A stretch of 64,000 nucleotides of DNA from Chiloscyllium plagiosum (Eukaryota): positions 6,229,933 to 6,293,932 of the forward strand of contig NC_057749.1 in assembly GCF_004010195.1 (NCBI RefSeq). The letters run 5' to 3'. This document shows, in pieces, positions 1-64,000 of the stretch; positions within the stretch are counted from its first letter, which is position 1, and each line of letters opens with the position of its first letter. Position numbers and translations under genes: made by a program. The notes under the pieces were generated by a model. It ran no database searches. It saw only the letters and a program-made list of their open reading frames with translations, and had not been told where the DNA came from.

Positions 1-155
1 TTCTGGCCCCGTTTTGAGATCAAGCACCAAATCCACTGCCAAGATCTTCCCGTCCTTTGGTCAGCATTCATGTCCTCTCCACCTCGAGCGTGTTCCCCTA
101 ATTCCCACCCTGAGACCCTCATATCACATCCAAACTGAAGTCCAGGACTTCCCCA

Positions 156-452
156 ACCACAACTCCCTGTGGGGATTCTAGGACTACTGAGTTGCCAACC
201 AATCAGATTCTAGAACTACAGAGACAAAAAAAACCTGCAGATGCTGGAATCCAAAGTAGACAAGCAGGAGGCTGAAAGCAGCCAATTAGATTCGAGGACT
301 ACAGAGCCGCCAACCAATCAGATTATCTAACAGCTCTCTGAAATTGGACATTCTCCCAGATGGCTGAATTCCATCTTCAGCCAACTAAAATGTTGAATAG
401 TTGTGGGGGAGTTGGGACGTGCTCCTTATTAACTTCTCTCACGAGAGGAAGT
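156..452. promoter_or_regulatory. Promoter-like motif cluster (CCAAT boxes in a ~32-bp tandem unit, ACTACA/SBS-like motifs, TCTCACGAGA)
   Basis: CCAATCAGA boxes at ~199 and ~314 and CCAATTAGA at ~282; ACCACAACTCCC 156-167; TCTCACGAGA 437-446 followed by GGAAGT. Motif evidence only. Confidence 0.3.
222..277 (-). mobile_element. Penelope-type terminal repeat fragment
   Basis: ctgcagatgctggaatc...caagcaggaggctg resembles the terminal-repeat ends seen at ~8800-8845 and ~29800. Confidence 0.45.
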
Positions 453-672
453 CGTTTCTCTCTCTCCTGATCTTACTAACCCCTTCAATCATCTCAAACA
501 CCTCAATTTGATTACCTGCTAATCTGCTAATTTACATTCCAAGAAATAATGTACCTCTTGCTGTAAAGTAATGTATCGTCCCAACCTGCTCCAAACAAAA
601 GAACACCAGATCAGGCACTATTACAAGTCTCTATTAAATACCTCAGTAAATATCTCTACCATCTAAAAGGAC

Positions 673-2617
673 AACATAGAATATAGAACATTACAGCGCA
701 GTACAGGCCCTTTGACTCTTGGCTGATGATCCAAGAATGAAAGCCAGCATTCGTCGCTATCTTTATTTCACCTTCTGGTCTGCATGTTGTCAATCTTGCT
801 ATGTAGTTGGCTCGAGGGAGTGGGAACAACTACATAGTTGCTCCAACTTGTGAAACCAATCTAAAGCCCATTTAACCTATACTATTCCATTATCATCCAT
901 ATGTTTATCCAATGACTATTTAAATGCCCTTAATGTTGGTGAGTCCACTACTGTCACAGGCAGGGCATTCCACGCCCCTACTACTCTCTGAGTAAAGAAC
1001 CTACCTCTGACATTTGTCCTATATCTATTACCCCTCAATTTAAAGCTATGTCCCCTTGTGCTAGCCATCACCATCTGAGGAAAAAGGCTCTCACTGTCCA
1101 CCCTATCTTACCTTCTGATTATCTTATATGTCTCAATTAAGTCACCTCTCAATCTTCTTCTCTCTAACGAAAATAGCCTCAAATTCCTCAGCCTCTCCTC
1201 ACAAGACCTTCCCTCCATACCAGGCAACATCCTGATAAATCTCCTCTGCACCCTTTCCAATACTTCCACATTGTTCCTACAATGCGGCGACCAGAACTGT
1301 ATGCAATACTCCAAGTGCAGCCACACCAGACTTTTATACAGCTGCAAAATGACTTCATGGCTCCAAAACGCAATCCCTCTACCAATAAAAGCTAACACAC
1401 CATACTCCTCCTTAACAACCCTATCAGCGTGGGTGGCAACTTTCGGGGATCTATGCGCACGGACACGGAGATCTCTCTGCTCATCCACTGTCAAGAATCG
1501 TACCCTTAGCCCAGTACTCTGCATTCCTGTTACTCCTTCCAAAGTGAATCACCTCACACTTTTCTACATTAAACTCCATTTGCCACCTCTCAGCCCAGCT
1601 CTGCAGCTTATCTATGTTCCTCTGTAACCTGCAACATCCTTCCGCACTGTGCACAACTCCACCGACTTTAGAGTCATCCGCAAATTTACTAACCCTTCCA
1701 CACCCTCATCCACGTAATTTATAAAAATGACAAACAGCAGTGGCCCCAAAACAGATCCTTGCAGTACCCTGCTAGTAACAGCACTCCAAGATAAACATTT
1801 CCCCATCAACCGCCACCCTCTGTCTTCTGACAGCTAGTCAATTTCTGATCCAAACCACTAAATAACCCTCAATTCCATGCCTCCATATTTTCTGCAATAG
1901 CTTACCATGGGCAACCTTATCAAATGCTTTACTGAAATCCATATACATCACATCAACCTATTTGGTCACCTTCTCAAAGAACTCAATAAGATTTGTGATG
2001 CACAACCTACCCTTCACAAATCTGTGTTGACTATCTCTAATTAAATTATTCCTTTCCAGATGATAATACATCTTATCTTTTATAGTCCTTTCCAAACTTT
2101 GCCCACACACAAAGTAAGGCTCATTGGTCTGTACTTACTAGAGTTGTCTCTAATCCCCTTCTTGAACAAGGGGACAACATTTGCTATCCTGCAGTCTTCT
2201 GGCACTATTCCTGTAGACAATAAAGATCAAAGCCAAAAGCTCTGCAATCTCCTTCCTAACTTCCCAGAGAATCCTAGGATAAATCTCATCTGGCCCAGGG
2301 GACTTATCTATTTTCACACTTTCCAGAATCGCTAGCACCTCCTCCTTATGAACCTCAATCCTATCTAGTCTAACAGCCTATATCTCAGTATTCTCCTCGA
2401 CCACCACTATTCTTTTTCCTGTGTGAATACTGACAACATATATTCTTTTAGCGCCTCTTTTATCTCTTCGGACTCCATGCACAACTGTCCTTGATTGACC
2501 CAAATCTTACCCTGATCATTATTTTATTCCTGAAATACCTACAGAAAGCTTTAGGGTTTGCCTTGATCCTAACTGCCAAAGACTTCTGATGTCCCCTCCT
2601 GGCTCTTCTTAGCCCTC
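673..2617 (-). mobile_element. CR1-clade LINE, 5'-truncated, decayed ORF2 (RT) plus 3' UTR
   Basis: Minus-strand peptides KSPGPDEIYPRIL, QGSVLGPLLFVIFIN, HLEYCIQFWSP, FFTQRVVGAWNALP; short-repeat tail; same family as 52415-56880. Confidence 0.92.
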
Positions 2618-2629
2618 AAGGAGGGAAGA

Positions 2630-2875
2630 CACATTGGGTCATACCTACCAGCAGGTTCCCATCCAAGTCACACACCATCCTGACTCAGAATCGTATTGTT
2701 GTTCCTTTACTGTCACCAGATCAAAATCCTACATCCTTAACAGCGCTGTGAGAGTAACACCACCCCAAGGAATACAATGGTTCAGGAGGCAACTCGTGAC
2801 CTCTATTTTCTCTGGGGTAATTAGAGATGGGCAATAAACGTTGGACAAGCCAACAGTGTCTATCTTCAATTAATT
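2630..2875 (+). mobile_element. LINE 3' fragment (CR1/L2 group) whose tail is shared with the second SINE family
   Basis: Ends aattagagatgggcaataaa, the tail also seen at ~35610 and ~43360. Confidence 0.55.
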
Positions 2876-4171
2876 AATAAAACTAATAACTGGATAAATA
2901 CAGAAAGAAGAAACTTAGCCACATCACAACTCAATAAATTACATCCATTATGCTCATTTAAGCTATAACTCTGCCTTTGTTGGAAGGGCTATTGTGGATG
3001 TAATATGATTTCCAACTATCTGTGGGAGTTAGGGATATCTCTACTCTGTTTAATTATTCCAGTTGCAGCTAAGAGTGACACAGATACTAGACCCTAGTTT
3101 TACAGTGGCTGAACTTGTCAAAAGAAATATTCATCTGCACCTTTTTATTCTAATGTGATACTATAAGACTTCCTTTGTGTTTCCTAATAACAGTACCATA
3201 GCTGATGATCTGGAAAGGCAGATCATATATTACTTCCCTTCTTTATTGTGCATTGAAACTGTTCAAAATTAATTGCAGTCTTGCCGGATCAACTATATCT
3301 TAACTGTATTAAACAATGACTGATAAAAGTCAGCCCCACGTATAAGACAAACTCATTTCTCTGCTTCCAAAAATATTTTTCATTTGTATGTGTATAAGTT
3401 AACCCTCTTTTCATGCATCCTATGCCATCATTAGTTTTCAACCTTAGTTTTTCTCTCCACAAATACACGTTTTATCGAACAGAACCTTAAAGCTGGGGGA
3501 GTAAGTGATAAAGTGAGCATTTGGGATGGTGTTGTGAACAAGTGTAGGTGTTTACGAAACACCAACTCATTGTCACTCCAGTGGTTCACTTCTATAATCA
3601 GAACGTAAGTCAAGTCCTGCTTTCGAAGGGATTTTTCAACATTTCAAATGTCAATTTATATTCTGACACCTATAGTGTTTATAGGTTTATAGAGATAAGG
3701 AATTCCAAATGTGACATCCTTTGTGTTTATCTCTGTTCGCCTTGTCATAAGATGATTTTGACTTCACACCATCTGCAACACCTTCCGATCCAGTAGAAGA
3801 CATGCCAACACCTTCCACAGCCGTCCCTCCTCCCACTTGCTCGAGCCAACTACGTAACAAGAATGACAACATGCAGACAAGAAGGTGAAATAAAGATAGC
3901 GATGAATACTGGCTTTCATTCTTGGATCATCAGCCAAGAGTCTAACAACTGACAATCATGACGAAGCTCAGTGCACATTTGTCCCCAAAGTCAACAATCA
4001 AATCATATTGCTCACAATTTACCTGTATGATGCTGGTATACTGAAACCCATTTAAGAAGAGTTCAGGGAGAATGTAAGAACTTGCATTTATATAGAGCCT
4101 TGCTCAACATCTGTACTGTGGACCTAGACAAAGTCCTCCAGTGGAACAATATCACAATCTTTATTTTCTAT

Positions 4172-5809
4172 GATTTGGGGATGCTGGTGTTGGACTGGGG
4201 TGTACAAAGTTAAAAATCACACAACACCAGGTTATAGTCCAACAGATTTAATTGGAAGCACACGAACTTTCGGACAGATGCTCCTTCATCAGGTGATAGT
4301 GGAGGGCTCAATCCTAACACAGAATTTATAGCAAAAATTTACAGTGTGATGTAACTGAAATTATACATTGAAAAATTGATTGTCTGTTAAGCCTTTCATC
4401 TGTTAGAATACAGTGATAGTTTCACTTCTTTNNNNNNNNNNNNNNNNNNNNNNNNNNNNNNNNNNNNNNNNNNNNNNNNNNNNNNNNNNNNNNNNNNNNN
4501 NNNNNNNNNNNNNNNNNNNNNNNNNNNNNNNNNNNNNNNNNNNNNNNNNNNNNNNNNNNNNNNNNNNNNNNNNNNNNNNNNNNNNNNNNNNNNNNNNNNN
4601 NNNNNNNNNNNNNNNNNNNNNNNNNNNNNNNNNNNNNNNNNNNNNNNNNNNNNNNNNNNNNNNNNNNNNNNNNNNNNNNNNNNNNNNNNNNNNNNNNNNN
4701 NNNNNNNNNNNNNNNNNNNNNNNNNNNNNNNNNNNNNNNNNNNNNNNNNNNNNNNNNNNNNNNNNNNNNNNNNNNNNNNNNNNNNNNNNNNNNNNNNNNN
4801 NNNNNNNNNNNNNNNNNNNNNNNNNNNNNNNNNNNNNNNNNNNNNNNNNNNNNNNNNNNNNNNNNNNNNNNNNNNNNNNNNNNNNNNNNNNNNNNNNNAC
4901 GGAGTTTTACATAAATTCATGCAGTTTTTGAGCTCAGAGTTCTACATGAATGCATGCAGTTTTTGAGCAAAGTACAATGTAATCCTGCAAGTACAAATTC
5001 ACCCCACAAAATATATGTGTGCATGTGGGTCTTTGTCTGTCTGTGTGTGTCTGTCTGGGTTGGGGGTTGTGAGTGTGAGAAACTGTATGTGTGTGTGTAG
5101 TGAGTGCAGAGTGTCTTAAGTCTGTGAGAGGGGGTGCATGTGTGAGTGTGGGAGTGTGTGTGTCTGTAAGGGTGCAGACACACACACTCCCACACTCACA
5201 CATGCACCCCCTCTCACAGACTTAAGACACTCTGCACTCACTACACACACACATACAGTTTCTCACACTCACAACTCCCAACCCAGACAGACACACACAC
5301 ACACAGACAGACAAAGACCCAAATGCACACATATATTCTGTGGGGTGAATTTGTGTACTTTGCTCAAAAACTGCATGCATTCATGTAGAACTCTGAGCCC
5401 AAAAACTGTATGAATTTATGTAAAACTCCGTTATCTCACTTTTTAGATTAGAATCAATCTAAACATCATGGCATAGACAGAGAACACAGGGGGCCTACAC
5501 CTTCAATATATTGTCTAGCTATCACCATTGTTAACAGCTAACCCGAGAATGCAACTTTTAAAAAAAAGGTCTTGTGATTTACACATGAAAGAAGTGAAAC
5601 TATCCCTGTATTCTAACAGATGAAAGGCTTAACAGACAATCAATTTTTCAATGTATAATTTCAGTTACATCACACTGTAAATTTTTGCTATAAATTCTGT
5701 GTTAGGATTGAGCCCTCCACTATCACCTGATGAAGGAGCGTCGCTCCAAAAGCTAGTGTGCTTCCAATTAAATCTGTTGAACTATAACCTGGTGTTGTGT
5801 GATTTTTAA
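4172..5809. mobile_element. Non-autonomous Penelope-like element inserted as a fold-back palindrome
   Basis: Arms ~4209-5166 and 5175-5810 are reverse complements around an 8-nt loop; hammerhead core in each arm; 13-bp TSD ctttattttctat (4159-4171, 5810-5822). Confidence 0.75.
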
Positions 5810-6350
5810 CTTTATTTTCTATAAAGATGTAAGAAATAGAAGTAGCCTATTGAGCCTCTTAAACAGTTCATGAGGTCATGGCTGCTCTTCTACTTCAGCT
5901 CCACTTTCTCATCTTATTCCTGTATCCTCAGAAACCATGGGACATAGGCCATTCAGCCCATCGAGTCTGCTCTACCATTCAATGAGATCATGGTAATCCT
6001 CAACAACACTTTTCAGTTTGTTCCCTTGATCCTCAGGCAGAGATTTTCCGTCCTAATGTTCAAGAGTGGTATTGAGCATGTTGGGCAGAGTGACATATCC
6101 GCCATCACCCTGGGCAAGTTGTCGTAATATGGTCATGTGCTTCCCAGTTCATTATCAAGACAAGCAAGATGTTAAATTTCACCACATTTCAGTCCTAAAT
6201 GATGGTCCTTTAATTTGACATCACCTCAATAGCCAGAGGGACCAGCCTCTCAACACCAATCCTGTCAGATCCTCTATACAAAGATACTGGCTATATAAGG
6301 ACTGGATTCTCTCTTTTTACGGCCTCACTACTTTACCCCTCTTTTAATAG

Positions 6351-6500
6351 CTGCATCACTTTGCAACCTGTGATTTGCGTTGGGATGAAAATACATTATA
6401 CCAAAAAGAAATTGCTCAAGTGTACAAAGAAAGAATTTGCTTTTGAATGTGCCAAAACAATTCAGACAATAAATTAAATTTAAATCCCTTTTTTCTCTTT
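6351..6500 (+). other. Candidate terminal exon
   Basis: Long polypyrimidine tract ending in tag at 6350; phase-0 frame LHHFATCDLRWDENTLYQKEIAQVYKERICF*; AATAAA 6468-6473 then a T-rich tract. Confidence 0.2.
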
Positions 6501-6503
6501 TGA

Positions 6504-6721
6504 GGTGCCACAGTGGCTCAGTGGTTAGCTCGCAGCGCCAGGGACCCATGTTCAATCCCAGCCTCAGGTGACTGTCTGTGTGGAGTTTGCACATTCTCGC
6601 CATGTCTGCGTGGGTTTCCTCTGGGTGCTCCAGTTTCCTCCCATAGTGGGTGGATGCTCTTTGAAGGATTGGTGTGGACTCAATGAACTGAATGCCCTGC
6701 TTCCACGTAATAGGGATTCCA
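6504..6721 (+). mobile_element. HE1-type SINE, internally deleted
   Basis: tRNA-like head (gtggctcagtggttagc, gttcaatcc) and V-domain gtgtggagtttgcacattctc. Confidence 0.85.
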
Positions 6722-6734
6722 TCTCATTGACATT

Positions 6735-6992
6735 ATGTCAGCAAATGCAACAGTCGATCTGTGCACAATAAGATCCCATAGCTATAAATATAATTCACTC
6801 CCAAACTGTTTAGTGAAAGACAAATGTTGACTAGAATACTAGATGAACTCTGTTACTTTCCTTTAAACAATACATTGGTTTAACCTCTTACTTTTACAAT
6901 GGGAGATTTTTACATCAATCTGAGCATACAGTTAACACTTCATCCCAAAGATGCCACCTTCTGCAAGGCACCATCTTCCCAGTACTGCATTC
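6735..6992 (-). mobile_element. Old DeuSINE/AmnSINE-like remnant
   Basis: gtgcacaataagatccca ... tttttacatcaatctgag ... cccagtactgca; similar to 62140-62480. Confidence 0.4.
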
Positions 6993-7032
6993 TAACACTA
7001 ATCTAGCCTACATATTTAGGATCTGTAATAGG

Positions 7033-7252
7033 TCATAGGAAACAGGTGGTAGAGTAGGCTATTCTGCCCCTTGAACCTGCTCAGCTTTACAATTGGATTA
7101 CGGCTGATCTTCTATCTCAATGCCATTTTCCTGTGCTATCCCCATATCCTTTTGAGTCTTTAAAATCTAGAAATCTATCAATCTCCGTCTTAAACATACT
7201 GTACTCAATGACTAGCCTCCACAGTCAACTGGGGTAGAGAATTCCAAACATT
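7033..7252 (-). mobile_element. CR1 3' end fragment
   Basis: gtaggctattctgccccttgaacctgctc 3' UTR and gggtagagaattcca (WNSLP antisense). Confidence 0.7.
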
Positions 7253-7524
7253 ATCCCATTAACTCTTAACTTTCAATCTCTGGAGCAAAGATGGTTCAAC
7301 AATCTGACAGAATAGTTCCTTGAACACATTTCAATCAGGTTACAGCTCCGTACTGAGGGATAAGTGGGATATTCAGAAATTTTGAGAGTCACAAGGTAGG
7401 TAAATGACCGTGATGATTGTGGAATATTATGAGCTTTGGTTTCAGTGTGAGGATACTGGAAGCTGGAAGGCAAAATATACACACATGCTTGGCCTCATTA
7501 TAAGTTTTGGTGTGAACATTATGT

Positions 7525-7727
7525 TTAGTGGCATCTGTTTTTTGTGTACTGACAAGTCCTTAAAACAGTTGAAGTAACAGCTGGAAATAGTGACAGGACG
7601 TCAATGTGCCAACATTTTTGCACATTAATCTGTTTGCAAATTCCTGCACAGTATTTGCGAAACAGAACATAGAGTTTCTTCATCATCACTGCAACCTCAT
7701 GGTTCCGACATAATTCCCTGATTATTC
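7525..7727 (-). CDS. Candidate Cys-rich terminal coding exon of an unknown protein
   Basis: Acceptor ctctgttttattccacag, then an open frame IIRELCRNHEVAVMMKKLYVLFRKYC...NRCH* in non-repetitive DNA. Confidence 0.22.
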
Positions 7728-8389
7728 CTGTGGAATAAAACAGAGTCATATCCTTTACTTTTGAGGATATATATTGGAATCATTTTTACATAATATACAA
7801 AGTTATGATGGAAACAAATTATGCACAATAATAGAAAAATAATTTGCAGATACAACTTTTCACGTCTCTCTCATCACTTTGATTGACACTTTGTTGAATT
7901 TTTTTTAACTTACTCAGCATTTTGGCCTTCTGCTGAAGTTAGATTCCTTAACCATCTATACCAGAATATGTCAACAAGCAGAGCACTGCAGACACTAGAA
8001 TTCTGAAATATAAACTGAACATTTTGGAAAAGCTCAAAGCACCTATGTTGAAGGAGATTCAGAATCAGTGTTTCATGCCTGTGATGCTTCTTCAGAACTG
8101 GGAAAAGTCAGGCATGGAATCATAGAATCAGACAGTAGAGAAGAGGCCCTTTGGCCCATCCACTCGGATTGTCACTGAAGCACTTCCTCTGTCCATCTGG
8201 GACTTACCTGCCATGCACTGGCAGCATGGGTGGTACTACACCAGCACCTTGAGGTGCCTGCTTCAGAGAGTAGATGTTTCAGAGCCATATAGGAAGGTGG
8301 GAACACCACAGGTCTGTATACCATGATCCCAAGCCCGACATCTTTTCTATATATGTACCAGGATCCCTTTTGCTGTTGGCTCTGCTTTT

Positions 8390-8845
8390 ACCACCCTTCC
8401 CACTCCAATTCCAACATGACCATCCTTGGACTCCTTCATTGCCAAAACAAATCAAACTGCAAATTGGAAGAACAACACCTCATCTTTTGTCTGGGCAGTC
8501 TGCAGCCCGGAGAACTCAACATTGAGTTCTCCAATTTCAAATAACCTCCCTTCCTATCTTCCGTCTCCTTTCCCAGCCCCACCCCCTCCCTCCCATTCCT
8601 CTCATCGATCCTTCTCTCCAGGCATCCAATCCCAGATTCATTCCACCCATCAAGCAATCAGGTCGTACCCTCTACCTGTGTTCACTTATCCCCATCTAAC
8701 CACCCTTTTCTCCTCCAACCCCCTTTATCTGCAGCTCCACTTACACCCACCCCCAGCCCTGAAGAAGGGTTATACCTGAAACTTTGATTTCCCCACCTCC
8801 TGATGCTGCCTGGCTTGCTCTGTTCTTCCAGCCTCCTGTGTGTTT
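8390..8845 (+). mobile_element. Penelope-like element 3' end with terminal repeat
   Basis: Peptide KLEEQHLIFCLGSLQPGELNIEFSNF typical of PLE C-termini; hammerhead core 8759-8782. Confidence 0.8.
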
Positions 8846-9414
8846 GCCATCCTTTCAGGCAGTTTATCCCAGAGCATATAAAGATATAGTGTTAAAAAAA
8901 AATCTCATTTGTCCGCTGTTTGTTGAGCTAATTGTCTTAAAGTAGTCAAAAGGTTATGACATTTCAGTAGAAAGTATTTTTAATGATTCCCAAGAATAGT
9001 CCTGTTACATGTACACTCTGTAGGTTTTCAAACATTGCTATGTTTCCCTCGCTTCGTTCTTTATATATATTAGTCCAGAAAAATAATTTGAGTTATGTCT
9101 ACTAAAAGCCCACTGCCATAACTGCTCATTAACATTGTCTTGTTTGTTTGTTGAGAGAAGATTATTATTTTGTTTATGGTCTACTGAAAAGCCCCATGGA
9201 CAACCCCGATACCACAATAAATTGAACCATTGTGTTCTGCAAATCATCATTAAGCCATTATCAAGTGTTCAGTGTCTTAAATATTGCCAGGCGAGGGTTA
9301 CCAGACAGCCCGGAGCAACCTGCAAATATTCGGATAATTAAAGAGCAGTTTCTAGTTACACATGACATTCCAAGATTATAAAGTTGTCAATCCAAACCAG
9401 GACAACCAGGAAGG

Positions 9415-9905
9415 ATGTTCTGTCTATGGAGGGAGTACAGTAAGGTTTATTAACTGATTCCTAGCATGACATGACTGGCATATGAAGAGAGACTAGATTG
9501 GTTAGGACTATATTCACTGGAACTTCAAAGAATGAGGCAGGATCTTATAGCAATTTATAAAATTCTAATAGGACTAGGCAAGATAAAATGCAGAAAAGCT
9601 ATTCCCAATCACAGGAGGGCCCCGACCAGGGGTCACTGTTTGAGGATATAAGATTTAAGACTGAGATGAGGAGAAATCTCTTCACCCAGAGATTGGTGAG
9701 CCTGTGGAATTCTCCAGCACAGAAAGTGGTTGAGGGCACAATACTGAATAGCTTCAATGACTTAGATACAGTTCGTAGGGCTAAAAGGATCAAAGGAAAT
9801 GGGGTGAAAACGGGAACATGGTACTAAGTTGGATGATCAACCATAACCCATAGAAAATGGCAGAGCAGTCTTGAAAGGCCAAATGGCCAACATTTGTTTT
9901 AATTT
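9415..9905 (+). mobile_element. CR1 3' fragment
   Basis: FKTEMRRNLFTQRLVSLWNSP. Confidence 0.85.
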
Positions 9906-10225
9906 TCTAAGTTTCCAGGAATCTTTCATCAAAGCTGCAGTGAATGAATGGGAGATTCCATGCTGCCATCTCTCATTCTTGGCAGTATCTTGCATTTTTT
10001 TATAGCTTTATGATTAAAGCCTATTCACCCAGCATTATTTCTCATATTTTAATCTGGACTGGTTGGACTGAAGGGTGTGCTTCTGTCCCGTGTGAGTCCA
10101 TGTTGCATCCCACCAAAATTGATCTCGATGATGGAAGTGTTTGCAATGAGACAGGAACACATGACAATAGGGCAATCTAACAAAAAAGCATTCTCACCCA
10201 GAGAATGTTGGGATTCACTACATGT

Positions 10226-10524
10226 GGGGTGGCATGGTGGCTCAGTGGTTAGCACTGTTGCCTTACAGCACCAGGGACCCAGGTTCGATTCCGGCCTCGG
10301 GCGACTGTCTGTGTGGAGTTTGCATATTCTCCCCGTGTCTGCGTGGGTTTCCTCCGGGTGCTCCGGTTTCCTCCCATAGTCCAAAGATGCGCAGGTCAGG
10401 TGGATTGGCCATGCTAAATTGCCCATAGTGTTAGGTGCAATAGTCAGAGGGAAATGGGTTGGTGTGGACTGGTTGGGCCGAAGGGCCTGTTTCCACATTA
10501 TAGGGAATCTAATCTAATCTAATC
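10226..10524 (+). mobile_element. HE1-type SINE
   Basis: A/B boxes, V-domain, (aatct)n tail. Confidence 0.92.
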
Positions 10525-10529
10525 ATGTC

Positions 10530-10775
10530 AGGATAATAGAGGCAGAAACCCTCATAACATTGAACAAATATGTAGATGTACACTTACAATGCCAAGGTAT
10601 ACGGTTAGGGTTAGGACTAGGACTAGAGTTAGCATTAGGATTGCGGTTAGGTATATTGCAGGTATGTAGACAAAGTGCTGGAAAATGGGATTAGAATAAT
10701 TAGGTGGTTGTTTATGATCAGCACAGACTCATTGGGCTCAAGGGCCTCTTTCTGTGCAATAGACATTTTTGACTC
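10530..10775 (+). mobile_element. CR1 3' fragment interrupted by a degenerate TTAGGG-like array
   Basis: gctggaaaatgggattag...gggctcaagggcct tail; hexamer array 10603-10651. Confidence 0.55.
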
Positions 10776-10849
10776 CAAGTCCATGGCAAGACACATGGCA
10801 GAGATGTGTCAAATGTAAGTTTTAGTGTAAAATATTCCATGTTGCAGCA

Positions 10850-11260
10850 AATCTACACTTCCCCTTCAATCCTTTTCCTACATTTGCTAAGATCATGGCA
10901 TTGTGAATTTGGCCTTAACTCGCTTCCCTGCCTGTCACTCACTTGCCCTTGATGCTCTCGTCAAATTGTAAACCTTTAGAACTCAGCCTAGACTGTGTGC
11001 AATAACCCAACTCTCAGGGCTCTCTGTGAGACAGAACTGCACACATTAACATTCCTCTGAGAGGTGTAGTTCCGCTTTATCTCTGACTGAAATCGAGCAC
11101 TCCTAATTTTTAAACAGTGATCCCTTATTGTAGAATCATCTCTTGGGGGAAAGCATCCTTTCAGCATCCACCCTGTCATGCCCTTCAGAAAGACATCTCT
11201 TTCAATAAGATCAGATCTCACTTCATTGAAACTCCAATGAAGTACATCCAATCCATTCAA
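10850..11260 (-). mobile_element. Old CR1 3' fragment
   Basis: Minus peptide RSDLIE...RDHCLKIRSARFQSEIKRNYTSQR. Confidence 0.65.
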
Positions 11261-11344
11261 TAAAAATTTTGGCGACCCAACTCTATATCAAGATCATATC
11301 AGAAATGACAACCAGACCACTACAACCATTAGGAGTCTTGACAG

Positions 11345-11657
11345 CACGGCACGGTGGCACAGTGGTTAGCACTGCTGCCTCACAGCGCCAGAGACCCGGG
11401 TTCAATTCCCACCTTGGGCGACTGTCCATGTGGAGTTTGCACATTCTCCCCGTGTCTGCGTGGGTTTCCTCCGGGTACTCCGGTTTCCTCCCACAGTCCA
11501 AAAGATGTGCAGGCCAGGTGAATTGGCCATGCTAAATTGCCCCTAGTGTTAGGTGTAGGGGAATGGGTCTGGGTGGGTTGCTCTTCGGAGGGTCGGTGTG
11601 GACTTGTTGGGCCGAATGGCCTGTTTCCACACTGTAAGTAATCTAATCTAATCTAAT
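11345..11657 (+). mobile_element. HE1-type SINE
   Basis: A/B boxes, V-domain, (aatct)n tail. Confidence 0.92.
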
Positions 11658-11659
11658 TC

Positions 11660-12195
11660 AGCACACAAATCCACAGCCACAGTATGCCAATACTCATCAG
11701 AATGAAAGACCCCATACCCATAACATGCAGCTGCCACGTGATATATAAAATTCCATGTAACGACCAGCACAAACATTACATTGGCCAGACTGGAAGAAAA
11801 CTAGCAACCCGGATACACAAACACCAACCAGCAGCAAAATGGCATGACCAGCTCTTCCCCATTTCAGTACACGCAGATAAAGAGAACCATCAATTTGACT
11901 GGACAACATAACCATCCTAAGACACGCTAAGCAGAGACATGCATGGGAATTTGTAGATGCCTGGTTTTCATCCGTGATGCCATCTACAAGCATGTTGACA
12001 TAGACCCCATATACAAACCACTACAAAGGAAAGCCGGTAGAGCTAAGACCCACCTTAACAGACCGAGGCGTCTCGATATCAAGTGGAGTAGAAGAACAAT
12101 ATTTCACAGGAGTCGCACTGATGATATTGCCTAGCACAGTGGCAAAACATTTGCATGACAACCCATCATATCAGTGAACTAAACTCCAATCACAT
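11660..12195 (+). mobile_element. Penelope-like element fragment with GIY-YIG endonuclease remnant
   Basis: VIYKIPCNDQHKHYIGQTGRKLATRIHKH (11684-11911); decayed hammerhead 12118-12148. Confidence 0.88.
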
Positions 12196-12404
12196 CCCTT
12201 GCCTACCCGTGTGACCTTGCATTTCCCATGGCCAAGCCACCTGGCCTGCAAGTCTCTGGACTGTGAGGAGGAAACTAGAGCGCCCGGAGAAAACTCAAGA
12301 CGACACGGGGAGAATATGCAAATTTCACACAGACAGTCACCGAGGGTAGAATCGCACTCAGATCTCTGGTGGGGTAAGGCAGCAGTGCTAACCACTGAGC
12401 CACT
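12196..12404 (-). mobile_element. HE1-type SINE, partial
   Basis: gcagcagtgctaaccactgagccac head and V-domain antisense. Confidence 0.85.
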
Positions 12405-13140
12405 ACTTGCTGCATTGTAGATGGAACATACTGCTGCTACTGTTGGTGGCAGAGCTCACTCACACTCCTCATCATTCAATCGTACTCCTGACTTGGATCT
12501 GGGTGATAATGGACACGATTCAGGAAGTCAGGAAGTGAGTTGCGCACTGCACAACTCCTGCTGTCTGACCTGTCCCTTCAGCCATGCTAATTATATTCTT
12601 GGTCACATGCAATTTCTGATAAATTAATATCCACAGGCACTACCATAGCACCCACCCCTTCACACCAGGACGTTGATGGTGGGAATTCATTGGTTGTAAT
12701 TCTGCTGAACTCCAAGACGAGATGGTCAGGTTCTATCCTACTGGAGGTGATTATTACCTGGTACTTGTTTAGTGTGAAAGTTCCTTGCCATATCATCAGG
12801 CTTGAAGAAAAAAGTTTCTAAAAGGGGTGGCTAAATTTAAGACAATGTCAGATCTATTTCCAAGCTCTTGACACAGTGCTGAGGCTTCCTAGACTATCCA
12901 CAAAGGGGGCAGGGTATTTATAGTTACAACGGGTCTGCACTGGGCAATGAAGTGGTATTAATACCATTTTCCTGGTTCTCCAATTAGTGGGAGACATAGC
13001 AATGGTTAGCACTCAGTGGGTGGGTGTTCAGATTATGTCAATTTTTTTCTCAGATTGGAGAAGCTATTTACAAGCAAATACAAGCAGAACATTGTCTTTA
13101 TTCTTTATTCTTCCACGGGATGTGGGCTTCACTGGCAAGA

Positions 13141-13571
13141 CGTTATGAACCAGGCCAGACACCTTCAATACATTTCAAGAAGGTAGCCCAGACGTAACCT
13201 TTTCTAGTTGTTTTAAGCAAGGGTAATGTGGATATTCCAGGGGTAATGTGGATATTCCAGGGTTAAAGTGGATATTCCAGGGGTAATGTGGATATTCCAG
13301 GGTTAATGTGGATATTCCAGGGGTAATGTGGATATTCCAGGGTTAATGCAGCTGGACCAACCACTCAGTTTTAAACAAATTTATTTATACATAAGCAAAG
13401 GAAAACCAAACTTAGAGCGACATAACTATTTGAACACCCAATCGACTCTATCGAAACTTAATGATACTGTTCCAAATAATTGCAACATCTCATAAACACT
13501 CTCTTTGTTAAAAAGGTAAAATCAAACCCAGCTTCTTATGAGAGAGATGTCAGAGAGAAGAGAGGATCAGC
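13141..13571 (-). mobile_element. LTR-like repeat fragment
   Basis: Starts gttatgaaccaggccagacacc, reverse complement of the end of 50785-51346; strand given relative to that copy. Confidence 0.5.
13221..13348. repeat. 20-bp minisatellite, ~6.4 copies of ggKtaatgtggatattccag
   Basis: Directly visible head-to-tail copies without spacers. Confidence 0.97.
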
Positions 13572-14660
13572 ATGAAGGGGAAATCATGCTTGACTAATCT
13601 TCTTGAATTTTTTGAGGAGGTAACTCTGAAGATGGACAAGGGAGATCCAATAGATGTAGTGTACCTGGACTTTCAGAAAGCTTTTGATAAAGTCCCACAC
13701 AGGAGGTTAGTGAGTAAAATTAGGGCGCATGGTATTGGGGGCAAAGTACTAGATTGGATTGAAAATTGNNNNNNNNNNNNNNNNNNNNNNNNNNNNNNNN
13801 NNNNNNNNNNNNNNNNNNNNNNNNNNNNNNNNNNNNNNNNNNNNNNNNNNNNNNNNNNNNNNNNNNNNNNNNNNNNNNNNNNNNNNNNNNNNNNNNNNNN
13901 NNNNNNNNNNNNNNNNNNNNNNNNNNNNNNNNNNNNNNNNNNNNNNNNNNNNNNNNNNNNNNNNNNNNNNNNNNNNNNNNNNNNNNNNNNNNNNNNNNNN
14001 NNNNNNNNNNNNNNNNNNNNNNNNNNNNNNNNNNNNNNNNNNNNNNNNNNNNNNNNNNNNNNNNNNNNNNNNNNNNNNNNNNNNNNNNNNNNNNNNNNNN
14101 NNNNNNNNNNNNNNNNNNNNNNNNNNNNNNNNNNNNNNNNNNNNNNNNNNNNNNNNNNNNNNNNNNNNNNNNNNNNNNNNNNNNNNNNNNNNNNNNNNNN
14201 NNNNNNNNNNNNNNNNNNNNNNNNNNNNNNNNNNNNNNNNNNNNNNNNNNNNNNNNNNNNNNNNNNNNNNNNNNNNNNNNNNNNNNNNNNNNNNNNNNNN
14301 NNNNNNNNNNNNNGCAGGAAACATGTTTCCGCTGATGGGTGAGTGCCGAACCAGAGGACACAGCTTAAAAGTACGGAGTAGACCATTTAGGACAGAGATG
14401 AGGAGAAAATTCTTCACCCAGAGAGTGGTGGCTGTGTGGAATGCTCTGCCCCAGTGGGCAGTGGAGGCCCAGTCTCTGGATTCATTTAAGAAAGAGTTGG
14501 ATAGAGCTCTCAAAGATAGTGGAATGAAGGGTTATGGAGATAAGCCAGGAAGAGGATACTGATTAGGAATGATCAGCCATGATCATATTGAATGGTGGTG
14601 CAGGCTCGAAGGGCAGAATGGCCTACTCCTGCACCTATTATCTATTGTCTATTGTCTATT
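13572..14660 (+). mobile_element. Young CR1 3' portion spanning an assembly gap
   Basis: KGKSCLTNLLEFFEEVT...VYLDFQKAFDKVPH and FFTQRVVAVWNALP; (ctattgt)n tail. Confidence 0.92.
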
Positions 14661-14672
14661 GAAATTGCTTTG

Positions 14673-14792
14673 CTGGGTTCCCAGCAGCTTCTCCAGGTGC
14701 CTAGCAGCTTTACTGGGTTCCCAGCAACTTCTCCAGGTTCCCAGTTGCTTCTCTGGGTTCCCAGCAGCTTCTCTGGGTTCCCAGCAGCTTCT
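14673..14792. repeat. 20-bp minisatellite, 6 copies of ctgggttcccagcagcttct
   Basis: Directly visible tandem copies with an internal ctggg-tt-cccag palindrome. Confidence 0.93.
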
Positions 14793-14811
14793 CAGGGAAG
14801 CTGAGAAGGGA

Positions 14812-14910
14812 AGTTTCTCCTGCTCCTTGGATGCTGCCTGACCTGCTGCGCTTTTCCAGCAACACATTTTTCAGCTCTGATCTCCAGCATCTGCAGTCCT
14901 CACTTTCTCC
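14812..14910 (+). mobile_element. Penelope-type terminal repeat fragment
   Basis: ggatgctgcctgacctgctgcgcttttccagc...ctgcagtcctcactttctcc. Confidence 0.75.
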
Positions 14911-15220
14911 AAGACAAATAGAGACACACATGAGAATTCTTAGAAGCATGGTATTCCGAATGGAACTTGACATGGACCCCATTTACCACCCTCTGTGAGA
15001 AAGAACAGGAAATGTTATCACCACAGGAAATGACATCACCAACCCAAGGAAACCCAAACACATAAATAGAAAGCAGAACATAACACCAGTGTTTCACTGG
15101 AGGCTCACTGAGGATATTACCTCGTATGATGATGAAACAGCTGAAAACTAACCTTCCAGCTCAACGAGCAAACTTACATTCAGAACCTCAACATGAGCTA
15201 CAAACCTTCTCCAAACCCGC
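14911..15220 (+). mobile_element. Penelope-like element 3' end
   Basis: gagaattcttagaagcatgg (EFLEAW), similar to 22058-22380; hammerhead core 15108-15138. Confidence 0.75.
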
Positions 15221-15384
15221 TGACAACATAACCTTGTTAAAGGAGCAGCATGGTCACAACATTTGCTGCCCATTCCGAGTTGCCCGAGAAATGAGTGGCT
15301 TGCTAGACCATTTCAGAGAGCAATTAAAAGTCATTACCACTGCTGTGGGTAATGGGATAAGAATGCCAACATGAACTAAGTGTA

Positions 15385-15872
15385 GGAGGATGAGGGGTGA
15401 CCTTGTAGAAATTTATAAAAACATGAGGGGCATGGATAAGGCGAATGGCAGTGTCCTTTCCCTCGGGTGGGGGATTTCAAGACCAGGGACATATTTTTAA
15501 GGTGAGAGGAGAAACATTTTAAAAAGACATTTGTAAAGCGGCAATTGCTTTACAGGGAGAGTGGTTCATGTGCAGAATGAACTTCCAGAGGAAGTGGTGA
15601 GTGTGAATACAGTTACAAGCTTTAAAAGACATTTGGAAAAGTGCATGAATAAGAAATGTTTTGAGGGAAATGTCCCAAGCACAGGCAGGTGGCACTAGTT
15701 TAGTTTGAGATTATGGTCAGCACTGACTGTTTGGACTGAAGGGGGTCGAGAGTGTGGTGCTGGAAAAGCACAGCAGGTCAGACAGCATCTGAGGAGCAGG
15801 AGAATCAATGTTTCAGGCATGAGCCCTTCATCAGGAAGGGTCTGTTTCCATGCTGTATAACTCAATGACTCT
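15385..15872 (+). mobile_element. CR1 3' fragment with a nested Penelope-type repeat (15744-15834, minus)
   Basis: gaggggtgaccttgtagaaatttataaa; the nested piece is flanked by a gaaggg duplication. Confidence 0.85.
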
Positions 15873-17280
15873 ATAAAATGAGAAAATAAGAATGAATCAG
15901 TGAATTGAGAGGACAAAGAGAAGAATGTATTAATCAACTAAGAAACAGAAGAGAAGAATATTTTGTCGACAGCCCCATTAATAACTTCAGTCTGACAATA
16001 CATTGAAAAGGCATTGCTAATAACTAATTATCATTTCACTGCAAGAAAGGAAGGAAAGTCCCTTCTGAATTTCCACTGTCTTCCAATGTGCATTAATCAG
16101 ATTCAGAGTTGGCATCTTACATTATAACAAGTCCAGATCCCACTGCACTTTCAGGGCAATTATAATCCTGAGGCTATTTTTACACACATCCATCAATTTG
16201 TTGGTCAGTGGGTGGGGCATACTGCAGTCACCTCAAAGACAAGGTGCAAATGTCATCTTTTTGATGGGTTATAATTGGCATGGAGAGCAGCGAGCATGAA
16301 CTTTTCATAAGTTCAGTCACTGGGAGGGTGGAAAATGGCCATAATCTTAAAGTACACTAGTCCCACCTGCCTGAGCTTGGCTGATATCTCTCCAAATATT
16401 CCTTCTTCATGTATTTATCAAAATGTCTTTTGAATCATGTAACTGTATCTGCATTGACTATTTCCACTGGAATTTCATTCCAGACATGAACCACTCTTAT
16501 GTGTGAAAAAAATTGCATCTCCTGTCTTTTTAAACATCGTAGACTCAATGTTATTGAGAAGCAAAGATCAGAAACCATAGCCGTGCAAGATGTAATGATA
16601 TACACCATTTTGAGAAATATGGTTGAGCAAGACTCTATTAGAATCATCTTCCCTCAGATCCCAGTTCAGTTGGTGGGACATCATCTGATATTACTGAGGG
16701 TGTCAGTCTAGATATCAGTCTTTAGCTGTTAACCTATTATACTACAGCATTTGCATAGAAGCATAGGAATTAGGAGCAAAAGTAGGCCATTTGGCACTTT
16801 GATCCTTCTTTGTTATTCAATATGATCACGGTAGGTCATCCAACTCAGTATCCAGTTTCCATTTTTTCCCCATAAATCTCTTTAGCCCTAAGAACTAGTT
16901 ACAGTTATAGGAGTATGGTTTCCGATCCTCGCCTGTCATTGGTTGGTTGATATAGGTATCCAATGCTCATTTAATGCCTTATACCACTTTCCCAGAGAGT
17001 GTAAGCTGGGAACCCCCGCAGATCCAGCCACAGTACAGCATAAAAAAAGAATAAATGGCCTGACCAGGTCTATCCAGGCAGCAGTCCTCTTCATGTCTGT
17101 TTATCTTTGCATGATTTTAATTCACTGTTTTACCATTCCTCGGTCCTCATACCTCACAACAGGCTCCAAACCGTCCCTCCTTCCTGCCCATATAAGCCCC
17201 CACTGGTACATTTCCACCTAGGTTGCTTTCTGTATTGCTTGTCATTTGGCACACTGAGCTGAACAGGTTCCTGCGTACAG

Positions 17281-17612
17281 TCATAGGGATGTACACCACG
17301 GAAACAGACCCACCAGTCTAACTTGTCTATGTTGACCAGATATCTTAAAATAATCTAGTCCCATTTGCCAGCACTTAACCCATATCCCTCTAAACCCTTC
17401 CTATTCATATACCCATCCAGATGCCTTTTAAATGATGGAATTGTACTAGCCTTCACCACTTCCTCTGGCAGCTCATTCCATCCATGCACCACGGAGGGTA
17501 GGGGAGCTTGGCTATTCACTCTATCCATGCCCCTCATGATTTTATAAACCTCTATAAGGTCACCCCTCAGCCTCCGACACTCCAGGGAAAATAGCCCCAG
17601 CCTATTCAGTCT
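17281..17612 (-). mobile_element. CR1 (HER1-like) 3' fragment
   Basis: LNRLGLFSLECRRLRGDLIEVYKIMRGMDRV. Confidence 0.9.
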
Positions 17613-18954
17613 TTTCCTTTTTTTTTTAAATATTACCAAAGCTACAGAAAAATTTGCAAGTTAGCCACTAGACCCTTCAGACAAACACAGAGGAAACCCA
17701 TACGCCATTAGATAAAAGTTTAAAAATTTGAACTCAAAAAGAAATAGATGTTTAGGAATAGAATTCTAGAGTTTAGGAGCCAGGTGGGCAAAGGCCTAAT
17801 TAAAAATACACCATCTAAGCATAAGAACTGCTAAAAAAAATGTACTTTTGAAGCTTTGAAAGTTGAACTCATCTGGACAGATGCAAGAGTACCAAATTTC
17901 AAAGGGAACAACAATTTATGTGGCTTGATAAATGGGTACCGATTGGTTGACAAGTCAACTCTGATTGGTTGATGCTTTCCATGCAGAATGTGACATGGAA
18001 CCTCTTCACTGCTCTTTGTTTAAATCCAAAGTGACACAGCGCCCGGACACATTCCTTTAATTTGCAAAGGACAAGCCCCTAACTATGAATATCTGTAATT
18101 TTTGGCAAATGAAAGCACATCGTATTGCAAGACCAACAAATAATCTTAAACGGATTGTTAATGTGATTCCTAGCAGACTTGGAATTATTCAGATAGTGCT
18201 GTCTAATTACAGAATCACATCTAACACCCCTGGTGGCATTTCAGCCATACCCAGGTTTAGTGCCACTAAGCCACGATTCACATAAATGTAAGTACAGTCT
18301 TTCTCCTGAGGCTTGAAAGTGTTAAATATAAACCCGAGGACAAAGTACTCGTGGTTCTTAATTCAAAGAACATTGCCTTCACATCTTGAGGACACGCCGT
18401 GCATGGATCAGTCCGCCTCAGACTCTAATGAGCTGCCTGAGTTTTTGACTGGGGTCTGACATAGAAGCTTTCACCTCAAGGGAACTGAAGCTGACAACAT
18501 GTAACCTGCCCTCTAAAAGCACTCTTCCTGGTTGCCAATTAAGGAATGAAAAGTTGAGCCGCTCATGGATCAGTACATGACACAGAGGCTCCAACTCACC
18601 CTAAGGTGACTCGATACAGGGGCTGGGAATGCTGCCACATGGTGGAAAGCTCAGCGCAAATTAGCAGGAGAAAAAGTGCAAAAGGTATTTTTCTTTAGTT
18701 GCCCTAGTGTGTTGACTGTCAGAAACAGCATGCTCAAGTTGCAGTACATTTAATTACAGATTGCTGTCTTCCTTCGGTATGTAGTTGATTTAATTACAAA
18801 CTGTGCGTTATGAAGCAAAATAAGCATTTACATCCTTCTCCCCTCTTCTCTTCCCTTCCCCAGTTTTATCATCATGTTTTCTGAAATTAAATGTACTGCT
18901 CGCTCTTAAGCAAACATCTGTCTATCTCATCCAAAAAGTCAAGTATTGGAAACT

Positions 18955-19392
18955 TACAACTGTATAGTACAGGAACGGACACTTCAGCCCACGGTGTTGT
19001 GTGAACATGTTAAACCAATCCCATCTGCTTGCGCTCGATCAATATCCCTCCATTACTTGCATATTCATAGTTAAAAATCACACAACACCAGGATATAGTC
19101 CAACAGGTTCATTTGAAAGTACAAATAAACCTGTTGAACTCTAACCTGGGGTTCTGTGATTTTTACCTTTGATCACCCCGTTCAATACCGGCACCTTCTC
19201 ATCATGGTATATTCATGTGCTTATCTTATAGTCCCTTCAACGCTCCTATCATATCTGCCTCCAGTGCCACTCCTGTCAGCATGTTCCAGACTCCTACCAC
19301 TCTCTGTGTAAAAAACCTGCCCCTCACACCTCCTTTGAACTTTTCCCTTCTCACCTTAAATGCATGACCCTTCGTATTAGACATCTTTAATT
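18955..19392 (-). mobile_element. CR1 3' fragment with a nested fold-back element (19069-19208)
   Basis: GHAFKVRREKFKGGVRGRFFTQRVVGVWN; the nested palindrome is flanked by atattcat. Confidence 0.85.
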
Positions 19393-20269
19393 GAGAATTT
19401 TTAAGGTGAGTGTCCACAGGACAGTTCAACTATGGGGGCATCACAATCTGTCCCATCTTCACCATTTGCGCACGTTCCTTTTGAGACTCAAAATGCTCAC
19501 TGGTTCAGATCAGTGTAACCCAAGGGCCAAATGTTCACCTGTAACAACAACTTGATACAACATCCCAAAGCCTTTCACCTCAATCAAAATATGAGCCACA
19601 TAACATTCAGACGGGTGGCCAAATGCTTGTTAATGAAAATATAGGGAGTATCTTCAAGGAAATAGGAGAGATAGGTACGCTGGAAAGGCTTAGAGAGGCA
19701 TTCCAGATCTTGAGGCACCCCTGGTGGAGTGAACAGAGTCAGGGAGGCATAAACGACCAGAAATGGAAGAGCAGAGAGATGTCCGAGTGTTGTAACGTAA
19801 AGTAACTTCTCCTTAACTTACAGATTCAGACTTTGAACCAAGCTAAGGATCCAATATAAGGATATCTGACTGACCTCAAGGCAGCATTTACAATTACACT
19901 TGGAGGCTTTAAGATTTTTATTCGTACATGGGAGATGGGCATCACTGGCTGGGCCAGAATTCGTTGGCCATTCCTGGAAAAGGTGATAGTGTGCTGTTTT
20001 CTTGAAATGTTACATTCCTTGAAATTGAGGGACAACCAGGATGCTGGTACGGTAGGAGCGAGAGTGAAGTAACGACGATGGTGTGTGGTACGGAGGTGAG
20101 ATTGTAGGTGATGGCATTCCTATGTATCTGCTTTATAATGTATAAGAACATGTTGTTTTGCTGCATGGACGTCAGAGCAAATGGCATATGATATTCTGAT
20201 ATAAATATACTTCCCTGACCTCCAGTTGCTTTCTCTGTGTAATGGTGTCAATGTAGTGTGTTTTGTCAG

Positions 20270-20488
20270 TCAGTTATATGTATATAACAGACAGTAACAT
20301 CAGTATGCATAGAACCCAGACTATGTTCTGGTCTGATGATATTACAGCAACAAAAGTAGTTAGTATTGTTTATAAATTTCAAGAAATCCCTCTCAACAAG
20401 AAACCATTTTTTATGGTATGTTTCGAGGGGTTAACAGTCAAGCCACAAAATACAATCAGTGGTATTCAATTCAAAATGCTACACGAAG
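20270..20488 (+). CDS. Candidate symmetric phase-1 coding exon (beta-strand-rich peptide)
   Basis: Acceptor gtgttttgtcag, donor GAAG|gtaaca, 219 nt open in AT-rich unique DNA. Confidence 0.33.
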
Positions 20489-20805
20489 GTAACATAATTA
20501 GAATATATCTGCCTTAGTATACAATTTGAGATTGTTAAATTGTATCGATTTCTGAAACAAAAACCAGGAGTTTGGGGTACATTTGCATTCTATGTAAAAC
20601 ATGGTTTCGGACCTTATTCAGTTTTATCCTGTAAAACTGGGTCAACACCGCGTAACTGCTTCAGGCTTCAACCAGATCAATCTGGCCTACAGAGATATGA
20701 GGGATGATTTGTGAGCTGGAAATTTCTTCTGGGGATTCTGGGAATTCTTCTGGGGATCTGCAGAGTGCCTTGGCAAGTAAAAATAGAGGTGTTGTCTCCC
20801 CAGTG

Positions 20806-20917
20806 CTTATGCCCGAAACGTAGATTCTCCTGTTCCCTGGATGCTGCCTGACCTGCTGCGCTTTTCCAGCAACACATTTTCAGCTCTGATCTCCAGCATC
20901 TGCAGACCTCAATTTCT
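20806..20917 (+). mobile_element. Penelope-type terminal repeat insertion
   Basis: 11-bp TSD tctccccagtg; the empty site is present in the paralogous segment at ~22503-22513. Confidence 0.85.
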
Positions 20918-21121
20918 TCTCCCCAGTGTTTGAATGATAAACTGAAATAGGCCTTTGCAGACTGAGCTACCACTGTGGGGATTAGCCCTTGACTGGATAG
21001 GCCACAGTTACTGCTAAAGTTGTCATCTCTTCAACTCATGAATTTCCCTATTGCTTTTACCCTAGTGATAAACACAGGCTGGCAGAGAACATGAGAGATT
21101 TGATGAAAGGGGTAGGATTTT

Positions 21122-21398
21122 CATAGAATCTCTAGAAGGCAGCAAGAGGCCATTCTGCCCATTGACGCCTGCACCAACCTGCTGAAAAGCATCCCACCTT
21201 AACCAGACCCTATCCTCACATTTGGCATCACCAATCTATCTCGCTTGCATCTTTGGAGTATGGGACAAAACCGGAGCATCCAGTGGAAAGCCACACAGAC
21301 ACAGGGAGAATGTGCAAACTCCACACAGTGATCCAAAGTTGGAATCGAACTCAGGTCCCTGGTGATGTGAGGGAGCAGTGCTGGCCACTGAGCCACCC
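21122..21398 (-). mobile_element. HE1-type SINE
   Basis: Antisense head and V-domain. Confidence 0.85.
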
Positions 21399-21488
21399 TG
21401 TTTTTCTGGTTGGCTTTTGAATCCCACCGTCAGGCTCAAAGTAAGGATTAGAATCGTGTTCGCCTTGTGGTAAACCATCCCTCACCTG

Positions 21489-22380
21489 AAGTGATGGATT
21501 CGCTCACTAAGCTGATGTGCTTTTCTGCAGACATTTTGTCGCCCTCGCTAAGGTAACATCATCAGTGCATGTTCGATAAGGTGTTGGTGGTCTGCCCTGC
21601 CTGGTTTTATGCATCTCTGTTTGTTGGTACTTGCGGTTATGTATCTGCGTGGTTTGTATACAAGGTCCAGTTCAATGCGTCTATTGATGGAGTTAAATAT
21701 CACACAACACCAGGTTATAGTCCAACGGGTTTAATTGGAAACACACTAGCTTTCGGAGCAACGCTACTTCATCAGGTGATAGTCACCTGGTGAAGGAGCG
21801 TCGCTCCGAAAGCTAGTGTGTTTCCAATTAAAACTGTTGGACTATAACCTGGTGTTGTGTGATTTTTAACTTTGTACACCCCAGTCCAACACCAGCATCT
21901 CCAAATCATGACTTCTATTGATGGAGTTCTAGTTGGAGTGCCAGGCCCCAAGGAGCTCTCTGGTGTGTCTCTGTTTTGCCTGTGCTAGGATGGTTACATC
22001 GTCCCAGTTGAATTTGTGTCCTTCGTTGTCTGTGTAGTTGGAAATGAGAGAGTGCTGGATGGCGTAACCATCCTAGCACAGGCAAAACAGAGACACGCCA
22101 GAGAATCTCTTGGTGCCTGGCACTCCAACTGGAACCCCATCAATAGACACATTGAACTGGACCCTATTTACAAACCGCTCAGATACAGAACTGCAAGTAC
22201 CAACAAACAGAGACATATAAATACTAGGCGGGACAGACCACCAACATTTTATCGAACACACACTGATGATGTCACCTAGCGAGGCGACAAAACGTTTCCA
22301 GAAAAACACACCGGCTCGGCGAACGAATCCATTACTTCATCCACACCCAAGCTACAAATCTTCCACGAACTCTAAACACA
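21489..22380. mobile_element. Inverted pair of Penelope-like 3' ends with a nested fold-back element (21695-21913)
   Basis: TILAQAKQRHARESLGAWHSNWNPINRHIELDPIYKPLR on plus with a mirror copy on minus; TSD cctcacctg. Confidence 0.85.
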
Positions 22381-22689
22381 CCTCACCTGCGATTTTCCCT
22401 GAACTGGCCAGAGGTCAGGCTAGCTATACAGAAAGACTACGGGTGGCTTTCCAGCCTCAAAGCAGCTGCAGGGTACCTTGACAAGTGAAAATAGAGGTGT
22501 TGTCTCCCCAGTGTTTGAATGATAAACTGAAATAGGCCTTTGCAGACTGAGCTGCCACTGTGGGGATTAGCCCCTGAGTGGATGGCCCACAGTTACTGCT
22601 GAACTTATCATCTCTTCAATTCATGAAATTCCCTATTGCTTTTACCCTAGTAATGGTTATTGCTATCCTCCTTTTGCCCATTAATTAAT

Positions 22690-23583
22690 CAGTATTTATG
22701 GGATGCTATCAGAGTTTTCTACTGTAAAGTACTTATTCAATTCCTCTGTCATTTCCTAGCATGCCATTATTATTATTATTTCAGCCCCCTTCTCTCAGGA
22801 GCCTATGTTTACTTTAGCCCCTCAGTTTTTATATAATTACAGGAGCTCTTCTTGTCTGTTTTGGTATTACTTACAAGTTTACTCTCGAAGTTTATTTTCT
22901 CTCTTTTCTTTAGTTATCTTTTAGATTAGATTAGATTAGATTAGATTCCATTCCCTAAGTGCGGAAACAGGTCCTTTAGCCCAACAAGTCCATACCGACC
23001 CTTGGAAGAGTAATCCACCCAGTACCATTTCTCTCTGACTAATGCACCGATCACTATGGGTGATTTTTAGCATGGCCAGTTCACCTGACCTGCACATCTT
23101 TGGACTGTGGGAGGAAACCCACGCAGACACGGGGAGAATGTGCAAACTCACAGACAGTTGCCCGAGATGGGAATTGAACCGAGGTCCCTGGTGCTGTGAG
23201 GCAGCAGTGCTAACCACTGAGCCACTGTGCCACTCCATGTTGGTTTTTAAAACCTTCCCCATTCTTTGGCTTGCCATTAATCTTTAACACTGTATGCTTT
23301 GACTTTTGAGTAAATGCTATCCTTAATTCCTTGGCTAAGTATGGCTTCTCCCTATCCTAGAATCCTTCTTTCTGCCTGGGATATACATTTGTTGTGAATC
23401 ATGAAATATTTTCTTAAATATCTTCCATTATTCCTCAATGCCTTTCCTGCAAAACTTTTCTTCCTATCTGCTCCAGTAAACTCTGCCCCCAGTCCTTCAT
23501 AATTGTCCTGATTTAAGCTTCGCACAGTTGTTTCTGACCCAGGTTTTTCACTCTCAAACGGAAAGTTAACAACTATAGACATG
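22690..23583 (-). mobile_element. Old CR1 ORF2 fragment interrupted by an HE1 SINE
   Basis: Degenerate antisense ORF2 linker region (SETTVRSLNQDNYEGLGAEF). Confidence 0.5.
22922..23232 (-). mobile_element. HE1-type SINE
   Basis: (gatta)n tail, V-domain, head. Confidence 0.92.
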
Positions 23584-23964
23584 AAGCTAATTATCTTGGA
23601 ATCAAGAGATTAGAATTCAAGTTATCATTCAGTAATAAGTACTGACTGTGTTATTTTCTGTTATTGCCTGATTAAATCTGTTGTTGATTATTTTATAATG
23701 CACAATTCTACTCTGTCAAAAGCATTGCAAATTAATTTAATAACAAGTGGGTGTAGATGTCTACCAAAGCACTGCCTGAAGTAGATATTTTTAAACGAAC
23801 CTGTTCTGATATAGTTATTGGAAATGGGACTTGAACTCAGATCTCTTAACTCGGGACATTATCAATGCACCACAAGAAGCCATTAAATAGTTGGCATCTG
23901 GTAATAGGACAGTTAAGGATGCAAAGTGCACCTTAATCAACAGGGTGGGAATATGAGAAGAAAA

Positions 23965-24218
23965 TTATTATCACCCTGCATTTCCCACAGTTAATCCACC
24001 TAGCATGCTCACTCCTGGACAGTACAAGCAATTTAGCATAGCCAATCCATCTAATCTGCACACCTTTGAACTGTGGGAGGAACTGGAGCATTCGGAGGAA
24101 ACCCACGCAGACACGGGGAGAATGCGCAAACTCCACACAGACAGTCACCTAACGATGGAATCAAATGCAGGTCCCTGGTGCTGTGAAGCAGCAGTGCTAA
24201 CCACTGAACCACCATGCC
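23965..24218 (-). mobile_element. HE1-type SINE
   Basis: Antisense head and V-domain. Confidence 0.88.
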
Positions 24219-25401
24219 AGCCATTTGTAACGATAATGTTTAAGGAGCTGGAAATTTTCCTGTTTCTTTGTACTCAAAGGCTGGTGTATCAACAATCTTT
24301 ATTGTCACAGTGGAACAGATGGCAAAGGAAATAGTCCACAGTCCCAACGCTTGAAATCTTCAAGACCTACCCTTAGGTTGTTTCCAATTCAACGTTTACA
24401 TGATGAGGATGATCATCTCCACACCTCATGCCTTGTCTTGCAAGTCCTATCCATGGAATTGCCATCAGTATACAGTTATTTGCCTGTGATGCTGGCACAA
24501 CAATAACAGAGGCAGAAATGGACCTTTCACGTTGCCTGGATGCTGTGTAACCAAGGGTGGCCAATAGAGCAAAGCGTGAAGAGTAAAGTGCCACGAACAG
24601 CAATGAGATAAATCAGAGACAAAAACTGCTGGCGAAACTCAGCAGGTGTGGCAATATCAGTTGAGAGGAAATGCAGAGTTAACGTTTTGAGTCCAGTGAC
24701 CCTTCTTCAGAACTCAAAGAATTAGAGAGCAATATTGTGAAGGAGGAGGCTGTTCAATCCATTCTGCACCTGCTAATTCTTCATTGGAGACTTTTTCCAC
24801 TAGGTCCTGCATTTTTTTTCCCCTTCTTTTATTTCTATATTTGACTTGGAATGCTACTGTGCAGATGTCAACCATTTAATGGCTTCTTGTGGTGCATTGA
24901 TAATGTCCTGAGTTAAGAGATCTGGGTTCAAATCCCATATACAATAACTATATCAGAACAGGCTCATTTAAAAATATCTACTTCCGGCAGTGCTTTCCAA
25001 ATCACAATTCACTCTGGAAATAAAATGGTCATTGGTGTTGCCTGTTGCTCTTTTTCCAATTGCTTTAAACCCTTGCTGTCATCTGTCACTAAACACTTTT
25101 CACCCTTAGTTTATCCAAACTAATCATGGTTTAAGAAAAGTTATCAAATGCTCTTGCTCCATGGAGAGCAAACTCATGCTCTCTACATAACTGAAGTCCC
25201 TCATCCATGGCACCAAACTAATACCAAACTTGGCATCCTCTCCAAGACCTTGGCATTCTTTCAACAGTGTGGTACCTGCAAGTTTCTCTTTTATTTGTTT
25301 CTTGGATGTAGGCATTGCTGGCCAAACCAGAACGTGTTGCCCATTGCTATTTGCCCTTGATCAAAGCACCTTATTCTGCCATTTTAGTTAGGAGGCAAAC
25401 A

Positions 25402-25732
25402 CATAGAATCCTTACAGTGTGGAAACAGGCCATTTGGTCCAACAAGTCCACACTGACCCTCCGCAGAGCATCTCACCCAGACCCATTCCCCTAACCTATT
25501 ACGCAACATTTGCCCCTGACTAACGCATCTAGTCCACACATCTACACATCCCTGAAGTTGATGGGCAATTCACCTAACTTGTGCATCTTTGAACTGTGGG
25601 AGGAAACCAGAGCAAACCTGCACACGACACAAGGAGAATGTCCAAACCCCACTCAGATAGTCATCTGAAGCTGGAATTGAACCCGGGTCCCTGGTGCTGT
25701 GAGACCGCATTGCTGACCGCTGAGCCACTGTG
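25402..25732 (-). mobile_element. HE1-type SINE
   Basis: catagaatccttacagtgtggaaacaggcc tail through to the head. Confidence 0.9.
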
Positions 25733-26639
25733 CTGTTCTGAGGGTCTGAGGGTCAGCTGTAAGTCAGATCAGGTACAGATGGCAGACTTCCTTCCCTAAA
25801 AGACATAGCCGAACCAGATGGTTTTCTACAGCAATCAACGTGGATTCCATTACCGACTCAGATTTTCATTTAAGTCAATCTAATATTAACCAGTTGCCAT
25901 GACCAGTGTCTGTCCGATTTGAGGTTTATAATACCAGTCCAGCGACCTTACCAAAAGGACACTAACCTCCCCCACAGTTTGAATGCAATACAATCAAACC
26001 ACTGTTTTATAGGTTTTCATGTTTGGTTCTGGCACAACTCTAGAGTGGATGGTATGTGAGCCAAGGCCTATACTAGGCTCAGAGGTAGGGACACTACCAC
26101 TGTACCACAAGAGCCCTGCCAATTCTGTGCTAAAGTTTAGCATAATTTGCATGGCTTTTGTTCTCTATTCCTCATCGATAAAGCCAAGGATACCATCTGA
26201 TTTTTTTCATACCCTTCCAAGCTTGTCTGTCACTTCCAAAGATTTACGTAGCTATTTCCTCCACTCCCTGTTCCTGTACTCCGTTTAAAATTATACTTGA
26301 TTTGACGAAGTAATCTGTCCAACTGGTTTAGGTTGATTGATCAATATTGGTCAGGATGCTGAGGTCAAACTCTATGGCTCATCTCCAAATGATATAGTGA
26401 GTTTTCTTTGCATCCACCTGAGAGAAAATTAAATCCCTGGTAAATTAACTCCTGTAAGAAAGCTTCTTAGAGTGCAACAGAAATGGAATAAGAACTCTAT
26501 CCACTTAGTCACTTCAAAATTTGGAAACATTTAAATAATGTTTTGCATTTACTTCTCTTTCCTGGAAATCCAGGAGGAAAACACAAACTAATTCCAAATT
26601 AAACCATTGGTGATGAACAGCTCAGTTCAGCTAAAAGTT

Positions 26640-26925
26640 CATTGGCCTGTTTAACCCACAGAGACATGGAATGAACATGCAAACTCCATACAGGGTGCTC
26701 AAGGATGGAATTGAACCCAGATACTTAGCACTGTGAGCCACGGCATGCTGGAAGCGAGCCTGCCCACCTTTGGACTGTCGGAGAAAACAGCAGTACCCGG
26801 AGGAAACCCGTGCAGACATGAGGAGGACATGCAAACTCCACACAGACAGTCACCGAAGGCTGGAATGGAACCTGGATCCCTAGCACTGCTAAGTGACAGT
26901 ACTAACCACTGTGTCACCATGCAAT
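26640..26925 (-). mobile_element. HE1-type SINE fragments (two partial heads in tandem)
   Basis: catgcaaactcca occurs twice; gtactaaccactgtgtcacc. Confidence 0.75.
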
Positions 26926-28685
26926 CCACATAATATGTTGCTGATTAGCAAGGGGATCAAACATTACGGGGAAAATGCAGGAAAATGGAGAGATATATCA
27001 GCCATGATTGACTTGCAGATCAGATTCAATGGGTTGAATAGTGTAATTCTGCTCTTACATCTTATGGCCTTATATAGTAAGTTTTCCTCACTGCTCACTG
27101 CATCTGCACTGTCTCTGCGATGAATTATCTTACATTTGGTTTGTGGTGCAGAGTAACATAGATGGGCTCAATTCCTAAACCAGCTGAGGTTACTAAGAAA
27201 GTCCTGCCTTCCCAACATCACTCTTTGTTGGAGGCATGGTGACCTTCTGAAAAAAACTTACTACCTGTTGTCTCCCTCTCACTATGGTGATATTCATTCA
27301 TTTCACTATTACCCTGAGTTGTTGCCAAAATGTCTAACCACTACCACCATGTTATAAATGTGAAATCAGCAAATTCTCATGAAAGCCATTCTGAGTGGAA
27401 ACACATCTGCACAGCACATTAGCACTGCCATACAGAGAGTAACGTCTTCTGCTATGACTCTAGGTACTTCCAAGTGTCGGATTATAGCACAATTAGCTCT
27501 GCTGTAATGTTAACTCTTGGCTCCACAGATGCTGCCTGACCTGCTGACAGTCTCCTACATGTTATCCTTTCAATACACAATTACTCATGCATTGGGACTT
27601 TAGATTTTCCTCACCAACTGATGGAAATCCTAAAGCTTAATGAACTGATGGAGTGGAATTGATAATGTGGAGCTGGCATTACTAAATAGGATGGATTTGC
27701 CTTTCCTTCTCGCCAAACAGTGAAGCTTGTTGGAAAATTTGTATCATTGGACATTAACAGGATACGGATGAAACTTGGCTGTTATTCCAGGACCTGCTAT
27801 TGGCCCATCCATGAAAATTGTCATCAAGCTTAAAAAGTGGAAAAGCCCCGATGGAAATCTATGGAAGACAGTCCCTGTTTGAATCAGCATCTTCCAAAAT
27901 AAGACGGGGGGGGGGAGTGGCAACGAGGTGAAAATGTCAGACTGGTGGCACTATCAATTGCTCACATGCACCAGCTATTGCACCAGTCAAAGTGTCTGAC
28001 CTCAGAAAGAAAGCTTCATAAAAGGAAATCTGCTTAGGAATAGGCCATTTGGCCCTCCAGCTTACCTTGCAATTCAATGGCTGATCTTACAGCTCAACAG
28101 CAATTCCCTCAAACATTTGATGTAATAAATATAGAAAGGTTAAGAGTATGTCTTCTGGCAGATGGATTTATAAATGGTGCTCACTGCCAACATAGCTTGG
28201 GAGAGAATTAGAAAGTGTTGTTCTGCCTTAATGACAGAGGCAAATAAGTAAGCACAATGGTCCTTCAGGATGAAGTGAGAGAAGGGTGAGACTCTGCAAA
28301 CACATCCTTCGAGCCATTTACGCTGCGTAAGTAATCAATCTAAATGAGCAATCTCTGTGGGCTGTCACATTTTTTTGTTGCTGAGTACACCATCCATGGC
28401 AACTTTGTGAAAAATTCAACTGTTAATATCTGGGACAGGGTAAAGAAACTCTATTCTGCATGAGGGTGGAAAACAGTTGCAAAGTTCTTTTGAAAAATGA
28501 GTCCAGTCTAACCCTTGGAAATAGTGCAGATTTAACAAATTAATGAGTCATCTAAATTTGGAGAGAAATTTAGTTTTTTCTTGATTATTCATTTGTGGGA
28601 TGTGGGTGTCGCTGGCTGGGCCAGCATTTTTTGCCCATTCCTAGTTACCCTTGAGAAGGTGTTGGTGAGCTACCTCCTTGAACTG

Positions 28686-29005
28686 TGGGTGACACAGTGG
28701 TTAGCACTGCTGCCTTGCAGCAGTAATAGACCCAGGTTCAATTCCAGCCTCAGATGAACGTCTGTGAGAAGTTTGTACATTCCCCTTGTATCTGTGTGAG
28801 TTCCTTCTGGATGGTCTGGTTTCCTCCCCCAGTCCAAAGATGTGCCGGTTAGGTGAATTGGCCGTGTCAAATTGCCTGTTGTGTCCAGTGATGTACAGGC
28901 GAGGTGAATTAGCCATGGGGAAATATAGGGTGTGGGCCTGGATGGGATGTTCTTTGGAGGGACAGTGTGGACTCAATATCCTGGTTCCACACTGTAGGAA
29001 TTCTG
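28686..29005 (+). mobile_element. HE1-type SINE
   Basis: cagtggttagcactgctgcc head, V-domain, tail. Confidence 0.88.
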
Positions 29006-29534
29006 TGAGCTATTTCAACAACAACTGAAGCAGGGAGCACCTGAATGGACTACTTCTGCTCCCGATCTTATGGTCTCATTGAACAACAGCATGCGCTTAT
29101 ATAACACCTACAGCGTAGATATGTCAGGAGAACAGAACAATAAAAACTGGAAAAGGAGGATTGGGCCTCCTTAAAGGATGGGAACAGCTGAAGAGATTGG
29201 GTTTTATTGCAGAATGTTTGAACGCTAAAGGATGAAGTGATATGAGAATAATGTTGGAAAATTCAGGTTGAGATAAAAGATAAGTCATGATCCTATTGAA
29301 TGATGAGGTAGATTTGAAGGGGATAACCTGCCCCTATTTCTTAAGTCCTTATATTCTTAAGTGAAGAATTTGGGATGCAGTTGCCTGAAAATAATGATCA
29401 TCAATTGTAACTCTAATTGAGAGAGAGATTTCTATATTTCAATTATATTAATGAACCAATGTCTTACATGGCAACTGACTGTACTCTGGCAGCATTAAAT
29501 TTACTCACATACAGGCTCTGGCCATGTGTGATAG

Positions 29535-29770
29535 AGGGAGGTGATGGCTTAGTGGTATTATCACTCGACTATTCATTTGGAGACCCAGGTAATGTGCTGG
29601 GAACCTGGGTTTGAATTGTGCGATAGCAGACAGTGCAATTTGAATACAATATTAAAAATAGTAACCTGGAACTAAGAGTCTAATGATAATTATGAAACCA
29701 TTGTTGATTGTCAGGAAATGTCCATCTGGCTGACTAATGGCCTTTCAGGAAGGAAATCTGTCATTCCAAC
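29535..29770 (+). mobile_element. Second tRNA-derived SINE family, 5' part
   Basis: gatggcttagtggtatta...gggtttgaatt; homologous to 35360-35680. Confidence 0.75.
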
Positions 29771-29787
29771 TAACAACAACATCATTG

Positions 29788-30800
29788 AGGAGAAAGTGAG
29801 TACTGCAGATGCTGGAGATCAGAGTCGAGAGTGTGTCGCTGGAAGAGGACAGCAGGTCAGGCAGCATCCGAGGAGCAGGAGAATCGATGTTTCGGGCCAG
29901 AGCCCTTCATCAGGAATGAGGTTGGGAACCTCGGGAGTGGAGACATAAATGGGAGGGGTATGGGGCTGGGGAGAATGTAGCTGAGAGTGCAATAGGTGGA
30001 TGGAGGTGGGGGTAAAGGTGATAGGTCAACAGCCAGGGTGGAGTTGATAGGTGGGAAGGAAGATTGACAGGTGGGACGGGTCATGAGGATGGTGCTGAGC
30101 TGGAAGGTTGGAAATGAGGTAAGGTGGGGGGAGGGGAAATGAAGAAACTGGTAAAGTCCATATTGATGCCCTGGGTTGATGTGTTCTGAGGCGGAAGATG
30201 AGGCATTCTTCCTCCAGGCATCAGGTGGTGAGGGGGTGGCAATGAAGGAGGCCCAGGACCTGCATGTCCTCAGCAGAATGGGAGGGGAAATTGAAATGTT
30301 CAGCCATGGGGCGATGGAGTTGATTGGCGCAGGTGTCCCAGAGATGTTCTCTAAAGCACTCTGCGAGAAGGCATCCAGTCTCCCCAATGTAGAGGAAACC
30401 CGCCTCGGGAGCAACAGATAAAATAAATGACTTGGTTGGATGTGTAGGTGAAACTCTGATGGATGTGGAAGGCTCCTTTGGGGCCTTGGATGGAGGTGAG
30501 TGGGGAGGTGTTGGCACAGGTTTTGTAATTCTTGCGGTGGAAGGGGAAAGTGCCAAGAGGGGAGAGTGGGTTGTTGGGGAGGGCGTAGACCTGACACAGT
30601 ATTTGCGGAGGGAACGGTCTTTACGGAAAGCGGTTAAGAGTGGGGAGGGAAATATATCCCTAGTGGTGGGGTCCATTTGTAGGTGGTGGAAATGTCGGCG
30701 GATGATACGATTTATGCGGAGGTTGGTGGGGTGGAAGGTGAAGACTGGGGGATTCTGTCCTTGTTGTGATTGGAGGGGTGGGGTTCGAGGGCAGAGGTGC
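29788..30800 (-). mobile_element. Penelope-like element 3' portion with GIY-YIG remnant and terminal repeat
   Basis: FTFHPTNLRINRIIRRHF...LYIGETGCLLAECFREHL; intact hammerhead core 29889-29913. Confidence 0.9.
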
Positions 30801-32357
30801 GCTGACTCTGGGCACCAAATGCTGGGCCTAACACTCACATCCTGTGCATGCTTTTTTTTAAAGAAGTGGGAACTCCCACTTTTATATAAGGCCCAACCTG
30901 TTCAATACTTTCCATTTCTGAACAGCTGGGATATGAAATATAATTGGTTAAGAAGAAATGTTTTCTCGCATTTAGCATGCTTTGCCCCTCTGTAACATTC
31001 CTAGATCTTATAATCCTTCACAATTGCTGCACTCCTTCAATCCCAGTCTCCCTGATTTTATTTACACTATTTCATTCTTTCATTTGTCATGGCTTTCAGG
31101 GTTCTGAAATGTGCTCCCTAAATCAAGTTCCCTTCCTTCTTTAAGATAGATGTTAAAATCTCCCAAGCTTGTCCTAAATATCTCCCCCAACATAAAAACA
31201 GTGGTAGAGAAACTCAACACATCTGCTTTAGAGAGAGAAGCAAAGGTAATGTTTTGAGTCTGATGCAATTCTTCCTCAGAATTCATGTAGTTTGATATAA
31301 AATCTTGCATATTAACGTCTCTTTGAAGCATATTGGGCCAGTTTACTGTTTTATAGGTGCTATATAAATGCAGATTGGGACCTATTGACTGTGGTTCTGC
31401 ATTAGGTGTATCCAACTGCTTAACTTCACTTCTGGAAGCAGACAACGTTTTGTTAATATGTTTCCGTACAGATTCTTAAGGAACGGGCCTGGTCATCAGA
31501 GGTTATCAACAGTAAGTCAGAATCCATTACTTTGCCTCAGATGGGATATTTAGTTTAGAAAATCAGAAGCTTTTAAAATGAAATGCTCACAAGGCCAGCC
31601 GAACATGGTGGAGCAATTTACCGTGCTGCTACACTCAAAGTAGCCGTGATTAATAAGGATACTTCACATGGTTTCTCTGACATTCAGAAAATTCATTGGA
31701 GATTCAATGTAACATTTACTTGGTTTGTATTGAACCCTTCAGCTTCGTTAGCTGAGCATTTTCCTCTTTCTTATGAACTCTGAAAGGTTAGGACTACTAG
31801 TGCTATGGTGTGTGCACTTTGTAAATGTTCATTCAATTACATTGAATCAAGAATTGCAAAGCCAAGCAAGTAACCCAAGTAGGTGACTTCATACCAACAT
31901 GATGGATGCGATGGCAAAAAAATTAAAGCTACTGTGATTTCTCAGTATTGATGATAAAACAAAAATCACAGAGTATTGTCTTTAACAATGTCAAACCTGG
32001 GTATTTATTTCAGTTGATTTAGGGACCTGGATTATGTTGCAAGCTGCAGCAGTCACTTTGGGTTGTTCACCAAACCCTTGAATGTGCGTGCTGGTAAAAT
32101 GACAAAAAAAGTTCAGTACTGATAAGGTGAATTACCGTACTGTGTTCTTATGTTCACCTGCACAGCTGCAGTCACCCTGTTGCAAAGCCATTTATCAAAT
32201 GAGCCAGCGACATTTCTCAAAGATGTGATAAGGTGCTGCATAAATGCCAGTCTCTTTAAAGACCTTTAACAGAGCACAACTTGTGGCGTACTGCCATTTT
32301 CTGACCTTCATCTTCACGAGAAAGGAAGCAGTTTTCCAGCAGTCAGTGAGGAATTTT

Positions 32358-32707
32358 CATAGAATCATAGAATCTTTACAGTGTGGAAACAGGTCATTTG
32401 GCCTAACAAGTCCACACCGACACACCAAAGAGTAATCCAAACAGACCCGTTCCCCTACCCTATTAGTCTACATTTACCCCTGACTAATGCACCTAGCCTA
32501 CACATCCCTGAACACTATGGGCAATTTAGCATGGCCAATTCACCTGACCTGCACATCTTTGGACTGTGGGAGGGAACCGGAGCACCTAAGGAAACCCACA
32601 CAGACACGGGGAGAATGTGCAACTCCACACAGACAGTCACCTGAGGGTGGAATCAAACCCGGGTCCCTAGTGCTGTGAGGCAGCAGTGCTAGCCACTGAG
32701 CCAATGT
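32358..32707 (-). mobile_element. HE1-type SINE
   Basis: Full tail, V-domain, head. Confidence 0.92.
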
Positions 32708-32899
32708 GATTTAATAGGACCTCATGACCGAATCGATTTGTGATGGTTTTAGACAAGCTGAAATTGTCATGTGTTACAAACCAGCGGAGGAGGCGTAATC
32801 AGCTCTGCTCTTTTCAACCCCAGCCACCCTCCCTTCTCAGTCAGTCACACAAAACATTTTAACATTTTTAATTAGCATGCAGTAATCATAATTTGATTA

Positions 32900-33428
32900 A
32901 AATGTACTGTGTCCAGTTCTGGTCACCCAATGATAGGAAGAATATTATCAAGCTGGAGTGGGTTCAGAAGAGATTTACCATGATGTTGCCGGGATTGGAG
33001 GATTTGAGTTATAACAAAGGCTGGATAAGCTGGGACTTTTCTCTCTGGAGCATCGGAGGTTGAGAGGCGACCTTATAGAAGTTTATAAAATAATGTGGGG
33101 TATAGATAGAGTTAATGGTAGTTGTCTTTTCCATAGGGTGGGGGATTTCAAGGCTAGGGGGCACATCTTTAAGGTGAGAAGAGAGGTCTTTCTACACAAA
33201 GGCAATTTTTTTACACAGAGGGTGGTTTGTGTGAGGAATGAACTTCCTGAGGAAGTGGTGGATGTGGGTACTATTACAACAGTTAAAAAACATTTGGATA
33301 AGTACATGAATAGGAAAGGTTTGGAAGGATCTGGGCTATGAATAGTTGTGTGGGACTAGTTTAGTTTGGAAATATGTTTATCATGGACAGGTTGGAGCAA
33401 ATGGTCTGTTTCTGTGCTGTATGACTCG
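32900..33428 (+). mobile_element. CR1 3' fragment
   Basis: RGDLIEVYKIMWGIDRV...FFTQRVV. Confidence 0.9.
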
Positions 33429-33974
33429 AAGAATATAACTGGATCAAGATGATGGAGTCAAGTTACAAGGTTTCCTTGAGTGAAGGAAAGAAACATTCAA
33501 TTACCTACTGACCCCAAGAAAATATTTTAAAATGTTCAAACACATGCAATAACACAACTAATAAGCTTACAAGGAAAGATAAAATGTTAGCTACAGATGG
33601 GAAGTTAAATTGTAGTTTAAAGTTCTTAAAATCCTTAAGCTTTTAAACTTGAGGCCAAATGATTAGTTTTGATCTTATGTGAATGGAAAAGGTCCCAAGT
33701 GCTTTTTTCAACAAGCACTAACTTCAAGGTTGAGAGAGACAAAAATAGAGAGACAATATCTCTCAGCTGTTGCCCCGAAATCTATTGTTTCTTGTTCCTG
33801 CCCTGCTGTTCAAATGCAGCTAATGAAATATCCAGGAGCCTAGTCTCATTGTCTTTGATCAAGCTGGATGATCTACAGGTAGCTTTCATCCCAATGTATA
33901 ACTTCCATTAAAGTATGAAGGAACTGGGACATACAGAACTCTGGGTTCAAGTCATGGATATTTTCCTATCCAGC

Positions 33975-34450
33975 TGCTCACACCGTTGGAGCAGATGGGT
34001 CTTGAATCCAACCTTCCTGGCTCAGGGTTAGGGACACCACCACAAGAGTACTCCCAAATATTTTAGATACTTCCCAGTCAACTATTCAGAAATGGTATTA
34101 CACATCTCTGGAGCAGGAGGGACTTGAACCTGGACATCCTGGATCAGAGGTAAGGACACTATCACTGTGTCACATGAACCCAAGACATTTTATTAGATAT
34201 TTTAATCAATCTGTTCAGAGATGTTATGATACACTTTTAGAGCTGATGGGACTTGAACCCAGGTCTCCTGGCCCAGAGATAGGGACACTATTACTGTGTC
34301 ACAAGAACCCGAAACATGTTAATTTTTTTAAGTTAACCTACTTTTCTAATCAATCTGTTCAGAGATGTTATTACACACCTCTGGAGCAGGTGGGACTTGA
34401 ACCCAGGTCTCTTGGCTCAGAGGTCGAAACACTACAAGTGTATCACAAGT
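33975..34450 (-). repeat. Tandem array of ~4 tRNA-derived SINE-like heads
   Basis: Repeated gagcag..gggacttgaacc...agggacact units (antisense B box ggttcaagtccc). Confidence 0.8.
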
Positions 34451-34454
34451 GAGG

Positions 34455-34990
34455 TGAAAATGTGTTGCTGGAAAAGCGCAGCAGGTCAGGCAGCATCCAA
34501 GGAGCAGGAGAATTGATGTTTCGGGCATGAGCCCTTCTTCAGGAAAGTGTGTCCAGCAGGCTAAGATAAAAGGTAGGGAGGAGGGACTTGGGGGAGGGGC
34601 GTTGGAAATGCGATAGGTGGAAGGAGGTCAAGGTGAGGGTGATAGGCCAGAGTGGGGGTGGGGGCGGAGAGGTCAGGAAGAAGATTGCAGGTTAGGAAGG
34701 CGGTGCTGAGTTCAAGGGATTTGACTGAGACAAGATGGGGGAGGGGAAATGAGGAAACTGGAGAAATCTGAGTTCATCCCTTGTGGTTGGAGGGTTCCTA
34801 GGCAGAAGATGAGGCATTCTTCCTCCAACCATCATGTTGCTATGGTCTGGCAATGGAGGAGTCCAAGGACCTGCATGTCCTTGGTGGAGTGGAGGGGGAG
34901 TTGAAGTGTTGAGCCACGGGGTGGTTGGGTTGGTTGGTCCGGGTGTCCCAGAGGTGTTCTCTGAAACGTTCCGCAAGTAGGCGGCCTGTT
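34455..34990 (-). mobile_element. Penelope-like element 3' end
   Basis: Homologous to 29788-30400; hammerhead core 34518-34542. Confidence 0.88.
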
Positions 34991-35301
34991 CTGGGAATTT
35001 AGTGCTAAACACTGTACAGAAACAGAAGTTGCTGCAGGAACTCAGCAGGTTTGGCAGCATTGGTGGAGAGAGAGTTAATGTTTCGAGTCCAGCTTCTTCA
35101 GACCTGATAAAACATTATGGTCTGCTTGAGCTCCCCTGGAGAGGGGACTGTTTCTCGTTCAAACACACTCGGTGCCTGAGTGAGGAAGGTGACATTGGAA
35201 ATGGCAGGTGGGGGATTAGAGGGAACAGAGGATGTGCTGGCCCACTGAACACTATCTCCTCCCCCTTGCTGCCAATTGACGTGCTAGTCACTGAAACAAT
35301 C

Positions 35302-35314
35302 TGACCTTTGACCT
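35302..35314 (-). promoter_or_regulatory. Perfect DR1 nuclear-receptor element
   Basis: TGACCTTTGACCT, i.e. AGGTCAAAGGTCA on the minus strand. Confidence 0.4.
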
Positions 35315-35359
35315 CTAATAGCCATGGTTTCCCCAGCAGCTTTGCCCTCTCAAAGAGCT

Positions 35360-35680
35360 GGGAGGCGATGGTCTCGTGGTATTCTGGCTGGACTGTTAAT
35401 CCAGAGACCCAGGTTCTGGGAATCCGGGTGCGAATCTCGCCAACGGAATTCAACAAAAAGTTGGAATTAAGAGACTAACAATGACCATGAACCCATTGTC
35501 GATTGTTGGGAAACCCCATCTGGTTCACTAATGTCCTTTCAGGAAGGAAACTGCCTACACGTGATTCCAGACCCACAGCAATGTGGTTGACTCTTAACTG
35601 CCCTCTGGGCAATTAGGGATAGACAATAAGTGCTGGCCTAGCCAGTAACACCCTCATCCCATGAATGAATGAATAAATAA
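35360..35680 (+). mobile_element. Second tRNA-derived SINE family with LINE-derived tail
   Basis: tRNA-like head, cccatctggttcactaatgtcc core, (atga)n tail. Confidence 0.85.
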
Positions 35681-36574
35681 AATGCTGCTGACTCATCTGA
35701 TTGCCTAGCAACTTTCAACAGGAGAGATTTCTGCACCCCACCCCCACCCATAGCCTTGAAAGACCCACTGATGGCCACCCAAGTGGCTTGTGATCCCATT
35801 GGGCTTTCTAGAGGAGCCAACATAGGCACTTGTCAGTTTTCCAGTGAGCAGGTGAGAGCATCAATACGTTTTCATGCTACAATCTCTTTATAATAATAAA
35901 ATCATAGCTTAACAACTTAATTCAACCTTGTTAATTCTAAGCTTAATGTAATAGATGTAAAATCCCTGGAGGATGTTTTAACTCAAATAATGACTAATGA
36001 CGATTATGTGATATGTAACTTTCAAGCCTTATCCTCATAATATGCAGAGTTCAAATAAATTAAACAAGTGTTCATGACCAGACATCACTGGAGTTAGTTT
36101 GGATAGTGATACTTGCGAGAAGTAAGCAATTATTTTTGTGTCTAAGCAAATTAATCAATTCCATTAGGGTCTGTATGTGCATATCATTCTTTCAAATATT
36201 GCTGCTAGCTCAAACACAATGATCAACTTAAGAGTGTCTGTTTTATTATTATAGAGTGTCAGCGATGTAATACATGCCTCCAATTGAATACTTAAAGTGA
36301 CATTTCCCTTTGTACTTGGGGTGAAAACATTTTATTGGTCTTAGCCAGCTGGTTCTATAAAAGTGCTTAGTCATGAGATTGTATTCTCATTATTGAGGAT
36401 TAGCTCCCACTCCAGCAAGTTCGATTTCAAAATCCTCAAACTTGTTATAGTTTCTCCGCTGCCTTCATCGTATCTCATTACCTCTGGAATGTAGAAGCTA
36501 TCAGAATTCCTGCGATTCCAGTCCCTGGTATGGAAATGATCTCTTTCTCTCCATTGTTGGTGGTCGTTATCACA

Positions 36575-36905
36575 TCATAGAATCCCTACAGTGCAGAAGC
36601 AGGGCATTCGGCCCACCTTGACCTCTCCAATGAGCATCCCACTCAGGCGCATGCCCACACCTCTAACCCTGCTATTTCCCACGGCTAACCCACCTAGCCT
36701 GCACATCCCTGATCACTAGGGGAAATTTAATGTGGCCAATCCACCTGACCTGCATATCTGTGGACTGTGGAGGAAACCAAAGCACCTCGCAGAAAGCCAC
36801 AGGGAGAATGTGCTAACTTGACACAGACAGTCACTCAAGGGTAGAATCGAACCAAGGTCCCTGGCGCTGTGAGGCAGTACTGGTGACCACTAGTCCACCA
36901 TGCCT
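36575..36905 (-). mobile_element. HE1-type SINE
   Basis: Tail, V-domain, head. Confidence 0.88.
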
Positions 36906-37819
36906 CCCTGTATGTAATATTATATACAGACAACTAACCATAAAACATTGGTCCAGCAGTACATCACAATAGTTAACATTATACCCCTTTGGAACACTTC
37001 AGCATATCTCTCTGGAAGCGCATTGCTAAATAACAGAAAATTGATCTAAATTAAGTGTAAATTCTGTACTATTTAATGAGACAAGTTATGAAACAATTGG
37101 ATGTGGGGCATAATCCTGAGGCAGGGAGGCGTTAAATATGACAGCAGATTTTAAACCCTTGCACTCTACTTCCTCAAGTGCCTTTTCAAAGAGATTGAAA
37201 TTAGTGTTGAAGAAGGCAAAAGCAGTGGTTGGCTTGGTAATGAGAGTGGGTTTTATAAGCACTTAATATGCAATCAGGATGATTGCAGATGTGAGGTAAA
37301 ATTTTGAGTAATTGAAATTCAGAAACAAAACCACAGGCAGGGGTCATGGCTCTCCACAGGAATTTGACTGGAGGATTGAGCTGGTCTGAATGTATTGTGG
37401 AATAGTTGAATTACATCCAGTTAATTAAGGGTCTGAGGATGAAAAGTGATCTTATCATCCCCAACACTGATTTATAGCCAGTGCGCAATTTAGACTCAAA
37501 CTCATTTTAATCTCTTAGAAATTTAGAAACAGAATTTATGCCACCCACCTAGGTAAATCAGTCACCACAGAAACATATTCTCAATGCCATTCGTAGGCCC
37601 TTTATGAAGACCTGGCTTGACGTCTTATATCGTAGAATGGAGGAATTCAGGGTGGTGTCCTTACTGGTGTTTATCTTCCAATCAATAATGCAAAAAGAAA
37701 GCAATTATCTGGTCATTATGTGGCATCTTGCTGTGCACAGATTGGCTCCGCTGTTTCCTACACTTGTGAATAAAAGTTTGTGTTCAAGTACGTACACTTA
37801 AAAAGTACTCTTTTCTTAA

Positions 37820-38565
37820 GAATTTAGAAGGTTAAGGGGTGATCTCACCTTCAAGACATGAACAGGAAAAGGTAGGGTAAATAAAGATAAACAATTTCCA
37901 TTGGTCAAGATTCTGGAATTAAGGGGCATCGTCTCTTAGCGGTGGGAGGTGGCTCAGAGGTTAGCACTGCTGCCTCACAGAACCAGGGACCCGGGTTTGA
38001 TCCCACCCTCAGGCAACTCTCTCTGTGGAGTTTGCACATTCTCCCCGAGTCTGCATGGATTCCCTTCAGGTGCTCCAGTTTCCTCCCACAGTCCAAAGAT
38101 GTGCAGGTTAGGTGGATTGGCCATGTGAAATTGCCCATAATATCCAGAGATGTGCAGGCTAGGTGGGTAAGCCATCAGAAATGGAGGGATACAGGGATGG
38201 TATGGCGCTGGGTTGGATGCTGTTCAGAGGGTCAGTGTGCACTTAATGGCCGAATGGCCTGTTTCCACACTGTAGGAATTCTATGATCATCTGAGAATTA
38301 GGACCAGACCATTCAGGAGAGATGTTAAGAAACGCTTCTACACAAAAAGGGAGGTAGGTGTTTGGAAATCCCTGCCACAAATAGCAGTGGATGCTGGATC
38401 AGTTGTTAATTTTAAATCTGAGAAAGGTAATGTTTTTTGTTCGGCAAGTTTATTAACGGATATTGGCCAAAAGCAGATACATGGAGTAGGCCACAGATGG
38501 GACATGATGTCATTTAATGGTGGAATAAGCTAGAGGAGGTGAATGGCCTACTCCTGTACCTATGT
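37820..38565 (+). mobile_element. CR1 3' fragment interrupted by an HE1 SINE
   Basis: agaaggttaaggggtgatctc...ggggcatcgtct | ctgagaattaggaccagaccattcagg...tggcctactcctg. Confidence 0.75.
37942..38288 (+). mobile_element. HE1-type SINE
   Basis: Head, V-domain, tail. Confidence 0.9.
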
Positions 38566-39289
38566 CGCTTCATTTGGCTGTGAAACTTTGAGACACAAAG
38601 TGCCAGATCAAAGTACGTCTTTCTTTTTCATTGCTTTCAGATCTGGACACACAATCCCAGGAGAGATATGTTGGCCTTGGAGGGGTGCAGTGTGAGAATG
38701 AACTGGAACTAACAGAGTTATTTACAAAGGCAGTAAAAGTGTCGAGTGGCATTTATATCAATGTGATGAGCTAATAAGATCTTTAAGGTGATAGATGGTT
38801 TAGATAGTGTACATACAAAGAGCAACCTATCCTCCGGCAGGGGAGTCCAGGACGTGGGGGGCATAACCTTAAAGTCATGGCTGGGACTCTATGCACTTCT
38901 TCATACTTCCTTTCGGCCATCAAGTGCTCACTGATCCTGTGAAAAGCATTCCACCCAGCTCCACCCCATACCTGTACCCCTCAATTTCTGATGGTTAACC
39001 CACCTAGCTTGCAAACCCCTGGATACTATGGCCAATTTAGCATGGCCAATCCACTCTAACCTGCACTTCTTTAGATTGTGGGAGTAAACTGAAATTTAGA
39101 ATTCTATTCCATGGAAAGCTGCCTTGTTTGGGGATGGGTGGTCAATTGAAAATCGCAAAACTGAGATCAATAGTGCTTTTCCCTTAGCGCTGGATACAGA
39201 GCCAGGGTAAGTGAATTTAAGTTATGGTAGAGCTCAGCAATGATCTAACTGAATAGTGCAACAGACCTGAATGTGCACTGAATTTCTGG

Positions 39290-39645
39290 CTTATAGAGGC
39301 TTATAACATCATGTGGGGTACAGATTAGATAAATGACAGGTGCCTTTTCTCTAGGGATAGGGATTTTAAGACTAGGGGGCATATTTGTAAGGTGAGAGGA
39401 GAAAGACATGAGGTGCAAATTCTTTTTTAACACAGAGTGGCTCTTGTGTGGAATGAACTTCCAGAGGAGGTGGTGAATGTGGGTACAGTTGCAATATTTA
39501 AAAGACATTTGGATAAGTGCATGAATAAGAAATGTTTGTTGGGACATAGGCCAAATGCAGGCAGGTGCAACTCATTTAATTTGGGATTTTGTTCAGCATG
39601 GACTGGTTGGACCAAAGGGTTTATTTCCATGCTGTATAACCATAC
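39290..39645 (+). mobile_element. CR1 3' fragment
   Basis: VWNELPEEVVNVGTVAIFKRHLDK. Confidence 0.85.
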
Positions 39646-39734
39646 CAGAGTTAGAAAAATGTAAACATCTGTCCTTTGCAAACATTTAACCTTGGTTCCT
39701 GTTTGTTAAGTACTTCCAACATGCAAAAACAAGA

Positions 39735-40385
39735 GTGCCTGTCCCATGTAGACAGGTTAGTGCAGAAGGTGTTTGGTATGCTTGCATTTATTAGCCACTG
39801 TATTGAGTATAAGAGTTGGAAAGTCATGTTACGACTATGCAAGACATTGGTTAGGCCACTTTTGGAATACTGCATTCAATTCTGGTCTCCCTGCTGTAGG
39901 AAGGATGTTGCAAAATTTGAAAGTGTTCAGAAAAGATTTACAAGGATGTTTTCCAGGTTGGAGTGTTTAAGCTATTCGGAGAGACTGAACAGTATGGGGC
40001 TATTTTTGGAACGGGGGACCTTATAGACGTGTATAAAAACATGAGTGACATGGATAGCGTCAATAGCCAAAGTCTTTTTCCCAGGGTTGGGGAGTCCAAG
40101 ACTAGAGGGTATATGTTTAAGTAGAGAGAGGAAAATTTAAAAGGGACCTAAGGGACAACGTTTTTACGCAGAGGGTGGTGTTTGTGTGGAATGAACTGCC
40201 AAAGGAAGTGGTGGAGGCTGGTACAATTACAACATTGAAAAGGCATCTGGATGAGTACATGAATAGGAAGGGTTTAGAGGAAACAAATGCTGACAAATGG
40301 GACTAGATTAATTTAGGATATCTGATGGGCATGGATGAGTTGGACCAAAGGGTCAGTTTCCAAGCTGTACAGCTGTATGATTGTA
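39735..40385 (+). mobile_element. CR1 (HER1-like) 3' fragment
   Basis: LVRPLLEYCIQFWSPC...VQKRFTRM. Confidence 0.9.
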
Positions 40386-41613
40386 AATGTTTTTGGTTGT
40401 CATTCATTCATGGAACTTGACACTGGCTAGGTCAACATTTATTGTCCATCTCTAATTGCTTTTGAGAAGGTAGTAAGATCTCACCTTCACTTGAAATGGC
40501 CATTTTCAAAGGGCAATAAGGAGTCAACCATAACATTGCTCGTCTGAAGTCACATGCAGACCTGACTGGGTAAGAGTGGCAGATTTCCTTCCCTGGAGGG
40601 CATTGGTTCACCAATGAGAGTTGTTTTTAATGCCAATCAACCATGTTTGCATGGGTTCCCATCGCTGATCCAATGTCAGATTTCCGTGGAGGAATAAAAC
40701 CTGCAGATGCTGGAAATCTGAAACCAGCACAGAGAATGTTGGAAAAGAGAGAAACAGAGCTAATGTTTCAAATCAGGGATGACCCTTCTTCAGAACTGCC
40801 CCAGTTCCTAACGAAGAAGTCTGTGGAATATTTTGCAGTTGCCTTTGGTGGGACGGCAGTGAGTGGTTGAGGAGAGGTGATTTATTGTAGTAAGTTATAC
40901 ATTTGGCAAGGAGAATTCAATGTCAGCGCTCCTGGAGAAGCTGATTTAGATTTTCAAAACTTGCAGAAATATGACAAGGTCCTCCTTTTTCTCAACCCAG
41001 TCACTCAGTTTCAATGACTTTGCACCTTTTTAAAACATGCATCAAGTCTACTGCCAGGCTCTTTGATGAAGCTGTAATTACCTTGGCAATCATTCCCAAG
41101 TTGTTTTGCTTTATTTTCAAGTCAGCAAGGTTCTCAGTCTTGAGGAATTGCCGCTGTAAAACTGGTAGTGCAGGTAAATCAAGGGGATTTCTGCAAGACA
41201 TCACAAAGCTGTGGGGAACTGTACTCGCCAGTCATAGCACTCACTGATAGATGCATTGTGGGAGGGTCACCTTCCCCTAATTTTGACCAAATACTGAAGA
41301 TGCAAATGAACCCACTGACTTGCATGGCAGAGAATCAGATCAGAATGCAGGGGTACATATTTTCCGTCTGGAAGGCAATAAGGCAGGAAATGACTTTTGT
41401 TGTCACAGCTCGTCTTGTTTTGTTTTTATTTCTTTAGTCAATACAAATCCTCAGCGTTGAGTGATCATCTCATTTGCTGAGCTTACGGTGATTAAACCAT
41501 CACTGAGTCTGTACAGGGGCCTGTCATCTGCAATGTGCAATGTTCTTTCTGTTTCTGCTGAATTGCTGAATTGTACTGAGATCATTGGAATAAGAGTCAA
41601 AATCCAATGTTTG

Positions 41614-41889
41614 GATTAGATTCCCTCCAGTGCAGAAACAGGCCCAACAAGTCCACACCGACCCTCCGAACAGTAACCCACCCACCTACTCTCTAGTATT
41701 CACATTATCACTACGGGCAATTTAGCATGGCTAATTCACCTGACCCGCGCATCTTTGGACAGTGGGAGGAAACCCACGCAGACACAGGGCGAATGTGCAA
41801 ACTCCACACAGACAGTCGCCCGAGGCTGGGATCAAACCTGGGTCCCTCACGCTGCAAGGCAGCAGTGCTAACCATTGAGCCACTATGCC
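41614..41889 (-). mobile_element. HE1-type SINE
   Basis: Tail, V-domain, head. Confidence 0.9.
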
Positions 41890-42539
41890 ATTTTGTTTGT
41901 TTACTTCATCTGCAGCTGTACAGAACTGAACTGCACTTGTGACAATGCATATAAAGAAGGAGGTTTTTTTAATGAATAAAGTATATTTTTGAAATAAAAT
42001 GGAAGGGGCGGTACTGAGATGTTGAGGTCCCAGCAAAGGGGTTTGACTGCAGAGGAGTCCTGAATCTGTTTAGCAGGGCCCACTCTCCCCCAGGATAGGT
42101 CGAACCTGCCATTTAACAAATGGGGGTTAGTCATAAGGAACATGTTACTGACAGCCCCTGTTCCCCATTCCTTCACCTGAAAGATGTCTGCTGTTGGATT
42201 GTGCACAGGAAGACTGTTCCTTATGGGTGCCAAGATAGAAAATGGGCAGTAAGGGTTTTGAACAGATCATTGTGGATAAGTGAGGCACAGTATATTTGGA
42301 AATATGTATCCCTGCATTCTGATCTGATTCTCTGCTATGTGAATCAGCTGGTTCCTTTTGCATCTTCCATATTTGGTCATAATATGGTGAAGGTGACCAT
42401 CATCACCACCCCATCCCCCTGGCCCCACAATGCATCTATCAGTGAGTGCGATTACTGGCAAGTACAGTGCAAATAGAGGTCATTCAGCTCATTGAATCTG
42501 CGGCAATCCTCTGAAGAGCATCCCACCCGCCCTATTTTT

Positions 42540-42863
42540 GATTAGATTCCCTACAGTATGGAAGCATGCCCTTCAGCCCAAGTCCACACCGACCGTCCGA
42601 ACAGAGGCCCACCCAGACCCATTCCCCTACCCTGTATTTACCCCTCACTAATGTACCCAACACTATAGGAAATTTAGCGTGGCCAATTCACCTAACCTGC
42701 ACATTTTTGGATAGTGGGAGGAAACCGGAGCACCCGGAGGAAACCCACGCAGACACGGGGAGAATGTACAAACTCCACACAGACAGTTGCCCAAGGCTGG
42801 AATCAAATCTGGGTCCCTGGCACTGTGAGGCAGCAGTGCTAACCACCTGAGCCACCGTGCCAC
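42540..42863 (-). mobile_element. HE1-type SINE nested in an older HE1 fragment (~42470-42985)
   Basis: Complete copy flanked on both sides by collinear HE1 3' pieces. Confidence 0.88.
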
Positions 42864-43084
42864 CCCACTGTACCACCTGTAATCCCACATCACCCATACC
42901 TAACATAGCCAGCCCTAGCACATCCCTGGAAACTACCGGGCAACTTACCATGGCTGATCCACCTAACTTGCACATCTTTGGACAGCATGGATCATCTCCA
43001 GCAACTTGAGGGTTTTTCTCAACTGGCAGATGTGTGGAGATGTAATATTTGCAACTACTGGAAGCCAGGGGAGGAGTAATTGTC

Positions 43085-43415
43085 AAAAGTTCCAATTATG
43101 ATGAGCAATCCAGAGAACCAGGAAACGTTCTGGGGGCCTGGCTTTGAATCCCATCATGGCAGATGGTGAAATTTGAATTCAATAATAATCTGGAATTATG
43201 AGTTCAATGATGACCATAAAACCTGTGCTGATTGCTGGGGGAAAACATCTATCTGGGTCACTAATGTCCTTCAGGGAAGGAAACTGCCATCCTTACCTGG
43301 TCTGGCCTACATGTGACTCCAGACCCATACAATGTGGTTGACTCTTAACTGCCCTCTGGGAAATTAGGGATGGACAATAAATGCTGGCCTAGCCAGAAAA
43401 CCCCAGCATCCTGTA
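43085..43415 (+). mobile_element. Second tRNA-derived SINE family
   Basis: Homologous to 35360-35680. Confidence 0.82.
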
Positions 43416-43869
43416 ATTTTTGTCTGCCCTCTCTGACTGCCTTATCCAAAATCTGGACTGAGCATCATTATTTTCATCAATGTGATCTTCATAGAATCAT
43501 AGAGAATCATCAAATTCCTACAGTGTGGAAGCAGGTAATTAAGCCCATTGGGTCCACACTGGCCCTTCCATGCCCTGTCCCATAGATACAATAAACAGAC
43601 ATTCTTTGGTGTATAGAGGTGAGAACTCCTTTTGGAAGAAAGACTGAACATGTGTAGAATGTGTATACTTTCAACTTTTTCTTACCAAGTTTCAGTTTGG
43701 ATTATGCAACTCCTGATCTTCTTGCTGTCTTAAATTCCTTCTAACTATTATCTTTCATCAGACTCTGACTTCTAAATCTCTTAATTGCCTTTTTTGTCCC
43801 CAGAAATCTTTAATGCTGCAGCCTCGGAGCTAATTCATTTAATGGCATTCGTTATTGGTGGATGAAGGC

Positions 43870-44530
43870 ACATAGGGTCATAGAGTCATAGAGATGTACA
43901 GCATGGAAACAGACCCTCCAGTCCAACCTGTCCATGCTGACCAGATATCCCAACCCAATCCAGTCCTACCTGCCAGCACCCGGCCTCTCCAAACCCTTCC
44001 TATTCATATACCCATCCAAATGCCTCTCAAATGTTGCAATTGTACCAGCCTCCACCACATCCTCTGGCAGCTCATTCCATACACACACCACCCTCTGCGT
44101 GAAAAAGTTGNNNNNNNNNNNNNNNNNNNNNNNNNNNNNNNNNNNNNNNNNNNNNNNNNNNNNNNNNNNNNNNNNNNNNNNNNNNNNNNNNNNNNNNNNN
44201 NNNTCCCAACTCCTGTACTCAATACTCTGACCAATAAAGGAAAGCATACCAAACGCCTTCTTCACTATCCTATCTACCTGCGACTCCACTTTCAAGGAGC
44301 TATGAACCTCCACTCCAAGGTCTCCTTGTTCAGCAACACTCCCTAGGACCTTACCATTAAGTGTATAAGTCCTGCTAAGATTTGCTTTCCCAAAATGCAG
44401 CACATCGCATTTTTCTGAATTAAACTCCATCTGCCAATTCTCAGCCTATTGGCCCATCTGGTCCAGATCCCATTGTAATCTGAGGTAACCCTCTTTGCTG
44501 TCCACTACACCTCCAATTTTGGTGTCATTA
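43870..44530 (-). mobile_element. CR1 (HER1-like) 3' fragment spanning a gap
   Basis: MEFNSEKCDVLHFGK...FFTQRVVCVWNELP; (catagagt)n tail. Confidence 0.92.
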
Positions 44531-47239
44531 TCTTGCACTCATCAGGACCATCTGCAAGAAAAGCCAATGTAAAGGGAAATATGTACTGTACAAAAAGAAA
44601 GTACTGATGGGTTTGGAAGTGAACTTTTAATTGAGGTCTTGCTGAGGAAAATATACCAATTAGATGATGACTGACAGTTAACTGCCAAGCTTTGTGTTTT
44701 TTTTAGTAGTAGTACTGATACTCCAGCATCCATCTTGTGTAAGGTGCAGTTAAAACACTAATTATTACTACTCCACCAACCAGAAAATCAACCATGTGGC
44801 CAAGGAACCAGAGACAAGCAAAGCCCAGAGCAAGCAATGCCGATGTGAAATCAAGGGTGAAGGGGACTAAATCAAAGTAGAATTGGAGGAGAAAATATAA
44901 CACTCCATCCCCCGTGATACCCACCTCATTTGTTTAAATTAGCAGGTTGACTGACTGGTCAAGTCTTTGCCCAGAGAATGGAGCACAGAATAGTTGTCAC
45001 CTATTTTAAGTTGGAAGAGGCATGGTTTGTGTGAATGTTCTTCTTGTCCACAAAGAACTGGGCCCAGTGTACATATGTACATCACTTCAGTACAGAGCAA
45101 GCTTGATGGACTCCTCTCCATTACTTGCGTTTATTTAGAAAGGTCTACTAAACAGATGGCACACACATGACAGGCTGAATGGCCTCTTCCTGGGTGGTAT
45201 CATTCCATAATCATATCTCAAATCTATCTCCCCTACTGACCGATCTTCTACAATTGGAAGCAGTGTCTCCACAATTCCTTTCTCTCTTGGCTGTGGTGAG
45301 CTGGAGGGTGACTACAAATACAAATACATCATTATTGGATCATTCGTCGTTAGTCGGATCCAGCACTGGTGGTGGCGACGCGATGGAAGAAGAGCATCAC
45401 AACAAGGTGGGCCCACAGCGAGAGAGACCTGACTCTGATGTTGGTTAGTTCAGCGCAGATGACAGTGTGGTGGTGGTCAAGGTGGATCAGCCCAGCGGCA
45501 AAAGATGGTGCCTGAGAATTGGCAACTGTTTGGTTGGGTCAGGTGTTGATGGCAGTCAAGGAGGACTGGCAGCATAGGCCTCGTCGATGATGACGAGCCG
45601 GCTCAAGGCTTTAAGCTATATCTTTCTTTTTTCTTTCCCTTTTGTTCTTAAATTATTCAAAATGGTGCCGAACCTTGATGACAAATGAAAGCTTTTCGCT
45701 GCATTTTATTGTATTCTTATTGTAAAATGCTTGAGATAATCATATCATTTATACAAGCCAAGGTTATAATAATGACAACTAATTGGAGGAGAGATTTTTA
45801 TATTAAAAAATAATGCTTTATGAACCAGATGAGAAACATTAAAAATTTGCACCTGGCAATTTCAAACCATCCCAATGTGCTCAAAATTCTCATCAGAGCC
45901 CTTTGTGTCAATGTATTTATGTCCCTTGCTTTCCAAAGGCTATTTACATAATTTATTCATGGATGGGGTCTGAGAATATTTTCCAGAATAACTGCTCCAG
46001 GAACAGTGTTTTAATAGCTTGCCACGGGGTGAATCTAAATTTCCATCTTTATAACTCACACAGTGTAGAAATAACTATATTTTAAATTGTCAGTTTTGAG
46101 CTAAAAGACCTGAAGTGTTGACTGATCTCAAGTTGTAAAAGCTAGTGAATGTACAGTGTGGTATGTGAAATGTCTTAAAGTTTCAGTATGAGAATATGAA
46201 ATGAAAGCTTGGGGCAACTGCGACCAGGGCACAGTGTGGGAAGGCTGCTGTCTAAGGTCTTTCTGCCGAAGTTTAATGAGGGTCTGTTTGGTTATCAGAC
46301 TCTCTCACTGCCTCAAATCATCTATGCATGAGCAAGAAATGCCTCCGATATTTGGAGCTGCAGGGAATGTTAAATTCCAATTTTGCTTTCCTTGATACAC
46401 AGCAATACTGCAGAACTGTTTTAGTACCAATGAAGTTATGAATAAAGTGTTTTTTTTGAATTTAAAAAAAATTAGAATATGCAACCAGCTTCATGTCAGC
46501 CAGGGCTCCGTGGCTGGATCGGATTAACAGTCCCAATCAGAGAACTCATATTATATTTTTCCAGCTGGCTGATCTCATTACAATCGTTACATCTCTTCTC
46601 AATCTCCGAAGCAATGCAGGTTTGATGACAATCCAATCTCTTTTGGAAACCATTGACCATTTCTGCATCCAGCACCTTCATTGGCTGATTATAAAATATA
46701 TTTCCTCACATCCTACCCTCTATCTCTTCCCAAAGCCTTATATCTGTGTGCCCGGTCGTTGTGCTTTATCCTATACTATGCTATAGAAAGAGATTTCCGA
46801 TATCCCGAATCTGTCATAATCTTAAGCAATTCCAACATACGTCAAAAATTATTGAATAATGGAACAAGTGTTCTGTAGGTTTTAAAACAATGCAAAAATA
46901 AAATTTGCTAAATCAAATCCTTTGAGACCACAGACAATAAGGTATAGGCTATTCGGCCCAATGATTCTGCTCTACCATTTGGCTGATACATTTCTCAACC
47001 CTAATCTTCTGTAACCCCTGATCCCCTTACTAATCAAGAACCTGCCTATCCCTTTCTTAAATATTCAATGACTTGGCCTCCACAGCCTGGCAATGAGTTC
47101 CACAGATTCACCACCCTCTGGCTGAAGAAATTTCCCCCTCATCTATTAATGTGTGTCTGTGAGAGGATATTTCTTCTGGATTTTCGATTTGCTGTCAGCA
47201 ATAGCTCAAAGAGAAAGAGGTTTGGCTTGATGGGACGCA

Positions 47240-47532
47240 GTGCAGTTCTGCATCGCCTTCGATGTTGTCGTTTTGGGTTACAAATAAGGCTGCATCTGAG
47301 GTCAAAACTTAAAGGTCCTGTTGCACTTTATTGATGAAGTGGAGTAAGGGAGTTCTCTCCAGTGTCCGTGCAATAGCAGAGCAACAAAAAGAGGCAGATG
47401 ATGTGATCATCAATGGTATTACTAGTTGTGGGATCCTGTCCTGCCACTTTTCGTATATTGCAACAATGACTCAACTTTGCAAACTGCTGTGATGTGATAT
47501 CCTGATAGTCACTACATCAATGCAAGTCTTTC
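47240..47532 (+). mobile_element. Old DeuSINE/AmnSINE-like remnant
   Basis: ggggagttctctccagtgtcc, gttgtgggatcctg, aatgcaagtctttc tail. Confidence 0.4.
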
Positions 47533-47895
47533 CTCCATTTACTTGATAATGGGCAGGATTTTTAGCTACCTGGATTGGGGGTGGGAATGATCAGTTGGAG
47601 TGTTTGGTGACCAACCCTGCACCCCCGCCCTCAACATCTCCACCTCCCAGTTTTGTAGCTCCATTTCACCCCCCAGACTATTTTCCCAGAGTTGGGATAG
47701 TAGGGGAGTGACCGGAAGGCCATCTGCTGTCTAGCAACAGCTAAAGAATGAACAACATTCCAGGACTTATTGAGGCCCGCTGTTGGAGGTTACCTGAACT
47801 GTTTAATCACTGTGGTTATAGTGGTGGGGATGGAATAATTTCCCCAGAGGGGCAAAAACAGACAAAAGACCATGATTTGATACTGAATGTACAGG

Positions 47896-48245
47896 ATCAT
47901 AGAATTCCTACAATGTGGAAACAGGCCTTTCAGCCCATCGAGTCCACACTCACCCTCCAAAGACCATCCCTCCCTGACCCACCCCATATGCTATCCCTAT
48001 CCGTGTAGCCTTGTAGTTCCTATGGCTAACTCACCAGGCCTGCACATCCCTGGACACTATATGGGCAATTTCGGATAGCCAATCTACCCTGACCCGCACA
48101 TCTTTGTGGGCTGTGGGAGGAAACCAGAGCATCCGGAAGAAACTCACACAGCTACTGGTTGAACGCGACAGTTGCCCGAGGCTGGAATCGAACATGAGTC
48201 CCTGGCACTGTGAGATAGCAGTGCTAGCCAGTGAGCCACCATGTC
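47896..48245 (-). mobile_element. HE1-type SINE
   Basis: Tail, partial V-domain, head. Confidence 0.85.
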
Positions 48246-48507
48246 CCCAACCCCCCAACTCCCAACATCTACCCCCTCCCCCCAACCAGATCTCCATTTT
48301 TAGATACACAGGCTATGTTGGATTAATGTGTCTCATTCACCTGTTTCACTGTTTCGTTTCCATTCTGGGCCCATTGGATTGTATCCGAGGTTTTTAAAAA
48401 GAGGGAATGCAGAGGGAGAAATCATCCAAGAATCTTTCAATTCTGGAAAAGTCCCAGTGAAATAGAAAACTGCTCACATAATATTTTTATTCAATAAGGG
48501 AGGGAGA

Positions 48508-48975
48508 TAGAGTCATACGGCACGGTAACAAACCCTTCAGTCCAATGCGTCCATACCGACCAGACATCCCAATCTGACCTAATCCCATTTGCCAGCATTG
48601 AGCCCTTATCCCTCTAAATACTTCCTGATCAAATTACCCCAATCAGGTAGTTTTTAAATGATGTAATTGTACTCATCTCCAGCACTTCCCCTGGCAACAC
48701 GCTCCATACACGCACCATGCTCTGTGTGACAATGTTGCCCCTCAGGCCCTTTTCAAATCTTTCCCCTCTCACCTTAAGCCTGTGCTGTCTAGTTTTGGAT
48801 TCCCCTACCCTGGGGAAAAGACCTTGGCTGTTCACTCTATCCATGCCCCTCTTGATTTTATAAACCTCTATAAGGTCACCCCTCAGCCTCCAATGCTCCA
48901 GGGAAAAAAGACCCAGCCTATTCAGCATCTCCCTATAACCCAAACCCTCTAGTTCCAACAACATCCTTGTAAATG
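48508..48975 (-). mobile_element. CR1 3' fragment inserted in an older plus-strand CR1 RT remnant (~48365-49380)
   Basis: LNRLGLFSLEHWRLRGDLIEVYKI; flanks carry gcatgtctgacaaatttattagaattctttg and gtgccacaggggtcagtgctg. Confidence 0.85.
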
Positions 48976-49840
48976 TCTATTATAAATGAAATGAGAATGG
49001 GGGATTTAGAAATAAATATGACAATCCAACGGAGTCAACAAGGGAAAAAGCATGTCTGACAAATTTATTAGAATTCTTTGAAAAGATAACAAATATGCTA
49101 GATAATGGGTAACTGCTGTCGTATATTTGGAATTCCAGAAGATGCTTGATAAAGTATCACACTTTGGGCTACTTAACATGATAAGTGACCAAGGAATTGG
49201 GGTTGTATATCAATATGGAGCGAGGACTGGCTAACTCATAGAAAGACAGAGTTGGGACAGTGTCAACATGCCAACCTGTAACTGGTAGAGTGCCACAGGG
49301 GTCAGTGCTGAAACCACAATTATTTCTAACATATATTGATAGCGTGGACAAAGGAAGTATTATAGTCAAGTTTGCATATGAGCAATCAGATCTCAAGTGA
49401 GCCTTTCCAAACAACAATATTATGTTGTTTTTCAGCCACTCAATCAGTAAATAGCCTCACTTTAGCATGGGGATTATTCATAAGGTGTTGATTACACTGC
49501 AAGGAAAAATAGGTGGCTGTATCAACTGATAAAATATATGTCCCACAGGGTATCCGATTTGCTCAATCTTGAGTTCCTCTCTCAATAATTGAAGTAATGA
49601 AGGTGTTAGAAAGTGAATGTATGCATTTTCAGCCCAGTCTTCTTGCAGTTTTAGGCAGATCTCATCTGAAACATTATTACTACAGAATAAAATCAATGCA
49701 AATAGAAATATCAGGACAGTATTGCTTCCTGTCTGCTATTCGGCTGTTGGAGGATTCATTTTGCATCACATACACTGCTTTAAGCAAACCTTCACAAACC
49801 TTGCAAGACATGGTAATAGAACAAAGTCTTCCCACCACTG

Positions 49841-49855
49841 AGGTCACTTTGACCT
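49841..49855. promoter_or_regulatory. Perfect palindromic estrogen response element (IR3)
   Basis: AGGTCA-ctt-TGACCT in non-repetitive sequence. Confidence 0.5.
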
Positions 49856-50315
49856 TCAGTGTGTTTTGTGCATTTTAAATTTTCAATTGCTTCATTCTTT
49901 AGAAAAACAAATATTAATTTGATGAGCAATATTTTTGAACTGAACAGAGCAAGAAAGATTAACAATAGACAGTGCTCAAAGCATTTTACGACTTTAAATC
50001 TTGTGCCTTCACCAAGCAAAGTCTCTACGGTCTTAGCAGACCACAGGATTGTTCTCTCATTAAGGAGAGGTGACTGGAGGTGGCTTAACCTGAGAGTCAC
50101 CATGCCTCAGGTGAGGGTAGAGGTTGAGAAGGGCAATGCTTTATGGTAACCTCAGCCTATCGGAAAGTCACTGGAGCGGTCCATTGGGTGCGGAGCTCAG
50201 CCGCTTAGATTAAAATTAGCCCCCATTTCACAGAGAAAACCATTACCATTTGACTCAGACTTGCACTGAAATGAAGTCTCTTCATGCAAAACTGTGACAC
50301 AAGTAGCAGGTTCAG

Positions 50316-50444
50316 TCCTGACGAGGGGTTTCAGCCTGAAACATTGACTTTCCTGCTCCTCGGATGCTGGCTGACCTGCCTGTGCTTTTCCAACTCCACA
50401 CATATAGACTCTGGCTTCCAGCATCTGCAGTCCTCACTGTCCCC
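50316..50444 (+). mobile_element. Penelope-type terminal repeat insertion
   Basis: Hammerhead core 50318-50342 then ggatgctggctgacctg...ctgcagtcctcact. Confidence 0.8.
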
Positions 50445-50784
50445 TAGCAAGTTATGTTCTACAGCAAGTATAAGCATTTGCAAAAGCTGTGTTATGACTG
50501 TGGGGAGAGCTCTTGTGTACCAAGAGGAGTTCAAGTCCCGGATGCTCCAGATATGAGTAATTACATTTACGATCATGTTGATTCGAAAATCTCGATGACT
50601 CTAGTGGGAGGAATACACTGGAAATCAAGCCACACTCTCCACAAACTATACCAAACATGTCAATGTTTTATTCAATCACTAAATTTTGTCAATTTTGTTT
50701 TTCATAATTTCAAACAACACAAGCAGGACCATGACAATACTATGGCTTTAAGAGGCATATTTTATCCTATTTTTATGAAGAAAA

Positions 50785-51346
50785 GTTGAGACAGAGGTAC
50801 CAAGTGGTCTGCTCAGGGTCAATAAAGTAAATAGCTTGTGAGCCCTTGGCATTTTCTTTTAAGTTGGAACACTAGAAGCAGCCTGAATGGGTGTGGTCAA
50901 ACTCCCATAGAACCACAATTTTTAGCTTAACCTTTCTTCAGTTGCTAGAGTCTTGAAGCTAGGTGTGGAAGTTTTTATTTCTCTCGCTCTGTTACAACAA
51001 AAGCTGAAGGTTCTCTTGCTGCTAGAATTGCATGCGAGACAATCTGTTTAACTGAATTTGCCTTTGCCAAGGATGTGTTACTATATTGGAACAGTTAATT
51101 AGTAGTAGCTAATATGTATTATTTTGTTAATTATTTTTGACAGTTACAGTTAAGCTAAAGCTTTTCTTTTTTTATTTTGTCTGTATTTTAATTGTAGTGC
51201 AAAAATAACATGTCTTTTGCTTAAAGTCGAGCAGTTTGACCAATCAAATTTCATCTAGAATGCAACACCTTACACTTACCTTGGAAAAGTTATGGACTAG
51301 GCTACCTTCTTAATATATTTTGAGGTGTTTGGTCTGGTCGATAACA
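50785..51346 (+). mobile_element. LTR-like repeat (probable solo LTR remnant)
   Basis: Ends ggtctggtcgataaca (..CA); related antisense copy at 13141; 5' boundary uncertain. Confidence 0.5.
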
Positions 51347-51567
51347 AGACAACCGCATGCACAACATAGCTCTGGAAAACACGGAAAAATAGGGAAAATC
51401 CTTTGGATCGAGGGGTCAAACTAAAATGGTAGAGTGTGGAAACTTTCTCACAGTTTCTTCAGTTTCTTGTCCATGAGCTCACATTGATGTTGATGGTAGA
51501 ATTATGGCAAATGTCTATCTTCCAGTTCTCATGATCTATAACTACATCCATTCCCAGCATTTGTCAT

Positions 51568-51890
51568 AGGGTGGCATGGTGGTTCAGCAAATAGCACACA
51601 AGTGCCAAGGAACTGGGTTAGATTCCAGACTCCATGTCTGTGTGGAGTTTGAACATTCTCCCCATGTCTGTGCGGGTTTGCTCCAGTTTCTTCCCACAGT
51701 CCAAAGATGTGCAGATTAGGGTGGATTAGTCATGCTAAATTACCCCACACTGTCCAGGGATGTACAAGCTAGGTTGCTTTGCCATGGGAAATGCAGGGTT
51801 ATAGGGATAGGATACAGGGATCTGGGTGGGATGCTCTTCAGAGGTGCAGTGTGACCTGGAGGGCTGAATGGGCTGCTTCCATACTGTAGA
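51568..51890 (+). mobile_element. HE1-type SINE
   Basis: Head, V-domain, tail, followed by (taa)n. Confidence 0.87.
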
Positions 51891-52414
51891 CAGTAATAAT
51901 AATAATAATAATAACAAGAGCTTGCCAATACATAGCATGTCCCAGAGTGCTTCACAGGAAACAAATCTGACAATGAAATACCCAAAGAAATATTAGGATA
52001 GGCTAATGACAGGAACTTGATCAACAATGTAGATCTTATTCCATTTAAAAGTGGAGATAGTGATAGAGAGATATAAGGAAATCATTCTAGGGCTTATATA
52101 GGTCTGTAATATCAACTGCCTGGACCCTTACAGGAGCAAAATAATATCAAGGCCCAACAAGACGTTTGTATTAGAGAAGCATAGATACATTGAATGGTGC
52201 TGGAAGAGATTACAAAAATAGGAGAGATTGAGGATTTCAAAACAAGAATGAGAATTTTAAAACTGAGGTGTTGCTGGACCAGGGCTGACCAGTAGACAAA
52301 AGGGAAAATGGGGCTTGGTTCAGGTTGGAATATGAGCAGCAGAGTTTACGATGAGCTCAGACTCATCGGTGCAAGATGGGACATCGGCCAGGAGATTGCT
52401 GGAATAGTTGCAGT

Positions 52415-55400
52415 TGCAGTGGGAGGAGTGACAGCGAGGACCAGAGGCCCAATGGGAAGGTAGGAGCAGAGTTTAAAAACTTACCTCATGTATAGGCAGA
52501 GTGCACGCTGAGCAAGAGCGGACACAGGACTGCTGGGTAAGTGAAGCTTTATATATGGTTAGTTGCTTTACCTGAAACGCTACTCGGGTAGAGTCTCCTA
52601 CCCATCCTCCTCCTCGAACCGAAACAAATTCTTGCGCTGGATTGATAAGGTGACTAGTCTGTTTTTTTTCCCTCTCTTTTAGTTTTCAGTAGTCTTGGTG
52701 GGAATTTTGAATAGTGGGAATGGAGATTAGAGCAGTTGAATATTCCTCCTGAGGAACGTGGGGTGGCATGGTGGCTTAGTGGTTAGCACTACTGCCTTTC
52801 AGCACCAGGGTCCCAGGTTTGATTCCAGCCTTGGGCGACTGTCTGTGTGGAATTTACACATCCTCCCCGTGTGGGTTGCCTCCAGGTATTCCGGTTTCCT
52901 CCCACATTCCAAAGATGTGCAGACCAGGTGAGCTAGGTGAGACCTCTACAAACAGGATGGTCTTCACCTGAACCAGAGGGGTACCAATGGCCAGGTGAAT
53001 TGGCCATGCTAAATTGTTCATAGTTGTTAGGAGCATTAGTCAGAGGGGGGTGGGTTAGTCTTCGGAGGGTCAATGTGGACTTGTCGGGCCAAAGGGCCTG
53101 TTTCCACACTGCAGGGAACCTGTGTCACAAAGTCTCACCACTAGTGTCCCTGCTGACTGTATCTGTGGGAAGTGCATCCAACTCCAGGTCCTCGAAAACC
53201 ACGTTAGGGAGCTGGAGCTGGATGAATTACAGATCATTCAGGATGTGGAGGCGGTTATTGAGAAGAGTTACAGAGTCACACCTCAGGTAAAAGAAGAAGG
53301 TAGATGGGAGTGCAGGGATCCCCTGTGGCCATTCCCCTCAACAACAAGTATACCATTTTGGATACTTGGGCAACTTACCAGTGGTAAGCAATGGGGCACA
53401 GGTCTCTGGTACTGCTCAGAAGGGAAGGGGGAAGAGGAGCAGAGCATAAGTCATTAGGTATTCCATACTTAGGGGGACAGACAGGAAGTTTTGTGGGAAT
53501 GGGAGGGACTCACGGTTGGTGTGTTGCCTCCAGGTGCCAGGGTTCGTGATGTCTCTGATCGCGTTTTTGGGATCCTTGCTGGGGAGGGAGAGTAGCCCCA
53601 AGTCATGGTCCACATAGGCACCAACAACATAGGGAGGAATAGAGATGGGGACTTAAGGCAGAAATTCAGGGAGCTAGGGTGGAAGCTTAGAGCTAGAACA
53701 AACAGTTGTTATCTCTGGTTTGTTGCTCGTGCCACGTGCTAGTGGGGTGATGAACAGGGAGAGAGAGGAGTTGAACACGTGGCTGCAGAGATGGTGCAGG
53801 AGGGAGGGTTTTGGATTCCTGGATAATTGCGACTCTTTCTGAGCTAGGTGAGACCTCTACAAACAGGATGGTCTTCACCTGAACCAGAGGGGTACCAATA
53901 TCCTGGGGGGGAAATTTGCAAATGCTCTTCAGGTGGGTTTAAACTAATTCAGCAGGGGGATGAGAACCTAAACTGTAGTTTGAGTATAAAGAAGGCTGAG
54001 AGTAGGGAGGTCCGAAATAAGATTTCAGGGTCGCAAGAGGGCACCGGCAAGCAAAAAGTTGGTTTGAAGTGTGTCTGTTTCAATGCCAGGAGCATCTGGA
54101 ATAAGGTGGAGGAATTTGCAGCATGGGTCAGTACCTGGGATTTCGACGTTGTGGCCATTTCAGAGACATAGGTAGAGCAGGCTCAGGAATGATTGTTGCA
54201 TGTTCCAGGATTTAGGTATTGCAGTAGGAACAGAGAAGATGGTAAAAGAGGTAGGGGTATAGCATTGTTAGTTAAGGACAGTATTACGGTGGAGAAAGGA
54301 CATTTGAGGACTCATCAATTGAGGTAGTATGGGCTGAGATTAGAAACAGGAAAGGAGAGGCTACCCTGTTGGAAGCTTTCTATAGGCCTCCGAATAGTTC
54401 CAGAGATGTAGAGGATAGGATAGGAAGGATAATTCTGGATAGGAATGAGAATAACATGGTAGTTGTTATGGGGGACTTCAACTTCCTAAATATTGACTGG
54501 GAATACTACAGTTCAAGTACTTCAGATGGGTCAGTTTTTGTCCAATGTGTGCAGGAGGATTTTCTGACACAGTATGTAGACAGGTCAACAAGGGGCAAGG
54601 CCACATTAGAATTGGTATTGGGTAATGAACCTGGCCAGGTGTTAGATTTGGAGGTAGCTGAGCACTTTGGTGATAGTTACCACAATTCAGTTATCTTTAC
54701 TTTAGCGAAGGAAGGGAAAGGTATACATGGAGGGTAAAGCTACAGCTGGGGAAAGGCAATTACAATGCGATTAGACAAGATTTAGGATATATAGGGTGGG
54801 GAAGGAAACTGCAGGGAATGGGCACAATAGAAATGTGGAGTTTATTCAAGGAACAACTACTGTGTGTCTTTGATAAGTTTGTACCGGTCAGATAGGGAGG
54901 AAGTTGTCGAGCACAGGATCCATGGTTTACTAAGAAAGTTGAATTTCTTGTCAAGAGAATGAAGAAGGCTGACGTTAGGATGAGATGTGAAGGCTCAGTT
55001 AGAGCGATTGAGAGTTATAAGGTAGCCAGAAAAAACCTAAAGAGAGAGCTCAGCCGAGCGAGGAGGGGACATGAGACATCATTGGTGGATAGGATCAGGG
55101 AAAACCCTCAGGCCTTCTATGGTATATAAGGGATAAAAGAATGACTAGAGTAAGATTAGGGTCAATCAGGGAGGCAGTAGGAAGTTGTGCGTGGAGTCAA
55201 AGGAGCTAGGGAAAGTTCTAAATGAATATTTTTCATCAGTATTCACACTGGAAAAAGATAATGTTGTCGAGAGAATATTGAGAAACAGGCTATTAGATGA
55301 GATGGGATTGAGGTTCACAAGGAGGAGGTGTTAGAAATTCTGGAAAGTGTGAAAATAGATAAATCCCCTGGGCCAGATGAGATTTATCCTAGGATACTTT

Positions 55401-56880
55401 GGGAAACCAGGGAGGAGATTGCCGAGCCTTTGGCTTTGATTTTTATGTTGTCATTGTCAACAAGAATAGTACCAGAAGACTGGAGGATAGCAAATATTGT
55501 TCCCTTGTTCAAGGAGGGGAGAAGAGATAACCCTGGTAATTATAGACCAGTGAATCTTACATCGGTTGAGGGTAAAGTGTTGGAAAAGGTTAGAAGAGAT
55601 AGGATTTATAATTATCTCGATAGGCATAAGTTGAATAGGGATAGTCAACACGGTTTTGTGGAGGGGAGGTCATGCCTCACAAACCTTATTGAGTTCTTTG
55701 AGAAGGTGACCAAACAGATAGATGAGGGTAAAGCAGTTGATGTGGTTTATATGGATTTCAGTAAAGCATTTGATAAGATTCTCCATGGTATGCTACTGCA
55801 CAAAATACAGAGGAATAGGATTGAGGGTGATTTAGTAGTTTGGATCTGAGAGAAATTGGCTAACTGAAAGAAGACAGAGGGTGGTAGTTAATGGGAAATG
55901 TTCAGCCTGGAGTTCAGTAACTAGTGATGTACCACAAGGATCTGTTTTGTCATTTTTATAAATGACCCAGACGAAGGTGTAAAAGGATGGGTTAGTACAT
56001 TTGTGGGCAACACTAAGGTTGGTAGAGTTGTGGATAGTGCCAAAGGATGTTGTAGGTTACAGAGGTACATAAATATGCTGCAGAGCTAGGCTGAGAGGTG
56101 GCAAATGAATTTTAATGCAGAAAAGTGTGAGGTGATTCACTTTGGAAGGAGGTACAGAAATGCAGAGTACTGGACAAACAGTAAGATTCTTGGTAGTGTA
56201 GATGAGCATAGATGTGCGTAGATCCCTCGAAGCTGCCACCCAGGTTGATAGGGCTGTTAAGAAGGCATACGGGGTGTTAGCTTTTATGAGTAGAGGGATC
56301 GAGTTTCAGAACCATGAGGTCATGCTGCAGCTGTACAGGACTCTGGTGCGGCCGCACTTGGAGTATTGTGTGAAGTTCTGGTCATTGCATAGGAAGGATG
56401 TGGAAGCTTTGGAAATGGTTCAGAGGAGATTTACTAGGATGTAACCTGGTATGGAGAGAAGATCTTATGAGGAAAGGTTGTGGGCATTGAGGCTGTTTTC
56501 ATTACAGAGAAGAAGGTTGAGAGCTGATTTATTTGAGACATATAAGATAATTGGAGGGTTAGATCGGGTGGACAGTGAGACCCTTTTTCCTCGGATGGTG
56601 ATGGCTAGCACGAGGGGGCATAGCTTCAACTTGAGGGGTGATAGATATAGGAGAGGGGTCAGAGGTAGTTTCTTTACTCAGAGAGCAATAAGGCATGGAA
56701 CATACTGCCTGCAACAGTTGTAGACTCGCCAATGTTATGGGCATTTAAATGGTCATTGGATAGGCATATGGATGAGAATGAAATAGTATAGGTTAGATGG
56801 GCTTCAGATTGGTTTCACTGGATGGTGCAACATTGAGGGCCAAAGGGCTATACTGTGCTGTAATGTTCTGTGTTCTATAG
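52415..56880 (+). mobile_element. Near-full-length decayed CR1 LINE (5' UTR, ORF1 zinc-finger/zipper plus SGNH esterase, ORF2 APE plus RT, 3' UTR)
   Basis: ORF1 CICGKC..LENHVRELEL, HIGTNN, DGLHLN; ORF2 NARSI, ISET, YRPPN, MGDFN, NYRPVNLTS, YMDFSKAFD; many stops and frameshifts. Confidence 0.93.
52760..53120 (+). mobile_element. HE1-type SINE inserted in CR1 ORF1
   Basis: Head, V-domain, tail; itself interrupted at 52930-52990. Confidence 0.9.
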
Positions 56881-57716
56881 TTATGCTAAGGAAGGCATAG
56901 AAACAATTATCCTTTTTAATGAGTTTTCATTATGAGCATATTGTTCCAAAATCGCTGTGCTTACCCTTCCAGTATCTTCCCAGAATGTCAGAAATGCCAG
57001 TTTGAAAAGGAGTGAAAAACCCGTCAACTGGATGCCTACAAGATTACTGATAGGTGCTGCTGATATTTTAAGTTTAATGGATCGCAACAGGGTAGTCACA
57101 CAATCTGTGAGCCCCTGCACACTGTTAGAACAAAGATGTTGGCTTAATAAAAACACACAGACACTGGTGATCTGAGCAAAGAATGTACCTGTTCTGAAAG
57201 CATTTTAACATGTTATGGATTATGTCTATGTGCATTTTTAAATTTAAAATCAAACGTAGGCACAACTATGTATGCTTGCTGTCTTATTTGGCCAATTCAG
57301 GGAATAAATATTTCTCTGCTTCCACTGTTCTCAGAATTTACTGTGAAGTCTATTTACTCACATTAATTCATTTCCTCGAATTCTATTTCAAAGATGCGTG
57401 GCCAGAATACAGATGCATCAGGATAAGTAAATGGCTTTTAGTTCTGCTGCTTCGCAGATTCATATTCATGGTCCATTCTAAAGCATTCCTTGTTAATGCC
57501 ATACTTTTGCCAATTTGCTGTGTTAAATGCTTGCATACAGGGCCAGACAGCTCACTAGCAACCAAAAACTGGTTGCAGCATTCTGTTTAACTTCTCTTTA
57601 CTATGAAGTCCAAAGTTTTGCATATAATACACATTATATGCACACTCACTGTGGCATTTTCCCCGACACACGTCAGACTCTTTTGGCAGAGCAGAATGTG
57701 CCCTATTCATTTTTCA

Positions 57717-57915
57717 AACATCACATGCCACTATGTTATAGTCCAACAGGATTATTTGAAAACAAAAGCTTTCACAGTCTCACTCCTTCGTCTGAGGCTC
57801 CTTCTTTCAAGTCTCCGAAGTCTTGTGTTTAAAAATAAACCTGTTGGAGTATAACACGGTGTTGTGTGATTTGACTTTGTCCACCCCAGTCCTATGCCAG
57901 CACCTCCATGTCACG
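57717..57915. mobile_element. Short fold-back element of the 4172-5809 family
   Basis: gttatagtccaacagg ... cctgttggagtataac arms; flanked by ctattcattttt / ctattctttttt. Confidence 0.7.
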
Positions 57916-57945
57916 GCTATTCTTTTTTGACGAAGATTATTGATT

Positions 57946-58262
57946 ATTGATTCCCTACAGTTGTGGAGACAGGTCCTTTGGCCCAACAAATCCACACCAA
58001 CCCTCCAAAGAACAACCCACCCAGACACATTCCCCTACATTTACCCCTGACTAATGCACCGAACACTACAGGCAATTTAGCATGGCTAATTCACCTGACC
58101 TGCACATCTTTGAACTGTGGGAGGAAACCGGTGCACCTGGAGGAAACCCACACAGACACTGAGAGAATGTGCAAACTCCACACAGACAGTCATCCAAGGC
58201 TGGAATTGAACCTGGGACCCTGGTGCTGTAAGGCAGCAGTGCTAACCACTGAAAGCGCTACC
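57946..58262 (-). mobile_element. HE1-type SINE
   Basis: Tail, V-domain, head. Confidence 0.9.
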
Positions 58263-58939
58263 TTGGGAGGTTGATGTAGTGGTGAAAGGGGAAGTTGTGA
58301 GTTTATTTCCCCATTAACTTCATGTAGTAATAGTTTTATTGTAGCAAAGGCAAAGAGTTCCAAGAGGATTATGTTTAATATAACTGCATCAAAATTTCAG
58401 CACAGGAACAGATACAGGTTCCAGTATTTATGTTGCACACAAGCCTCTTCCTGCTTTATCCTATCTAATGCTTTAAGTGTATTCTGCTCCTGCCTTCTCC
58501 TTTATGCACTCGTTTGATGTTCCCTTAAATATAAGCTGCCTCTGCCAATCGACGTGATGGAAGTTCCACATTCTAATCACTTCGGTCAGAATGACATTTC
58601 CTAATTGCTGCAGAGAAAGATGGTTTGATGGAGTTTTTCATCCTACACTCATCAGAATGTCAGATTTCAAACAGCGTTCCGAAAGTTTGTGATTTCAAGG
58701 AAACCCATTGGACTATAACCTGGTGTAGTGTGACTTCTGACTTTGTCCACCCCAGTCCAACACTGGCACCTCTACATCAAGATTTCAAACAATCGCAGCC
58801 TTCTGTGCTGCAGGAGGAAAGGGCTGTGGTTGGATGGCAAGTCGACTCTGATTGACCAAGTTGTTGCCACGGAAAAATGCAAAACAGAACTGGAGGCTCA
58901 TCAAATTCCCAAGTCTTTCGGAAAGCATATAAGGCTTGG

Positions 58940-59160
58940 ACACAGGTAGTTCATGTGTGGAATGAACTTCCTGAGGGAGTGATGGATGTGGGTACAGTTA
59001 CAATGTTTGAAAAACATTTGGGTAAGTACATGAATAGGAAAGGTTTGAAGGGATATAGGTCAGGAGCAGGCTGGTGGGACTAGTTTAGTTTGGGATTATG
59101 GTCGGCATGGACTGGTTGGATAGTAGGGTCTGTTGCTGTGCCGTATGACTCGATGACTCT
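58940..59160 (+). mobile_element. CR1 3' fragment
   Basis: VWNELPEGVMDVGTVTMFEKHLGKYMNRKG. Confidence 0.85.
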
Positions 59161-59567
59161 TTGACAGGTCTCTGTGTATGAATGCGTCTTGCTCTTGGTA
59201 AGCATGAATTAGCAAGTTTGATTGATTATCGTCAACTGGTTAAATTCTTGTTGAATTTATCAGTAATTACCTTATACCTAAGCCATCTGGTTTTGAGAGT
59301 CCCAACAATCTCAACAAGGTTGCATCTTCTCTACCTATCACATACCATATTAAAGCCTGCACTTAAAAATCGCACCTTTAAGGATAATTCTTCTACTGAA
59401 TTAAAAGAGAAACATATTTGTTACCTCACAGGATGATTAAACCAATTATCTTAGACTTTTTCATTTGGATCTAATGACGCGGTGTCATGAATTCTTTCAG
59501 TCACATGTAAGTACATTGAATATGCAATCAAACCATCGCCCAATCATCACAATGTAATAGACACACT

Positions 59568-60002
59568 GAGTCATAGAGATGTACAGCAAGGAAACAGACT
59601 CTTCAGTCCAACTCATCCTTGCCGACCAGATATCCTAAATTAATCTAGTCCCTCAAAATCCCTATTATTCACGATCCCATCCCGATGCCTTTTAAATGTT
59701 ACATTTGTATGAGCCTCCACCACTTCCTCTGGCACCCCATTCTATACATGCACCACCTCTGCATGAAAATGCTGCCCCTCAGGTCCCTTTTAAATCTTTC
59801 CCATCTAGTTTTGTACTCCCCTCCCCTGAGGAAAAGACCTTGTCTATTTACCCGATCCATGCCCCTCATGATTATATAAACCTCTATAAGGTCACCCCTC
59901 AGCCTCCGACACTCCAGGGAAAACAGTCCCATCCTGTTCGGCCTCTTCCTATAGCTCAAATCCTCCAACACTGGCAACATCCTTGTAAATCACTTCTGAA
60001 CC
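59568..60002 (-). mobile_element. CR1 3' fragment
   Basis: GLFSLECRRLRGDLIEVY. Confidence 0.88.
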
Positions 60003-60169
60003 AGTTACATGTTCAAGCTCTCCTAATTATATAGTTAAGGGATCCCACTTTATCCCTTAAATCACTCTTTTTTATAATTCTAATTTTTAATGATGCTGTA
60101 TAGTCTTGCAATTTGTTCAGTTTGTCTTCAGTTTTTGTTTTCATGTGATGGGAGTGTCACTGGCTAGCT

Positions 60170-60620
60170 GAAACTGTGTTGCTGGAAAAGCGCTTCAGGT
60201 CAGGCAGCATCCAAGGAGCAGGAGAATCGACGTTTTGGGCATGAGCCCTTCTTCAGGAATGAGGAAAGGGTGCCAAGCAGGCTAAGAAAAAAGGTAGGGA
60301 GGAGGGACTTGGGGGAGGGGCGTTGGAAATGCGATAGGTGGAAGGAGGTCAAAACCTGCATGTCCTTGGTGGAGTGGGAGGGGGAGTTGAAGTGTTGAGC
60401 CACGCGGTGGTTGGGTTGGTTGGTCCGGATGTCCCAGAGGTGTTCTCTGAAACGTTCCACAAGTAGGTAGCCTGTCTCCCCAATATAGAGGAGGCCACAT
60501 CGGGTGCAGCGGATGCAGTAAATGACGTGTGTGGAGGTGCAGGTGAATTTGTGGCAGATATGGAAGTGTCCCTTGGGGCCTTGGAGGGAAGTAAGGGGGG
60601 AGGTGTGGGCGCAAGTTTTG
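60170..60620 (-). mobile_element. Penelope-like element fragment, internally deleted
   Basis: ERFREHLWDIRTNQPNHRVAQHFNSPSHS; ctatattggggagacagg (YIGETG). Confidence 0.87.
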
Positions 60621-61004
60621 TCACTGGGCCAACATTTATTGCCTATCCCTAATTGCCCAGTCGACAGTGAAGAGTCAACAACATTACACTCTTTATACTT
60701 AATTCTAGCATCTGATTATGGTCCTAATACTTCACGCCCTCTTAACATTATTCTTCCCAACAGTGAGCCATATTTAAGACCATAAGCCAAAATGTTTTGA
60801 GATGTGATGGAATTTATTCTCCCAGAAGAGAGTGAACGTCTGGAATTCTCTATACCAGAGAGTTGTGGAGGTTAAATCACTGAAAGTATTTGAAGAGGAA
60901 GTGATAGATTTTTTCATGTTTCATGGAGTTGACCGCAGGGGTTGAGGCCTGGGTCAGAACACCCAGGATCTTTTTGAATGGCAGGAGGTGATGGCCAAGT
61001 GGTA

Positions 61005-61510
61005 ATGGGGAAGCAATGGCCAAGTGGTATTATCACTGGACCGTTAATCCAGAGACCCATGTTCCAGGGGAACTGGCTTCAAATCTCTGCCACGCCAGAG
61101 GGTAGAATTTGAATTTAATAAATATCTGGAATTAATGAGTCTGATGATGACTATGATTTGTTTGTTGCAGAAAAACCCATCTAGTTCACTAATGTCCCTT
61201 ACAAAAAGAAACTGCCATCCTTACTGGGTCTGCCCTACATGTGACTCCACATTGACAACAATGTGGTAGACTCTTAACTAGGAGAAGGTGAGGACTGCAG
61301 ATGCTGGAGATTAAAGATTCGAATGCTGCTGGAAAAGTACAGCAGGTCAGGCATCATCCAAGGAGGAGGAGAATCAACGTTTCAGGTAGGAACCCTTCAT
61401 CAGAAAAGGACTCCTTCCTGACTCTTAACTACCCTCTGGGCAATTAAGGATAGGCAATAAATGCTGACCTGGCCAGAGACACCCATATCCTGTAAATGAA
61501 TAATAATAAA
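61005..61510 (+). mobile_element. Second tRNA-derived SINE with a nested Penelope-type repeat (61281-61419, minus)
   Basis: 12-bp TSD gactcttaacta at 61269-61280 and 61420-61431. Confidence 0.85.
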
Positions 61511-61581
61511 AACAGACCACCTTGAGGGGCTGAATGGCCTCCTCCTGCTTTATGATAGTTCACAATATGTTTCTGCGTCAG

Positions 61582-61789
61582 GAGACTTGATGATTATCTT
61601 GGAATTGAAACAGAAGGTGTATTGCTGACCCATGCTGACCTAGCAGGGCTGAATCAGATGGCAGCTGGTGACAGGCAAAGAGCCTTGAAGAATTCTGTCT
61701 CTGATACACGGCTGTCAATGGGGAGCAATACAAATTTCAAGAATGAGTCCATTCAATTGCTCGATGTCGTTAACAAACGCTCTAATTAG
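61582..61789 (+). CDS. Candidate terminal coding exon of an unknown protein
   Basis: Acceptor tgtttctgcgtcag, 68 open codons RLDDYLGIETEGVLLTHADLAGLNQM...KRSN*. Confidence 0.25.
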
Positions 61790-62139
61790 TGGTTGAAAAA
61801 ATGAAGACTCTGTTCAACAATCAGCAAAAATAATAACAAAAGACTCAGCCGTTCTGAGGAGATCAAGGTGGTGTTTACTGCACATGTGTGAGCTTGTTAC
61901 TTTTCCAATCAGGCATGAACTGTAACTCTTATGGAGAGAAGGCTCCAAGCTCTTTCCATTAATGTCAGCTGGTTTAAAAAAAAATTACTCTTCAAAGCAA
62001 ATCACATCTCCATTATCCAGGCTTCATTACTCAGCTTGTTCCTCTCTGAATGCCTTCTGATTTACCACAGAGCGACATGTGCAGTCTGACAGCAATAAAC
62101 CAGGAGCTGCACCCAGGAGACAGTCATATATATACTCAA

Positions 62140-62480
62140 GAAGGACGTGCATTTATATAGAATCGTTCACAACCACGGCAAAGGAAAATTTCTTTCCGAC
62201 TTTAGTTGCTGGTGCAGTGTAGGAAGGACAGCAGTCAATTTGCGCACAGCAAGCTTCCGCAAACCACACTCTGATGGTGATCAGATTATCTCTGCTGATG
62301 ACTGAAGGTTAAATATTGGCCAGACACCACACATAAGTACTATACAACTCTGCAAAAGTTTGTCATAGGATCCATCAGAAAGCCCTCAGCATAATCTCAT
62401 GTCTAGAAGATGGCTTTGCTGAGGTGTGGCAGAATCTCTCAGTACTGCAAAGAAGCATCACTGTTGATTGTTCTGGACAG
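62140..62480 (-). mobile_element. Old DeuSINE/AmnSINE-like remnant
   Basis: gcatttatatag, aatttgcgcacagcaag, aaatattggccagacacc, ctcagtactgca. Confidence 0.5.
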
Positions 62481-62499
62481 ATGAATTCAACTCCTGACC

Positions 62500-63310
62500 A
62501 ATTTAAAGGATCCCATACCCACAGCCAGCAGAACAAACGTAACATACAAAAGACCCTGCAAGGACTGCAACAAACATTACATTGGACAAACCAGCAGGAA
62601 TATGTAAGCACCAATTAGCCACTGGTGGTCGCTGGGAATTTGTTTCCCTAGTTGAGGAGACTAGGGCCCGTGGGCACAGCCTTAGAATTAGGGGTGGTCA
62701 ATTTAGAACGGAAATGAGGAGACATTTCTTCAGCCAGAGAGTGGTGGGCCTGTGGGATTCATTACCATGGAATACAGTGGAGGCCAGGACATTATATGTC
62801 TTCAAGGCAGAGATTGATAAATTCTTGATCTCGCAAGGAATTAAGGGATATGGGAAGAGTGCGGGTAAGTGGCGTTGAAATGTCCATCAACCATGATTGA
62901 TTGGCGGAGTGGACTCGATGGGCCGAATGGCCTCACTTCCACTCTATGTCTTATGGTCTTATGACCAACTATCACTAATATCCATACACACAGACGCAGA
63001 GGGACATCAGCTTGACAGGGACAACATATCCATCCTGGGATCAGCCAAACAAAGACACTCACTGGAATTCCGGCAGGCCTGGCATTCAAACTGGAACTCC
63101 ATCAATAAATACATCGATTTGGACCCCATTTGCCAATCTCTCAGATCCAGAACCAGAAATGATACCACCCACCAAAACAGACCAAGACACATAAATTGCC
63201 AGCGGTACAAAATGCTAGCGCTTCACGAGAGACTCGCTGATGATGTTAGCTAGTATGGTGATGCAACGTCTGAAAACAAACCCATCATCAGCAAGCAGAC
63301 AACCTGCTAA
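62500..63310 (+). mobile_element. Penelope-like GIY-YIG remnant interrupted by a CR1 3' fragment (62630-62965)
   Basis: cattacattggacaaacc (HYIGQT), then ILGSAKQRHSLEFRQAWHSNWNSINKYIDLDP; CR1 piece FFSQRVVGLWDSLP. Confidence 0.85.
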
Positions 63311-63474
63311 TCCTCTTGTCAAAAGTAAGAATGACAGCCACACAAATTCAACTCACACCCAAACAAGGGAGAGAAAAGGCCACTAAAACCAATATATCGA
63401 GTACCCTGCTTCCTGTTCACAGTCAGTGATATACATTTATTTGTATTAGCTTTTGGAGCTGGATTCATATGATC

Positions 63475-64000
63475 AGATAGACAGGATAGTGAAGAAGGTG
63501 TTTGGTATATTTACCTTTATCAATCAATGAATTGAATATAGAGGTTGGGGGTGTCATTTGCAGTTGCAAAGGCCATTGGTTAGGTTACTTTTGGAATACT
63601 GTGAACATTCTGGTCTCCCTGCTATAGGAAAGATGTTATGAAAATTGAAAGAGTTCAGAAAAGATTTACAAGGATGTTGCCAGGGTTGGAGGGTTTGAGC
63701 TATAGGGAGAGGCTGAATAGACTGCGGCAGTTTTCCCTGGAGCATCAGAGGCTGAGGGGTGATCTTATAGAAGTTTATAAATCACGTGGGGCATGGATAG
63801 GATGAATAGTCAAGGTCTTGTCCCCAGGGTAGGGGAGCCCAAAACTAGAGGGCATGGGTTTAAGGTGAGAGGGGAAAAATGGGAAGGGTATAGGATTTGG
63901 GCTAAATGCTGGCAAATGGGACTAATTTAGAAAATCTGGTCGACATGGATAAGGTGGACTGAAGGGTCTGTTTCTGTGTTGTACATCTCTATGACTAATG
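63475..64000 (+). mobile_element. CR1 (HER1-like) 3' fragment
   Basis: ttggaatactgtg..ttctggtctccc, gaggggtgatcttatagaagtttataa. Confidence 0.9.

Follow-up and report, generated by a model that had tools for sequence, protein, structure and literature searches.

Minimal hammerhead motifs of the Penelope-like type and their decayed relics in a 64,000-nucleotide window of the Chiloscyllium plagiosum genome

The window, i.e., the whole stretch of 64,000 nucleotides of contig NC_057749.1 analyzed here, contains 20 copies of a minimal hammerhead ribozyme (min-HHR) motif. All 19 sites of the preliminary description hold such a motif once the correct strand is read, and the additional one lies near 35076-35100 on the minus strand. 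Instead of the three families proposed, four (A to D) were found. Among the extra decayed copies, 60232 is a family A copy, while 8071, 24684, and 40766 are not A and represent family D. Strands had to be amended for some B and C copies: B 5727 and B 21787 are on the plus strand, B 4268, B 21751, and C 21530 on the minus strand. Two family A tails lacking part or all of the motif, 20802-20921(+) and 14815-14910(+), had also been missed. The features are as follows, with violations counted against a relaxed min-HHR descriptor.

29886..29913, minus strand: family A min-HHR (C3 to H17), 1 violation, C15.2.A16.2 after CpG loss; the unit reaches a long-form 3' end at 29789
30224..30901, minus strand: remnant of a Penelope-like element (PLE) linker + GIY-YIG endonuclease frame (P0003), upstream of the A copy at 29913
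34515..34542, minus strand: family A min-HHR, 3 violations; long copy, endonuclease-like stretch upstream, short-form 3' end
15807..15834, minus strand: family A min-HHR, 1 violation; homology begins a few bases upstream of the motif
61281..61419, minus strand: short family A insertion, motif at 61376-61403, with 12-bp target-site duplication TAGTTAAGAGTC; empty sites at about 35590 and 43340
60229..60256, minus strand: family A min-HHR, G12 to A, directly downstream of a GIY-YIG frame
60203..60715, minus strand: open frame with a GIY-YIG domain (Pfam PF01541, E value of 2.6e-5)
8759..8785, plus strand: family A min-HHR, 2 violations
50318..50345, plus strand: family A min-HHR, 1 violation, long-form tail
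20802..20921, plus strand: family A copy 5'-truncated within loop II, target-site duplication TCCCCAGTG; empty site at 22448-22590
14815..14910, plus strand: family A tail only, starting near the predicted cut site
4170..5813, both strands: family B head-to-head insertion unit with 7-11 bp flanking duplication; left arm minus, motif about 4264-4292, more than 3 violations, 36-nt tail extension; right arm plus, motif 5727-5755, G12 to A, short-form end; arms joined at palindrome 5029-5312, N gap at 4432-4898
21691..21909, both strands: family B head-to-head unit flanked by TCTATTGATGG; motifs 21747-21775(-) and 21787-21815(+), 1 violation each, both arms truncated just upstream of the motifs, extension on the plus arm; nested inside the next unit
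21487..22377, both strands: family C head-to-head unit; motifs 21530-21565(-), short-form end, and 22263-22296(+), long-form end, 3 violations
12118..12151, plus strand: family C min-HHR, tca/tga-type subfamily, 3 violations
15108..15141, plus strand: family C min-HHR, tca/tga subfamily, 2 violations
63237..63270, plus strand: family C min-HHR, tcg/tga subfamily, 1 violation (GAAA to GCAA)
24681..24710, minus strand: family D min-HHR, G12 to A, 5-bp helix I
40762..40793, minus strand: family D-like min-HHR, 1 violation
8071..8100, minus strand: D-like copy, strongly decayed, more than 3 violations
35076..35100 (approximate), minus strand: extra D-type copy, helix II partly deleted, absent from the preliminary description

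All four families share CUGANGA, a single unpaired base, a helix II whose first pair is G-C, GAAA, and an ACGU or AGCU without a loop; helix III is, as had been described, a palindrome that lacks a loop and precedes an NUH triplet. The family consensus sequences carry the G10.1-C11.1 pair plus a palindromic 15.2-16.2 pair. Helix II measures 4-6 bp (GGGUC/GACCC in family D). Helix I, put at about 3 bp beforehand, has this length in B, with 2 bp in A, 3-4 bp in C, and 4-5 bp in D. Family C comprises a gca/ugc subfamily with GUU (copies 21530 and 22263) and a tca/tga or tcg/tga subfamily with GUC (12118, 15108, and 63237); its previously reconstructed consensus is matched by intact genomic copies. 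Family D appears to be a further lineage with a tail resembling that of A. This anatomy shows the four features of PLE min-HHRs given in the excerpted text of PMC4209133, and we identify the motifs, in agreement with the preliminary description, as minimal type-I hammerheads of PLEs, a kind already published.

The relaxed descriptor gave 15 matches with up to two violations in the window (1, 10, and 4 with zero, one, and two violations, respectively), against 1 with two violations in the control, which was the window sequence reversed but not complemented. The three-violation tier (14 matches versus 7 reversed) is mostly noise, yet it contains copies 12118, 22263, and 34542, and copies 4268 and 8071, with more than three violations, are recognized by family homology only. 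The string CTGATGA-N8-30-GAAA occurs 12 times in the window versus 1.94 expected, a value reached by none of 100 shuffles, with only 6 family members among these matches. Adding 88 genomic loci (334 kb in total), a sample biased in that central copies were chosen by similarity to window copies, raised the descriptor matches with up to two violations to 119, against 4 in the reversed sequence. A single unpaired base followed A9 in 117 of them and in all 32 intact matches of a stricter descriptor. Exact searches of the whole genome retrieved 87,506 A-type, 18,117 B-type, and 1,093 C-type intact motifs, and a looser pattern 1,055 matches of family D, while the backward-read control was zero for every pattern. 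The Rfam hammerhead models gave no match even at E values up to 10. This last result and the shortness of the motif would suit chance matches in ordinary SINE or LINE tails, unrelated to ribozymes. We give this reading practically no credence, as it is contradicted by the controls and by the core, bulge, G-C opening pair, palindrome, and position common to four sequence-unrelated families.

Helix II is family specific and still paired, as anticipated. Of the consensus helix positions in A to D, 30 of 32 pair (binomial P = 3e-11 at a chance pairing rate of 0.375), with three or four different pair types at 6 of 8 helix positions. The covariation expected from the preliminary description was found between families, whereas compensatory changes within families showed no excess over shuffles (both-sided kept pairs versus shuffle mean, 7 versus 8.65 in A, 4 versus 3.37 in B, and 6 versus 8.47 in C). 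Low-identity columns correspond to CpG sites and loop II, and intact copies amount to 15/79 in A, 17/53 in B, and 1/40 in C. The decay is neutral and CpG driven. Nearest-neighbor folding did not favor the hammerhead fold, which lay 3-4 kcal/mol above the monomer minimum, and assigned only -3 to -4.5 kcal/mol to the intermolecular helix III.

None of the 20 window copies passed the strict descriptor, in line with the view of most of them as fossils. The only copy with zero violations of the relaxed descriptor, 61376-61403(-), passes with a G.U in place of the conserved G10.1-C11.1 pair, and a U.G pair occurs in its 2-bp helix I, so the claim of a few possibly active copies could not be sustained. 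That some window copies are active ribozymes cutting sense-orientation host transcripts is very unlikely. Eleven of them do have at most one violation, and the same-strand A copies 60256 and 61403 are separated by 1,147 nt, but most single violations strike G12, A6, or the 15.2-16.2 pair, and head-to-head pairs would form long hairpins within one transcript. The idea that they cut any transcript crossing them also disagrees with published data: cleavage in vitro was undetectable for single min-HHRs and low for dimers (PMC4209133, excerpts), and the hammerhead of an anole PLE required its protein to cleave, its presumptive cut site coinciding with neither the start nor the end of any RNA-seq read (PMC11167929, excerpts). 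We infer that the window copies are inert relics, genuine min-HHRs of an already described kind, none of them fully intact.

The family A motif is located just downstream of a GIY-YIG endonuclease frame in the window. The frame at 60203..60715 scored 24.9 bits against PF01541 (cut-off of 22.6) and is 45% identical over 91 amino acids to the endonuclease end of a 955-amino-acid protein with RVT_1 and GIY-YIG (P0009). The frame type found upstream of 60256 also precedes 29913 and many A copies elsewhere in the genome, and a genome search for the P0003-type endonuclease yielded 124,720 first-look candidates. At other genomic A copies the motif follows a reverse transcriptase (RT)-linker-endonuclease frame. 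Two loci (L093 and L094) have an RT-like frame (RYIDD), then the linker, and then the endonuclease, with the motif about 300 nt beyond the endonuclease in L094. As Pfam did not recognize the RT fragment itself, the RT call rests on its homologs, which carry RVT_1 and, in one case of 955 amino acids, also a C-terminal GIY-YIG. Open frames around the best 150 endonuclease matches reach 472 amino acids at most, and no full pLTR-ORF-pLTR unit was seen. Taken by their sequences, these frames suggest that family A belongs to an autonomous RT + GIY-YIG PLE lineage. The AUG within the family A CUGAUGA leads only into a short frame terminating in the tail.

Insertions bear the marks typical of PLEs (PMC8557442, excerpts): 5' truncation with 9-12 bp target-site duplications and, in A, B, and C, an extension of 34-38 nt at one end only. 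Those of B and C form head-to-head inverted pairs flanked by one duplication, and intact B motifs in the first listed stretch of contig 1 were, by eye, in -/+ order in 10 of 11 close pairs. Upstream of B and C copies, neither reading frames nor Pfam domains could be detected, so that their PLE status derives from the insertion hallmarks. Both are short frameless units (B about 640 nt, C about 490 nt) with a 3' module like that of A, and they are probably mobilized in trans. Their inverted pairs, short flanking duplications, and lack of frames might also recall fold-back or MITE-type DNA transposons whose inverted repeats hold a hammerhead-like string by accident. We regard this as highly improbable, because inner junctions are found anywhere from 5 to about 550 nt upstream of the motif but outer ends are constant, which fits 5' truncation and not fixed terminal repeats. 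Moreover, many copies are single armed, the extension is present on one arm and absent from the other, and the distance from motif to end equals that of the endonuclease-encoding family A.

Within the preferred reading, that of PLE min-HHRs (probability of about 0.88), the motif would sit in the 3' module of the retroelements, with insertions arising by target-primed reverse transcription. The latter may begin at either of two positions spaced by about 35 nt, one 71-83 nt and the other 107-119 nt past the stem II start (long-form 3' ends lie 107-119 nt from it), and would usually halt early. An early halt would fill the genome with hammerhead-bearing tail-end copies, often head-to-head with a second truncated copy. 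In the source element, to judge from published work, the motif may be a weak ribozyme needing a dimer or the element's protein to process the PLE RNA.

Alternatively, the hammerhead-shaped module could be a fold retained for docking or positioning the PLE ribonucleoprotein and for setting the distance to the two RT start sites, cleavage being incidental. The spacing from stem II to the 3' end is indeed conserved in three sequence-unrelated families and agrees with the anole PLE, whose catalytic mutants left in vitro insertion unaffected and whose cleavage needed protein (PMC11167929, excerpts), and hammerhead-free PLE clades proliferate well (PMC8557442, excerpts). Also, 31 of 95 family A copies have their start in the 12 nt preceding C3 and 3 have it at the predicted cut site, although this 5'-end pile-up is partly an artifact of subfamily divergence upstream of position -8. 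However, four families retain the complete set of 11 catalytic core bases together with the NUH triplet and G10.1-C11.1, which a mere docking hairpin would not require. Anole RNA truncated to +20, and thereby devoid of the core, still inserted, indicating that the core is not needed for docking in that assay (PMC11167929), and fungal PLE hammerheads cleave well as monomers (PMC4209133). On balance, we consider a docking role unlikely.

Several known systems resemble the PLE min-HHRs described here; the sources are cited from excerpts. Animal non-LTR retrozymes (PMC7229834; bioRxiv 10.64898/2026.07.22.740005), reported in one chondrichthyan species, the only one covered in the latter, are likewise short, frameless, and related to PLE pLTRs, with a type-I hammerhead. 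Retrozymes are tandem arrays yielding circular RNAs, while B and C are dispersed or head-to-head in the window; the same-strand tandems observed, at loci L045 and L047, were only partial. In Poseidon of Anolis carolinensis (PAc; PMC11167929), known from biochemistry whereas our families are known from sequence, the hammerhead also lies upstream of two internal RT start sites. The far one is 111-118 nt from the stem II start, close to our long-form 3' ends, and the optional tail measures 30-40 nt versus 34-38 nt here. The PAc ORF starts at stem II, while the family A motif comes after the frame's endonuclease end, and, compared with PAc, the extension is AC rich in B and C but not in A. Canonical EN+ PLE units (Craig et al. 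2021, PMC8557442) are likewise strongly truncated at the 5' end, with an inverted, 5'-truncated copy next to them, a tail of 30-40 bp at a single end, a hammerhead near the 3' end, and RT followed by C-terminal GIY-YIG; a complete pLTR-ORF-pLTR unit was not recovered here. The min-HHR of metazoan PLE pseudo-LTRs (Cervera and de la Pena 2014, PMC4209133) agrees in its type-I arrangement of CUGANGA and GAAA cores, the single unpaired base from A9 to G10.1, the G10.1-C11.1 pair, short helix I, loopless helix III, and palindromic 15.2-16.2. Further points in common are numerous sequence families in a genome, a majority of solitary, truncated copies, and opposite-strand pairs 100-700 bp apart, whereas helix II has 4-6 bp here and 7-8 bp in Schistosoma. 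The excerpted text names no cartilaginous fish and gives, with another descriptor, about 9,000 motifs in Xenopus tropicalis and about 4,000 in the coelacanth; the copy number in C. plagiosum is far higher, with more than 100,000 exact intact motifs under three patterns.

The sequence strings given in the preliminary description were present at all 19 places when both strands were inspected. BLAST comparison of the window with itself and with 91 loci fetched from the same 3.56-Gb genome recovered 79, 53, and 40 copies covering the minimal type I hammerhead motif (min-HHR) in families A, B, and C, respectively. The copies at 24684, 40766, and 8071 had been described as decayed; they are indeed present, and together with a previously unlisted copy near 35100 they form a fourth family, D. 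The elements of the four families are as follows.

Sequence elements of the hammerhead families, 5' to 3'
Family A: CUGA(U/A)GA, A, GGGC, 4-nt loop, GCCC, GAAA, CGUC
Family B: CUGAUGA, A, GGAGC, 3-nt loop, GCUCC, GAAA, GCUA
Family C: CUGA(U/A)GA, U, GU(C/U)ACC, 6-nt loop, GG(C/U)GAC, GAAA, CGU(U/C)
Family D: CUGA(G/A)GA, A, GGGUC, 4-nt loop, GACCC, GAAA, CGUU; helix I of 4 to 5 bp

The cores CUGANGA and GAAA stand in type I order, followed by U16.1 and H17, in each family consensus as well as in those genomic copies that are intact. A single unpaired base separates A9 from G10.1 in 32/32 intact matches and in 117/119 matches with two or fewer violations (departures from the relaxed min-HHR descriptor defined below); family C has U at this place (C in one subfamily), and the other three families have A. 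Helix II opens with the pair G10.1-C11.1, which is G-C in all four consensus sequences and often becomes G.U after CpG loss in the copies (10/79 in A and 10/53 in B). Helix III is loopless, with a palindrome at 15.2-16.2 (ACGU in A, C, and D and AGCU in B), and, given this layout, would form only between two copies. The tails of family D (24600-24730(-) and 35000-35130(-)) have a stretch in common with the A tails, GCTGCC..ACCTGCTG..CCAGCA, with differing hammerhead helices. This common stretch suggests that A and D are related lineages of Penelope-like elements (PLEs).

The pattern CTGATGA-N8-30-GAAA matched 12 times in the window, where 1.94 matches were expected; no shuffle out of 100 reached this number, and only six of the matches are family members. 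Rfam searches of the window matched no hammerhead model, either at the gathering score or at E values up to 10; these models may be expected to miss a motif without an intramolecular helix III. A covariance model built from 11 family B copies (R1) gave significant E values for the four B copies only, and its score for the A copy at 29913 was 7.8 bits (E value of 6.8). Since R1 was too family specific, we used our own RNAmotif-style descriptor modelled on the published min-HHR (helix I of at least 2 bp, CUGANGA, zero or one unpaired base, helix II of at least 4 bp, GAAA, a 15.2-16.2 pair, U16.1, and H17 other than G). Made strict by demanding Watson-Crick pairing at G10.1-C11.1 and allowing no mismatch, the descriptor had no match in the window, in the reversed window (read backward, not complemented), or in 100 shuffles. 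At 0, 1, 2, and 3 violations, the window contained 1, 10, 4, and 14 matches and the reversed sequence 0, 0, 1, and 7, respectively, indicating that about 14 copies are recognizable from the descriptor alone. The copies at 34542, 12118, 22263, 4268, and 8071 could be recognized only through homology to their families. A cross-family MAFFT alignment misaligned the cores and was set aside.

Across the four families, 30/32 consensus helix positions pair, and six of the eight positions show three or four pair types. Family membership was fixed by repeat homology, independently of pairing. The binomial P value attached to this between-family pairing (3e-11 at a chance pairing rate of 0.375) is overstated, because pairing is how the families were noticed. 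The preliminary description had staked the motif on covariation across genomic copies, and this is seen between families but not within them. Changes kept on both sides of a helix numbered 7 in A, 4 in B, and 6 in C, against shuffle means of 8.65, 3.37, and 8.47, respectively, so that compensatory changes show no excess over shuffles in any of these three families, and broken pairs dominate. Identity is lowest in loop II and at the CpG sites, C11.1-G12 and C15.2-G16.2, which indicates that the copies decay neutrally. Fully compliant copies made up 15/79 in A, 17/53 in B, and 1/40 in C.

Exact patterns run over the whole genome counted 87,506 intact motifs of family A, 18,117 of family B, and 1,093 of family C, that is, 106,716 in 3.56 Gb, and the backward-read control for each pattern had zero; a looser pattern for family D gave 1,055, again with zero in the control. 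For descriptor matches with two or fewer violations, the window had a density of 0.23 per kb, compared with 0.19 per kb for the non-targeted flanks of the fetched loci, which adjoin PLE copies and may be enriched. These similar densities mark the window as typical of the sampled genome.

Only family A could be tied to a single ORF in which a reverse transcriptase (RT) precedes a C-terminal GIY-YIG endonuclease. A GIY-YIG domain (E value of 2.6e-5, above the Pfam cut-off) is contained in the frame 60203-60715(-), and this frame runs into the A motif at 60256. A second frame of the same type, at 30224-30901(-), is located upstream of the 29913 copy. A 226-aa piece of this second frame produced 124,720 first-look candidates in a genome search, and the open frames around the 150 scored matches reached 472 aa at most. 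Two of the fetched loci (L093 and L094) contain an RT-like frame with RYIDD, then a linker and the endonuclease, followed in L094 by an A-type motif. The RT fragment itself retrieved nothing relevant from Pfam, even at E values up to 10, and no match among PDB sequences; its longer relatives, which their sources list as uncharacterized proteins from three species of shark, carry RVT_1. A 955-aa relative (P0009) has RVT_1 at 444-623 and GIY-YIG at 858-893, and its endonuclease end aligns to the window frame 60203-60715 with 45% identity over 91 aa. Judging by this alignment, the natural end of the ORF would fall at about the motif. In the ESM Atlas, the nearest clusters carry HTH_animal and, in some cases, RVT_1, which we take as leads only, and a Pfam GIY-YIG search over the genome gave a single scored match and was uninformative. 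For families B and C, no RT or GIY-YIG frame was found, and 51 frames upstream of C copies contained no Pfam family. Full-length B copies measure ~640 nt and typical C copies ~490 nt, with no domain found in either, and we read both families as non-autonomous.

Several copies retain hallmarks of their insertion.

Copies and units with insertion hallmarks in the window
20802-20921: A copy, cut off inside loop II; flanked by TCCCCAGTG
61281-61419: A copy, beginning 16 nt upstream of C3; flanked by TAGTTAAGAGTC
4170-5813: head-to-head B unit, left arm -, right arm +
21691-21909: head-to-head B unit, left arm -, right arm +
21487-22377: head-to-head C unit, left arm -, right arm +, with the B unit 21691-21909 nested inside

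For the two A copies, both filled and empty sites exist within the window, and each of the two B units lies within one flanking duplication. The inner junction of the head-to-head units is located from 5 nt to ~550 nt upstream of the motif, and one arm of each unit ends 34 to 38 nt later than the other; the 3' ends of family A copies are likewise short or long. In the genome, main A copies have partial copies in inverted orientation directly beside them. At two B loci (L045 and L047), same-strand partial B copies lie 190 to 300 nt apart, so that two or three hammerheads follow one another in sense orientation, a layout that dimeric cleavage or retrozyme-like circles would require. Same-strand pairs of intact A motifs within 2 kb were counted by eye at three among the first 100 listed places. 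No complete pLTR-ORF-pLTR unit was seen among the loci and listed places inspected, and no head-to-tail tandem array of the non-LTR retrozyme type was found in the window. The closest same-family, same-strand pair there, 60256 and 61403, is separated by 1,147 nt and was ruled out as a pLTR pair, since 61403 was inserted independently: it sits in another repeat and has a target-site duplication of its own.

Annotation of such sequences needs care. The B unit junctions at 5029-5312 and 21731-21831 are near-perfect hairpins that reach 48 to 55 bits against plant and animal microRNA models, every score being below the gathering score, and are thus a trap for microRNA annotation. The hammerhead motifs are relics and should be masked as PLE tails and not called functional ribozymes or microRNA-like hairpins. 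Among the other repeats of the window, a LINE remnant at 54276-55846(+), with an AP-type endonuclease (Exo_endo_phos_2, E value of 1e-9) and RVT_1 (E value of 2.8e-12), is unrelated to the hammerhead families and has inverted partial copies at 976-2395. A very abundant short repeat is present in 12 copies of an 81-nt core (e.g., 23149-23229, 24136-24216, 32628-32708, and 58181-58261); its ends look tRNA derived, but ARAGORN, run over the window, called zero genes and no tRNA. At 13198-13377, a 20-nt unit is repeated in tandem ~8 times, next to the N gap at 13769-14313.

Anatomy, PLE context, and decay are shown by the present analysis. The observations of the preliminary description stand, and most of its interpretation with them, except for likely activity in the window, where the strict descriptor has no match. 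From the literature, the motif would have processed PLE RNA in the source elements weakly, as a dimer or with the protein of the element. Single min-HHRs have been reported to be inactive and dimers weak in vitro (PMC4209133), while the anole hammerhead is reported to cleave only with protein and to be dispensable for insertion in vitro (PMC11167929). Folding energies suggest that the hammerhead fold is not the favored one, in agreement with this published weakness.

The 3' ends of families A, B, and C fall at 71 to 83 nt (short form) or 107 to 119 nt (long form) from the start of stem II. For the anole PLE, reverse transcription is described as starting in a stem-loop 111 to 118 nt from the ORF start, which corresponds to the stem II start, and the optional tail as the stretch separating two start sites (PMC11167929); the long-form ends agree numerically with this spacing, over few window copies. 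The distance from stem II to the two classes of 3' end, equal in three families unrelated in sequence, matches the reverse transcription start measured biochemically in a lizard PLE, and this ties the hammerhead to the initiation module instead of to a ribozyme standing by itself. In the A and B tails (29789-29885(-), 4170-4264(-), and 21815-21909(+)), the short-form segment is complementary to the extension segment along a stem of 8 to 9 bp, which places the short 3' end in the loop and the long end directly after the stem. Family C tails contain no such stem, the A and B tail-stem folds are no more stable than shuffles (z of -0.6 to -1.0), and the stability of tail folds overall is not above that of shuffles (z of -1.0 to +1.2).

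An extension of this idea, which we consider improbable, is that the hammerhead and the two reverse transcription start sites make up a ~125-nt cassette of fixed geometry that would be a sufficient cis-signal for mobilization by PLE proteins. Its spacing would have been kept by the sequence-unrelated lineages A, B, C, and D and the anole Poseidon element, and families B and C, without a reading frame, would have spread by carrying the cassette alone. Under the same proposal, the excess of copies starting a few bases before the motif would show where the bound ribonucleoprotein has its edge, at which reverse transcription would stop or switch template, building the head-to-head copy. In family A, the 5' ends of 31/95 copies lie within 12 nt upstream of C3, with 3/95 at the predicted cut site, and those of short A copies (window and loci) cluster 2 to 16 nt upstream of C3, a peak that is artefactual in part, as the subfamilies diverge upstream of position -8. 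If true, such a cassette, present with >100,000 intact motifs, would turn this genome into a natural mutational scan of the module formed by hammerhead and tail.

The motif of the window is the known min-HHR of PLEs and as such is of low novelty; the element type being established, no new principle follows from the window. The unpaired base after A9, the G10.1-C11.1 pair, and the palindromic 15.2-16.2 are listed for PLE min-HHRs, beyond the published descriptor, by Cervera and de la Pena (PMC4209133), and the window families show exactly these three features. Hammerhead-bearing non-autonomous derivatives of PLEs are reported in the one chondrichthyan species of a 2026 preprint (bioRxiv 10.64898/2026.07.22.740005). 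The counts given in the founding paper for Xenopus and coelacanth are in the thousands (PMC4209133), and the number of motifs in Chiloscyllium plagiosum is far higher, the descriptors being different. Finally, PLE insertions have been described as heavily 5' truncated, with an adjoining inverted truncated copy and a tail of 30 to 40 bp at one end (PMC8557442), and the window copies share with them the truncation, the inverted truncated neighbor, and the one-ended tail.
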